Origin: Eledone cirrhosa
Taxonomy: Eukaryota
DNA: 64,000 nt
Assembly: GCA_964016885.1 (NCBI GenBank)
Contig: OZ024764.1
Coordinates: 20,274,001-20,338,000, forward strand
Reading direction: 5' to 3'
Part shown: piece after piece, positions 1 to 64,000 of the stretch
Position numbering within the stretch: the stretch's first letter is position 1
How the letters are laid out: each line of letters starts with the position of its first letter
Made by a program: the position numbers and the translations under genes
Notes under the pieces: model-generated
Databases searched by the model: none
The model's input: only the letters and a program-made list of their open reading frames with translations
What the model was told of the DNA's origin: nothing

Positions 1-693
1 TCTGTTCAGCAACAGTGTTCCTGGTTAATGAAATGTCTTTGAATAACTCTGCTTTCTCTGGACAATTTCAGCTGTTTTTACAAGACAGTTGCCTTACAAA
101 ATCTCCTTCACTGTAAGATTTCCCACTCATGGCAATCATTTGACTGAGTTCTTTGCTTGCAGTTACGGAAGAGACATCCTCTTCCTGAATTAACATAAAA
201 CAGGTCTGTTGCTGTATCAAGTTAACCTTCAATTCATTGAGTCTTGAAACACACATTGGGGCTTCATATTTATCGTAAGATCGAGGGTTTGTTTCATAAT
301 GTCATTTTAAATTGTACTCTTTTGGCGTGGCAATGTAGTTGTTGCAAATTAAACAGTGTATCTTTCTGTTCACCATTGGGCTAAAATACTGTAATTCCCA
401 CTTTTCTTGAAACACTTGCCCTTCTTCGTTCAATTTCCTTTTTCTCTTAGCTGGAGGAGCACTAACCATTTCAAAAACGAAATCATTTGAAATTTTGAAA
501 GAAAGTTTTCTGTTAATGAGCTGCACGTGATTAATGGAAGTTAAAAGTAGTTGACAAAAATTGCACCAAAAAAAATAATTGTATCGAAAATGTTTTAAAT
601 TTTATATTACGAAAATGAAACATGCTCGCACTGTAAAAACCTTTGTGTGGGCCGCAGGTTTGCTTGCCAAGGGCCGCATGTTTGACATGTCTG
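1..693 (-). mobile_element. hAT (Buster/Charlie/SPIN-like) DNA transposon, 5' part, decayed
   Basis: Broken ORFs 302-526 and 68-256 read KRKRKLNEEGQVFQEKWELQYF..CLIC..KEYNLK, a GTF2IRD2/SPIN-type transposase N-terminus. Terminus CAGACATGTCAAAC (rc) at 693 is followed by ATGTAGGT. Paralog of 54767-55457. Confidence 0.88.
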
Positions 694-849
694 ATGTAGG
701 TTACCAACACTAGGGAGGGCAGCATGTCCTTCAGTGTGTTCTGCTACATTAACTACCAGGAGGTCACCACATGAGACAAAGACTACATTTCAAAGAAGGG
801 TCACAAAAGAACTAACTACGAAAGTCCTCACAGCAAAAAGCAAATAATT

Positions 850-1258
850 GAGCTTTGGGTCTAGGTTAAGGGGGCAGAAGTGCTGTGCCCTGTGGATAAG
901 ACTGCAAAAGTATTCGCCCGGAACGATGGACAGTGACACCCACTGCATCAGCCACCCCAACCTCATGGGACTCCCTCTTCAGAAGAGCCACCAACGTACT
1001 GATCTTACAGAGGAGCTTGGCAGTACGGGGTCTAAATACTTCTGAGGTCTCGATGGTGACCGGTGTGAAGAGACCTACAATTGATGTCATCCCAGTTATG
1101 TTGGACTGTAATATACTGGGGTATAGAGAGGCCTTAACCTGTCTCAGCCGAGCCACTCAGGGTTGTTTCATCTAGGTACCAGACAGGGGTGACTAGACCA
1201 TGTTGTCAACTGTCAGCACCAATAGGAGTGAGGCGAGAGGGTCCCCTTGCTAGACACC
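850..1258 (-). mobile_element. Relic of CRE-like non-LTR retrotransposon
   Basis: Minus strand reads GV*QGDPLASLLLVL, then after a frameshift VWYLDETTLSG (RT motifs). Paralog at ~55610-56026. Confidence 0.6.
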
Positions 1259-1401
1259 ATATATAAAAACGTATTTGCTAATTACTTTAATGAATAATTT
1301 GTTTCATACGTAATTATTACTTTTAACACAATAGGATTTTGTACACGTGTTTGTTTGAAAACATCTTTCAAAGAAGTATGAGACAGTCTTTTGCAGTCTT
1401 C

Positions 1402-1490
1402 TGGAGTTGCGACCGATAGATAGTATTAGCAATTGGAAAGACCAATGGAAACATTGTTTCCTCGGTCCGATTTGACTAAAAGTCGATCGT
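1402..1490 (+). mobile_element. tRNA-derived SINE, 3' fragment
   Basis: Matches the 3' half of the full SINE at 56273-56483. Confidence 0.75.
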
Positions 1491-1789
1491 AAAAAAAAAA
1501 TATATGTTTATATATATAGAGAGAGATAGAGAAACACACAAACATACACGACTGTAAAACATATGTAAGGGTAGACAACTCTCGTTACCCCCCCCCCATT
1601 CTTTTTGATATACGTGCTTTATATGTTTTGTACGCTTTATTTTGTGTCCTAAGTAGATTTCTGTTTAAGTATTTACGAGATTCACAATGATTCACGTAAC
1701 CAAGTTACTTACATAGAGATATATTTCACATAGAATCACTACAAATGAAAATATTAAGTCAACACTCTGTCAATCAGTCTCACATCACA

Positions 1790-2005
1790 TGGGGTGCCGG
1801 AGTCTCCCTCTAATACTTTCTGAAACAGTCTCACCTCGAGTGATAGCAAGGCTAAGATGTTGGAACTACCAAACACCCTCATATGTATCACCTGACACCT
1901 CGGTAAGGAGAGCTGCCAACGATAATAAGAACATCGTTGTCAGGGACCTATCTCCTCCAAACTTCTCCAACACCACAGACTAGAATATTCTACTCTTTAT
2001 TCCCT
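1790..2005 (+). repeat. LTR-like repeat family, copy 1 (also ~18080, 37135, 56778)
   Basis: Aligns by eye with the reverse complement of 2200-2330 and with the 59-bp array unit. Confidence 0.6.
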
Positions 2006-2067
2006 ATCAAATATATTTCAGTCTAGTCATTTATCTTGTATCTTGTATATGTATTTTGAAAACTAAC

Positions 2068-2850
2068 TGTCACATTTGTGAGACCCCAGTTAGTGATGTT
2101 TTCGTCTCCCTCCCACATCCTACATGCTGTAGTAAAAGTGAGGGTCACTGCTTCTGTAGACGAACGAAATAAAAGTTAAACTACCAGTAATTATCGGCAA
2201 AGTATTTATTCCAGTCTGTGATGTTTGAGAAGCTGGGCTGCTGACAACGAAGTTGTGGTCACTGTTGGCAGCTGGCTTTACCGAAGTACCCGATGACTCT
2301 TGTGAGGGTACTTAGCTGTTCTGGCGGTTTAGCCTCCACATGACCCGATCTTACCGAGATACCCGGTGATCTCTGTCAGTGTACTTAGCTGTTCTGGTAG
2401 CTTAGCTTCCTTATAACCAGATCTTACCGAGATACCCGATGACTCTTGTGATGGTACTTAGCTGTTCTGGCAACTTAGCCTCCATATGACCCGAGATACC
2501 CGGTGATCTCTGCTAGGGTACTTAGCTGTTCTGGCAACTTAGCCTCCATATGACCCGAGATACCCGGTGATCTCTGCCAGGGTACTCGATTGATCCAGCA
2601 CCCTACTATTTCTACCAACAGGTTATATCGAGGTATCAAGTGATACTCTTTTCAAGTCAAGACCTCCTCTGCTGTCCTCTGTCTTCCAACTGCCCTGTTA
2701 TTCTACAGACTCACGAAAGTGGACACCACCTGAGGAGGGAGTGGTTGGTGTAGTGGTCATCGCTGGCTATTGCCCGAGTGACAAAGGTAAAATACACTAC
2801 CTAGACTGAAGTGAAACGTCTACCGTCCATTCTTCACCACCAACACCTTA
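2068..2850 (-). mobile_element. Solo-LTR-like element with internal ~64-73 bp tandem repeats
   Basis: Minus strand ends TGTGACA at 2068, with AATAAA (rc) at 2205-2210 and tandem units at 2280-2590. Units B, C and D have lost its right-hand part. Confidence 0.55.
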
Positions 2851-2958
2851 CTTTCTCTATTTTAATTACATTTACTGTTTTTAACTTTATTTTTTTATTA
2901 CAAAGTTTACATAATTTAATTCGGTAAAAATATTTTTACGCTACAAAAAAACATTGAA

Positions 2959-2998
2959 GCATGCGCAGTGGTGCAGTTGTCGACTTCCTGTCCACGTG
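2959..2998 (+). promoter_or_regulatory. Putative ZNF promoter A (NRF1-like, ETS, E-box)
   Basis: GCATGCGCA 2959-2967, ACTTCCTG 2983-2990 and CACGTG 2993-2998. Identical in all four units within AT-rich DNA, ~65 bp upstream of a GTAAGT donor. Confidence 0.7.
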
Positions 2999-3597
2999 TT
3001 AGTCTTCCTACAATATCATTTAGACAACATTTCTGTAAATACTAAACACCTGAGACTATAATGTAAGTATTATGTCTATTAATATTGTAGATTTAAGCTC
3101 ACTTTTCACATCACAAATATATATTTTCTTGTTTGTTTCATTACTGGAAATATAAAATGTTATCGTAATTATCTATATTTTACCTACCTCTAATTAATTA
3201 AAGTGAAAACTTTTGTTGTTGCTGAAAAATAAATTAACAAAACTAAATATTTAAATATTCTAAAGGTCGTTTTTATATTATGTGATGATATAATTAATAT
3301 ATTTTATTACAATTGTATAAATTTACAGTAGAATAACGTTGTAAATATGTTTTAATTATATACATAAATAACGTAAGTGTGTAAATAACATTATAAATTG
3401 CTGGCAATTCCTTGAGAAAGACATTACAAATATATTGTCTAAACTGTGTATAATAATATAAGTTATTGAACAATAATGATAAAGGAAAGAAAAACACAGT
3501 GGGAGATGGCAATTGACCACCAAGTGTGATAATAGGTCACACCTCACACCTTAGGGGTTAACTACACACTTTGAGGCAAGCCAACACACTGGCAGCA

Positions 3598-3755
3598 TTA
3601 CTAAGGTGCTGAAATAACCAGGTACCCTCACGGGTAGCACCTGATACTTCAGTAAGTTGAGGCTAAGGTGTTGAAATAACCAGGTACCCTCACGGGTATC
3701 ACCTGACACCTTGGTAAGGTGAGTCTAAGGGGCTGAAATAACCAGGTACCCTCAC
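3598..3755 (+). repeat. 59-bp tandem array (~3 copies)
   Basis: Unit GCTAAGGTGCTGAAATAACCAGGTACCCTCACGGGTATCACCTGACACCTCAGTAAGGTGAG. Also at 19865-20086, 38497-38712, 39680-40082 (~7 copies) and 61445-61606. Confidence 0.9.
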
Positions 3756-4111
3756 GGAAACGACTAGATTTGTAGAAAAAGTAGGGTGAAAGTATACGAA
3801 GAGATGTAGTTTCACAGATCTACTCACACCTCACGTTGGGTGGGAAATAATTATTTTTCTAAGATTTTTTTCTAGACCCCTTTTCAATATTTTCTCAAAA
3901 CCCCTTAGATACTTGCAATAGACGTTTTATTCCCCAGTATTAGGGTTAGGGTTTCCGTTTTCAGGAGGAAAAGTCGATTGCAAACATCTAAGAGGTCGAG
4001 AAAAATAATAAGGAAAGATAATTATTTCCCAGCCAACTGGAGAAGTGTGTAGCTCTTCTAAACTCTGATAATCCTGTCTCCCACTTTTTATCTACAAATC
4101 TAGTCGTTTCC
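3756..4111. mobile_element. Palindromic MITE with central TTAGGG repeats
   Basis: 21-bp perfect TIR GGAAACGACTAGATTTGTAGA, imperfect internal palindrome, TTAGGGTTAGGG at 3940-3951. Confidence 0.85.
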
Positions 4112-4244
4112 TGCTACTTTGAAGGCCCTATTTATTGATAACACCACTTGTAAATCTTTGTCAACTTTTCATACGTAAAATTGTGAATCAGTTATTTTAA
4201 AACAAACTATCAAAGAAGTGATCTCACAGTAACTGTGTTTCATT

Positions 4245-4456
4245 TAATCAACTTATTCCCCCAAACATTGTCGACCTTGTGTCTAAATCAGAAACTATTA
4301 TAAGATCTTAAATCAACCCCGTAAAGATGAAGGGCAAAGCTAACCTCGGCGGGATTTCAACCCTTTATGTTATGAGTTCAAATCCCACCAAAGTTAACTT
4401 TGTCTTTCATTCTAACGGGGTGGATAAATTAAAGTTCCAGTAATCTACTGGGGTCT
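4245..4456. mobile_element. MetaSINE-type SINE fragments, two of them inverted
   Basis: Plus copy GAGTTCAAATCCCACC..CTTTCATTCTAACGGGGTGGATAAA at 4374-4456 and a reverse copy at ~4311-4361. Repeated in B (~20560-20775) and C (~40570-40785). Confidence 0.6.
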
Positions 4457-4513
4457 GAGATATTAAATGTTTGAGTAGATTCTATCTTTTGTGTGTTTGT
4501 ATTTATAATCTTA

Positions 4514-4662
4514 CTAGAAACCCTGTGACCTGTTGGGTCACGTTCCCTTTAAAAATAATATTTAAATAATTAAAATGTACACAGACATGTATATAATGTA
4601 AAATGAAATTAGTAGGCCCATGTATATATATATATACATGCGTGTGTGTGTATATATATATA

Positions 4663-4698
<36 letters not shown>

Positions 4699-4975
4699 CA
4701 CACACGTCACTTGTTATAATTTTATAACTTTGTTCAACAGCACCACCAGCTATCTCTCTCACACACACCCATTATCTTTCTCTCTCTATTTATAAAGGTA
4801 CCAGAAAAACCCCATATCTCGGGAACCTGTGCATTGATTTACGTGAAACTTATTTTATCCCATCTGTATTCCCATTTCAGGGTCAACTTCCTTTCAAACT
4901 ATTTTCCCGTTATGCCCCGTTTTGGCTGTATTACATTACAGACAAGACACAATCACAGAGTTTTAGGTTTATAAT
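4514..4975 (-). mobile_element. Non-autonomous Helitron, intronic copy with (TA)/(TG) microsatellite
   Basis: The rc 3' end has hairpin GTGACC-CAACA-GGTCAC then CTAG. Same family as 11880-12243; paralogs at 21213-21645 and 40842-41268. Confidence 0.7.
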
Positions 4976-5119
4976 GTTATAGTATCATGATAGGGTAATA
5001 CAGTTATTTATAGACCTGTGGTAAATGTTGGTTCAGTCCACTCTGGGGGGTGTAAGTGTTGGTTCAGTCTACCCTGAGGGGTGTCAGTGTTGGTCAATGA
5101 TAACCTTTATAACTAGAGG

Positions 5120-5530
5120 CCTGTTGGTGAGGACAAGCTGGAAGTGGTGACATCTTTCTGCTAACTGTGTGACATGTCAGCTGGAAGTGGAGCCAAGTTC
5201 ACTGCCATTGTGCTGTGCCACTCCACAGGTAACAAGTTTAGGCAGCTTCTCGTAATCCTCAAGCCATGCTGGCTACCATTAGACACCATGGGGAAGGTTT
5301 ATAACACCTGTGGGAGAAGTGTGTTGTTTCATGCCAGCGAGACCTGGGCCATGTTATCTGACTGTCTGAATTGACTCTGAAGAAAGGACAGAGCTATGAT
5401 CCACTGGATGTGTAGTGTGACCATTGAGGATGATGTCAGCTCAACTGCGCTCCTAAAAAAACTGCTGATCGACAACCTCAAGGATGTGTTTCACAGGAGA
5501 CACATGCACTGGTATGGCCATGTTGTGCAT
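5120..5530 (+). mobile_element. RTE-clade LINE fragment (old)
   Basis: KFRQLL..GKVYNTCGRSVLFHASETW is the RTE C-terminal region. Paralog at 22315-22725. Confidence 0.75.
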
Positions 5531-7785
5531 TCTCTCTCAACTCATCTATGCTTGGTCGTTGATGCACATTGACATTGCACATCCAACGGAGCATACTTGC
5601 TTCATTTCTCTCCAGCCATCTTATATCTTCCACAGTTGCTGTCCATGTCTCACTACCGTGCAGCATCACACATCTCACGCAGGCATCACCAGCCATTCGT
5701 TCTTAGGGAGAAACCCTTTTGTCAACAGAGCAAGCAGCTCCCAAAACGTCTTCCAACCGTCCTTATTCTATATACTATGGCCTCTGAGCACCCTCCTCCC
5801 ATGCTAATCTGATCACCTAGGTATCAGAAGCTATCAACCACCTCTGTAGATCCTTCCTGCATTTGAAAAATGTGTCTATCAATGCGACTTCTGCTGTCAA
5901 ATTTCCCTGTACATCTACTGCATATGTAGTTTTCCCTACCTGTTAGTTTGCCTGCTATCCCACTACATCTCTTGTGTACCCAAAATCTGCATTGTGTACA
6001 TTATAGAATTTATGCCAGTTCCTTTTCTACATATTGAAAAAGGCCATTTCCCTGATGGAATGACAGTTTTGTCCTCTTTTCTACTCTTCAACACTTTTGA
6101 CTTAGCTAGGTTCACTCTCAGTCCTCTTGCTTCCAACTGCTGTTTCCATAGCCAGAATTTATTCTCTAGCTCCGCTACTGATTCTGCTATAAGAATCACA
6201 TCGTCAGCCTAGAGAAGTTCCTATGGGCAGCTAGTCTTAAACTCCTCTTTTATGGCTGGAGGCCTATAATGAACAAGGGCGGGCTGAGGACCGACCCTGA
6301 TGTACTCCTACTTGTATCTGGAATTCCTTATTAAACTCCATGCCTACCCTCACTTTACTGACACCACCTCTGTACATAGCTTGCATTGTCCTCACAAACT
6401 ATTCCTCTACACCTAGTTTCCTTAGGGACCACCAGATGACAGATTGGGGTACTCTATCAAAGGCCTTCTCTAGGTCAACAAAAACTAAGTATAGTGGTTT
6501 TCTTCTCTAAGAACCTCTCTTGTAGTTGTCTCACTAAGAAGAGGGCATCTGTTTGACCCTTTCTCTAAGTTGCGCTAGTATTCTTTCTGTCACTTTCATA
6601 ACCTGATCCATCAGTTTTATGCCCCTATAATTACTCCTCTCTCCAGAACATCCCCTTTACCTTTACCTCAATTTATGAGAATACTGCTGCACCAGTCTTT
6701 GGGTATGACACCACCATATATAGCTTGATTAATGATGCATGCAACCAGTTTAATTCCTACATCTCCTGATGCCTTCAGCATCTCAGCAACTATCCCCAAC
6801 AGTCCAGCGGACCTACCATTTTTCATTTCCTTAATTGCCTCTTGGACCCTATAGTCATCAATCTCAATAGTTGGTCCCTTTGGCGGGTCTACTGAGGGTA
6901 GTTTCTCTCCCTTTCATTCTCCACATTCATCAGTCTCTCATAATGACATTTCCAGGCCTCCTTTTTTTTGAGAATCAGTGACACTAAGTGCAACAACATC
7001 CTGATTTACACTGACACACTGCCTTGCAATGTGGAACACCGCACATCTCTGATCTCCCCATCGCAGGACATTGGCAAACCTTCTACTTTCAGCCTCCCTG
7101 CCTGTTAAGTAGACCTGACGTCTAGCTTCTCTCTTAGCGGCTGTGTATCGGTCTCTACCCCTACCATTTTTCCAAGTCTTTTGTCTCTAATGGCTCTATC
7201 TACCGTGCTGTTCCACCACCAGGTCACCCTCTGTCTGGTTGGAGCTCTGCTCCAGCCACAAGTTTCTTCAGTAACCTGCAGTAAGTTGTCACGTAAGAAA
7301 TTCCAGTTATCATCTATAGCATAGGACTCTAAATCGTCTTCTTTTTCGTCATACACATCTTGAAGGGCTTCCCTAAATTTATATTTTACTGAAAGCTCTT
7401 TTAGTTTCCAGACCTTCATTTTTCACACTTTCTTGTATGTCTCACTTTGTCTCTTGCTTACTGAGATGTCACTAACGACTAACCTATGTTGGGGGGTTAC
7501 ATTGTTCCCTGGGGTATGCCTTAGTATTTGACACCATCTGTCTCTCTTGCTACTTAACTAGCAAGAAGTCAATCTGTCTCATGTGCTCACCTGATTGGTA
7601 GGTTATTAGGTGGTTGGTAGGTTTCTTGAAGTGTTGCAAATGGTTAGTTCACTTGCATCACAAAATACACGAAGCCTCACTCCTTCTTCATTTCTTGAGC
7701 CATAACCATGACCACCATGTACCCCAGTGTATCCATCCTGGAGCTGTCCAACATGACCATTGAAGTCCCCTGCTATTATAACTAG
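5531..7785 (-). mobile_element. RTE-clade LINE, decayed, antisense in intron
   Basis: Fragments encode APE (GDFNGHVG), TWWWN, RT and MLHGSETW, with many stops and frameshifts. Confidence 0.92.
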
Positions 7786-7809
7786 TTCTCTGTCATTGTG
7801 GTTATCTCT

Positions 7810-8130
7810 ACTTATTCTTTTTCTACATATGGAGCAGGGCCACTTTCCTGAAGGGGTCAGGGTCTTCTCTCCTATCCATTAGCACTTTAGTTTTGGCTAA
7901 GTATATTCTCAGAACTTACCATTTCAAATTCTATATCTATAGCTGGTCATCTACATAGAGAAGTTTCCATTGACAGCCAGTCTTAAACCTCTCTGTTATG
8001 GCTTGGAGAACTATGATGAACATGAGTGGGCTAAGAACTAAACCATGATGAACTCCTACCTGTACCTTCAATTCCTCACTAGACACTTTACTGACAGCTT
8101 CTCACAAGCCATTCTTCTACACCTAATTTC
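7810..8130 (-). mobile_element. Older RTE fragment
   Basis: Degenerate match to the RT region (GVHHGLVLSPL, GCQWKLLYVD). Paralogs at ~25000-25325, 47745-48070 and 62280-62605. Confidence 0.65.
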
Positions 8131-8344
8131 TTTAACCCTTTAGTATATAAACTGGCCATATCTGGCCAGAATTCTCCCACATCTTTCTGTTCAAACTGGC
8201 CGTAACTGGTCACTTATACTTATGTTAAGGTATTGTTCTCAAAATAAATAACATGAAAATCTCATAGATTTGATATTATGTGAGATAAAGCATTTACTGT
8301 GAAAATATAATAGTAAATATAGAGTAATGTGAATACTAAAGGGT

Positions 8345-8490
8345 TAATCTAATGTCACTAATAACTACTTTTATCAGTCAGTTTAATCTAAAGTCACTAA
8401 TAACTACTTTTATCAGTCAGTTTAATCTAAAGTCACTAATAACTACTTTTATCTGTCAGTTTAATCTAATGTCACTAATAACTAACCTAT
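8345..8490 (+). repeat. 39-bp minisatellite (~3.7 copies)
   Basis: Unit TAATCTAATGTCACTAATAACTACTTTTATCAGTCAGTT. Confidence 0.9.
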
Positions 8491-9089
8491 GTTAGGCAGC
8501 ACATTCTTCACTAAGGAAGGCCTTAGTATTTATTACAGTCCATTTAGAAATATTATATTAAATTTGTACTGATGTATTACAAGTTTCTGAGTATCTTATA
8601 ATGTTCTTTTATTATTTCAGAATACCGGAGGACATTGGCATTAAAGAGCACGTTACATCAGACATATCCTCAACATTAACCTTTTCTAATGAAAGACACT
8701 ACTCATCATTTTCAAATAATTTTGAAAACACACAACACTTTGAAGGGATTTAGTAATATAACTAAATTTCTCAGGATTAAGCTGCTATTTGGAACATAAC
8801 TTTGCACAATTTCATGAAGTTATAATGGAAAGTTTTTAGATAAATATAAAGACTGATATGAAAAGGATAAAACACTTTTATATCAGTTGTTTCATCAACA
8901 CCATTATTTAAAGATGAAAGGGAGCTGTTATACAGAACAGATACAACCTTGTTTATATAAATCTATGGGAGAAATACTGGGAAATGTTTAACATAAAGAA
9001 GAAAAATATCCATATATTGAGAGGAGAAAAATATTAAAACTGTGAATTATGTGAGAAACTGAGGTGATTGATATCTTTTAGTAGGAGAT

Positions 9090-10121
9090 ATGTCGAAAAA
9101 TATAGTAAAATCACCATTCCACTGTGATATCTGTGGTAAATCATTCTCTCGTAGTAATCACCTAACTACTCACAAACGTATTCATACAGGAGAGAAGCCA
9201 TATCACTGTGATATCTCTGGTAAATCATTCAGTTACGGTAGTAGCATCAGAGTTCACAAGCAAATTCATACAGGAGAGAAGCCACATCACTGTGACATCT
9301 GTAGTAAATCATTCTCTTGCAGAGATAGCTTAACTAATCACAAACGTATTCATACAGGAGAGAAGCCACATCACTGTGACATCTGTGGTAAATCATTCTC
9401 TTGCAGAGATAGCTTAACTACTCACAAACGTATTCATACAGGAGAGAAGCCATATCACTGTGATATCTGTGGTAAATCATTCGCTGACAGAAGTTGCTTA
9501 GCTACCCACAGACGTACTCATACAGGAGAGAAGCCATATCACTGTGACATCTGTGATAATTCATTCTCTCAGAGTAATCACCTAACTACTCACAAACGTA
9601 TTCATACAGGAGAGAAGACGTATCAGTGTGACATCTGTGGTAATTCATTCTCTCATAGTAATAACCTAACTACTCACAAACGTACTCATACGGGAGACAA
9701 ACCATATCACTGTGACATCTGTGGTAAATCATTCGCTGACAGAAGTTGCTTAGCTACCCACAGACGTACTCATACAGGAGAGAAGCTATATCACTGTGAC
9801 ATCTGTGGTAAATCATTCTCTCGTAGTAATCACCTAACTATCCACAAACGTACTCATACAGGAGAGAAGCCATATCACTGTGACATCTGTGGTAAATCAT
9901 TCTCTCAAAGTAATCACCTAACTCTCCACAAACGTACTCATACAGGAGAGAAGCCATATCACTGTGACATCTGTGGTAAATCATTCTCTCATAGTAATCA
10001 CCTAACTCTCCACAAACGTACTCATACAGGAGAGAAGCCATATCACTGTGACATCTGTGGTAAATCATTCTCTCAAAGCGGTAACTTAACCAAGCATGTG
10101 CGTATTCATACAGAAGTTTAG
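9090..10121 (+). CDS. C2H2 zinc-finger protein, 12 tandem fingers, no effector domain (343 aa)
   Basis: Open ORF of CxxC..HxxxH repeats with TGEKP linkers. Finger 2 has Cys->Ser. Confidence 0.93.
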
Positions 10122-10386
10122 CTGTATCAATATCAAACTCATTACATCATACTACAACAACAACAATTGTGTAGATCCATCATCCTTACTAAAACTGGGG
10201 TCAACCTTGTAGGTTTTACCTAGGACAGGGATCATAAAACCAGGTTTCCATTTTTGAAGCAGTGTTTGAAGATTTTGTGTAAATTAAAGTTTTTCACATT
10301 AAACTTTGATTTATTATACTTTAACAGGTAAGATATATATTTGTATTTTCAGTAAAGGTTGGGAACTTCTGTAATTTAAACCTGCC

Positions 10387-10392
10387 AATAAA
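10387..10392 (+). terminator. Putative polyadenylation signal of ZNF A
   Basis: AATAAA ~265 bp after the stop, followed by a GT-rich tract; conserved in B (~27394) and C (~50224). Confidence 0.45.
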
Positions 10393-10754
10393 ATGAAAAC
10401 TTTTGTTGTTGCTAGTCAGACATTGATATTAATTCTATTGTCCTGTACATTGTCTCAAATATCACAGATTAAACAGATTTTAACAATATCAACAGAAATC
10501 AATAACTTGTAAGCCTAATATCTAGCTTCCATTTTAACTATTTGATATTGTTGTTCCCCTCCTGTCTCTTCAGGTCTTTTAGATTTCAACTTCTATCTAC
10601 TGTACTATTCCATCACCAAGGCAACATTCATCTGGCTGGCAGCTTACATCAACTACAGATCTCATCAGTGGTTCACAACAGGCTGTCTGAAAGAAACTTC
10701 CAGATATCTTCTATATCATAGCTATCAATCTCCTCCTCCTTATCATATGTACCA

Positions 10755-11180
10755 CTCTCACAGTCCCTCTAGATCTTATATTTAACAGGGAGATCTTTTA
10801 CTATCCCTACTCTTTTCTCTAGATAGTTTTGTACCACTCTCACAGTCCCTATAGATCTTATATTTAACAGGGAGATTCTTTACTGTCTCTACCCTTTTCT
10901 CTAGGTTGTCTTATACCTCTCTCACAGTCCCTATATATATCTTATATTTAACAGGGAGATCTTTTACTATCCCTACCCTTTTCTCTAGGTTGTCTTGTAT
11001 CTCTCTCACAGTCCCTCTAGATCTTATATTTAACAGAGAGATCTTTTACTCTCCAACCCTTTTCTCTAGGTCGTCTTGTACCTCCCTCACAATCCCTGTA
11101 GATCTTATATTTAACAGGGAGATCTTTTACTCTCCAACCCTTCTACAGATAGTCTTGTATATGTCATTCCCTCTAGATCT
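10755..11180 (+). repeat. ~82-bp minisatellite (~5 copies)
   Basis: AGATCTTATATTTAACAGGGAGATCTTTTAC or close variants recur at 10771, 10853, 10937, 11019 and 11100. Also at 27780-28180 and 50610-51090. Confidence 0.9.
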
Positions 11181-11473
11181 TACACCTCGTATCTAGTCTA
11201 TGTTGAGTGGTACGTCCTTCTCCAGTAAAGGAGTTAATATTCCCAACCATCTGTCTATCCTGTTTTCTGATGAGAATGAAGTCAATCTAGTTTATCTCTT
11301 CACCTGATTGAAGTAACTAGATCAAGTAACTAGATGTTTTCCTGTAAGTTAGTGTTGCAGTGTTTGTGTCACCATGTAAGGTTTATATCTATTTTATATA
11401 GAGATGTAGTAAAGTTTTCTCTGTTGTATCTCTACTTTCTAAATATCTTTATAATGTTTCTCTACTATTTCAG

Positions 11474-11770
11474 AATATCACATGACCTTGACAGAAAAGA
11501 GTTTTTTAAAGACAACAGAAAGATGTTAAATTCAAGATATAAACTTGTTTTTATTCTGTGGTGAATTATGGTGAAATATTTCTTCTGAATTCAGATAAAT
11601 ATTTTCCTTTTTCACTGTCTGGAATATTTACAAGATGATTTTACATTCTGATTAAACTTTAGATATTTAGGAATATTTTCCAGAAGAGATGGGAAAATCA
11701 TTATACCACTGTAATATTTGTGGTAAAGTATTCTCTATTCTTTATATGTAGAACATCTAACTAAACATTT
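11474..11770 (+). pseudogene. Relic ZNF exon with one degenerate finger
   Basis: Acceptor TATTTCAG|AATATC mirrors that of the main exon. Encodes EEMGKSLYHCNICGKVFS. Shares CACTGTCTGGAAT..ACAAGATGATTTTA with the leader of ZNF C. Paralogs at 28465-28850, 32950-33140 and 51389-51700. Confidence 0.7.
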
Positions 11771-11879
11771 TAATTAACAAACTATTGTGCTATAGAATTG
11801 ACAAACTTGAACAATGTTTAATAAATGTTACAGATTTCTCCAAACTGTTGTTTACTAACTTCAATTTGAAGCTATATTA

Positions 11880-12243
11880 TCTATATACTACTAAAACTCT
11901 GTGATTGTGTCTTGTCCGTAATTTAATACAGCTAAAACAGTGCATAATGGGGAAATACTTTGAAAAGAATAAAACAATTTTTGTATAAATTGGAGCACAG
12001 GTTCCCAAGATACGGGGTTTTCTGGGTACCTTGATATAGATAGGGAGAGAAAGAGATAGTGGTTGTGAGAGTGAGGAGACAGATGGAAGAGAGAGAGAGA
12101 GAGCTGGTGGTGTTGTTTAATAAAATGTGTGTGTGTATATATATATATACGTATGTATATTTTAACTTTTAAAAATCATTTTTAAATGACTTTTAAAAAA
12201 TAGTTTTAAGGGAACGTGACCCAACAGGTCCCGGGTGGTCTAG
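11880..12243 (+). mobile_element. Non-autonomous Helitron
   Basis: Starts TCTATATACTACTAAAA, ends with a hairpin plus CTAG, sits between A and T with no TSD. Confidence 0.78.
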
Positions 12244-12650
12244 TTTGTTACTAAATACTAGATATTAGAGGGTCATGTTGTTCTAGATGTGCTGGAAGAG
12301 CCATTCCATCTCGTGAGGTTCACACCAGCAGCTAGCCACCTCAGCACCTATGGTGGTATATTTATTATATTATTTATTCTTTATCATTAACATTAATATA
12401 AAAGATAATTATATATTTTTAGAAAAGAACCTCTAATTTCATATAGCTTAGGGCTTCAGTAGGTAAAGTCTGGCCCTGCTTGTCTTGTATTTTTTAGGGG
12501 AGAAGTTAGGGAATACTGTTATTGTGTGAAAGTTTTCTAAATCTTCTTCAGCCACTAACATGGAGAAGATATTTCAGTAAGAAGGTTCACATCCTGACAT
12601 CTATAGCTGTTAACAATGAGATTGGAATTCATTATTAAACAAATGTTATA

Positions 12651-13170
12651 TCATCATCACTGTTTAACATCAGTTTTTCCACGCTGGCATGGGTTAGACG
12701 AGTTATCCTGTTGTAAGCAATGGCAGGTCAGGTGACCACGTGTTGCTCCTACAGAACCAATCTTGGTTTGGTTTCTACAGCTGGATGCCCTTCCTAGCAC
12801 CAACCTTATTTACATTGAGTACTGGGTGCTTTTTACTATCTCACCAACTCGACCACTTCACAGTGTGGGCTGGGTACTTTTTAACCTTTTGTCATGATAC
12901 CTACATGACCACTTTACAGTGAGTACTGGGTACTTTCTGTTGTGACTCTTACTTGACCACTTTACAGTGAGTACTGAGTACTTTGTCATGACACCTACAG
13001 TACCACTTTACAGTGAGTACTGGGTACTTTATGTCATGACACCTACAGTACCACTTTACAGTGTGGACTGGGTACTTTTTGTTGTGACACCTCCACGACC
13101 TCTTTACAGTGTGGACTGGGTACTTTTTGTTGTGACACCTACACGACCTCTTTACAGTGTTGGCAGTGAA
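12651..13170 (-). mobile_element. RTE 3'-tail element with 48-bp tandem repeats
   Basis: (TGA)n tail and GGAAGGGCATCCAGCTGTAGAAA (rc) are shared with the RTE 3'UTR at 30860-31005. Confidence 0.75.
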
Positions 13171-13278
13171 ATATCTAATGCACCAGCTTCAGTAATCAGA
13201 AGATCGCTGTTTTCTATATTATAATTTTATAATATACATATACACACACAAACACAAATATATATATATATATATATA

Positions 13279-16094
13279 GATGTGTGCTGCGTGCAAGAGG
13301 TGAGATGGAGAGGTGCCTCTGCGAGACTAGTCGTAGGCAAACATCTTAGCTATAAGCTTCTCTGGGTAGGTAAGGATGATGGGTTAGGGGGAGTAGGCAT
13401 TTTCCTGGCTGAGAGATGGATCAATAAGAGAATAGAGGTAGTTCAAGTTAGTAATAGAATAAGCTTAGATTAGTTGTAGGCAAGAGACTACTGACAATCA
13501 TCTCTGCCTATGTTCCCCAAGCAGGCCTAGGCAAAGATGAGAAAGACTGCTTTTACGAGAAACTTTTACAAACAGCCGCAATGACAGAGGACGGAGACAT
13601 CATTATGCTAGCAGGAGACTTCAATGGTCATGTTGGACTGCTCCAGGATGGTTATACTGGGGTACATGGTTACGGCTCAAGAAATGAAGGAGTGAGACTT
13701 CTTGAATTTTGTGATGCAGGTACATTGACTATTTGCAACACAAACTTCCAGAAACCTGCCAATCACCTAATAACCTACAAATCTGGCAAGCACATAAGCC
13801 AGATTGACTTCCTGCTAGTTAGGCAGCGGGAGAGGCAGATAGTGTCTAATACCAAGGCATACCCTCGGGAAGAATGTACCCCACAGCATAGGTTAGTTGT
13901 TAGTGATATCTCAGTAAGCAAGAGATGGAATGAGACATACAGGAAGGTGTGGAGAAGAAAGGTCTGGAAGCTAGAAGAGCTTTCACTAAAATACAAATTT
14001 AGGAAAGCCCTTCAAGATGTATATGACGAAAAAGAAGACGATTTAGAGACGTATGACATACATAACAATTGGAATTTCTTGCGTGACAACTTACTGCAGG
14101 CTACTGATGAAACTTGTGGTTGGAGCAGAGCTCCAACCAGACAGAGAGTGACCTGGTGGTGGAACAGCACGGTAGATAAGGCCATTAGAGACAAAAGACT
14201 AGCATGGAAGGCTTGGAAAAAGAGTGGGAGTAGGGAAGAATATACAGCCACTAAGAGAGAAGCTAGATGTCAAGTGTACTTAGCACACAGGGAGGCTGAG
14301 AGTAGGAGGTTTGCCAATGTTCTGCGACGGGAAGATCAGGGTCAATGCAAATCAGGATGTTGTTGGAGATAAATGTGTCCGGGATGATGCCGGTGTACTT
14401 AGTGTCACGAATGATCAGAAAGAGGAGGCCTGGAAATGTCATTATGAGAGACTGATGAATGTGGAGAATGAATGGGAGAAAGAGAAATTACCCTTAGTAG
14501 ATCTGACAGAGGGACCAGCTATTGAGATTGACGAATATAGGGTCCAAGAGGCGATTAAGGAAATGAAAAATGGTAAGGCTGCTGGACCATTGGGAATAGT
14601 TGCTGAGATGCTGAAGGCATCAGGGGACGTAGGCACTAAACTGGTTGCACGCATCATTAATCAGGCTATATATGGTGGTGTCATACCCAAAGACTGGTGC
14701 AGCAGTATTCTCATAAATTGCTACAAAGGTAAAGGGGATGCTCTGGAGAGGAGCAATTATAGGGGTATAAAACTGATAGATCAGTTATGAAAGTGGCAGA
14801 AAGGATATTAGCACAACTAATTAGAGAAAGGGTCAAACTAGATGAGATGCAGTTTAGTTTTGTGCCTGGGAAGAGTACAACCGATGCCCTCTTCTTGGTG
14901 AGACAATTGCAAGAGAGGTTCTTAGAGAAAAATAAGCCACTATACTTAGCCTTTGTTGACCTAGAGAAGACCTTTGATAGGGTACCCCGATCTGTCATCT
15001 GGTGGTCCCTAAGGAAACTAGGTGTTGAGGAATGGCTTGTGAGGACAGTGCAAGCTATGTACAAGTAGGAGTACATCAAGGTTTGGTCCTCAGTTCGCTC
15101 TTGTTCATTATAGTCCTCCAAGTCATAACAGAGGAGTTTAAGACTGGCTGCCCATGGGAACTTCTCTATGCTGACGATATGGTTTTTATATCAGAATCAG
15201 TAGAGGAGCTAGAGCATAAATTCTGGCTTTGGAAGCAAGAGGACTGAGAGTGAACCTAGCTAAGTCAAAAGTGTTAATGAGTAGAAAAGAGGACAAAACT
15301 CTGATTCTATTAGGGAAATGGCCATGTTCGATATGCAGAAAAGGAGCTGGCATAAATTCTATAATGTACACAATGCAGATCCTGGGCACACGAGATGTAG
15401 CGGGATAGCAGGCAAACTAACAGGTAGGGAGAAATACGTATGCAGTAGATGTACAGGGAAATTAGACAGTAGAAGTCGCATTGATAGACACAGTTTTCAA
15501 ATGCAGGAGGGTGCTATAGAAGTGATGGATAGCTTCCGGTACCTAGGAGATCAGATGAGCATGGGAGGAGGGTGTTCCGAGGCCATAGTAACTAGAATAA
15601 GGACGGGTTGTAAGACGTTTAGGGAGCTGCTTCCTCTGCTGACGAAGAAAGGCCGGTTGTATGATGCCTATGTGAGCACCGCAATGCTGCATGGTAGTGA
15701 GACATGGGCAGCAACTGCAGAAATGAGACATCCGTTGGATGTGCAGTGTAAATGTGCGTGAACGTCCCAGCATGAATGTGTTGAGAGAGAAACTGTGTCT
15801 GAGATGGATAGAATGTAGTGTACGGGGGAGAAGACTGAGGTGGTATGGACATGTGATGCGCATGGAGGATGACCGATGGGTGAAGAAGTGCCAGGAAATG
15901 ACAGTTGAAGGAAGACGTGGTAGAGGTAGACCACGAAAAACATGGGCGGAGGTGGTTAGAACAGACCTCACATCGTTGAAGCTCACGGTGGAGATGACGA
16001 AGGACCGTGATGAGTGGAGAGATGTTGTGCTGAATAAGACCCGTCCCACCCTTGCGAGCAGGGAATAGCGGACGTGAAATGATGATGATGATGA
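13279..16094 (+). mobile_element. RTE-clade LINE, near full length, frameshifted
   Basis: APE (CVQEVRW, GDFNGHVG, HRLV), RT (AFVDLEK, LYADD), GRGRPRKTW and a (GAT)n tail. Absent at the equivalent (TA)n site of unit B (~34110-34127). Confidence 0.95.
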
Positions 16095-16096
16095 TA

Positions 16097-17463
16097 CAGT
16101 GGTACCTTGACTTACGAGTGTCCCAACTATTCGGCTGATTTTTTGCGTTGAGTTCCAGGGTAAAATTCGGGTTGCGAGTCAGCTTCAGATGCCCCGCCAC
16201 TAGTTGGCATAGCGACCGCCACAGGGAATACCATAACACCCGCCCAGCATCCCATGGCTTCGAAGAAAGTGAGGGCGAAGGACAGTTCTGAGAAGAAGAA
16301 GCAGATGATGTGTATTGAATTAAAGAAAGAAATTATAGAAAAACATGACCAAGGTGTGTGTAGTGGACTTGGTGAAGCAGTACGAGTGATGAAACAGAAC
16401 TTTTTTGGAAGAAGATGCCACGGAGGACTTATATAATGGCAGAGGAGAAGAGGATGCCTGGCCACAAACCCATAAAGGATAGGCTAACCCTCGCACTGTG
16501 CCAATGTGAGCGGTGACTGTAAGATTAAGTTGCTGCTCATTTATCATTCAGACAATTCCAGAGTCTGAAAGAAAAATTGCAGGTTATGTGGAGGGCAAAC
16601 CCGAGGACATGGGTCACCAGGCAGTTCTTTGTGGAGTGGGTGAATTTGGTCTTTGGTCCTGACGTTAAAAAATATCTCCAGGAAAATAACCTACCCCTGC
16701 AAACCTTCTTGTTTTGGACAATACACCTGCTCACCAACCTAACCTTGAAGAGTTCAAGTTTATAAAGGTTCTCTACCTTCCACCAAACACCACCCCTATC
16801 CTACAGCCCAAGGACCAGCAGGTACTTTCTAATTTCAAGAAGCTCTTCACCAAGCACCTGTTCAGTCGCTGCTTTGAAGTGACGGGGAGCACAAACCTCA
16901 CCCTTGAGAGGTCTGGAAGGACCATTATAACATCGTGATATACCTCAGAATTATCGATATGACCTGGCAGGGTCTTACAAAGAGGACCTTGACCTCTACA
17001 TGGAAGAAGCTGTGGCCTGAAGTTGTGTTTAAAACAGACTTTGAAAGACTGGAACCCGAAGCGGCAGTGGTGGAGGAGATTGTACCCCTCCATGGGCCTG
17101 GACATGGATGAAGGTGACATCAACGAGCTCATCGAGGAGCACTCCCAGGAGATGACAACGAAGGAATTAAAGGAGCTACAGACACAGCAACACACGGAGT
17201 TTTTGCAGGAAATAGGTGACACAGAGGAGGTTATCTGAACAAGTGAGATGAAACAAACCTTATTAGACAGGTTTTTATTGAAAATCCCTGCAGATAAAAA
17301 CACGTAACAAAACAAACTGTGGTTTGGGGGGGGGGGGGGGGGTCTGGAACGGATTAATGGCATTTTATTTTATTTCAGTGGGGAAAATTGATTTGACATA
17401 CGAGTAATTTAAGTTACGAGGTCCTCCACGGAACAAATTAAACTCATAAGTCAAGGTACAACA

Positions 17464-17464
<1 letters not shown>
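16097..17464 (+). mobile_element. Tigger/pogo DNA transposon, internally deleted
   Basis: TA followed by 23-bp TIR CAGTGGTACCTTGACTTACGAGT; imperfect rc at 17442-17464. Encodes ELKKEIIEK, DNTPAH and LPPNTT..QPxDQ. Confidence 0.92.
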
Positions 17465-17497
<33 letters not shown>

Positions 17498-17502
17498 GAA
17501 GG

Positions 17503-17671
17503 AACGATCGACTTTCGTCAAATCGGACCGAGGAAGCAATGTTTCCATTGGTCTTTCCAATTGCTAGTACTAACGGTCGCAATTCCAGGTAGAAGGAACA
17601 ACGTGAAATAAAGTGTCTTGCTCAAGGTCATAACGCATCGCCTGATCCAGGAAGCGAACTCACAACCTCAA
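17503..17671 (-). mobile_element. tRNA-derived SINE, inverted, A-box missing
   Basis: Reverse complement of ~56312-56483. Confidence 0.8.
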
Positions 17672-18836
17672 GATATATATATATATAGTTAAATATTAGA
17701 CAGGAACAAAAAACAGAGGCAGTGCAAATGGTAGTTTATAACCTACCCCTGCAAACCTTGCTTGCACTGTCCTCACAAGCCATTCCTCAACACCTAGAGA
17801 GAGACAAACACATATATACCCCTACTACAGTAAAACATAAAACATATGTAAGGGGAGACAACTCTCGTTACATCCCCTCTTCTTTTTGACATACGATCTT
17901 TAGATACTTTGTACAATGGAATCTACTTTATTTTGTGTCCTAAGTAGATTTCTGTTTAAGTATTTACGAGATTCACAATGATTCACGTAACCAAGTTACT
18001 TACATAGAGATATATTTCACATAGAATCACAACAAATGAAAATATTAAGTCAACACTCTGTCAATCAGTCTCACATCACATGGGGTGCCGGAGTCTCCCT
18101 CTAATACTTTCTGAGACAGTCTTACCTCGAGTGATAGCAAGGCTAAGATGTTGGAACTACCAAACACCCTCATATGTATCACCTGACACCTCGGTAAGGA
18201 AAGCTGCCAACGATAACAGGGACCTCGTTGTCAGGGACCTATCTCCTCCAAACTTCTCCAACACCACAGACTAGAATATTCTACTCTTTATTCCCTATCA
18301 AATATATTTCTGTCTAGTCATTTATCTTGTATCTTGTATATGTATTTTCAAAACTAACTGTCACATTTGTGAGACCCCAGTTAGTGATGTTTTTGTCTCC
18401 CTCCCACATCCTACATGCTGTAGTAAAAGTGAGGGTCACTGCTTCCGTAGACGAACGAAATAAAAGCTAAACTACCAGTAATTATCGGCAAAGTATTTAT
18501 TCCAGTCTGTGATGTTTGAGAAGCTGGGCTATTGACAACGAAGTTGTGGTCACTGTTGGCGGCTGGCTTTACCGAAGTACCCGATGACTCTTGTGAGGGT
18601 ACTTAGCTGTTCTGGCGGTTTAGCCTCCATATGACCCGATCTTACCGAGATACCCGGTGATCTCTGTCAGGGTACTTAGCTGTTCTGGTTGCTTAGCCTC
18701 CATATGACCCGATCTTACCGAGATACCCGGTGATCTCTGTAAGAGTACTTAGCTGTTCTATTTTAATTTCATTTACTGTTTTTTACTTCATTTTTTTATT
18801 ACAAACTTTACATAATTTAATTCGGTAAAAATATTT

Positions 18837-18911
18837 TTACGTCACAAAAAAACTTGACCTTTGACATTGAAGCATGCGCAGTGGTGCAGTTGTCGACTTC
18901 CTGTCCACGTG
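18837..18911 (+). promoter_or_regulatory. Putative ZNF promoter B
   Basis: TTACGTCA, TGACCTTTGAC, GCATGCGCA (18872), ACTTCCTG and CACGTG. Confidence 0.68.
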
Positions 18912-19043
18912 TTAGTCTTCCTACAACATCATTTAGACAACATTTCTGTAAATACTAAACACCTGAGACTATAATGTAAATATTATGTCTATTAATATTG
19001 TAGATTTAAGCTCACTTTTCACATCACAAATATATATTTTCTT

Positions 19044-19743
19044 GGCTCAACCTTAAGTCTCACGTCAGAAATGAAATTTATTTACATTTTCGATTCATTA
19101 AAAACTATTGTTTATCTGAATACAAAAATTGGTTGGACGACTACGGGCTGGCACTACGTTAGTTGATGTTTTGGATGTAAATGACATCGTTAATGAGAAT
19201 ATTACACTTGTTACTCTTATACCTGTCATACACGGTGACAATCTATGTTACAGTGGCTCGTAAGACGGCAGTGACAGTGTCAATTGTCCTGTTTGTAATG
19301 AAACCTGCACATTAAACCATTATTCTGAGACTCACAAGAAATGGAGATGGCGATGTAACCCCGACAATGTCTCCCAAGCAGTGCGACATAATTGTTTTTT
19401 TCAAGGAAGCCATGTGCCACTCGATCACCTTATTTTTATTTTATACATGTGGTGCTACAATTATACACAAGCTGAGATGATTCGAGAAACGGGAGTCTCC
19501 CAACCGACAATTATTGACTGGTGCAATTTTATTCGAGAAATTTGCAAGCAATATTTGGAGGAAAATCGCCAACAACTTGGAGGCTTCGATGACAATGGTG
19601 AGTCCATCATTGTCGAGATCGACGAGAGCCAACATGGTACCAGAGCTGCTTTATTTCAATCTTATATTGCAGTCTTTGGCGACAGAGAGTTGGTGCCAAC
19701 AAGTTTGGCGAGATGATAAACTGCATTGAAGCAATTGATATGG
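19044..19743 (+). mobile_element. Merlin (IS1595/ISXO2-like) transposase fragment
   Basis: CPVC..WRWRC N-terminus, TIIDWCNFIREIC and IVEIDES, then a direct jump to C-terminal HGT..LFQSYIA. Absent from A, C and D. Confidence 0.85.
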
Positions 19744-20086
19744 TGTTTCATTACTGGAAATATAAGATGTTATGGTAATTATCTATATTTTACCTCACAC
19801 CTTACGGGTTAACTGCACACTTTGAGGCAAGCCAACACACTGGCAGCAATACCACGGGTGATGGTGAGGCTAAGGTGATTAAATAACCAGGTACCCACAC
19901 GGATATCACCTGACACCTCAGTAAGGTGAGGCTAAGGTGCTGAGATAACCAGGTACCCTCACGGGTATCACCTGACACCTCATTAAGGTGAGGCTAAGGT
20001 GCTTAAATAACCAGGTACCCTCACGGGTATCACCTGACACCTCAGTAAGGTGAGGCTAAGGTACTGAAATAACTAGGTACCCTCAC

Positions 20087-20430
20087 GGAAACGACTAGAT
20101 TTGTAGAAAAAGTAGGGTGAAAGTATACAAAGAGATGTAGTTTCACAGATCTACTCACACCTCACGTTGAGTGGGAATTAATTATTTTTCTAGACCCCTT
20201 TTCAATATTTCCTCTGGACCCCTTAGATACTTGCAATAGACATTTTATTCCCCAGTATTAGGGTTAGGGTTTCCGTTTTCAGGAAGAAAAGTCGATTGCA
20301 AACATCTAATAGGTCGAGAAAAATAATAAGGAAAGATAATTATTTCCCAGCCAACTGGAGAAGTGTGTAGCTCTTCTAAACTCTGATAATCCTGTCTCCC
20401 ACTTCTTTATCTACAAATCTAGTCGTTTCC
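20087..20430. mobile_element. Palindromic MITE (unit B copy)
   Basis: Same TIRs as 3756-4111. Confidence 0.85.
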
Positions 20431-20826
20431 TGCTACTTTGAAGGCCCTATTTATTGATAACACCACTTGTAAATCTTTGTCAACTTTTCATACGTAAATT
20501 GTGAATCAGTTATTTTTAAACAAACTATCAAAGAAGTGATCTCACAGTAACTGTGTTTGATTTAATCCACTTATTCCCCCCAAACATTGTCGACCTTGTG
20601 TCTAAATCAGAAACTATTATTAGATCTTAAATCAACCCCGTAAAGATGAAGGGCAAAGCTAACCTCGGCGGGATTTCAACCCTTTATGTTATGAGTTCAA
20701 ATCCCACCAAAGTTAACTTTGTCTTTCATTCTAACGGGGTGGATAAATTAAAGTTCCAGTAATCTACTGGGGTCTGAGATATTAAATGTTTGAGTAGATT
20801 CTATCTTTTTGTGTGTTTGTATTTAT

Positions 20827-21205
20827 TCTCTCAAAGACAATGACACACGACCGTGACTTCTGGCGTCACGCAGTAATACAGAGTACCCGACCTCCCATGT
20901 TTACATGCTGAAGCATATAAACAATATGCCCCCACACCCCCCACCGCAAGGTGGTCGTGGAGGTGCCACGGCAAAAAAGCACCCAGCCCGCACTGTAAAG
21001 TGGACGTGTAGGTGCCACGAAAAAGCACCCAGCACTCACTGTAAATGAGGTTGGTGTTAGGAAGGGCATCCAGCTGTAGAAATCAAGCCAGATCAGTTCC
21101 TATATGAGCAAGGCATGGTCAGCCGACTAGACACTGCACACAACAGGACAACCCGTCTAACCCATGCTAGCGTGGAAGAACGGACGTAAAACGGTGATGA
21201 TGATG
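20827..21205 (+). mobile_element. 5'-truncated RTE (ORF end plus 3'UTR)
   Basis: SKTMTHDRDFWRHAV resembles the end of ORF 29915-30634, with a (GAT)n tail. Empty site in A (~4506) and C. Confidence 0.82.
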
Positions 21206-21692
21206 AATCTTATTAGAACACCTGTGACCTTTTGGGTCACGTTCCCTTTAAAAATAATTTTTAAATAATTAAAATATACAGACATGTCTATAATCTAAAA
21301 TGAAATTAGTAGTTAGGCCCATGTATATATATATATATATGCGTGTGTGTATATATATATATATGTGTGTGTATATATATGTCACAGACACACACACAAG
21401 TCACTTGTTATAATTTTAAAATTTCGTTCAACAACACCACCAGCTCTCTCTCTCTATTTATGAAGGTACCAGAAAAAACTCATATCTCGGGAACCTGTGC
21501 TCTGATTTACATGAAACTTGTTTTATCCCATTTGTATTCCCATTTCAGGGTCAACTTCCTTTCAAACTATTTTCCCATTATGCCCCGTTTTGACTGTATT
21601 ACATTACAGACAAGACACAATCACAGAGTTTTAGGTTTATAATGTTATAGTATCATGATAGGGTAATACAGTTATTTATAGACCTGTGGTAA

Positions 21693-22290
21693 ATGTTGGT
21701 TCAGTCCACCCTGGGGGGTGTTAGTGTTGGTTCAGTACACCCTGGGGAGGGTTAGTGTTGGTTCAGTCCACCCTGGGGGGTGTTAGTGTTGGTTCAGTCC
21801 ACCCTGGGAGGTGTTAGTGTTGGTTCAGTCCACCCTGGGGGGTGTAAGTGTTGGTTCAGTAAACCCTGGGGAGTGTTAGTGTTGGTTCAGTCCACCCTGG
21901 GGGCTGTTAGCGTTGGTTCAGTCCACCTTGGGAGGTGTTAGTGTTGGTTCAGTCCACCCTGGGGAGTGTTAGTGTTGGTTCAGTCCACTCTGGGGGGTGT
22001 AAGTGTTGGTTCAGTCCACCCTGGGGAGTGTTAGTGTTGGTTCAGTCCACTCTGGGGGGTGTAAGTGTTGGTTCAGTCCACCCTGGGGGGTGTAAGTGTT
22101 GGTTCAGTCCACCCTGGGGGCTGTTAGCGTTGGTTCAGTCCACCTTGGGAGGTGTTAGTGTTGGTTCAGTCCACCCTGGGGGATGTTAGTGTTGGTTCAG
22201 TCCACCCTGGGGAGTGTTAGTGTTGGTTCAGTCCACCCTGGGGGGTGTAAGTGTTGGTTCAGTCTACCCTGAGGGGTGTCAGTGTTGGTG
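21693..22290 (+). repeat. ~31-bp G-rich minisatellite (~19 copies)
   Basis: Unit GTGTTAGTGTTGGTTCAGTCCACCCTGGGGG; ~2 copies in A (5025-5095) and ~6 in C (45620-45810). Confidence 0.92.
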
Positions 22291-22725
22291 AATGATAACC
22301 TTTATAACTAGAGACCTGTTGGTGAGGACAAGCAGGAAGTGGTGACATCTTTCTGCTACCTGTGTGACATGTCAGCTGGAAGTGGAGCCAAGTTCACTGC
22401 CATCGTGCTGTGCCACTCCACAGGTAACAAGTTTAGGCAGCTTCTCCTAATCCTCAAGACATGCTGGCTACCATTAGACACCATGGGGCAGGTTTATAAC
22501 ACCTGTGGGAGAAGTGTGTTGTTTCATGCCAGCGAGACCTGGGCCATGTTATCTGACTGTCTGAATTGACTCTGAAGAAATGACAGAGCTATGATCCACT
22601 GGATGTGTAGTGTGACCATTGAGGATGATGTCAGCTCAACTGAGCTCCTAAAAAAACTGCTGATCGACAACCTCAAGGATGTGTTTCACAGGAGACACAT
22701 GCACTGGTATGGCCATGTTGTGCAT

Positions 22726-24978
22726 TCTCTCTCAACTCATCTATGCTTGGTCGTTGACGCACATTGACATTGCACATCCAACGGAGCATACTTGCTTCAT
22801 TTCTCTCCAGCCGTTGTATATCCTCTGCAGTTGCTGTCCATGTCTCACTACCGTGCAGCATCACACATCTCACGCAGGCATCACAAGCCATTTGTTCTTA
22901 GAGAGAAACCCTTCTTTGTCAACATAGGAAGCAGCTCCCTAAACTTCTTCCAACCCGTCCTTATTCTAGATACTATGGTCTCTGGGCACCCTCCTCCCAT
23001 GCTAATTTGATCACCTAGATACCGGAAGCTATCAACCACTTCTATAGAACCTGTTTGCATTTGAAAAATGTGTCTATCACTGCGACTTCTACTGTCAAAT
23101 TTCCCTGTACATCTACTGCATATGTATTTTTCCATACCTGTTAGTTTGCCTGCTATCCCACTACATTTCTTGTGTACCCAAAATCTGCATTGTGTACATT
23201 ATAGAATTTATGCCAGTTCCTTTTCTACATATTGAACAAGGCCATTTCTCTGATGGAATGACAGTTTTGTCCTCTTTTCTACTCATCAACACTTTAGTCT
23301 TAGCTAGGTTCACTCTCAGTCCTCTTGATTCCAACTGCTGTTGCAATAGCCAGAATTTATTCTCTAGCTCCTCTACTGATTCTGCTATAAGAACCATATC
23401 GTCAGCATAGAGAACATGCCATGGGCACCTAGTCTTAAACTCCTCTGTTATGACTTGGAGGACTATAATGAAAAAGAGCGGGCTGAGGACCGAACCCTGA
23501 TGTACTCCTGCATCTGTAATTCCTCACTAAACTCCATGCCTACCCTCACTTTACTGACAGCACCTCTGTACATAGCTTGCACTGTCCTCACAAACTATTC
23601 ATCTACACCTAGTTTCCTTAGGGACCACCAGATGACAGATTGGGGTACTCTATCAAAGGCCTTCTCTAGGTCAACAAAAACTAAGTATAGTGGTTTTCTT
23701 CTCTAAGAACCTCTCTTGTAGTTGTCTCACTAAGAAGAGGGCATCTGTTTCACTCTTTTTCTAAGTTGCGCTAGTATTCTTTCTGTCACTTTCATAACCT
23801 GATCCATCAGTTTTATACCCCTATAATTACTCCCCTCCAGAACATCCTCTTTACCTTTACCTCAATTTATGAGAATACTACTGCACCAGTCTTTGGGGGT
23901 GACACCACCATATATAGCTTGATTAATGATACGTGCAACCAGTTTAATTCCTAATTCTCTTGATGCCTTCAGCATCTCAGCAACTATCCCCAACAGTCCA
24001 GCGGACTTACCATTTTTCATTTCCTTAATTGCCTCTTGGACCCTATAGTCGTCAATCTCAATAGCTGGTCCTTCTGTCGGGTCTACTGAAGGTAGCTCCC
24101 CTCCTATTCATTCTCCACATTCATCAGTCTCTCATAATGACATTTCCAGGCTTCCTTTTTTTTGAGAATCAGTGACACTAAGTGCACCAACATCCTGATT
24201 TACACTGACACACTGCCTTGCAATGTGGATCACCGCACATCTCTGATCTCCCCATCGCAGGACATTGGCAAACCTTCTACTCTCAGCCTCCCTGCATGTT
24301 AAGTAAACCTGACATCTAGCTTCTCTCTTAGCGGCTGTGTATCGGTCTCTACCTCTACCATTTTTCCAAGCCTTTTGTCTCTAATGGCTCTATCTACCGT
24401 GCTGTTCCACCACCAGGTCACCTTCTGTCTGGTTGGAGCTCTGCTCCAGCCACAAGTTTCTTCAGTAACCTGCAGTAAGTTGTCACGTACGAAATTCCAG
24501 TTATCGTCCATGTCATAGGACTCTAAATCGTCTTCTTTTTCGTCATACACATCTTGAAGGGCTTTCCTAAATTCATATTTTAGTGAAAGGTCTTTTAGTT
24601 TCTAGACCTTCCTTTTTCAAACCTTCTTGTATGTCTCTCTTTGTCTCTTGCTTACTGAGATGTCACTAACGACTAACCTATGTTGGTGGGGTACATTGTT
24701 CCCTGGGGTATGCCTTAGTATTTGACACCATCTGTCTCTCTTGCTACTTAACTAGCAAGAAGTCAATCTGTCTCATGTGCTCACCTGATTGGTAGGTTAT
24801 TAGGTGGTTGGTAGGTTTCTTGAAGTGTTGCAAATGGTTAGTTCACTTGCATCACAAAATACAAGAAGCCTCACTCCTTCTTCGTTTCTTGAGTCATAAC
24901 CATGTCCACCATGTACCCCAGTATATCCATCCTCGAACTGTCCAACATGACCATTGAAGTCCCCTGCTATTATAACTA
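22726..24978 (-). mobile_element. RTE-clade LINE, decayed (paralog of 5531-7785)
   Basis: Collinear, with the same junctions and internal deletions. Confidence 0.92.
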
Positions 24979-25538
24979 GGTCTCTGTCATTGTGGTTATC
25001 TCTACTTATTCCTTTTCTACATATGGAGCAGGGCTACTTTCCTGAAGGGGTCAGGGTCTTCTCTCCTATCCATTACCACTTTAGTTTTGGCTAAGTATAT
25101 TCTCAGAACTTACCATTTCAAATTCTATATCTATAGCTGGTCATCTACATAGAGAAGTTTCCATAGACAGCCAGTCTTAAACCTCTCTGTTATGGCTTGG
25201 AGAACTATGATGAACAACAGTGGGCTAAGAACTAAACCATGATGAACTCCTACCGTACCTTCAATTCCTCACTAAACACACTTTACTGACAGCTTCTCAC
25301 AAGCCATTCTTCTACACCTAATTTCTTTAACACTTTAGTATATAAACTGGGCATATCTGGCCAGAATTGTCTCATGTCTTTCTGTTCAAACTGGCCGTAA
25401 CTGGTCACTTATACTTATGTTAAGGTATTGTTCTCAAAATAAGTAACATCAAAATCTCATAGATTTGATATTATGAGTGATAAAGCATTTACTGTGAAAA
25501 TATAATAGTAAATATAGAGTAATGTGAATACTAAAGGG

Positions 25539-25840
25539 TTAATCTGATGTCACTAATAACTACTTTTATCAGTCAGTATAATCTGATGTCACTAATAACT
25601 ACTTTTATCAGTCAGTTTAATCTAATGTCACTAATAACTACTTTTATCAGTCAGTTTAATCTAATGTCACTAATAACTACTTTTATCAGTCAGTTTAATC
25701 TAATGCCACTAATAACTACTTTTATCAGTCAGTTTAATCTAATGTCACTAATAACTACTTTTATCAGTCAGTTTAATCTAATGTCACTAATAACTACTTT
25801 TATCAGTCAGTATAATCTACTACCACTAATAACTAACCTA
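25539..25840 (+). repeat. 39-bp minisatellite (~7.7 copies)
   Basis: Produces the spurious ORF (NLMSLITTFISQF)n. Confidence 0.92.
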
Positions 25841-26172
25841 TGTTAGTCAGCACATTCTTCACCAAAGAAGGCCTTAGTATTTATTACAGTCCATTTATCA
25901 ATATAGAAATATTATATGAAATTTGTACTGATGTATTACAAGTTTCTCAGTATCTTATAATGTTCTTTTATTATTTCAGAATACCAGAGGACATTGGCAT
26001 TAAAGAGCACGTTACATCAGACATATCCTCAACATTAACCATTTCTAATGAAATACACTAACCATCATTTTCAAATAATTTTGAAAACACTCAACACTTT
26101 GAAGTGATTTAGTAATATAACTAAATTTCTCAGTATTAAGCTGTGAATTATGTGAGAAACTGAGGTGATTGA

Positions 26173-27012
<840 letters not shown>

Positions 27013-28958
27013 CTATCCCCAAACGTACTCATACAGGAGAGAAGCCATATCACTGTGACATCTGTGGTAAATCATTCTCTCAAAGTGGTACCTTAACCAA
27101 GCATGTGCGTATTCATAAAAAAGTTTGGCTGTATCAATATCAAACTCATTACATCATACTACAACAACAACAATTGTGTAGATCCATCATCCTGGCTAAA
27201 ACTGGGGTTAACCTTGTAGGTTTTACCTATGACAGGGATCATAAAACCAGGTTTCCATTTTTGAAGCAGTGTTTGAAGATTTTGTGTAAATTAAAGTTTT
27301 TCACATTAAACTTTGATTTATTATACTTTAACAGGTAAGATATATATTTGTATTTTTAGTAAAGGTTGGGAACTTCTGTAATTTAAACCTGCCAATAAAA
27401 TGAAAACTTTTGTTGTTGTTAGTCAGACATTGATATTAATTCTATTGTCCTGTACATTGTCTCAAATATCACAGATTAAACAGATTTTAACAATATCAAC
27501 AGAAATCAATAACTTGTAAGCCTAATATCTAGCTTCCATTTTAACTATTTGATATTGTTGTTCCCCTCCTGTCTCTTCAGGTCTTTTAGATTTCAACTTC
27601 TATCTACTGTACTATTCCATCACCAAGGCAACATTCATCTGGCTGGCAGCTTACATCAACTACAGATCTCATCAGTGGTTCACAACAGGCTGTCTGAAAG
27701 AAACTTCCAGATATCTTCTATGTCATAGCTATCAATCTCCTCCTCCTTATTATATGTATCATGTAGAACATCTCTGAATTTATATTTAACAAGGAGATCT
27801 TTTACTATCCCTAACCTTGTCTCTAGGTTGTCTTGTACCTCTCTCACAGTTCATCTAGATCTTATATTTAACAGGGAGATGTTTTACTATCCCTACCCTT
27901 TTCTCTAGGTTGTCTTGTACCTCTCACAGTCCCTCTAGATCTTATATTTAACAGGGAGATCTTTTACTATCTCTACCTCTTTCTCTAGGTTGTCTTGTAC
28001 CTCTCTCACAGTCCCTCTAGATCTTATATTTAACAGGGAGATCTTTTACTATCTCTACCTCTTTCTCTAGGTGGTGTTGTACCTCTCTCACAGTCCCTGT
28101 AGATCTTATATTTAACAGGGAGATCTTTTACTCTCCAACCCTTCTTTCTCCAGATAGTCTTGTATCTGTCAGTCCCTCTAGATATTACACCTAGTATCTA
28201 GTCTATGTTGAGTGGTACGTCCTTCTCCAGTAAAGGAGTTAATATTCCCAACCATCTGTCTATCCTGTTTTCTGATGAGAATGAAGTCAATCTAGTTTAT
28301 CTCTTCACCTGATTGAAGTAACTAGATGGTTTCCTGTAAGTTAGTGTTGCAGTGTTTGTGTCACCATGTAAGGTATATATCTATTAATATAGAGATGTAG
28401 TAAAGTTTTCACTGTTGTATCTCTATTTTCTAAATATCTTAATAATGTTTCTCTACTATTTCAGAATATCACAGGACCTTTACAGAAAAGAGTCTTTTAA
28501 AGACAACAGAAAGATGTTACATACAAGTGATATAAACTTGTTTAGTCTGTGGTGAATTATGGTGAAATATTTCTTCTGAATTGAGATAAATAACAACATT
28601 TTCCTTTTTCACTGTCTGGAATATTTACAAGATGATTTTACATTCTGATTAAACTTTGGATATTTACAAAGGAGTTTTCAAAATATTTGGATATTGACAA
28701 ATATCACATTTGATAAAATTATGAACAATAGAAATATTTACATCAACATAGGAATATTTTCCAGAAGAGATGGGAAAATCATTATACCACTGTAATATTT
28801 GTGGTAAAGTATTCTCTCTTCTTTATATGTAGAACATCTAACTAAACACTTTAACAAACTATTGTGCTATAGAATTGACAAACTTGAGGAATGTTTAATA
28901 AATGTTACTGATAGAATGTTTAATAAATGTTACTGATAGAATGTTTAATAAATGTTAC

Positions 28959-31005
28959 TGATAGAGGGACCAGCAGTGTTAGTCGAAGGTAGTATAATAA
29001 GTAAGGCAATCAAAGATATGAAGACGGGTAAGGCGGCTGGGCCTTCGGAAATAGTTGCTGAGATGCTGAAAGCCTCCGGTACGGTGGGACACACCATGGT
29101 CACCCGGATAGTAAACCAAGTCATACAGAATGGGGTTGTTCCGAAGGACTGGCGTAGCAGCATCATCGTTAACTGTTACAAGGGTAAAGGAGACGCCCTA
29201 GATAGGAGTTACTATAGAGGCATTAAATTAATCGACCAGGTCATGAAGGTCACGGAAAAAGTAATAGTGCAACTAATCAGAGAGAGAATTGATCTAGATG
29301 AAATGCAGTTCGGGTTTGTGTCAGGCAAAAGTACCACAGACGCTCTTTTCATTGTACGACAACTACAGGAGATGTACCTAGCTAAAAGTAAACCCCTATA
29401 CTTAGCTTTTGTCGACTTGGAGAAAGCCTTCGACAGAGTCCCCCGTTCCATTATCTGGTGGGCTCTTAGAAAACTAGGTGTTGACGAATGGCTTGTGAGA
29501 GCCATACAAGCCATGTATAGAGAAACAGTCAGCAAGGCTAGAATTAACAACGAATATAGTGAAGAGTTTAGCGTAAAAGTTGGCGTCCATCAGGGCTCTG
29601 TTCTTAGCCCCCTACTATTTATTATTGCCCTTCAGGCTATAACAGAGGAGTTCAAGACCGGCTGCCCATGGGAACTCCTATACACAGATGATCTAACGCT
29701 CATAGCTGAATCAATGGCCGAGCTAGAGAAGAAATTCCAAACATGGAAGCACGGCCTAGAATCAAAAGGCCTTAAAATTAACCTGGCTAAGACTAAAGTT
29801 CTAGTTTGTAGGAAAGAAAATAAGGCGCCGGTCCCCTCCGGGAAATGGCCATGCTCAGTGTGTAGGAAAGGCGTAGGTAGAAACTCCATTTTATGTCCCA
29901 AATGCAAAGTATGAGTGCATAAAAGATGTAGTGTGATCACAGGTAAGCTAACTAAGAACATAGATTTTACATGTGGCCGGTGCTCTGGTGCAATAAGTAG
30001 CAGCAAGTGCCCACGAAATACTAGCTCATTCAACTGCGCAGAGGGTTCTATAGAAATAGTGGACAGCTTCCGTTACCTGGGTGACAAAATCAGCAGTGGG
30101 GGAGGGTGCTCTGAAAGTACAGTAGCTAGAGTCAGAACTGGATGGAAAAAGTTCAGAGAGCTTATAATACTATTAGCCGCTAAAGGGTTGTCCCTAAAAA
30201 TGAAAGGCAGGTTGTACGATGCCTGCATACGAACAGCAATGTTGCATGGCAGTGAGACCTGGGCATTGTGTGCAGAGGATATACGCAGATTAGAGAGGAA
30301 CGAAGTTTGCATGCTCCGTTGGATGTGTCATAGTAATATACGTGAACGGCAAAGCATAAACGAACTAAGGAAAAAATTAGAAATAAGAGGGATCAGATGT
30401 TTTCTCGAGAGAAGGCTACGTTGGTATGGTCACGTGATGCACATGAAAGACGACAGCTGTATAACAAAGTGCAGGGCAATAAAGATAGATGGTAGCCACG
30501 GAGTAGGCAGACCCAGGATAACCTGGGACGAGCTGATAAACTCCGACCTCACACACTTACACCTCTCCAAGACAATGTCACTGGACCGAGACCTTTGGCG
30601 GTACTCAGTAACAGAGAAGACCCGCCTTACCTAAATACAAAGTAAAACCTCCTAGTCAGTAGGCATCTCTAACAAAATTCACCCCGTCCCACTCTATCCA
30701 CACTGCCCCCTTCAATGCAAAGTTATGTTGGTGCCACAACATCCAGGCTGAAACAAACGAGATCGTGTAGGTGTCACGACAAAAAAACACACAGTCCATG
30801 CTTTAATGTGACCGTGTAGGCAACACGGTAAAAACCTCCCAGTCCCACACTGTAAATGTGGTTGGTGTTAGGAAGGGCATCCAGCTGTAGAAAACCCGCC
30901 AGACAGTCCTATGCGAGCAAGACAACCACTCTTGCCTCAAGTAGGAAAACTCCCATCCAAACCAATGCAAGCATGGAACAGGGACGTTAAACGATGATGA
31001 TGATG
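28959..31005 (+). mobile_element. Young 5'-truncated RTE LINE
   Basis: ORFs 28952-29914 and 29915-30634 are in frame, split by one TGA. Motifs AFVDLEKAFD, GVHQGSVLSP and YTDD; (GAT)n tail. Empty sites at ~11831, 33205 and 51760. Confidence 0.95.
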
Positions 31006-31054
31006 ATTATTTCTCCAAACTGTCGTTTACTAACTTTAACTTGAAGCTATATTA

Positions 31055-31278
31055 TCTATATACTACTAAAACTCTGTGATTGTGTCTTGTCCGTAATTTA
31101 ATACAGCTAAAACAGTGCATAATGGGGAAATACTTTGAAAGGAATAAAACAAGTTTTGTATAAATTGGAGCACAGTTTGCCAAGATACGGGGTTTTCTGG
31201 GTACCTTCATAAATATAGTGAGAGAAAGAGATAGTGGTGGTGAGAGAGTGAGAGCTGGTGGTGTTGTTTAATAAAATA

Positions 31279-31310
<32 letters not shown>

Positions 31311-31763
31311 CGTATGTTCATATATATGTATCTGTATATATATATACATATGAAGCATATAGACAATATGCCCCCACACTCTCCCACTGCAAGGTGGTCG
31401 TGGAGGTGCCGCAGCAAAAAAGCACCGAGCCCACACTGTAAAGTGGACATGTAGGCGCCACGAAAAAACACGCAGCACTCACTGTAAATGAGGTTGGTGT
31501 TAGGAAGGGCATCCAGCTGTAGAAATCGAGCCAAATCAGTTCCTGTATGAGCAAGGCATGGTCAGCCGACCAGACGCTAACCACAACAGGACAACTCGTC
31601 TAACCCATGCTAGCGTGGAAAAACGGACATAAAACGGTGATGATGATGATGATGATATATATATATACGTATGTGTATATTTTAACTGTTTAAAAATTAT
31701 TTTAAATGACTTTTAAAAAATAGTGATAAAGGAACGTGACCCAACAGGTCGCGGGTGGTCTAG
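31055..31763 (+). mobile_element. Non-autonomous Helitron with nested RTE tail (31350-31655)
   Basis: TC..CTAG ends; the nested insert in (TA)n is near-identical to 20908-21205. Confidence 0.78.
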
Positions 31764-32171
31764 TTTGTTACTAAATACTAGATATTAGAGGGTCATGTTG
31801 TTCTAGATGTGCTGGAAGAGCCATTCCATCTCGTGAGGCTCACACCAGCAGCTAGCCACCTCAGCACCTATGGTGGTATATTTATTATATTATTTATTCT
31901 TTATCATTAACATTAATATAAAAGATAATTATATATTTTTAGAGAAGAACCTCTAACTTCATATAGCTTAGGGCTTCAGTAGGTAAAAGTCTGGCCCTGC
32001 TTGTCTTGTATTTTTTAGGGGAGAAGTTAGGGAATACTGTTATTATGTGAAAGTTTTCTAAATATTCTTCAGCCACTAACATGGAGAAGATATTTCAGTA
32101 AGAAGGTTCACATCATGACATCTATAGCTGTTAACAATGAGATTGGAATTCATTATTAAACAAATGTTATA

Positions 32172-32850
32172 TCATCATCACTGTTTTACATCTGTTTTTT
32201 CATGCTGGCATGGGTTAGATGAGTTATCCTGTTGTAAGCATTGCCAGGTCAGGTGATCACGTGTTGCTCCTACAGAACAAATTTTGGATTGGTTTCTACA
32301 GCTGGATGCCCTTCCTAGCACCAACCTTATTTACATTGAGTACTGGGTGCATTTTACCATCTCACCATCTCGACCTCTTTACAGTGTGGGCTGGGTGCTT
32401 TTTGTTGTGACACCTATATGACCACTTTACAGTGTGGGCTGGGTGCTTTTTGTTGTGACAGCTACATGACCACTTTACAGTGTGGACTGGGTGCTTTTTG
32501 CAGTGTGGGCTGGTTTCTTTTTGTCATGTCACCTACATGACCAGTTTATAGTATTGGCTGTGTGTTCTTTACAGTGTGGGCTGGTTTCTTTTTGTTATAT
32601 CACCTACATGACCGCCTTATAATGTTGACTGTGTGTTCTTTGCAGTGTGGGCTGGTTTCTTTTTGTCATATCACCTACATGACCACCTTATAATTTTGAC
32701 TGTGTGTTCTTTGCAGTGTGGGCTGGTTTCTTTTTGTCATGTCACCTACATGACCACCTTATAATGTTGACTGTGTGTTCTTTACAGTGTGGGTTGGGTG
32801 CTTTTTGACATATCTCCTACCCAACCACTTTGCAGTGTGGGCAGTGAAAT
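32172..32850 (-). mobile_element. RTE 3'-tail element with expanded 48-61 bp repeats
   Basis: Paralog of 12651-13170; further copies at 33640-34055 and 52420-52765. Confidence 0.75.
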
Positions 32851-32949
32851 ATCAGTAATGCACCAGCTCCAATATTCAGTAATCAGAAGAAGGCAGGTAG
32901 GCATAAAAGCCAAACTTGCTGTCTTCAATTAGGTTTTTGTGCCAACCCT

Positions 32950-34127
32950 TGGATATTTACAAAGGAGTTTTCAAAATATTTGGATATTGACAAAGATCAC
33001 TTTTGGTAAAATTATGAACAATAGAAATATTTACATCAACATAGGAATATTTTCCAGAAGAGATGGGAAAATCATTATACCACTGTAATATTTGTGGTAA
33101 ACTATTCTCTCTTCTTTATATGTAGAATATCTAACTAAACACTTTAACTAACAAACTATTGTGCTATAGAATTGACAAACTTGAACGATGTTTAATAAAT
33201 GTTACAGATTTCTCCAAACTGTCGTTTACTAACTTTAATTTGAAGCTATATTATCTATATACTACTAAAACTCTGTGATTGTGTCTTGTCCGTAATTTAA
33301 TACAGCTAAAACAGTGCATAATGGGGAAATACTTTGAAAAGAATAAAACAAGATTTGTATAAATTGGAGCACAGGTTCCCAAGATACGGGGTTTTCTGGG
33401 TACCTTCATAAATATAGGGAGAGAGCGAGACAGTGGTGGTGAGAGAGTGGGCGCTGGTGGTGTTGTTTAATAAATTGTGTGTGTGTGTGTATATATATAT
33501 ATACGTTTATTGTGTGAAAGTTTTCTAAATCTTCTTCAGCCACTAACATGGAGAAGATATTTCAGTAAGAAGGTTCACATCCTGACATCTATAGCTGTTA
33601 ACAATGAGATTGGAATTCATTATTAAACAAATGTTATATCATCATCACTGTTTTACATCAGTTTTTCCACGCTGGCATGGGTTAGACGAGTTATCCTGTT
33701 GTAAGCAATGCCAGGTCAGGTGACCACGTGTTGCTCCTACAGAACCAATTTTGATTTTGTTTCTACAGCTGGATGCTCTTCCCAGCACCAACCTTATTTA
33801 CAGTGAGTACTGGGTACTTTTTATCGTGACACCTACAGTACCACTTTACAGGGTGGACTGGGTACTTTTTGCCATGACACCAATGTGACCACTTTACAGT
33901 GTGGATTGGGTACTTTTTGTCGTGACACCTACATGACCACTTTACAATGTGGAATGGGTACTTTTTGTTGTGACACCTACATGACCACTTTACAGTGTGG
34001 ATTGGGTACTTTTTGTCATGACACCTACACAACCTCTTTACAGTGTTGGCAGTGAAATCTAATGCACCAGCTTCAGTAATCAGAATATACATATACACAC
34101 ACACAAACACAAATATATATATATATT
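32950..34127 (+). repeat. Internal duplication of relic ZNF exon, Helitron 5' part and RTE tail
   Basis: Repeats 28657-28908, 31007-31300 and 32040 onward, but without the young RTE. Confidence 0.85.
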
Positions 34128-36059
34128 CAGTGGTACCTTGACTTACAAGTGTCCCAACTAATAAGTTTTTCGAGATACGAGCCCTCTCTCGGCTGATTTT
34201 TTGCGTTGAGTTCCAGAGTAAAATTCGGGTTACAAGTCAGCTTCAGATGCCCCGCCACTAGTTGGCATAGTGACCGCCACAGGCAATACCGTAACACCCG
34301 CCCGGCATCCCATGGCTTCGAAGAAAGTGAGGGCGAAGGACAGTTCTGAGAAGAAGAAGCAGATGATGTGTATTGAATTAAAGAAAGAAATTATAGAAAA
34401 ACAAGACCAAGGTGTGTGTAGTGGACTTGGTGAAGTAGTACGAGCGTAGCACTTCTATGATATGTACCATACTGAAGTAGAAGGACTTGATAAAGGCTAT
34501 AACCCCAGCTAAGGGTGGTAAAATAATTTCTGATTTGCTGCAGCAGACCCCAGGTACTTCTACGGACGAGGCATCGGCAAGCCCTTTAATGCCAGTCGGG
34601 GTTGGTTTGAGAATTTTAAAAAGAGGACGGGCATTCACTCCGTTGTCAGGCATGGTGAGGCAGCGAGCGCGGATATGAAGGCAGCTGAGGATTACCTCAA
34701 AACCTTTGTCTGAATTATAGCAGCGAAAGGATACATCCCTCAGCAAGTCTTTAACTGTGATGAAACAGGACTTTTTGGGAAGAAGATGCCAAGGAGGACT
34801 TATATAACGGCAGAGGAGAAGAGGATGCCTAGCCACAAACCCATGAAGGATAGGCTAACCCTCGCACTGTGTGCCACTGAGCGGCGAGTGTAAGATTAAG
34901 TTGCCGCTCGTTTATCATTCAGAAAACTTTAAGTCACATAAGATTCTGAAAGAAAAACTGCAGGTTATGTGGAGGGCAAACCCGAGGTCATGGGTCACCA
35001 GGTAGTTTTTTGTGGAGTGGGTGAATTTGGTCTTTGGTCCTGACGTTAAAAAATATCTCCAGGAAAATAACCTACCCCTGCAAACCTTCTTGTTTTGGAC
35101 AATACACCTGCTCACCCACCTAACCTCGAAGAGTTCAAGTTTATAAAGGTCCTCTACCTTCCACCAAACACCACCCCTAACATACAGACCAAGGACCAGC
35201 AGGTACTTTCTAATTTCAAGAAGCTCTTCACCAAGCACCTGTTCAGTCGCTGCTTTGAAGTGACGGAGAGCACAAACTTCACCCTTGAGAGGTCTGGAAG
35301 GACCATTATAACATCGTGATATGCCTCAGAATTATCGATATGACATGGCAGGGTCTTACAAAGAGGACCTTGACCTCTACATGGAAGAAGCTGTGGCCTG
35401 AAGTTGTGTCTAAAACAGACTTTGAAAGACTCGAACCCGAAGCGGCAGTGGTGGAGGAGATTGTACCCCTCGGTAAGTCCATGGGCCTGGACATGGATGA
35501 AGGTGACATCAACGAGCTCATCGAGGAGCACCCCGAGGAAATGACAACGAAGGAATTAAAGGAGCTACAGACACAGCAACACACGGAGGTTTTGCAGGAA
35601 ATAGGTGACACAGAGGAGGTTATCTCAACAAGTGAGATGAAACAAACCTTATTAGACAGGTTTTTATTGAAAATCCCTGCAGATAAAAGTGAGGAAAGCG
35701 TGGCGAAAAGGGCAAAAATCAGCGAATAAGATTCAGTTATTCAGTTCATCCTTTCTCCTCCGTCAACAGCCTCAAGTCGTCTGATCTCCAAGATAGATGC
35801 TGTACATTATACTTAATAAAACCAGTTTATTGTAGTACATTCTATTGTATTGTTTTTTATATACAATATTTGTCATTTATAAGTACATTTTTCTTATTTA
35901 AAAAGACGTAACAAAACAAACTGTGGTTTTTGGGGGGTCTGGAACGGATTAACGGCATTTTATTTTATTTCAGTGGGGAAAATTGATTTGACATACGAGT
36001 AATTTAAGTTACGAGGTCCTCCACGGAACAAATTAAACTCGTAAGTGAAGGTATCACAG
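34128..36059 (+). mobile_element. Tigger/pogo DNA transposon, more complete copy
   Basis: TIRs at both ends; GWFENFKKR, VFNCDETGLF, DNTPAHP and LPPNTT motifs; frameshifted. Confidence 0.93.
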
Positions 36060-36089
36060 TGTGTGTGTATATATATATATATATGAAGG

Positions 36090-36258
36090 AACGATCGACT
36101 TTCGTCAAATCGGACCGAGGAAGCAATGTTTCCATTGGTCTTTCCAATTGCTAGTACCATCGGTCGCAACTCCAGGTAGAAGGAACAACGTGAAATAAAG
36201 TGTCATGCTCAAGGTCATAACGCATCGCCTGGTCCAGGAATCGAACTCACAACCTCAA
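36090..36258 (-). mobile_element. tRNA-derived SINE, inverted
   Basis: Paralog of 17503-17671. Confidence 0.8.
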
Positions 36259-37817
36259 GATATATATATATATATATATAAATGAAGAATATAGAAATTA
36301 TTGTAGCAAAAAGCCAACAGTATTCCATTATATATATGTATATATGTATATATAGTATAAAAGAGAAAACACAGGTAAGCATTAAGAGAAGGATTTTATC
36401 CAGGTATTTACGACCGTTTCATTGGTAAGTGCAACCTTATATTTCTATCCTGCAAATAGCAGCCACTCAATTATAATTGTTGTTCACAGTCCAAATTTTC
36501 AAAATAGTAAGTTACTCTTGAAATAATTGTTAATATATAGAGAAAAACATTTATTTGGAATTGTATTTACTAGTATAGAGAGAGAGGAATCAGAAGGTGA
36601 GGGGACAGACGGAATAGTATAGAGAGAGAGGGAGGGGGAAGAGGTAGGAAGTAGAGTGACAAACTGAGATGGAGGGAGGGGTAGAGGTGGCAGGATTCTT
36701 TGGTCAGTTTTGACAGCAGACTTCATGTCGTGGAATGTAGTGAGTTAAAGAGAATTAAATTGATCATTTTTGGAGGGATGGATATATATATATAGTTAAA
36801 TATTAGACAGGAACAAAAAACAGGCAGTGCAAATGGTAGTTTATACCGAGAGAGAGACAGACAAACACATCAATACCCCTACTACAGTAAAACAAAACAT
36901 ATGTAAGGGGAGACAATTCTGGTTACATCCCCACTTCTTTTTGATATACGTCCTTTACATACTTTGTTCAATGGAATCTGCTTTATTTTGTGTCCTAAGT
37001 AGATTTCTGTTTAATTATTTACGAGATTCACAATGATTCACGTAACCAAGTTACTTACATAGAGATATATTTCACATAGAATCACAACAAATGAAAATAT
37101 TAAGTCAACACTGTGTCAATCAGTCTCACATCACATGGGGTGCTGGAGTCTCCTTCTAATACTTTCTGAGACAGTCTTACCTCGAGTGATAGCAAGGCTA
37201 AGATGTTGGAACTACCAAACACCCTCATATGTATCACCAGACACCTCGGTAAGGAGAGCTGCCAACGATAACAAGAACCTCGTTGTCAGGGACCTATCTC
37301 CTCCAAACTTCTCCAACACCACAGACTAGAATATTCTACTCTTTATTCCCTATCAAATATATTTCAGTCTAGTCATTTGTCTTGTATCTTGTATATATAT
37401 TTTCAAAACTAACTGTCACATTTGTAAGACCCCAGTTAGTGATGTTTTTCTCTCCCTCCCACATGCTACATGCTGTAGTAAAAGTGGGGGTCACTGCTTC
37501 CGTAGACGAACGAGATAAAAGCTAAACTACCAGTAATTATCGGCAAAGTTATTATTCCAGTCTGTGATGTTTGAGAAGCTGGGCTGCTGACAACGAAGTT
37601 GTCACTGTTGGCGGCTGGCTTTACCGAAGTACCCGATGACTCTTGTGAGGGTATTTAGATGTTCTGGCGGTTTAGCCTCCACGTTACCCGATCTTACCGA
37701 GATACACGGTGATCTCTGTAAGAGTACTTAGCTGTTCTATTTTAATTACATTTACTGTTTTCAACTTTCATTTCCTTTATTACAAACTTTACATAATTTA
37801 ATTCGGTAAAAATATTT

Positions 37818-37892
37818 TTACGTCACAAAAAAACTTGACCTTTGACATTGAAGCATGCGCAGTGGTGCAGTTGTCGACTTCCTGTCCACGTG
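37818..37892 (+). promoter_or_regulatory. Putative ZNF promoter C
   Basis: Same motif cluster; GCATGCGCA at 37853, donor GTAAGT at 37957. Confidence 0.68.
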
Positions 37893-38712
37893 TTAGTCTT
37901 CCTACAACATCATTTAGAAAACATTTCTGTAAATACTAAACACCTGAGACTATAATGTAAGTATTATGTCTATTAATATTGTAGATTTAAGCTCACTTTT
38001 CACATCACAAATATATATTTTCTTGTTTGTTTCATTACTGGAAATATAAAATGTTATCGTAATTATCTATATTTTACCTACCTCTAATTAATTAAAGTGA
38101 AAACTTTTGTTGTTGCTGAAAAATAATTTAACAAAACTAAATATTTAAATATTCTAAAATATCGTTTTTATATTATGTGATGATATAATTAATATATTTT
38201 ATTACAATTGTATAAATTTACAGTAGAATAACGTTGAAAAGATGTTTTAAATATATACATAAATAACATAAGTGTGTAAATAACATTATAAATTGCTGGC
38301 AATTCCTTGAGAAAGACATTACAAATATATTGTCTAAACTGTGTATAATAATATAATTTATTGAACAATAATGATAAAGGAAAGAAAAACACAGTGGGAG
38401 ATGGCAATTCACCACCAGGTGTGATAATAGGCCACACCTCACACCTTAGGTGTTAACTACACACTTTGAGGCAAGCCAACACACTGGGAGCATTACTAAG
38501 GTGTTGAAATAACCAGGTACCCTCACGGGTATCACCTGACACCTCAGTAAGGCGAGGCTAAGGTGCTGAAATAACCAGGTACCCTCACGGGTATCACCTG
38601 ACACCTCGGTAAGGCGAGGCTAAGGTGCTGAAATAACCAGGTACCCTCACAGGTATCACCTGACACCTCGGTAAGGTGTGGCTAAGGTGCTGAGATAACC
38701 ATGTACCCTCAC

Positions 38713-39069
38713 TGAAACGACTAGATTTGTAGAAAAAGTAGGGTGAAAGTATACGAAGAGATGTAGTTTCACAGATCTACTCACACCTCACGTTGGGTGG
38801 GAAATAATTATTTTTCTTAGATTTTTTTCTAGACCCCTTTTCAATATTTTCTCTGAACCCTTTAGATACTTGCAACAGACGTTTTATTCCCCAGTATTAG
38901 GGTTAGGGTTTCCGTTTTCAGGAAGAAAAGTCGATTGCAAAGATCTAAGAGCTCGAGAAAAATAATAAGGAAAGATAATTATTTCCCAGCCAACTGGAGA
39001 AGTGTGTAGCTCTTCTAAGCTCTGATAATCCTGTCTCCCACTTCTTTATCTACAAATCTAGTCGTTTCC
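38713..39069. mobile_element. Palindromic MITE (unit C, first copy)
   Basis: Same family as 3756-4111. Confidence 0.83.
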
Positions 39070-39098
39070 TACTACTTTGAAGGCCATATTTACATTTC

Positions 39099-40457
39099 TG
39101 ACAACATTTCTGTAAATACTAAACACCTGAGACTATAATGTAAGTATTATGTCTATTAATATTGTAGATTTAAGCTCACTTTTCACATCACAAATATATA
39201 TTTTCTTGTTTGTTTCATTACTGGAAATATAAAATGTTATCGTAATTATCTATATTTTACCTACCTCTAATTAATTAAAGTGAAAACTTTTGTTGTTGCT
39301 GAAAAATAAATTAACAAAACTAAATATTTAAATATTCTAAAGGTCGTTTTTATATTATGTGATGATATATAATTAATATATTTTATTACAATTGTATAAA
39401 TTTACAGTAGAATAACGTTGTAAATATGTTTTAAATATATACATAAATAACATAAGTGTGTAAATAACATTATAAATTGCTGGCAATTCCTTGAGAAAGA
39501 CATTACAAATATATTGTCTAAACTGTGTATAATAATATAATTTATTGAGCAATAATGATAATGGAAAGAAAAACACAGTGGGAGATGGCATTTGACCACC
39601 AAGTGTGATAATAGGTCACACCTCACACCTTAGGGGTTAACTACACACTTTGAGGCAAGCCAACACACTGGCAGCATTACTAAGGTGTTGAAATAACCAG
39701 GTACCCTCACGGGTATCACCTGGTACCTCAGTAAGGTGAGGCTAAGGTGCTGAAATAACCAGGTACCCTCACGGGTATCACCTAACACCTCGGTAAGGTG
39801 AGGCTAAGGATCTGAAATAACCAGGTACCCTCACGGGTATCACCTGACACCTTGATAAGGTGAGTCTAAGGGGCTGAAATAACCAGGTACCCTCACGGGT
39901 ATCACCTGGTACCTCAGTAAGGTGAGGCTAAGGTGCTGAAATAACCTGGTACCCTCACGGGTATCACCTAACACCTCGGTAAGGTGAGGCTAAGGGGCTG
40001 AAATAACCAGGTACCCTCACGGGTATCACCTGACACCTTGGTAAGGTGAGTCTAAGGGGCTGAAATAACCAGGTACCCTCACGGAATCGACTAGATTTGT
40101 AGAAAAAGTAGGGTGAAAGTATACGAAGAGATGTAGTTTCATAGATTTACTCACACCTCACGTTGGGTGGGAAATAATTATTTTTCTTAGATTTTTTTCC
40201 TAGACCCCTTTTCAATATTTTCTCTGAACCCCTTAGATACTTGCAATAGACGTTTTATTCCCCAGTATTAGGGTTAGGGTTTCCGTTTTCAGGAAGAAAA
40301 GTCGATTGCAAACATCTAAGAGGTCGAGAAATAAAATTAAGGAAAGATAATTATTTCCCAGCCAACTGGAGAAGTGTGTAGCTCTTCTAAACTCTGATAA
40401 TCCTGTCTCCCACTTTTTATCTACAAATCTAGTCGTTTCCTGCTACTTTGAAGGCCC
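39099..40457 (+). repeat. Local tandem duplication of exon-1 end, donor, 59-bp array and MITE (40083-40440)
   Basis: Repeats ~37917-39086; second GTAAGT at 39140. Confidence 0.9.
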
Positions 40458-41268
40458 TATTTATTGATAACACCACTTGTAAATCTTTGTCAACTTTTCA
40501 TACGTAAATTGTGAATCAGTTATTTTTAAACAAACTATCAAAGAAGTGATCTCACAGTAACTGTGTTTGATTTAATCAACTTATTCCCCCTAAACATTGT
40601 CGACCTTGTGTCTAAATCAGAAACTATTATTAGATCTTAATTCAACCCCGTAAAGATGAAGGGCAAAGCTAACCTCGGCGGGATTTCAACCGTTTATGTT
40701 ATGAGTTCAAATCCCACCAAAGTTAACTTTGTCTTTCATTCTAACGGAGTGGATAAATTAAAGTTCCAGTAATCTACTGGGGTCTGAGATATTAAGGTTT
40801 GAGTAGATTCTATCTTTTGTGTGTTTGTATTTATAATCTTACCAGAACACCTGTGACCTGTTGGGTCACGTTCCCTTTAAAAATAATATTTAAATAATTG
40901 AAATATACACAGACATGTCTATAATCTAAAATAAAATTAGTAGGTAGGCCCATGTATATATATATATATATATATATATGCGTGTGTGTATATATATATG
41001 TCACAGACACACACACACACGTCATTTGTTATAATTTTAAAATTTCGTTCAACAACACCACCAGCTCTCTCTCTCTCTATTTATGAAGGTACCAGAAAAA
41101 ACCCCATATCTCGGGAACCTGTGCTCTGATCTACGTGAAACTTATTTTATCCCATCTGTATTCCCATTTCAGGGTCAACTTCCTTTCAAACTATTTTCCC
41201 ATTATGCCCGGTTTTGGCTGTATTACATTACAGACAAGACACAATCACAGAGTTTTAGGTTTATAATG

Positions 41269-41567
41269 TGTGGTTAGAAAAAGCTATCTCACCGCTTTTC
41301 ACAGGCGCCGCTAAACTCCACTGCAGGTTACTCCTCTTCCACGTGCCTCCAACTGCTTAACACCGGGAGCTGCCCAAAACTCGCGTCCACACCGTTTGCT
41401 GGTCACCACTAGAGAGAGGCCCTCTGCTGGCCCTTCCGGTCGAGCATCCTTCCGGCCAAACACCCTTCCTGTCGAGCACTCCCCCGCCTCCGGCCACCGC
41501 ACGCCACACACCCTTCCGGTCGAGCACTCCCCCGCCTCCGGCCACCGCACGCCACACCATACCCACA
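41269..41567 (-). repeat. 3' LTR (2 x 48-bp repeat)
   Basis: Direct repeat of 45083-45565. Confidence 0.92.
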
Positions 41568-44500
41568 CGCCCCCCTGATCTCAAGGATCAATTTCCCCCT
41601 CGTCCCTCTGCATATGAAAGTCTGCTGTCCAGGTCGGTAGTCTACGACTTTGTTGCGATCTTCGTAGTATTGGGGCAGAGCTCTGGGTTCCCACCTCATC
41701 TTGGGTTTCCTCTTCCTCGGAGTCCGTCGACACAGTGATTCTTCTTACGTCCAGGACATGACGTGGTACCCCGTCCACAGACACATTGTTCTTTGAATTT
41801 ACGGCCGTCACCTTCCCCCTTCCCCATTGAGATGGGGAAGGGGGAAGGTGACGACTTCTTCGCCTACCTGCACGAATGCACTCTCTCTCCCCACTGGCCG
41901 TTGTGGTGGCGTGCACGGGTGCCGCCACTTGTATCTGAATACTGCTCTGTGTGGCACCGATTCCTCGACCTGTCCAACCCGAGGGGACATTGTACCAGAA
42001 CACTGCCTCCATTGGTGAGATATGGCCCCGCTCCGCCATTGCCTTGATCGTCCGGTGGTGTCGCTCCACGATTCCATTCCCGCTCGGCCTCTGCGCCGCT
42101 CTGAAGAAACGGTCCACCTTCCATCCATCGAGCATCTCCCTCAGTGCCTCCGAGTGGAACGCTGCGCCGTTGTCCATCAGCAGTTCGTCCACAGGGACCC
42201 GCTCCAAGAACACCTCTCTCAACGTCCGCATGATTTCCTCGGCCGTTCCAGTCTTCATCTCCCTCCATATCGCCTTCCGTCCTGGTCCACAGTCGACCAT
42301 CGAGAGGTACATTCCCTGTCGGTAGTGCGTTACATCCACCGCCAATCGTTTCCAGTCGCGATCCACTGGGAGGCTTCCCGTTTCGTGTACACCCGAGGTG
42401 GATCAATGGACTGACATCGGATGCAGCCTCTAACCACCCTTTGAACACTGTGACTGTTAACGTCTGAGTCGATTCTCCTGGCTAGGAACAGGCTCCTATC
42501 CACTCCCATGTGGTGCATGTCATGCAACCCTTTCAGATCCGACTCGGTCAGCCGACACACGGCAGCTATCTCATCTTCTACCTCCTCCGGCGCTTCCATC
42601 CAGGCTTTCTTCACTCTAGTTAAGATGTCCGCCCTATTTTTCTCTGAGGGCACGAACACTACGCTCAGCCTCAGGTCGAACTCGGTTGCCAGCTCTCCTA
42701 AAGTTCCCAGGCGGCGCTTTATCAGCATCTCCGCCGCGCCTCTCTTCTCACTGGTGAGCACTGATCTCACCTATCCGAGTACAGTAGCCGAGTCAGTGCG
42801 TATCTCGATGGTGCGCAGCCCCCACCGCAGGGCGAGGTTCACCCCTCTCAACACCGCGTCCAGCTCGGCCACATTGATGTGGCTGCAGCCGTTCTTCTCT
42901 CTAAGCCAGGCTGCATCCTCGACCTCAACACCTCCTATCTCCAACGTGACACTCAGCGCTATGCTGCTGGTATAGCACCATACGGTCCCGCTCTTTGATT
43001 TGGGAACATACCAGCGTCGCCGCACTGGGTCCTCGGCCTTCACCCTCCCCACGATCTCCTGCATCATGGCCACCGTCCTCTCTCCCGCTCGTCTCTTGAC
43101 ATAGCTGCATGCCGTCCGGAGCCACCCAGCAATCGGGTAGTGACCCACCAACTTTCCACACACCGAGAAAAGCTCCCGCCTACTCATACTTGGGCCCAGT
43201 TCTGGAACTTCATTTCCCCTCTGGAATACCAAGACGCCCGTCCTGTCTCGCCGTAGCCTAAGTCCCAGTGCGGCTCCTCCCTCCAACGCTTCTGACGGCT
43301 TCGCAGCCAGTCCATACCCCTGTAAATGGCTCGTGACCTCCGCCGCCGCCACCACAGACTCGTCCACTAGGATGTCGTCAATATAGGAGTTAGTGGCCCA
43401 CTTCATCTTGTCGGCCTTTTCCAGAATGGTCTTGAGGACCGCCGCCATGATCTTCGGTGCGGAGCTCAGCCCGAATCCGAGCTTGGTCAGGCAATATGTC
43501 CGGCCCTTATACCTGACCAGCTGATACTGCCAGAGCTTCTCATCTATATGCAATTGCAAGTATGCCGACTTTAGATCCACGATCGCTGAATCCCCCGAGC
43601 TCCCGATAGTCCAGCACCGGCCTCACCTTGCTCTTCGTGGGTTGCGCCACCGCCATCAACGGCAATACTCCGCACTTCACCTCCTCCTTCCAGGGAAGCA
43701 GTATGCCCTCCTCAATCCATCTCTCTACCTCGCTCCTAATAGTTTCCCTTCAATGTGTGTTGATAGCAGCCCACTGTGGTCTTCAGTGTTGGTGGTTCTC
43801 CCTTCCAGTACCACTCAACAACCCATCGCTGCCCATCAAACACGGCCTTGAAGTCTTTGTCCTGTACAGTGTAAGCGGGGTATTTCTCCTCGTGGGCCTT
43901 CTGGTTCTCATGACGTGCACTCACAGCGCATACCGATGCAGCGGCGCCAAACGACACACCGACGTTGTTCACTGTGACGCCCCCTAGACGGCCAATCGCG
44001 TCCATGCCCATAACCGCGCTGATCCCATCCACCACACTGTCTACCACGATGGCGGAAAGCCTCCTTCCCCGTACCGCTATATCCATCTCGCTGCGACCTC
44101 AGCATTCAATTTTCCTGCCGTCGACTGCCCTTACGCTGCTCTTCCCTCCCCACCTCTGCGCCACCCCCGCGGTCACCAGTGTCGTTGTACAGCCCGTATC
44201 CACGAGGGCTCGCTGTGGCTTCCCCCTCACGAAGACTTCCACCACGGGCAGCGCTGCTACTCGTAAGGGGCAACTACCGGCGCAGTAGTTCCCCTTGGAT
44301 CGTTTCCCTGGTCGCAGTTGGTAGCGATGTGGCCTGGTCGCTTACACCGGTAGCAAATTATCTCCGGATTCGACTCTCTACAGTCTCTAGCCATGTGCGG
44401 GCCCTGGCACCGAAAACAGCGCCCTCTAAACGCACGTGGACGGCCGCGTGCCGAGGTTGCCTCCCTTTCACCATTTCGCTACCAGGTGTCCTGAGCCTCC

Positions 44501-45082
44501 GTAGTCGCTATCGCCGCGACACTCTTTTTGGCATCTTCCGCTATGATCCGGGCTTGTTCCACCAGTGAACGCATTTCCATCTCTTTATAACCTGGGACTT
44601 GCTGCAGTTTCACCGTTATGTCGTCCGGAAATCCATTGATGAACGCCAACCGCACCGTGCGTTCGCATTCCGCCTGGGAACCGGCCAACATGGCCAACCG
44701 CCTTATTTCCGCTGCGAAAATGTCGACGCGCTCACCATTCCACCTGATTCTCGCCAGCTTAGCAAAAGCCACCAACGGTCCCTCGGCGAATGCATCCATC
44801 AGACGCCTCTCAATCTTCTGCGCATCTCTTTGGCTGTGCTCGTCCAACTCAAGGAAGAGTACCAACGCGTCCCCCTCGAGGTACAATGCCATGAGGCCGG
44901 CCACGTCCTCTATCTTCTGCAAGCTTGCGACCAGCCGAACCTTCCGCAGCCAAGCGACAACATCACCTTCCCCGGTGAATGCCCTGATAGCTTCGTTCAT
45001 CCGTAGTCTTGTCGCCATCTTCTGATTTGTCTAGCGGCAAGTGTTTTTTTTTTTTTTTTTTTTTTTTTCAGTCGCCGAAATA

Positions 45083-45565
45083 GCTTTTCACAGGCGCCGC
45101 TAAACTCCACTGCAGGTTACTCCCCTTCCACGTGCCTCCAACTGCTTAACACCGGGAGCTGCCCAAAACTCGCTTCCACACCGTTTGCTGGTCACCACTA
45201 GAGAGAGGCCCTCTGCTGGCCCTTCCGGTCGAGCATCCTTCCGGCCAAACACCTCCGGCCACCGCACGCCACACACCCTTCCGGTCGAGCACTCCCCCGC
45301 CTCCGGCCACCCCACGCCACACACCCTTCCGGTCGAGCACTCCCCCGCCACCGGCCACCCCACGCCACACACCCTTCCGGTCGAGCACTCCCCCGCCTCC
45401 GGCCACCCCACGCCACACACCCTTCCGGTCGAGCACTCCCCCGCCTCCGGCCACCCCACGCCACACACCCTTCCGGTCGAGCACTCCCCCGCCACCGGCC
45501 ACCCCACGCCACACACCCTTCCGGTCGAGCACTCCCCCGCCACCCCACGCCACACCATACCCACA
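45083..45565 (-). repeat. 5' LTR (6 x 48-bp repeat, inner end missing)
   Basis: Lacks the terminal ~24 bp present at 41269-41293. Confidence 0.9.
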
Positions 45566-45854
45566 TAATGTTATAGTATCATGATAGGGTAATACAGTTA
45601 TTTATAGACCTGTGGTAGATGTTGGTTCAGTCCACCCTGGGGGGGTGTTAGTGTTGGTTCAGTCCACTCTGGGGGTGTTAGTGTTGGTTCAGTCCACCCT
45701 GGGGAGTGTTAGTATTGGTTCAGTCCACCCTGGGGGTGTTAGTGTTGGTTCAGTCCACCCTGGGGAGTGTTAGTGTTGGTTCAGTCCACCCTGGGGGGTG
45801 TTAGTGTTGGTCAATGATAACCTTTATAATTAGAGGCCTGTTGGTGAGGAAAGC

Positions 45855-47712
45855 CCATCCTTATTCTAGATATTATGGCCCACAACACCCTCCCCCCTTG
45901 CTAATCTGATCACCTAGGTATCAGAAGCTATCAACCACCTCTGTAGATCCTACCTGCATTTGAAAAATGTGTCTATCACTGCGACTTCTACTGTCAAATT
46001 TCCCTGTACATCTATTGCATATGTAGTTTTCTCTATCTGTTAGTTTGCCTGCTATCCCACTACATCTCTTGTGTACCCAAGATCTGCATTGTGTACATTA
46101 TAGAATTTATGCCAGTTCCTTTTCTGCATATCGAACATGGCCATTTCCCTGACGGAATCAGGGTTTTGTCCTCATTTCTACTCATCAACACTTTTGTATT
46201 AGCTAGGTTCACTCTCAGTCCTCTTGATTCCAACTGCTGTTGCAATAGCCGGAATTTATTCTCTAGCTCCTCTACTGATTCTGCTATAAGAACCATATCG
46301 TCATCATAGAGAAGTTCCCATTGGCAGCCAGTCTTAAACTCTTCTGTTATGACTTGGAGGACTCTAATGAACAAGAGCGGGCTGAGGACCAAACCCTGAT
46401 GTACTCCTGCATCTGTAATTCCTCACTAAACTCCATGCCTACCCTCACTTTACTGACAGCACCTCTGTACATAGCTTGCACTGTCCTCACAAACTATTCC
46501 TCTACACCTAGTTTCCTTAGGGACCACCAGATGACAGATTGGGGTACTCTATAAAAGGCCTTCTCTAGGTCAACAAAAACTAAGTATAGTGGTTTATTCT
46601 TCTCTAAGAACCTCTCTTGTAGTTGTCTCACTAAGAAGAGGGCATCTGTTTGACCCTTTCTCTAAGTTGCGCTAGTATTCTTTCTATCACTTTCATAACC
46701 TGATCCATCAGTTTTATACCCCTATAATTACTCCTATCCAGAACATCCCCTTTACCTTTACCTCAATTTATGAGAATAATGCTGCACCAGTCTTTGTGGG
46801 TGACACCACCATATATAGCTTGATTAATGATGCATGCAACCAGTTTAATTCCTACTTCTCCTGATGCCTTCAGCATCTCAGCAACTATCCCCAACAGTCC
46901 AGCGGACCTACCATTTTTCATTTCCTTAATTGCCTCTTGGACCCTATAGTCGTCAATCTCAATAGCTGGTCCCTCTGTCGGGTCTACTGAGGGTAGTTTC
47001 TCTCCCTTTCATTCTCCACATTCATCAGTCTCTCATAATGACATTTCCAGGCCTCCTTTTTTTTAAAAATCAGTGACACTAAGTGCACCAACATCCTGAT
47101 TTACACTGACACACTGCCTTGCAATGTGGAACACCGCACATCTCTGATCTCCCCATCGCAGGACATTGGCAAACCTTCTCCTCTCAGCCTCCCTGCATGT
47201 TAAGTAAACCTGACATCTAGCTTCTCTCTTAGTGGCTGTGAATAGGTCTTTACCTCTACCATTTTTCCAAGTCTCTAATGGCTCTATCTACCGTGCTGTT
47301 CCACCAACAGGTCACCCTCTGTCTGGTTGGAGCTCTGCTCCAGCCACAAATTTTTTCAGTAACCTGCAGTAAGTTGTCACGTAAGAAATTCCAGTTATCA
47401 TCCATGTCATAGGACTCTAAATCGTCTTCTTTTTCGTCATACACATCTTGAAAGGCTTTTCTAAATTTATATTTTAGTGAAAGGTCTTTTAAGTTTCCAG
47501 ACCTTCCTTTTTCACACTTTCTCGTATGTCTCACTTTGTTCTTGCTTACTGACATGTCACTAACGACTAACCCATGTTGGGGGGTTACATTGTTCCCTGG
47601 GGTATGCCTTAGTATTTGACATCATCTATCTGTCTTACTCCCTATCTAGCAAGAAGTCAATCTGTCTCATGTGCTCACCTGTTTGGTAGGTTATTAGGTG
47701 GTTGGTAGGTTT
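45855..47712 (-). mobile_element. RTE-clade LINE, decayed (paralog of 5531-7785)
   Basis: Collinear, with extra deletions at both ends. Confidence 0.9.
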
Positions 47713-49342
47713 ATTATAACTAGGTCTCTGTCATTGTGGTTATCTCTACTTATTCCTTTTCTACATATGGAGCAGGGCCACTTTCCTGAAGAGGTCAGGG
47801 TCTTCTCTCCTATCCATTACCACTTTAGTTTTGGCTAAGTATATTCTCAGAACTTAACATTTCAAATTCTATATCTATAGTTGGTCATCTACATAGAGAA
47901 GTTTCCATAGACAGCCAGTCTTAAACCTCTCTGTTATGGCTTGGAGAACTATGATGAACAAGTGGGCTAAGAACTAAACCATGATGAACTCATACCTATA
48001 CCTTCAATTCCTCACTAGACACTTTACTGACAGCTTCTCACAAGCCATTCTTCTACACCTAATTTCTTTAACCCTTTAGTATATAAACTGGCCATGTCTG
48101 GCCAGAATTCTCTCACATCTTTCTGTTCAAACTGGCCGTAACTGGTCACTTATACTTATGTTAAGGTATTGTTCTCAAAATAAATAACATGAAAATCTCA
48201 TAAATTTGATATTATGTGAGATAAAGCATTTACTGTGAAAATATAATAGTAAATATAGAGTAATGTGAATACTAAAGGGTTAATCTGATGTCACTAATAA
48301 CTACTTTTATCAGTCAGTATAATATAATGTCACTAATAACTACTTTTATCAGTCAGTTTAATCTACTGCCACTAATAACTAACGTATGTTAGTCAGCACA
48401 TTCTTCACCAAGGAAGCCCTTAGTATTTATTACAGTCCATTTATCAATATAGAAATATTTTATGAAAGTTGTACTGACGTATTACAAGTTTCTCAGTATC
48501 TTAAAATGTTCTTTTATTATTTCAGAATACCAGAGGACATTGGCATTAAAGAGCACGTTACATCAGACATATCCTCAACATTAACCATTTCTAATGAAAG
48601 ACACTACCCATCATTTCCAAATAATTTTGAAAACACTCAACACTTTGAAGGGATTTAGTAATATAACTAAATTTCTCAGTATTAAGCTGCTAGTTGGAAC
48701 ATAACTTTGCACAATTTCATGAACTTATGATGGAAAGTTTTTAGATAAATATAAAGACTGATATGAAAAGGATAAAACACTTTTATATCAGTTGTTTCAT
48801 CAACACCATTATTTAAAGACTAAAGGAAGCTGTTATACAGAACAGATTCAACCTTGTTTATATAAATCTATGGGAGAAATACTGGGAAATATTTCTTGTA
48901 AACTCAATAACACTTCTATTCTTTGCTGTCTGGAATATGTAGAAGATACAAAATAAAGCTGAAGAAATTCACAAATGATTTTGTAAGATCTTCATATATT
49001 GACAAAGATGATAGTAGATGGAACTACAGGAGTAGAAATATTTCCATTATTGGAGGAATAACTAATCAAATGAAGACCAGAAAAATTAGATTCTTCACTG
49101 TCTGGAATTTGTACAAGATGATTTTATATGTATATTAAACTTGAAGAGATCTACAAAACAGTTTGTATCATCTTTAAATATAAAGAAAGACCAAGTTGAT
49201 GTAAATATATCTGGAGGAATATGTTTTAGGAATAATATTATAAACATAAAGAAGAAAAATATCCATATATTGACAGAAGAAAAATATTAAAACTGTGAAT
49301 TATGTGAGAAACTGAGGTCATTGATATCTTTTAGTGGGTGTT

Positions 49343-49954
49343 ATGTCGAAAAATATAGTAAAATCACCATTCCACTGTGATATCTGTGGTAAATCATTCT
49401 CTCGTAGTAATCAGCTAACTACTCACAAACGTATTCATACAGGAGAGAAGCCTTATCACTGTCAAATCTGTGGTAAATCATTCAGTTACGGTAGTAGCAT
49501 CAGAGTTCACAAACAAATTCATACAGGAGAGAAGCCACATCACTGTGACATCTGTAGTAAATCATTCTCTTGCAGATATATCTTAACTAATCACAAACGT
49601 TTTCATACAGGAGAGAAACCATATCACTGTGACATCTGCGGTAATTCATTCTCTCAGAGTAATCACCTAATTACTCACAAACGTATTCATACAGGAGAGA
49701 AACCATATCACTGTGATATCTGTGGTAAAACATTCTCTGACAGAAGTAGCTTTGTTAAACACCAACGTACTCATACAGGAGAGAAGCCATATCACTGTGA
49801 CATCTGTGGTAAATCATTCTCTCGTAGTAATCACCTAACTACTCACAAACGTACTGATACAGGAGAGAAGCCATATCACTGTGACATCTGTGGTAAATCA
49901 TTCTCTCAAAGTGGTAACTTAACCAAGCATGTGCATGTTCATACAGAAGTTTAG
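49343..49954 (+). CDS. C2H2 zinc-finger protein, 7 fingers (203 aa)
   Basis: ATG at 49343 matches the [12 protein letters not shown] start of the paralogs. Finger 6 has His->Asp. Confidence 0.9.
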   Translation: MSKNIVKSPFHCDICGKSFSRSNQLTTHKRIHTGEKPYHCQICGKSFSYGSSIRVHKQIHTGEKPHHCDICSKSFSCRYILTNHKRFHTGEKPYHCDICGNSFSQSNHLITHKRIHTGEKPYHCDICGKTFSDRSSFVKHQRTHTGEKPYHCDICGKSFSRSNHLTTHKRTDTGEKPYHCDICGKSFSQSGNLTKHVHVHTEV

Positions 49955-51808
49955 CTGTATCAATATCAAACTCATTACATCATACTACAACAACGACACC
50001 AAATATGTAGATCCATCATCCTTGCTAAAACTGGGGTTAACCTTGTAGGTTTTACCTATGACAGGGATCATAAACACCAGGTTTCCATTTTTGAAGCAGT
50101 GTTTGAAGATTTTGTGTAAATTAAAGTTTTTCACATTAAACTTTGATTTATTATACTTTAACAGGTAAGATATATATTTGTATTTTCAGTAAAGGTTGGG
50201 AACTTCTGTAATTTAAACCTGCCAATAAAATGAAAACTTTTGTTGTTGCTAGTCTGACATTGATATTAATTCTATTGTCCTGTACATTGTCTCAAATATC
50301 ACAGATTAAACAGATTTTAACAATAACAACAGAAATCAATAACTTGTAAGCCTAATATCTAGCTTCCATTTTAAATATTTGATATTGTTGTTCCCCTCCT
50401 GTCTCTTCAGGTCTTTTAGATTTCAACTTCTATCTACTATACTATTCCATCACCAAGGCAACATTCATCTGGCTGGCAGCTTACATCAACTACAGATCTC
50501 ATCAGTGGTTCACAACAGGCTGTCTGAAAGAAACTTCCAGATATCTTCTATGTCATAGCTATCAATCTCCTCCTCCTTATCATATGTATCATGTAGAACA
50601 TCTCTGAATTTATATTTAACAAGGAGATCTTTTACTATCCCTAACCTTGTCTCTAGGTTGTCTTGTACCTCTCTCACAGTCCTTCTAGATCTTATATTTA
50701 ACAGGGAGATGTTTTACTATCCCTACCCTTTTCTCTAGGTTGTCTTGTACCTCTCTCACAGTCCCTCTAGATCTTATATTTAACAGGGAGATCTTTTACT
50801 ATCTCTACCTCTTTCTCTAGGTGGTGTTGTACTTTTCTCACAGTCCCTGTAGATCTTATATTTAACAGGGAGATCTTTTACTAGCCCTACCCTTTTCTCT
50901 AGGTTGTCTTGTACCTCTCTCAGTCCCTCTAGATCTTATATTTAACAGGGAGATCTTTACTGTCCCTACCCTTTTCTCTAGGTGGTGTTGTACCTCTCTC
51001 ACAGTCCCTCTAGATCTTATATTTAACAGGGAGATCTTTTACTCTCCAACCCTTCTTTCTCCAGATAGTCTTTTATCTGTCAGTCCCTCTAGATATTACA
51101 CCTAGTATCTAGTCTATGTTGAGTGGTACGTCCTTCTCCAGTAAAGGAGTTAATATTCCCAACCATCTGTCTATCCTGTTTTCTGATGAGAATGAAGTCA
51201 ATCTAGTTTATCTCTTCACCTGATTGAAGTAACTAGATCAAGTAACTAGATGATTTCCTGTAAGTTAGTGTTGCAGTGTTTGTGTCACCATGTAAGGTTT
51301 ATATCTATTAATATAGAGATGTAGTAAAGTTTTCACTGTTGTATCTCTATTTTCTAAATATCTTAATAATGTTTCTCTACTATTTCAGAATATCACATGA
51401 CCTTGACAGAAAAGAGTCTCTTGAAGACAACAGAAAGATGTTACATACAAGTGATATAAACTTGTTTAGTCTTTGGTGAATTATGGCGAAATATTTCTTC
51501 TGAATTGAGATAAATAACAACATTTTCCTTTTTCACTGTCTGGAATATTTACAAGATGATTTTACATTCTGATTAAACTTTGGATATTTACAAACATAGG
51601 AATATTTTCCAGAAGAGATGGGAAAATCATTATACCACTGTAATATTTGTGGTAAAGTATTCTCTCTTCTTTATATGTAGAATATCTAACTAAACACTTA
51701 AACTAACAAACTATTGTGCTATAGAATTGACAAACTTGAGGAATGTTTAATAAATGTTACAGATTTCTCCAAACTGTCGTTTACTAACTTTAATTTGAAG
51801 CTATATTA

Positions 51809-52221
51809 TCTATATACTACTAAAACTCTGTGATTGTGTCTTGTCTGTAATTTAATACAGCTAAAACAGTGCATAATGGGGAAATACTTTGAAAAGAATA
51901 AAACAAGTTTTGTATAAATTGGAGCACGGATTCCCAAGATACGGGGTTTTCTGGGTACCTTCATAAATATAGGGAGAGAAAGAGATAGTGGTTGTGAGAC
52001 TGTGGATTGAAAAGGAGAGATAGAAGGAGATGGATGGAAAGGGGAAGAGAGAGAGAGAGCTGGTGGTGATGTTTAACAATATGTGTGTGTATATATATAT
52101 ATATGTGTCTATATATATATATGTCTATATTTTAACTACTTGAAAATTATTTTTAAGTGCACATGATTTTAGAAAAAATAGTTTTAAGGGAACGTGACCC
52201 AACAGGTCCCGGGTGGTCTAG
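51809..52221 (+). mobile_element. Non-autonomous Helitron (unit C)
   Basis: TC..hairpin..CTAG; paralog of 11880-12243. Confidence 0.76.
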
Positions 52222-52789
52222 TTTGTTACTAAATACTAGATATTAGAGGGTCATGTTGTTCTAGATGTGCTGGAAGAGCCATTCCATCTCGCGAGGCTCA
52301 CACCAGCAGCTAGCCACCTCAGCACCTATGGTGGTATATTTATTATATTATTTATTCTTTATCATTAACATTAATATAAAAGATAATTATATATTTTTAG
52401 AGAAGAACCTCTAATTTCATATGGCATGGGTTAGACGAGTTATCCTGTTGTAAGCAAGGCCAGGTCAGGTGATAATGTGTTGCTCCTATAGAACAGTGTG
52501 GACTGGGTACTTTTTGTTGTGACACCTACACGACCACTTTAAAGTTTGGGCTGGGTACTTTTTGTTGTCACCTACATGACCACTTTACAGTGTGGGCTGG
52601 GTGCTTTTTGCTGTGACAGCTACGCAACCGCTTTATAGTGTGGGCTGGTTTCTTTTTGTCATATCACCTACATGACCACCTTATAATGTTGACTGTGTGT
52701 TCTTAACAGTGTGGGCTGGGAGCTTTTTATCATATCTTCTACACAACCACTTTGCAGTATGGGCAGTGAAATATCAATAATCAGAAGAA

Positions 52790-53285
52790 GGGAGGTAGGC
52801 ATAAAAGCCAAACTTGCTGTCTTCAATTAGGTTTTTGTGCCAACCCTTACCTATGGTCACATATCTTGGGTAATGACCAAAAGAATATGATTGCGAATAC
52901 AAGTGGCAGATATGGGATTCCTCTGAAGGGTCTTTGAAGAAACGTTTCTCAATAAAGTGCATAGCTCTGAGATCAGAGAGTCACTCCAGGTGGAGCTGTT
53001 ACTTCTCCTAATTGAGACATCACAGCTGCAATACTATGGCCATGTGGTTAGAATGTCTGAGGAAAGAATCACTGGATAGATTTTACAGGCAAAACTAACC
53101 GGCAGGAGACCCAGGGGTAGACTTGAGCAAGATGGTCACATAACATCCATGAGCTTGGCTGGTCTCTTTGGGAGATCCAGCCATATCAGTTGGAGTGGGT
53201 TGCTTCTGACAGGACCTGTTGGAGGGAGTGTTTGAGGACTCTGCCCCCAAGACCCTCTCTGGAATAAGTGGGTTAATAAGAAGAG
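52790..53285 (+). mobile_element. Expander/Rex3-like RTE 3' fragment
   Basis: KAKLAVFN*VFVPTLTYGHISWVMTKR..IQVADMGFL, YGHVVRM and GRRPRGR. Confidence 0.75.
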
Positions 53286-53575
53286 GTTGAGGTTACAAAA
53301 TCAACATCAGATTTCCCTGCTAGCAAGGGTTTAATGAGTCTACTTCAACCAAGTAAGTACTGAAGTGAGGCTACTGATCTCCCACACAGACCAAGGATCT
53401 GAGACTTACTTACATAAGGTCTCATTTGCTACTGTGTGCACAGAAAAGGTTGTCATGTCTTTGTCATGATTGAAGGGTTCTCCGACACTATTGTCGGGCA
53501 AGCTTTCTATGGCTAGATGTCCTTCACATGACCAACCACATTACAGCCTGTGTTGGGTGTGTTTATCATGTAGGT

Positions 53576-55457
53576 GAGGCATAACAAACTGAGGGTTCCC
53601 CAAGGGCCACATAGGTCACATGTGTTGTCTGAGGGTTGCACACTGCAACTAATTATGTACACAACAACTAATTAAGGTCATTTCATAAAATGTAATACAG
53701 AAAGATTTGTTACTTAAATTTAGAAACATACAATGTACATACAAATGTTTTAGCAGCATTCATGAATACAAAGTAATGAAGTAGTTTGACAAAAAACTAA
53801 AATTTCACATGTCAACATATACTTGCAGATTGTAACAGCAACAAATACATTGTACACAAATAACAACAGTTGAAAACTGAACATTTATTTGCTACTATTC
53901 AACCATTTTTAGTGTTTTGTGCTGAGGCTTGACACTTCTTTCTGTTGACAATTTTTGGTATGTCTGGCTGAAATGTTTGTACAGTTCCAACTTTAATCAG
54001 AGATGACAAGTGTTGATCTTTCAGCCTTGTTCTCTGAGAAGTTTTTGTTAAGCTAAGTACAGACTCAGTATGGGCAGTGATTTTCAGCTCTTTGCACATA
54101 AGAAAATGTATTAAATTTTCATCTGACAACGGAGACTTCCATAAGCTAAGTTTTCTAATGAAGAACTTTATGTCATCATACAACTGAGTGATGGGTTTGT
54201 TTTTACCTTGTAATTTCAAATTAAGATCAGTTAATTGTGCAGTAATATCCACAACAAAAGCCAGATGTTGGAGCCAACTTTCATCTTTTATTTCATCTGT
54301 GTTTTGACCTTTCATCTCCAAAAACATAATTATTTCAACAAATAGAATCTTTTCAGCACTTTGTGACATGTCAACCAGCAGACTTCTGTGTAGAATGGAA
54401 CATCGGTGAACTGATTATCCATATCTTCCAACAACTGGCTGATCTGACGGTGGTTGAGAGCACGGCCTCTGATTTAGTTCACTGTCTTTGTGACCAAGCT
54501 AAGCACATGATGCAATTTTAAAATCTTTGAACATAAATTTTGCTGATGAATAATAGTGAAAATGTGCAAATGATGAATCTAGATATGAGTTTTCTATTTT
54601 TGTTTGTAACTATAAATATTAAATTCACTGTCACAGGCCCTGATAAAGAATGCAATCTGTACTATTCCAGTGATGTCAACAGTCTCATCAATAGCAATAG
54701 AAACATGTTCAAACCTTGATGATACAGCCTTTAACTGTTGTTTCAGATCACCTGACATTTCATTAATCTGTTCAGCAACAGTGTTCCTGGTTAATGAAAT
54801 GTCTTTGAATAACTGTGCTTTCTCTGGACAATTTCAGCTGTTTTTACAAGACATTGCTTTACAAAATCTCCTTCACTGTAAGATTTCCCACTCATGGCAA
54901 TCATTCGACTGAGTTCATAGCTTGCAGTAACGGAAGTGACATTCTCTTCCTAAATTAACATAAAACAGGTCTGTTGCTGTGTCAAGTTAACCTTCAATTC
55001 CTTGAGTCTTGAAACACACATTGGGCCTTCATATTTATCGTAAGATCGAGGGTTTGTTTCATAATGTCTTTTTAAATTGTACTCTTTTGGCGTGGAGATG
55101 TAGTTGTTGCAAATTAAACAATGTATCTTTCTGTTCACCATTGGGCAAAAATACTGTAATTCCCACTTTTCTTGAAACACTTGCCCTTCTTCGTTCAATT
55201 TCCTTTTTCTCTTAGCTGGAGGAGCACTAACCATTTCAAAAACAAAATCATTTGAAATTTTGAAAGAAAGTTTTCTGTTAATGAGCTGCACGTGATTAAT
55301 GGAAGTTAAAAGTAGTTGACAAAATTTACAAAAAAAAAATAATTGTATCGAAAATGTTTTAAATTTTATATTACGAAAATGAAACATGCTCGCACTGTAA
55401 AAACCTTAGTGTAGGCCGCAGGTTTGCTTGCAAAGGGCCGCATGTTTGACATGTCTG
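53576..55457 (-). mobile_element. hAT (Buster/Charlie/SPIN-like) transposon with both ends, internally deleted
   Basis: 8-bp TSD ATGTAGGT at 53568-53575 and 55458-55465, with degenerate TIRs. ORFs 54950-55387 and 53899-54369 (WLQHLAFVVDIT..LNLKLQG). Confidence 0.92.
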
Positions 55458-55609
55458 ATGTAGGTTACCAACACTAGGGAGGGCAGCATGTCCTTCAGTG
55501 TGTTCTCTACATTAACTACCAGGAGGTCACCACATGAGACAAAGACTACATTTCAAAGAGGGGTCATAAAAGAACTAAATACGAAAGTACCCACAGCAAC
55601 AAGCAAATA

Positions 55610-56026
55610 ATTGAGCTTTGGGTCTGGGTCAAGGGGGCAGAAGTGCTGTGCCCTGTGGATAAGACTACAAATGTATCCCCCCCCCCTGGTCGATGGACAG
55701 TTACACCCACTGCAACAGCCACCCCAACCTCATGGGACACCCTCTTCAGAAGGGCCACCAACGTTCTGATCTTACAGAGGAGCTTGGCAGTACGGGGTCC
55801 AAGTACTTCTGAGGTCTCGATGGTGACCAGTGTGAAGAGACCTACAATTGATGTCATCCCAGTTATGTTGGACTGTAATATACTGGGGTATAGAGAGGCC
55901 TTAACCTGTCTCAGCCGGGCCACCCAGGGTTGTGTCATCTAGGTACCAGACAGGGGTGACTAGACCATGTTGTCAACTGTCAACACCAATAGGAGTGAGG
56001 CGAGTGGGTCCCCTTGCTAGACACCA
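55610..56026 (-). mobile_element. Relic of CRE-like retrotransposon (paralog of 850-1258)
   Basis: GV*QGDPLAS and WYLDDTT motifs. Confidence 0.6.
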
Positions 56027-56272
56027 TATATAAAACGTATTTGCTAATTACTTTAATGAATAATTTGTTTCATACGTAATTATTACTTTTAACACAATAG
56101 GATTTTGTACACGTGTTTGTTTGAAAACATCTTTCAAAGAAGTATGAGACAGTCTTTTGTAGTGTTTATTATAATAAATTACTGTATGTTGAGCTGTTTT
56201 AACTTCTCCACCTTCTATTATTTTATATTGTTTTTGTAAAAAAACGATATCTTTTTCATATATATATATGAA

Positions 56273-56483
56273 GGCGTGTGGCTGAGTGGTTAGAGAATTG
56301 GATTCGGAATTGTGAGGTTGTGAGTTCGATACCCAGACCCGGCTATGCGTTATGTCCTTGAGCAAGACATTTTATTTCACGTTGCTCCTTCTACCTGGAG
56401 TTGCGACCGATAGATAGTATTAGCAATTGGAAAGACCAATGGAAACATTGTTTCCTCGGTCCGATTTGACGAAAAGTCGATCA
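56273..56483 (+). mobile_element. tRNA-derived SINE with Pol III boxes
   Basis: A box TGGCTGAGTGG 56279-56289, B box GTTCGATACC 56324-56333, core TGTCCTTGAGCAAGACA. Confidence 0.85.
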
Positions 56484-57454
56484 TAAAAAATGTACATAAA
56501 TATATATAGAGAGAGAAAGAGAGAAACATACACTACTGTTTAACATGTAAGGGGAGACAACTCTCGTTACATCCCCTCTTCTTTTTTGATATAAGTTCTT
56601 TAAATACTTTGTTGAATGGAATCTGCTTTATTTTGTCCTAAGTAGATTTCTGTTTAAGTATTTACGTGATTCACAACGATTCACGTAACTAAGTTACTTA
56701 CATAGAGATATATTTCACACAGAATCACAACAAATGAAAATATTAAGTCAACACTCTGTCAATCAGTCTCACATCACATGGGGTGCCGGAGTCTCCCTCT
56801 AATACTTTCTGAGACAGTCTTACCTCGAGTGATAGCAAGGCTAAGATGTTGGAACTACCAAACACCCACATATGTATCACCTGACACCTCGGTAAGGAGA
56901 GCTGCCAACGATAATAAGAACCTCGTTGTCAGGGACCTATCTCCTCCAAACTTCTCCAACACCACAGACTAGAATATTCTACTCTTTATTCCCTATCAAA
57001 TATATTTCAGTCTAGTCATTTATCTTGTATCTTGTATATGTATTTTCAAAACTAACTGTCACATTTGTGAGACCCCACTTAGTGATATTTTTCTCTCCCT
57101 CCCACATCCTACATGCTGTAGTAAAAGTGAGGGTCACTGCTTCTGTAGACGAACGAAATAAAAGTTAAAATACCAGTAATTATCGGCAAAGTATTTATTC
57201 CAGTCTGTGATGTTTGAGAAGCTGGGCTGCTGACAACGAAGTTGTTGTCACTGTTGGCGGCTGGCTTTACCGAAGTACCAGATGACTCTTGTGAGGGTAC
57301 TTAGCTGTTCTGGCGGTTTAGCCCCCATATGACCCGATCTTACCGAGATACCCGGTGATCTCTGTCAGAGTACTTAGCTGTTCTATTTTAATTACATTTA
57401 CTGTTTTCAACGTTATTTTTTTTTATTACAAACTCTACAGAAAGTAAAAATATT

Positions 57455-57549
57455 TTTACGTCAGAAAAAATATTTTACGTCACAAAAAAACTTGACCTTT
57501 GACATTGAAGCATGCGCAGTGGTGCAGTTGTCGACTTCCTGTCCACGTG
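57455..57549 (+). promoter_or_regulatory. Putative ZNF promoter D
   Basis: Two TTACGTCA, TGACCTTTGAC, GCATGCGCA (57510), ACTTCCTG and CACGTG; donor at 57614. Confidence 0.68.
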
Positions 57550-58074
57550 TTAGTCTTCCTACAACAACATTTAGACAACATTTCTGTAAATACTAAACAC
57601 CTGAAACTATAATGTAAGTATTATGTCTATTAATATTGTAGATTTAAGCTCACTTTTCACATCACAAATATATATTTTCTTGTTTGTTTCATTACTGGAA
57701 ATATAAAATGTTATCGTAATTATCTATATTTTACCTACCTCTAATTAATTAAAGTGAAAACTTTTGTTGTTGCTGAAAAATAAATTAACAAAACTTAATA
57801 TTTAAATATTCTAAAGGTCGTTTTTATATTATGTGATGATATAATTAATATATTTTATTACAATTGTATAAATTTACAGTAGAATAACGTTGTAAATATG
57901 TTTTAAATATATACATAAATAACATAAGTGTGTAAATAACATTATAAATTGCTGGCAATTCCTTGAGAAAGACATTACAAATATATTGTCTAAACTGTGT
58001 ATAATAATATAATTTATTGAACAATAATGATAAAGGAAAGAAAAACACAGTGGGAGATGGCAATTGACCACCAA

Positions 58075-61000
58075 ACGAGGTAAACATTTTCAACTTTCCC
58101 CTTTTTTTGCTTTGTCCGAGACAACTCAAAATATTCTTCAAGGAACTGGATTTTCCATTCGGTTGGATCGAACGGATTTTACCATTTATAATCTACGGAG
58201 AGGAATAACAGATGTTCGGAGGAAAAAAGAATTGTTTGTGGCAACAACGTAGGGAACCAACCTGGAGCAATTGTATCACACAATTATACTTTCCTCCTTA
58301 ACATACACTTACAATTTTTCAAAATCAAACCCCCCAAATATAAAATATAAATAATTATAAATGGCGAGGAACCATCCCATCTCCCTCTTGAAATAACCTG
58401 AATCTATTTATAGTCAGGTGTGACTGAAAGGTCAATCCATACTTCCATTCTATTTCACAGAATTAGAAGCTTTGACCACTTGATAGAATTCAGGTCCAGT
58501 AATGTAATCACTCCGTAATTGTAAACATCTTGTATCACTATCATTCAGGTTTTGATTTTACTTAAGTCTTGCCCATGTTTTTTTTTTTTTTTCTTTTTTA
58601 CACAAACTCACAATTTCGGTTTTTACTGCGGATTTACCCATGCGAACTATTACACAAACTCACAGCCTTAGATTTTGTATTTCTTGCGTTTTTATTTTCC
58701 TTCTCTTTGCATGTTCAGTGCTCTTTCTCTCCCACTGTATTTACCTGCCTCTCACATGACCACACTCCTCTCCACGCACTCATCATCTTCTCACTCCTTC
58801 TACACCTTCCAACGCTGGCCCTCTACTGCCGGCTGTTGCCAGCCCGCCACCTGATTGCGCCCTCTGTGCCTGCACTAACCAGTACTTAAAGACAATTAAA
58901 TGTCACCTATGCCACGCAAGCTACCACAGAAGCTGTGTCAGCATCACCAAAGCTCAAGCCGAAAGGCTTCAACACTGGACCTGTCATAGGTGCCACTTCA
59001 GCTCCGTCTATTCCGTGGTTTTTGGCGCGGGAATTGACGTCCTTCGTCCTCAACATCTCAAGGATGGTATCTCCTTATCGGCCGGTGATGCCGGACTCGA
59101 GCTCTTAGAGAGTCTGACTCAGTTTGTGAATCAGTGAACGTTCTCCCGTTCATCCGCCCACTGTTCTTCAGTGCGAAGCTATTTGGTCTCACCAAGCCCA
59201 ACGAGGACCTGCGCCGCATTGCGGTTGGCTGCACACCTCGCCGCCTCACTGCAAAGGCGTGATTGCTGTTGGTCTCCAACCCACTGGCGGAGGAATTTTC
59301 CCCCATCCAGCTGTGGGTGGGTACCAGGTTGGGATGTGTGGCTGCTGTCCACGCTGCCAGAACATTTGCCAACTTGCCCTCCTCATCCCCCAAGGTCATC
59401 CTCAAACTTGACCTCAGGAATGCCTTCAACTCCGTCAGCCGTAACATCATCCTCGGCTCAGTAAGAGAGAGGGTCCCACAACTCTACCACTTTGCTTGGC
59501 AGGCTTATCGGGAGCCCTCCTACCTCTCTTTCAGTGACCAGATCATCACCTCTGCCTCAGGAGTCCAACACTGGACATTGATGACGTCACCATGATGGGG
59601 GCTGAGTTGGACCTCAATGTCTGGTAGCTCGACGACGCCTGTTTCGGGGGAACTCCGGATATGGTTCTCGCCACTGCCAACAGGATGGTGGAGGAGCTTG
59701 GCGCCGGGATCTCCAGATCAATAGCTCCAAATGTGAGCTCTGGATCCTCAACCACCCGGCTTCTTAACACCAACAGCTGATCGACCTGTTCGCAGAGTCC
59801 TTCCCTTCCATCACGGTCCCTCCCCCGTCGGCTTGGTGCTCCTTAGGAGCCCCAATCACAGACCTGGCCTTCGAGTCAACCATCCAATCGAAGATGGTTG
59901 GCCTTGAGCAGCTGCTGAGGAATATTGAAGATATCGAACGCCATCAAGGTTTCTTCTTACTCAGGAACTACCTGTCTATTCCTAAGCTTCTGTATCTGCT
60001 CAGGGTCAGCCCCTCTCACAGATTTCCATCCTGCCTCCAACGCTTCGACGACCTAATCTTCGAGAGACTCGAGTGTCTGGTCAATGTTAGTAAGTGTTCG
60101 TCCCTCTCTCTCCCCTGCTTCCTTTCCTCCACCCAAGCTTGCAGCATCCTCTCCTCTCAAACACGGACTAGTTCCAACAGGGAGTTGTGTGAAGCTCTCC
60201 AGCAATGGAGTGAGTTGGGCTTGTCTCTTCCTGAGAAGGTGGAGGACAGTCGAAGTCAGAGAACTTGGGACATGATATGTTGGAATGCCACCTTCAACTC
60301 CCTCTTCGTCCTCTCAGATCAGTCTGCAAGGTGCCGCTTACCATCTGCCAGCGCCAAATACTCCGGTGACTGGGTCGATGCCTTACCCGTAGCCAACGTT
60401 GGAGGCCTACTCAGCCTGGATGAACTTCGTGTCTCCATCACCCTCAGAGTGGGAGCTGACGTCTGCATGGGTTTGAGATGTGGCTAACTCCTCCACTCCA
60501 CAGGCCTCCACGGTCTTTCTTGCCGCCTGAATGCCGGCCACTTTGCCCGTCACACGGAGCTAAACTTTATTCTGAAGAGAGCTTTGGCCCGGGCAAACAT
60601 CCCCTCAGTCTTGGAACCATCTGGGTTGTCCAGAAGTGACGGCAAAAGACCTGACGGCCTTACCCTGTGCCCCTGGTCGAGAGGCAGGTGTCTACTCTGG
60701 GACGTCACTGTTAGTGACTCCTTTGCTCTTTCCCACATCCTTGATGCTGCGGTAAGGACGAGAGCCACAGCTTCGGCAGCCGAGCGGAGTAAGACCCTCA
60801 AATACTCTGATCTGTCGGCCAGCTACATTTTTCAGCCTGTGGCTTTCGAGACGTTTGGGGGAGTCGGGCCGCTGACTGCGAGGTTCCTTTCCTCACTGGC
60901 GGCTCGCCTTATAGAGGTAACTGGCGAAATCGCAAGGGCGCTTGGCTGTTCCAGCACCTCAGCCTCGCCATCACCCGATGTAACACTGCCAGTGTGCTGG

Positions 61001-61356
61001 CTTGCCTCAAAACTCATTAGAGAGGTTTCCCAGTACCCCTCGTTGCTGTCTTTTGCTCTGGTGTTGGCTCCGTTGTCCACCCCTTCCTTTACATTTTCTT
61101 TAATATTGCAACATTGAAGGAATTTATCTTTCATTGTATCATCCTTTATAGTGTTACCGAGGCATTTGTAATGTTATTTATATACTTAAAACATATTTGT
61201 TATGTTATTCTACTGTAAATTTATTTATATGCTCTGTTTATGTTTTCATTCTGAAGGAACTTATCCACTTGTGTTGATATAAGTGATGCTATGACTTTCC
61301 TCTAAGCATTGTGTCATTATATATGTTATTATAAACGTGAATATATTGAATTTATA
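58075..61356 (+). mobile_element. CRE-clade (RLE) non-LTR retrotransposon with N-terminal PHD finger, decayed
   Basis: Insert between CCACCAA and GTGTGATAATAGG, which are contiguous in A. RT: RRIAVGCTPRRL, KLDLRNAFNSV, W*LDD, LGAPI. Then GLHGLSC/RH and RLE: KRPDG..WDVT..K..KY..AFETFG. PHD at 58856-58993. Confidence 0.88.
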
Positions 61357-61606
61357 GTGTGATAATAGGCCACACCTCACACCCTAGGGGTTAACTACAC
61401 ACTTTGAGGCAAGCCAACACACTGGCAGCATTACAACGTGTTATGGTGAGGCTAAGGTGCTGAAATAACCAGGTACCCTCACGGGTATCACCTGACGCCT
61501 CTGTAAGGTGAGGCTAAGGTGCTGAGATAACCAGGTACTCTTACGGATATCACCTGACACCTCAGTAAGGTGAGGCTACGGTGCTGAAATAACCAGGTAC
61601 CCTCAC

Positions 61607-61966
61607 GGAAACGACTAGATTTGTAGAAAAAGTAGGGTGAAAGTATACAAAGAGATGTAGTTTCACAGATCTACTCACACCTCACGTTGGGTGGGAATAA
61701 TTATTTTTCTTAGAATTCTTGCTATACCCCTTTTCCAGTATTTTTTCTCTGGACCCCTTAGATACTTGCGATAGACGTTTTATTTCCCTGTATTAGGATT
61801 AGGGTTTCCGTTTTCAGGAAGAAAAGTCGATTGCAAACATCTAAGAGGTCGAGCAATGAAATTAAGGAAAGATAATTATTTCCCAGCCAACTGGAGAAGT
61901 GTGTAGCTCTTCTAAACTCTGATAATCCTGTCTCCCACTTCTTTATCTACAAATCTAGTCGTTTCC
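61607..61966. mobile_element. Palindromic MITE (unit D copy)
   Basis: Same TIRs as 3756-4111. Confidence 0.85.
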
Positions 61967-61976
61967 TGCTACTTTG

Positions 61977-62255
61977 TTCCCTGGGGTATGCCTTAGTATT
62001 TGACACCATCTATCTGTCTTACTCCCCAACTAGCAAGAAGTCAATCTGTCTCATGTGCTCACCTGATTGGTAGGTTATTAGGTGGTTGGTAGGTTTCTTG
62101 AAGTGTTGCAAATGGTTAGTTCACTTGCATCACAAAATACAAGAAGCCTCACTCCTTCTTCATTTCTTGAGCCATAACCATGACCACCATGTACCCCAGT
62201 GTATCCATCCTGGAGCTGTCCAACATGACCATTGAAGTCCCCTGCTATTATAACT
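61977..62255 (-). mobile_element. RTE fragment (APE region)
   Basis: Paralog of 7505-7785. Confidence 0.85.
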
Positions 62256-62680
62256 AGGTCTCTGTCATTGTGGTTATCTCTACTTATTCCTTTTCCACAT
62301 TTGGAGCAGGGCCACTTTCCTGAAGGTGTCGGGGTCTTCTCTCCTATCCATTACCACTTTAGTTTTGGCTAAGTATATTCTCAGAACTTACCATTTCAAA
62401 TTCTATATCTATAGTTGGTCATCTACATAGAGAAGTTTCCATAGACTGCCAGTCTTAAACCTCTCTGTTATGGTTTGGAGAACTATGATGAACAACAGTG
62501 GGCTAAGAACTAAACCATGATGAACTCCTACCTGTACCTTCAATTCTTCACTAGACACACTTTACTGACATCTTCTCACAAGCCATTCTTCTACACCTAA
62601 TTTCCTTAACCCTTTAGTATATAAACTGGCCATATCTGGCCAGAATTCTCCCACATCTTTCTGTTCAAACTGGCTGTAAT

Positions 62681-64000
62681 TAAATAATAATAATAATAAT
62701 GAAATTATTGTGTACAGTGCTCAGGTGCACTACATTTCATCAAAGGTGCATGTATAGTACATAGAATAATGTACAAATGTCAGGAAAATGAACAGTGCAT
62801 GAGTCATGATATAATAACAATAATGAAGTATTGTGTATAGTTCCCAGGTGCACCACAACTCATCAAAAAAGTGCATGTACAGTACATAGGGCAATGCACA
62901 AACATCAGTAAAATGAACAGTGCACGAGTCATGATACACACGTGTGCATGTGTATGGAAGGGGTACATCAGGTGTACTTTTGGCGTATTTCGGGAAGCTT
63001 GAGTGTCTTAAAGGATGCAGTGTCTCGGCAGCTAACAACTGACGCAGGCAGTTTGTTCCCTACTTCAGCAACTCTGAGCGTGAAAAAATGTCTACGAAAG
63101 TCATGGGAGCTGTGCTGTTTTCTGATCTTGTAGGCATGTCCACGTGTGTTAGACACATGGAGATCAAAGAGGCGCTCAGGGTTGCAATTGGCGAGATGGT
63201 TAAAAACTTTGTGGGTATTCACCAAGTCCATTGCCAGACGTCGGAGCTTCAATGAATTCATGCCCAGGGACGCAAGGCGTTCATAGTATGGTAGGTGTCT
63301 GATGGAGGGTATGTGCTTGGTTGCACGTCTCTGAACAATTTCCAGGAGGTCAATGTTCTGAGCAAGATGGGGGTTCCAGACTGATGATGCGAATTCCAAG
63401 TGTGGTCGTACCATAGCTGTATACAGTTTTAAATAGATGGCTGGAGAGCGGCTAACAAAGGTCTTGCTGAGTGATGCCAAGACACCCTCGGCCTTCTTGA
63501 CAATCTTAGAGACATGCTTTGTCCAACGCAAATCGTTGCTGACAGTAATGCCCAGGTCACGTTCACAAGAGGACTTTTTGATATCAGTGTTGTGGAGGGA
63601 GTATGTGGACGCTGGATTTTTCCTTCCAGAATGCATGGTGGTACACTTGTCCACAGCCAGCTTCAGTTGCCAGTCTGTGATCCATTGCTGCATTGTGTCC
63701 AGGTCTGATTGTAGGAAAGAGTTGTAAATTTCAGGATCAGTCCTTTGGATTTCAAGGTACAGCTTGATGTCATCTGCATATTTCAGTACCGTGGCATTCT
63801 GTAAGTTGGCATCTATGTCATTAATATATGCCACAAACAAAAGAGGACCAAGAACAGATCCCTGTGGTACACCAGATGACATCTCATATGGTGAAGAATG
63901 CTGTCCTAGAACCGTGACTACTTCTTTTCGGCTGAGAATGAAGGATTTCAACCAGTCGAAAAGATCATCCCTCACACCCATTGCAGAGAGTTTTGCCATA
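62681..64000 (-). mobile_element. CR1-clade LINE, 3' part with open RT ORF (62968-63999)
   Basis: GVPQGSVLGPLLF, YADDIKLY, VRPHLEFASSVWNP, VQRRATK and TRGH motifs; (TTA)n tail at 62681-62700. Confidence 0.93.

What the first reader, a model, noticed from the sequence alone, without database searches (positions are those of the whole stretch)
9090..49954. Finger arrays diverge much faster than their flanks, with fixed end fingers and shuffled middle fingers
Seen helices. A: RSNH, YGSS, CRDS, CRDS, DRSC, QSNH, HSNN, DRSC, RSNH, QSNH, HSNH, QSGN. B: RSNH, KNNS, QSSH, DSSS, HKSN, R-NN, KNNN, QSNQ, HSKT, (QHKT, QSGT). C: RSNQ, YGSS, CRYI, QSNH, DRSS, RSNH, QSGN. Linkers and 3'UTRs are almost identical, while DNA-contact residues and finger number (12/11/7) vary. 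Inferred: an 84-bp coding minisatellite evolving by unequal exchange, as in PRDM9 and KRAB-ZNFs. It could be a KRAB-less transposon-recognition system; that function is a hypothesis.
Basis: partly seen in the sequence, partly recalled or inferred. Interest (0 to 1): 0.78.

Follow-up and report, generated by a model that had tools for sequence, protein, structure and literature searches.

The report
Octopus-type zinc-finger cluster reshuffling shared fingers
The three arrays are neighbours in a 4.7-million-base block of an estimated 210-235 near-identical zinc-finger-only genes that differ mainly in which shared 84-base finger modules they carry and in what order, likely rearranged by recombination within and between genes, a known kind of gene cluster whose DNA targets are untested.

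Summary
In detail: all 30 listed helices and the 12/11/7 counts are in the sequence, and the 3' flanks differ by only 1.1-1.8%. B is frameshifted. The three genes belong to one tandem cluster (G000 C25, 19.13-23.88 Mb; 188 exact start motifs; about 210-235 genes estimated) of finger-only C2H2 genes of octopus type.

The arrays do not mutate faster than their flanks. In sister genes, matched fingers and flanks differ equally (0.76% vs 0.82%). What changes is finger number and order: 69% of fingers have an identical copy in another gene, yet 116 of 137 genes have distinct contact fingerprints. Exchange between genes is inferred; fingers are barely more alike within a gene than between genes, unlike PRDM9. 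End fingers are only partly fixed.

Zinc ligands and reading frames are under purifying selection, and a spliced family contig exists. The excess of change at contact positions (omega 1.7) disappears in single-change fingers (0.87), so ongoing positive selection is not shown. Transposon recognition is untested here and already proposed in print for octopus zinc fingers. Verdict: a real, well-resolved new member of a known kind.

The parts
9090..10121 (+). Gene [15 protein letters not shown] + 12 C2H2 fingers + TEV stop; finger 2 has C>S
   Evidence: Pfam zinc-finger families only as credible hits
26191..27127 (+). Gene B array: 11 fingers; finger 6 is 81 bp; 7-bp deletion after finger 9 shifts the frame (ORF 26191-27012, 273 aa)
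   Evidence: nearest 5' relative (C25:22533051, 0.4%) has a full ORF with the same finger run
49343..49954 (+). Gene C ORF: 7 fingers; finger 6 has H>D; fingers 3-7 match the end of gene C25:22308967 while fingers 1-2 are of the RSNQ-YGSS type
8621..10327 (+). Zinc-finger exon of A (acceptor TTTCAG before 8621, donor GTAAGA after 10327); equivalents B 25980-27334, C 48526-50164
   Evidence: a contig of run X3 joins 30 other letters to 8621 and another leaves at 10327; coordinates
11474..11503 (+). Start of the downstream non-coding exon (after TTTCAG); equivalents at 28465 and 51389
   Evidence: the X3 loose end at 10327 matches here
2959..3062 (+). Likely promoter and first non-coding exon of A, ending at a GTAAGT donor; equivalents at 18872 (B), 37853 (C), 57510 (next unit)
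   Evidence: inferred from sequence; 166 exact copies of its 35-mer in G000; junction not confirmed by reads
8621..9089 (+). 5' leader of A with several upstream ATGs and a neutrally evolving open frame (IPEDIG...); leader forms of about 211, 467 and 817 nt across copies
   Evidence: omega 0.95; no Pfam match
1555..17837 (+). One whole duplication unit (about 16-20 kb); further units start near 17838, 36849 and 56545
   Evidence: self-BLAST, mostly 90-97% identity blocks

Best explanation
A, B and C are three of an estimated 210-235 finger-only C2H2 zinc-finger genes in one recently amplified tandem cluster, and their arrays are different in-frame assemblies of a shared, older pool of fingers, likely rearranged by unequal crossover and gene conversion within and between paralogs. 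Shown: whole gene units are duplicated; flanks differ by 2-4%; fingers are shared verbatim between genes; sister genes differ by 1-6-finger blocks (one of 13) while point changes run at flank rate; zinc ligands and frames are purified. Inferred: near-identical flanks and 84-bp scaffolds let paralogs misalign; crossovers also fall inside fingers and make new helices; end fingers are more uniform because they sit next to homogenised flanks. Least certain: the proteins likely bind DNA as a diversifying set of effector-less readers, most plausibly of repeats.
For: 63 of 63 RSNH-start copies lie on C25 19.13-23.83 Mb; 188 start motifs, 166 promoter motifs and 135 3' motifs genome-wide. 1269 of 1844 clean fingers are identical to a finger of another gene and 1601 are within 1 nt, while random distinct fingers differ by 17.7%. 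116 distinct fingerprints in 137 genes. Sister edges: 398/48688 flank vs 398/52416 finger differences, synonymous/flank rate 1.01, 75 block events on 55 edges. Architecture is identical in 16 of 22 pairs below 0.6% flank divergence and in 0 of 300 sampled pairs above 2%. 184 finger types occur in at least 2 genes (average linkage, 4 nt), against a longest array of 28. 405 of 561 site pairs inside the finger show four gametes, and linkage decays with distance. Stops: 5 seen vs 36.5 expected; C/H/F/L omega 0.25-0.41. 93 of 137 genes have a full ORF and 25 more reach at least 85%. Spliced contigs in run X3.
Against: The chimera scan gave only weak polarity: prefix-sharing pairs d5 0.0185 vs d3 0.0226; suffix-sharing pairs 0.0208 vs 0.0215. 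Flank segments on one side are as uncorrelated as those across the array, so crossovers are not shown to concentrate in arrays. 25 of 35 distinct small indels are frameshifts, 19 of 137 ORFs are under 85% and 137 of 1872 fingers lack a ligand, so many copies decay. Long leaders carry up to 17 upstream ATGs; translation is unproven. The last finger's N-terminal half is also uniform, which a simple edge model does not predict. Recurrent mutation can also give four gametes. No binding data.
Confidence: 0.72

Rival explanations
1. Arms-race reading: contact residues are under ongoing positive selection because the proteins would recognise and silence young transposons without KRAB.
For: Contact omega 1.70 (bootstrap CI 1.25-2.28) among sister genes, 1.63 after removing CpG-bearing codons, 1.3-1.64 on the finger network. 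Pool-wide pN at contacts about 0.5 vs pS 0.16-0.20 elsewhere. Octopus ZNF predicted motifs are enriched in TEs (PMC10547256, passages).
Against: Omega is 0.87 (0.40-1.68) in fingers with at most one difference and 1.32 (0.80-2.12) away from rearrangement junctions; neutral conversion alone gives 0.72-1.38. Novel contact states have omega 0.88. Synonymous divergence is also raised in the helix (0.30 vs 0.12-0.20). No effector domain. Binding not tested.
Confidence: 0.35
2. Mostly neutral turnover: a recombination-prone gene array amplifies and reshuffles by drift; only a subset of copies matters and selection just keeps fingers folded.
For: Recent contact changes are near neutral. Frameshifts are 25 of 35 small-indel signatures. 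B is broken. Upstream-ATG-rich leaders and an intron about 206 nt after the stop could lower expression.
Against: Stops are depleted about sevenfold. In-frame indels have spread (48 occurrences from 10 signatures) and frameshifts have not (34 from 25). The deep pool is biased to contact sites.
Confidence: 0.3
3. PRDM9-like evolution: each gene's array is a minisatellite homogenised within the gene, with diversity only at contact sites.
For: 84-bp period, local tandem runs (for example KNTKLTR x13), near-identical fingers are 3.7 times more common within genes (2.4% vs 0.65%).
Against: Within-gene finger identity 84%; contact share of diversity 0.30 (0.39 with position 2) against 0.41-0.68 for the complete PRDM9 rows seen in PMC5519329. 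No SET, SSXRD or KRAB.
Confidence: 0.07
4. Functional anchoring: the first (RSN[H/Q]) and last (xxG[N/T]LTK) fingers are kept by selection for a shared binding end or partner, not by an edge effect.
For: First-finger and last-finger diversity is far below the middle; 123 of 188 start motifs continue exactly into an RS helix.
Against: Diversity falls gradually over the last three fingers and in synonymous-rich scaffold blocks too; last-finger position -1 is nearly as varied as in middle fingers (entropy 2.48 vs 3.10).
Confidence: 0.3

Closest known systems
Coleoid (octopus) C2H2 zinc-finger expansions and clusters (PMC9068888, passages; PMC12513265, abstract and Discussion part 1)
   Same: Multi-megabase tandem arrays of C2H2 genes; CDICGKSF...HTGEKPY finger style. 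The highest-identity hit among 120 listed is an Octopus sinensis ZNF239-like protein at 63%.
   Different: In the passages read, these papers count genes and expression; they do not describe a cluster-wide finger pool or rates of finger-block change. The species of G000 was not determined.
Young mouse Chr4 KRAB-ZFP cluster (PMC12575710, passages)
   Same: 5-7 Mb young cluster, large segmental duplications of gene blocks, many distinct fingerprint arrays. Here blocks repeat at offsets of about 866 and 908 kb.
   Different: Mouse genes carry KRAB and have ChIP-shown ERV targets, with 38-47 fingerprints per strain. Here there is no KRAB, 116 fingerprints in 137 genes, and no target data.
Mammalian poly-ZF paralog divergence by finger gain and loss (PMC2604467, passages)
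   Same: Deletion or duplication of whole fingers is the main source of difference; diversity at contact residues.
   Different: That paper found short conversions in a few genes (most genes only in chicken). Here 69% of fingers have an identical copy in another gene; part of that reflects recent whole-gene duplication.
PRDM9 finger minisatellite (PMC5519329, passages)
   Same: 84-bp coding repeat with rapid finger turnover.
   Different: No KRAB-SSXRD-SET, no strong within-gene homogenisation, lower contact share of diversity.
Effector-less ZF271-like/APEZ genes of Hemiptera (PMC6444547, passages) and zebrafish FiNZ-ZNFs (PMC10547256)
   Same: KRAB-less lineage-specific poly-ZF expansions with clusters, pseudogenes and variable finger number.
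   Different: FiNZ genes have a conserved N-terminal sequence and shown TE repression; none is found here. The hemipteran clusters described hold 4-8 genes.

Membership tests
Poly-C2H2 zinc-finger genes | Tandem C-x2-C-x12-H-x3-H fingers with TGEKP linkers | tested here: met
   1735 of 1872 fingers keep all four ligands
Coleoid C2H2 cluster expansions | Lineage-specific multi-megabase tandem array of C2H2 genes | tested here: met
Coleoid C2H2 cluster expansions | Host is a coleoid cephalopod | tested here: inconclusive
   Best identity 63% to an Octopus sinensis protein in a saturated search of 8000 candidates; 3.0-Gb genome; finger style recalled as octopus-like
Coleoid C2H2 cluster expansions | Neural or embryonic expression | not testable with these tools
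   Spliced contigs in X3 show transcription of some family member; library and tissue are not on record
KRAB-ZFP | N-terminal KRAB domain | tested here: not met
   ORFs start 11 aa before finger 1 with an in-frame stop just upstream in the 8 commonest leader ends (110 of 156 genes); no KRAB in Pfam scans; an unseen upstream coding exon spliced to another acceptor is not excluded
KRAB-ZFP | Binds and represses TEs | not testable with these tools
   no motif predictor or binding data available
PRDM9 | PR/SET, SSXRD and KRAB domains | tested here: not met
PRDM9 | Within-array homogenisation with diversity confined to contact residues | tested here: not met
   84% within-gene identity; statistic 0.30 vs 0.41-0.68 in the rows seen
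Arms-race ZNFs (KZNF, FiNZ) | dN/dS above 1 at positions -1, 2, 3, 6 | tested here: inconclusive
   1.70 overall, 0.87 in single-change fingers, neutral conversion up to 1.38
FiNZ-ZNF | Conserved N-terminal accessory sequence | tested here: not met
   Upstream frame has omega 0.95 with stops and frameshifts; no direct comparison with the FiNZ profile was run

The most novel reading that the evidence does not exclude
The cluster is a germline combinatorial library: about 200 effector-less genes draw on one pool of roughly 260 contact quartets, recombine whole and half fingers between genes, and so generate new long DNA-binding specificities far faster than point mutation, as an invertebrate anti-transposon repertoire working without KRAB.
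Probability: 0.25. Interest if true: 0.75.

Novelty: new member of a known kind. Interest (0 to 1): 0.44.

Why it matters
Octopus zinc-finger expansions are well known, but what they bind and how they diversify is open (PMC12513265 Discussion; PMC12988792 passages). This cluster separates the two sources of change: reshuffling is fast and point mutation runs at the neutral rate. Because 40 contact quartets cover 61% of 1872 fingers, measuring a few dozen fingers could predict targets for most of the cluster and test the transposon hypothesis directly. It also shows that contact-site dN/dS in such clusters can be inflated by recombination.

Tried and rejected
Faster point mutation in arrays: rejected. 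A mobile element carrying a zinc-finger gene: rejected, since all 63 listed copies of one class sit in one 4.7-Mb block; 88 of the 188 start-motif hits were not listed. Descent of all fingers from one ancestral array: rejected, 184 shared types (56 even at 8 nt) vs a longest array of 28. CpG mutability as the cause of the contact excess: it explains 16 of 29 changes at -1, but omega stays 1.63 without CpG codons. A coding N-terminal domain in the leader: neutral, no Pfam match. Crossovers concentrated in arrays: not shown. The first 5'/3' flank comparison was spoiled by misaligned flanks and was redone with BLAST-anchored segments. Pair 22440167/22443085 is an artefact of overlapping flanks. 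The protein search was saturated by generic zinc fingers. The upstream exon junction remains unconfirmed by reads. The 2015 octopus genome paper was not held. Two look-ups of earlier findings returned nothing. No structure, complex or motif prediction was run.
Full report
OBSERVATION. The 620 bp after the arrays differ by 1.1-1.8%. B carries a 7-bp deletion after finger 9, so its ORF ends at 273 aa. Four of the 30 fingers have lost a zinc ligand. Pfam finds zinc-finger families as the only credible hits and no KRAB, SET, BTB, SCAN or ZAD among the 25 families shown per protein.

CONTEXT. Self-BLAST shows units of about 16-20 kb starting near 1555, 17838, 36849 and 56545. In G000 the 29-nt start motif has 188 exact matches, of which 100 were listed. 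The 3' motif has 135 and a promoter-like 35-mer 166. All 63 copies of the RSNH-start class lie on C25 19.13-23.83 Mb. From the share of my genes that keep the 3' motif, the cluster holds about 209-234 genes. I parsed 156. Forty loci were picked from the RS-first-finger list, so first-finger counts in my sample lean to RS; the unbiased figure is 123 of 188. The host is probably an octopod: the best identity among 120 hits is 63% to an Octopus sinensis protein.

GENE ANATOMY. A contig of run X3 joins 30 foreign letters to 8621, just after TTTCAG. Another leaves at 10327 (GTAAGA) and continues with the sequence at 11474, after TTTCAG. X3's library is not on record; I infer RNA from these junctions, and the contigs may come from any family member. 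The coding exon therefore runs 8621-10327 and there is an intron about 206 nt after the stop. A first exon at about 2959-3062 is inferred from sequence only. The protein is 11 residues plus fingers. The leader frame IPEDIG... has omega 0.95 and no Pfam match.

WHAT DIVERGES. Flank segments differ by 1.9-3.7% on average between copies. Among 1844 ungapped, complete fingers from 154 genes, 1269 are identical to a finger in another gene and 1601 are within 1 nt, while distinct fingers differ by 17.7% on average. Gapped and nearly all last fingers were left out of this set. On a spanning tree of flank distance, 55 edges below 1.6% were usable; 14 were dropped because the arrays could not be aligned, and one gene was dropped for overlapping flanks. 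Flanks differ at 398/48688 sites and matched fingers at 398/52416; synonymous rate equals flank rate (1.01); 75 finger-block events occurred, 36 of one finger and the rest of 2-6 fingers, with one of 13. Matching was capped at 4 nt per finger, which trims the finger figure. Architecture is the same in 16 of 22 pairs below 0.6% flank divergence (one of the 22 is an artefact pair), 10 of 30 at 0.6-1.2%, 1 of 150 sampled at 1.2-2% and 0 of 300 sampled above 2%. There are 261 contact quartets and 116 fingerprints in 137 genes, and finger counts span 6-28 (one 2-finger remnant aside), median 13. So arrays change by reshuffling, not by faster mutation.

MECHANISM. The pool (184 types in at least two genes at 4 nt; 56 at 8 nt) exceeds any single array (28), and synonymous divergence between types (0.12-0.30) far exceeds flank divergence. 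The pool is therefore older than the homogenised flanks, which requires exchange between loci of fingers, flanks or both (inference). Fingers are hardly more alike within genes (13.6 nt) than between them (14.6 nt). Inside the finger, 405 of 561 site pairs show four gametes and linkage decays with distance (75 KNTK-type fingers left out), consistent with crossovers that build new helices from halves. B looks like a recombinant: 0.4% from C25:22533051 on the 5' side, lacking four of its fingers, and 2.1% from it on the 3' side with a different last finger. C joins an RSNQ-YGSS start to the last five fingers of C25:22308967. Against this, the overall chimera signal is weak and flanks are equally mosaic on one side of the array.

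END FINGERS. First fingers show 25 helices and last fingers 43 in 137 genes. Scaffold diversity declines over the last three fingers. An edge effect next to homogenised flanks is my preferred reading; functional anchoring is not excluded.

SELECTION. Purifying selection is clear: 5 stops vs 36.5 expected and omega 0.29 at C/H/F/L on single-step edges; 93 of 137 full ORFs, 25 at 85% or more, 19 shorter. Frameshifts make up 25 of 35 indel signatures, so decay is common. At contacts, omega is 1.70 (1.25-2.28) in sisters and 1.63 without CpG codons. It falls to 0.87 (0.40-1.68) in fingers with at most one difference, and neutral conversion yields 0.72-1.38. Novel states give 0.88. Contacts are thus at least unconstrained. 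Older diversifying selection is likely (pN about 0.5 vs pS 0.16-0.20 elsewhere and 0.30 in the helix), but ongoing positive selection is not shown.

COMPARISON. Multi-megabase C2H2 arrays in coleoids are in print (PMC9068888, passages; PMC12513265, abstract and Discussion part 1). Predicted TE binding by octopus ZNFs and high entropy at base-contacting residues are in PMC10547256 (passages) and discussed in PMC12988792 (passages). Finger gain and loss among paralogs is in PMC2604467 (passages). A young cluster growing by segmental duplication is in PMC12575710 (passages), and effector-less families in PMC6444547 (passages). PMC13218726 (passages) adds only the cuttlefish expansions. The PRDM9 statistic of PMC5519329 (passages) is 0.41-0.68 in the rows seen and 0.30 here. 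Five searches listed no paper describing a cluster-wide finger pool in an octopus; the library lacks most subscription papers and supplements were not read.

VERDICT. A real feature, correctly seen, and a new member of a known kind. The added value is the measured split between fast reshuffling and neutral-rate mutation. Interest 0.44.

Noticed in passing
window 41294-45370: LTR retroelement on the minus strand, with RT, RNase H-like and integrase matches in separate frames; terminal repeats 41294-41557 and 45083-45370 are 89.6% identical. Inserted upstream of gene C's coding exon.
   Followed up: partly
window 5500-8200, 13458-15791, 28952-30631, 62971-63999: Broken LINE copies with RT or endonuclease matches; the one at 5500-8200 is shared by the A, B and C units.
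   Followed up: partly
G000 C25:20353478, 20560953, 19997909: A subfamily with long runs of one helix (KNTKLTR, 13 in a row) and altered linkers (HKLSHTEEKPY); possibly a different binding mode.
   Followed up: no
G000 C25 21.06-22.01 Mb and 21.84-23.14 Mb: Gene blocks repeated at offsets of about 866.5 kb (5 pairs) and about 908.5 kb (4 pairs), nearly identical: recent segmental duplications or assembly duplications.
   Followed up: partly
window 10328-11473: Intron starting about 206 nt after the stop codon, donor found in 126 of 138 genes; AATAAA at 10387 offers an alternative 3' end. It could expose transcripts to nonsense-mediated decay (inference).
   Followed up: partly
window 8621-9089, 25980-26190, 48526-49342: Three main leader lengths (about 211, 467, 817 nt) with 1-17 upstream ATGs; the short form is a genomic deletion.
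   Followed up: partly
14 genes, for example G000 C25:20632351: A shared alternative C-terminus ending TGVL just before the usual end.
   Followed up: no
finger position H1+2 (CGT codon): 22 of 30 amino-acid changes between sister genes are CpG transitions, and 16 of 29 at position -1, suggesting a methylated cluster (methylation inferred).
   Followed up: partly
window 53902-55405 and 1-600; 59768-61114; about 3757-4110: DNA-transposon fragment with a Spin-doc zinc finger; a second retroelement-like frame without Pfam match (class recalled, not tested); an element with terminal inverted repeats seen by eye.
   Followed up: no

Follow-up and report, generated by a model that had tools for sequence, protein, structure and literature searches.

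A PHD finger integral to a family of RLE-type non-LTR retrotransposons, seen in a dead copy in Eledone cirrhosa

Introduction

A 64,000-nucleotide stretch of the Eledone cirrhosa genome (contig OZ024764.1, positions 20,274,001 to 20,338,000; hereafter the window, in which all positions are counted) harbors a PHD finger in frame with the remains of a reverse transcriptase (RT). This arrangement raises two questions: whether the finger belongs to the retrotransposon or reached it by chance fusion, and what a fold of this kind might do in an element of the restriction-like endonuclease (RLE) type.

The PHD finger and its reading frame

The translation of 58856-58993 on the forward strand, CALCACTNQYLKTIKCHLCHASYHRSCVSITKAQAERLQHWTCHRC, carries a C4HC3 ligand set with a Trp two residues ahead of Cys7. 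The Pfam profile PF00628 scores 24.0 bits on this finger (E 3.9e-5), a borderline match that equals the curated cut-off (24 bits), and 31.2 bits on the sister copy L016. The eight zinc ligands are invariant across a 35-sequence alignment. The AlphaFold2 model of the finger has block-mean pLDDT values of 93-97 over residues 31-80, and its best PDB matches in Foldseek are PHD fingers throughout (for the AL1 PHD, TM 0.87 and rmsd 1.2 A over 51 columns). The C4HC3 PHD with conserved Trp that the preliminary description placed at 58856 is borne out by these results: the finger is a genuine PHD, beyond chance.

The open frame 58760-59137 reads stop-free from the PHD into GAGIDVLRPQHLKD at 59024-59065. 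The earlier reading of the finger into the pre-RT motif holds. The direct junction, though, is an artefact of this copy: the PHD abuts the motif in the window because 578 bp have been deleted.

Structure and decay of the inserted copy

Three empty sites in the same window, at which paralogous units are contiguous across the insertion site (3523, 38418, and 39602), bound the insertion at 58075-61356 (Table 1). The inserted copy is 90.4-91.9% identical to four fuller dispersed copies (L052, L059, L063, and L018; pairwise MAFFT), and exact microhomology at its junction amounts to 6 bp only. An origin of the left flank from an earlier copy of the 5′ part of the element was rejected on local alignment (score 18 vs. 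a shuffle mean of 19). The insertion site lies in repeat-rich DNA within a zinc-finger gene cluster. Rfam at gathering thresholds gave no match in positions 50000-64000 of the window.

Counterparts of the leader occur on other chromosomes in L015 (58402-58781, 92%) and L017 (58368-58800, 93.5%), and the leader homology of L018 and L019 begins at about 58062. The deletion at 58806..58827 removed the start codon and a Pro/Ser/Thr-rich N-terminal stretch present in fuller copies; the fuller ORF start is visible in L016. At the second deletion point, 59017-59023, the local sister copies L005-L012 retain about 534 bp. In the family profile the CCHC block is aligned with 9nl3 and 9dou, both R2 proteins. 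At the 3′ end, the window copy and L060 match as far as GTGAATA and have different flanks beyond it; other copies terminate in ...GTGAATAAA(A). Internally deleted, deprived of its start region and interrupted by frameshifts and stops, the window copy is dead.

Table 1. Features of the inserted copy and its empty counterparts (window positions; asterisks in translations denote stops).
Feature	Position	Strand	Basis or remark
Empty paralogous target site ...gaccaccaa/gtgtgataatagg...	3484..3563	+	Paralogous-unit comparison
Empty paralogous target site	38379..38458	+	Paralogous-unit comparison
Empty paralogous target site	39563..39642	+	Paralogous-unit comparison
Whole inserted element copy	58075..61356	+	3,282 bp; degraded, internally deleted; without target-site duplication
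5′ leader of element	58075..58806	+	Homology to dispersed copies, other chromosomes
Deletion point, 416-444 bp lost	58806..58827	+	Pairwise MAFFT vs. L052, L059, L063, L018
PHD finger, C4HC3	58856..58993	+	Ligand pattern, Pfam, alignment, AlphaFold2 model, Foldseek
Deletion point, 578 bp of PHD-to-RT linker lost	59017..59023	+	Comparison with four fuller copies
Pre-RT motif GAGIDVLRPQHLKD	59024..59065	+	Aligned to GSGAGPDGLRPQHLKD of relatives
RT core, shifted frames	59209..59651	+	Weak RVT_1 match, E 0.013; motif reading
RT motif LRRIAVGC	59209-59232	+	
RT motif QLWVGTRLGC	59308-59337	+	
RT motif KLDLRNAFNSVSRN	59404-59445	+	
RT motif SGVQ, interrupted by 31-bp deletion	59557-59568	+	
W*LDDACFGG, stop in place of the YLDD Tyr	59622-59651	+	
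CCHC knuckle region CG*LLHSTGLHGLSC..., broken by stop	60479..60553	+	Translated motif
RLE: KRPDGLTLCPW, LWDVTVSD, ERSKTLKYSD	60644..60811	+	Translated motifs
3′ UTR ending ...ACGTGAATATATTGAATTTATA (tail variant B)	61020..61356	+	Common to L060, another chromosome

A family of PHD-bearing elements

Full copies measure about 4.4 kb and encode, in one frame, the PHD, a linker of ~195 residues, the RT, a CCHC knuckle and the RLE. In the fuller copies L016 and L018 and in foreign relatives, the PHD and the pre-RT motif are about 195-270 residues apart in a single frame. The L016 ORF (474 residues) contains the PHD at 115-160 and the start of the RT, and that of L018 (513 residues) the PHD at 20-63 and an RVT_1 match at 327-491 with 45.7 bits (55-87 bits in relatives). 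These ORFs, together with the relatives, support what had been proposed from the window: an RLE-type element whose PHD and RT share a reading frame. No ORF longer than 557 residues occurs among the 28 PHD-selected loci listed; intact relatives of 950-1000 residues in other animals share the PHD-RT-CCHC-RLE layout. Intact relatives include P0002 and the psyllid proteins P0027 and P0236. A profile of 29 relatives (A2) has an R2 protein match (E 7e-27) that spans positions 241-926 and covers RT, linker, CCHC and RLE, and its alignment to the R2 chains 9nl3 and 9dou takes in C..C..H..C, RPD, D-x-T, and K..KY; the match of a single relative to R2 is weak (E 1.3e-7).

First-look candidates, as loose counts, numbered 29,040 for the C-terminus vs. 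1,685 for the PHD. Among 20 copies selected by the C-terminus, 16 are 5′-truncated short of the PHD, and the finger is present in all four that reach it. The C4HC3 pattern is retained in 34 of the 39 loci found via the PHD. In the foreign relatives scanned, PF00628 matches 20 of 47 at E <= 1e-3 and 14 of 47 at or above the cut-off, and the window family clusters with four PHD-bearing relatives (SH-aLRT 98%). With an RT, a C-terminal knuckle and PD-(D/E)xK-type endonuclease, 5′-truncated copies and no LTRs, the element is an RLE-type non-LTR retrotransposon, and the PHD is integral to its family. That the finger is a host exon joined by chance to a single copy is refuted by PHD-bearing copies on many chromosomes and by the intact foreign relatives, and has next to no probability left.

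One insertion and its duplicates on chromosome C25

On chromosome C25, 27 of 30 loci have the 3′ junction in common and 10 of 11 the 5′ junction. All 40 scored 3′-end matches lie on this chromosome, between 19.1 and 23.9 Mb, with 98-100% identity. The 3′-end DNA probe gave C25 duplicates only; independent 3′ ends come from PHD-selected and C-terminus-selected loci. A single insertion into the zinc-finger gene cluster was followed by segmental duplication into at least 40 copies, and the abundance on C25 reflects duplication of the cluster, not transposition. An insertion copied 40-fold counts as a single case for targeting.

Relationship to known RLE clades

The element had been labelled CRE-type from the window. 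By eye, the RT of the family is compact, as in CRE, and its motifs resemble those of CRE: YLDD, a short motif-1 spacer (K-x-N-G-x-x-RPI), Q-x-GVG, and G-V-x-Q-G...LGP. YLDD is near-universal among 91 relatives; in an 86-sequence RT alignment it is found in SLACS and CRE2 only (PMC7650587, supplementary Figure 6). In addition, a record within 90% identity of relative P0076 carries the automatic name “Retrotransposable element SLACS protein.” Judged by eye against the published alignment and by this one automatic name, the label appears to fit the RT motifs, but the site specificity of CRE elements is absent: the 3′ flanks of the family are diverse, and the window copy has an unrelated repeat as its target.

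The CRE clade (SLACS, CRE1, CRE2, and CZAR of trypanosomatids) likewise has a single ORF in which the RT is followed by a Cys-His knuckle and the RLE. However, the N-terminus there is of the C2H2 type, whereas here it is a PHD, and the present family lives in animals and has no spliced-leader or other sequence target. R2 (9nl2, 9nl3, 9dou, and 8gh6) is alignable by profile from RT to RLE, as described above, and the window insertion has no target duplication, as in R2. It differs in its ZF/Myb heads, its insertion into 28S rDNA, and its RT motifs (AxADD, LSP, and a longer motif-1 spacer). NeSL/Utopia elements are also RLE LINEs with variable N-terminal modules (1-3 zinc fingers, Ulp1 protease); in contrast to the present family they target U2 snRNA or spliced-leader genes, and the available text on them reports no PHD (PMC4640811). 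Relatives of the window family also bear Ulp1, OTU, USP, or C2H2 modules. Membership in Hero was rejected, since HERO-1_BF, HEROTn, and HERO-1_SP show GCTISP/GCTLSP and MDD whereas the family has QQGDPLGP and YLDD.

It is conceivable, and should be given some weight, that the family lies outside CRE altogether, either as a separate unnamed RLE clade or nearer to R2, NeSL, or Hero, with the CRE-like motifs ancestral or convergent. The animal hosts and lack of site specificity, as against the spliced-leader specificity of trypanosomatid CRE elements, would agree with such a placement, as would the Ulp1 that relatives share with NeSL. The restricted occurrence of YLDD in the published alignment (PMC7650587) argues against it, as do the SLACS-named record close to P0076 and the match to CRE in the K-x-N-G-x-x-RPI spacing, Q-x-GVG, and LGP, where Hero has MDD and GCTISP.

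LINE-encoded PHD fingers are also known outside the RLE group: Kapitonov and Jurka reportedly described them in 2003 in ORF1 of CR1/L2-type (APE) LINEs. There the finger belongs to a separate ORF1 of an APE-type element, whereas here it heads the polypeptide with RT and RLE. No paper describing a PHD in an RLE-type LINE was found in the full-text literature searched, where the term PHD stood for the academic degree (PMC13580325, PMC9004415) and one further item was a figure legend on other elements (PMC9977147).

Target choice and the role of the PHD finger

No target sequence is common to the flanks at more than 10 independent 3′ junctions, and the repeat at the window target is present beside other element copies too. 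The family would be copied by target-primed reverse transcription, given its homology with R2. The PHD occupies the place of the DNA-binding zinc fingers of R2 and CRE elements, and because it stands in place of DNA-reading fingers, it would likely help to choose the landing site. Taken together, the best explanation is that the window holds a dead copy of a PHD-RT-CCHC-RLE family whose finger would probably dock the integration complex on chromatin, or on some other feature that is not a DNA sequence.

Chromatin reading, which the preliminary description proposed, is a candidate role. By sequence and by fold, the closest kin of the finger are all readers of H3K4me2/3, such as BPTF, PHF2, Cfp1, TAF3, Alfin-like, and EBS. 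Where BPTF has its cage Trp, two residues ahead of the ligand His, the window family has Ser (HASYH) and its four nearest relatives have Y, L, I, or P. A Trp stands there in only 8 of the 34 PHDs aligned, the other cage positions are non-aromatic, and so is the residue preceding Cys1 in the window PHD; the aromatic cage of the H3K4me3-reading subgroup (BPTF, ING, and TAF3 type) is thus missing. Between Cys2 and Cys3 runs a conserved basic loop (N-x-R-K-K/R), whose character is compatible with binding of nucleic acids or with nuclear import no less than with histone binding.

An integral PHD with a non-histone role, whose basic loop binds DNA or the element RNA or serves nuclear import, or which recruits a host protein, is a possibility, if a somewhat doubtful one. 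The absence of the cage Trp from the window family and from 26 of the 34 aligned PHDs speaks for it, as does the conserved N-x-R-K-K/R, and the N-terminal fingers of R2 bind DNA (PMC5678591, PMC7650587). Against it stand the histone-reading kin of the finger and the canonical x-W-F/Y-H kept in 8 of 34 relatives. The more specific proposal that a widespread CRE-like retrotransposon lineage in animals has swapped the sequence-reading fingers of its ancestors for a PHD of the BPTF/TAF3 type and integrates by reading the H3 tail is speculative and rather unlikely as it stands.

Aim at promoters or first exons is improbable. The preliminary description counted some 460 bp from a putative exon 1 to the element downstream of it and called this consistent with promoter-proximal targeting, though as a single case. 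However, the place in question (~58396) lies within the element's own leader, which dispersed copies share, because the empty sites put the 5′ end at 58075. Since the supposed exon 1 belongs to the element, the targeting claim loses its support here. H3K4me3 sits at active promoters, and the kinship of the PHD with readers of this mark would favor such targeting, as would the location of the target 5.5-11 kb upstream of the zinc-finger exons in the paralogous units. Yet the target is repeat DNA found beside other copies as well, and the C25 duplicates supply one case only.

Implications

For the window alone the finding is modest: this is a dead copy, and cluster duplication accounts for its abundance on C25. 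Chromoviruses are LTR elements with chromodomain integrases, and other tethered integrations exist. The likeness of the present family to these systems would be one of working only, an element-borne histone-reader fold that possibly steers integration; chromoviruses differ in being LTR elements with an integrase. RLE-type LINEs such as R2, which owe their target to the N-terminal head, are now being engineered to insert genes. If the H3 tail were indeed read, no earlier LINE would be known to take its aim from a chromatin mark, and the family would offer a natural template for tools that insert genes according to chromatin. A histone-reader fold as the head, retained by intact elements in several groups of animals, would point to a way of aiming at chromatin state rather than at sequence, and would help to explain the shift from site-specific ancestors to dispersed elements.

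The PHD Finger of the Window Copy

The frame starting at 58856 encodes a C4HC3 finger, CALCACTNQYLKTIKCHLCHASYHRSCVSITKAQAERLQHWTCHRC, and, as the preliminary description had claimed, continues without a stop into the pre-RT motif GAGIDVLRPQHLKD (59024-59065), the open frame running from 58760 to 59137. An HMM search bears out the PHD assignment: the Pfam PHD model (PF00628) gives the window finger 24.0 bits (E 3.9e-5), exactly its cut-off of 24.0 bits, and the same finger in L016, a sister copy on another chromosome, 31.2 bits. When the window frame is aligned with those of two sister copies and with 32 foreign relatives, none of the eight zinc ligands varies. The AlphaFold2 model made from these 35 sequences reaches a block-mean pLDDT of 93-97 over residues 31-80, and every one of its best Foldseek matches in the PDB is a PHD finger (Alfin-like 1 and 3, BPTF, Pygo, EBS, PHF8, PHF2, Cfp1, TAF3; for AL1, TM 0.87 by target, rmsd 1.2 Å over 51 columns).

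Organization of the Family

Searched with the PHD peptide, the genome (about 3.0 Gb; the window is C25:20274001-20338000) yields 1,685 first-look candidates; 150 were scored, every one at E <= 2.9e-22. The family measures about 4.4 kb at full length (BLAST against a reference copy). The 474-residue ORF of L016 comprises a Pro/Ser/Thr-rich start, the PHD (115-160), a linker of about 195 residues and the first RT motifs, while that of L018, another locus of this genome (513 residues), has the PHD at 20-63 and RVT_1 at 327-491 (45.7 bits). Their downstream frames encode the remaining RT, the CCHC knuckle CRCGKLLDSTGLHGLSC and KRPDGLTL...WDVTV...KYSD. A profile built from 29 foreign relatives aligns with the solved R2 proteins 9nl3 and 9dou over its positions 241-926 (E 7e-27). 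Because this stretch spans RT, linker, knuckle and restriction-like endonuclease (RLE), the PHD-bearing family is an RLE-type non-LTR retrotransposon. Two 3' tail variants occur, both ending near GTGAATAAA (loci L088, L060, L077 and L079; window 61260-61356); L088 carries at least 20 consecutive A some 15 bases past AATAAA, an A tail that most copies lack.

The C4HC3 pattern is kept in 34 of the 39 loci first fetched, which are uninformative on whether the PHD is integral because all were chosen through it. A second probe was the C-terminal 337 residues of L016 (29,040 first-look candidates, 119 scored), from which the 20 best not-yet-fetched matches off C25 were examined, together with two of lower rank that have long open frames. 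Sixteen have lost their 5' part to a point beyond the PHD; all four copies that extend into the 5' region contain PHD-coding sequence, variously decayed. Foreign relatives number 91 in a word-indexed search of longer proteins only, and an exhaustive search of representatives at 50% identity gives 8,274 matches at E <= 1e-3 (426 at E <= 1e-30); among those named are hypothetical proteins from the psyllid Diaphorina citri. In intact relatives of 950-1,010 residues, the PHD lies within residues 6-70, followed by RT, knuckle and RLE. PF00628 is found at E <= 1e-3 in 20 of 47 relatives scanned with Pfam (14 at cut-off), and a C4HC3 pattern precedes the RT in 18 of 91. In a quick maximum-likelihood tree of RT cores (87 rows, no outgroup), the family clusters with four PHD-bearing relatives (SH-aLRT 98), nested in a 27-row group with a PHD in 16. 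A chance fusion, in which other copies would be PHD-less, is ruled out by the four C-terminus-selected copies and the PHD-bearing foreign relatives.

Other accessory domains occur among the relatives (P0013, P0018, P0029, P0032, P0076, P0023, P0041, P0028, P0017): a USP deubiquitinase that follows the endonuclease and at times accompanies an N-terminal PHD, an OTU or Ulp1 protease at the N-terminus, and C2H2 fingers. A PHD-like finger also lies right after the RT of a second, unrelated LINE family, seen in the window and at L015:3-1532, minus strand (PF00628, 24.5 bits in L015).

Insertion, Decay and Duplication of the Window Copy

Three paralogous units in the window are without the element, their flanks contiguous at 3523, 38418 and 39602; around the element, the left flank extends to 58074 and the right resumes from 61356/61357. 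The filled site reads ...gaccaccaa/ACGAGGTAAACA...GAATTTATA/gtgtgataatagg... and the empty site ...gaccaccaa/gtgtgataatagg..., and therefore the insertion is 58075-61356 (3,282 bp), with no target-site duplication and no target bases lost. Its 3' boundary fits the true family end: L060, on another chromosome, has this tail in common until GTGAATA and then diverges. CACCAA, at the target end of the 5' junction, is also the six bases before ACGAGG in full copies; this is microhomology, as opposed to a relationship of greater length.

The window copy is 90.4-91.9% identical to four fuller copies and is ordinary debris. The PHD directly adjoins the pre-RT motif here only because 578 bp are deleted; PHD and RT in one frame is nevertheless a true feature of the family.

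Features of the window (+, plus strand; -, minus strand)
Feature	Position	Detail
C2H2 finger exon of the cluster	9072-10121	
C2H2 finger exon of the cluster	26173-27012	
C2H2 finger exon of the cluster	49325-49954	
Copy similar to second LINE	13458-14372	APE-type endonuclease
Second LINE	28952-30634 (+)	PHD-like finger split by stop
Retroelement	41581-45030 (-)	integrase core (rve), RT, RNase H-like RVT_3, DUF7047
Tandem array of ~15-residue peptide repeats	45100-45601	adjoins the retroelement
Possibly part of a domesticated or decayed transposase-like gene	54950-55405 (-) and 53899-54414 (-)	Spin-doc-type C2H2 zinc finger in the former ORF (PF18658, 28.1 bits)
Inverted 3'-end fragment of another family copy	57845-57975 (-)	~100 bp upstream of insertion; 51-bp inverted repeat (88% identity) with element 3' UTR, 61174-61224 (+)
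5' junction	58063-58088	6-bp exact microhomology, target vs element just upstream of truncation point; likeness about 13/15 bases allowing one indel per side
Deletion, 416-444 bp	~58806-58827	includes start codon region; vs four fuller copies
Deletion, 578 bp	59017-59023	vs four fuller copies
Deletion, 31 bp	59568	vs four fuller copies
Stop in place of Tyr of YLDD	59622-59651	window translation
Deletion, 63 bp	~60089	vs four fuller copies
Deletion, 15 bp	60140	vs three of four fuller copies
Stop within knuckle	60479-60523	window translation

The preliminary description placed the PHD about 460 bp downstream of a putative exon 1, as a single case consistent with promoter-proximal targeting. That position falls within the insertion, in a 5' leader common to dispersed copies (L015, 58402-58781 at 92%; L017, 58368-58800 at 93.5%), and the case for promoter proximity fails with it. 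The window forms part of an extensive tandem cluster of C2H2 zinc-finger genes; in its paralogous units the target lies 5.5-11 kb upstream of zinc-finger exons. All 40 scored matches of a 3'-end probe lie on C25 (19.1-23.9 Mb, 98-100% identity), with the 3' junction in common in 27 of 30 and the 5' junction in 10 of 11. These near-identical copies are one insertion multiplied at least 40 times by segmental duplication, and they have since lost different internal segments. Independent copies elsewhere terminate in ...GTGAATAAA(A), beyond which their flanks are unrelated, and the family therefore has no sequence-specific target.

Clade Assignment

The clade was judged from motifs compared by eye with an 86-sequence RT alignment (supplementary Figure 6, PMC7650587). 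In that figure, YLDD occurs only in SLACS and CRE2, CRE1 having YIDD (PMC7650587). The family likewise shares with these elements a short K-x-N-G-x-x-RPI spacing, Q-x-GVG, and LGP after G-V-x-Q-G. Unlike the family, R2 in this alignment has a longer spacer, LSP and A-x-ADD. Hero membership fails because its RT there has GCTISP and MDD. The CRE-type label of the preliminary description is thus probably a reasonable one as far as RT motifs go; spliced-leader targeting and C2H2 heads, typical of the founding CRE members, are absent. The name 'Retrotransposable element SLACS protein' is given, presumably from an automatic best match, to a barnacle entry in the public databases that lies within 90% identity of the relative P0076.

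Possible Roles of the PHD Finger

PHD fingers are known in ORF1 of CR1/L2 elements. The full-text literature searched, a scope outside which lie subscription papers and Repbase/Dfam entries, contains no description of one in an RLE-type LINE. In both sequence and fold, the closest kin of the finger are H3K4me2/3 readers: BPTF matches the profile best (E 6.3e-6), then PHF2, Cfp1, TAF3, Alfin-like and EBS. The canonical aromatic cage is incomplete in the window finger. Where BPTF has its cage Trp, the window family has Ser (HASYH), and Y, L, I or P stands there in the four relatives closest to it; x-W-F/Y-H occurs in 8 of 34 aligned PHDs, and the residue before Cys1 is non-aromatic in the window and seldom aromatic in relatives. 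The Cys2-Cys3 loop is basic and conserved (N-x-R-K-K/R). The main rival to chromatin tethering holds that the finger instead binds nucleic acid, serves nuclear import or recruits a host protein, all putative roles. Reading of histone tails, predicted from kinship of sequence and fold, is itself possible and rather unlikely. On the favoured reading, at modest odds, the PHD may have taken the place of the DNA-binding head and would tether the complex to chromatin.
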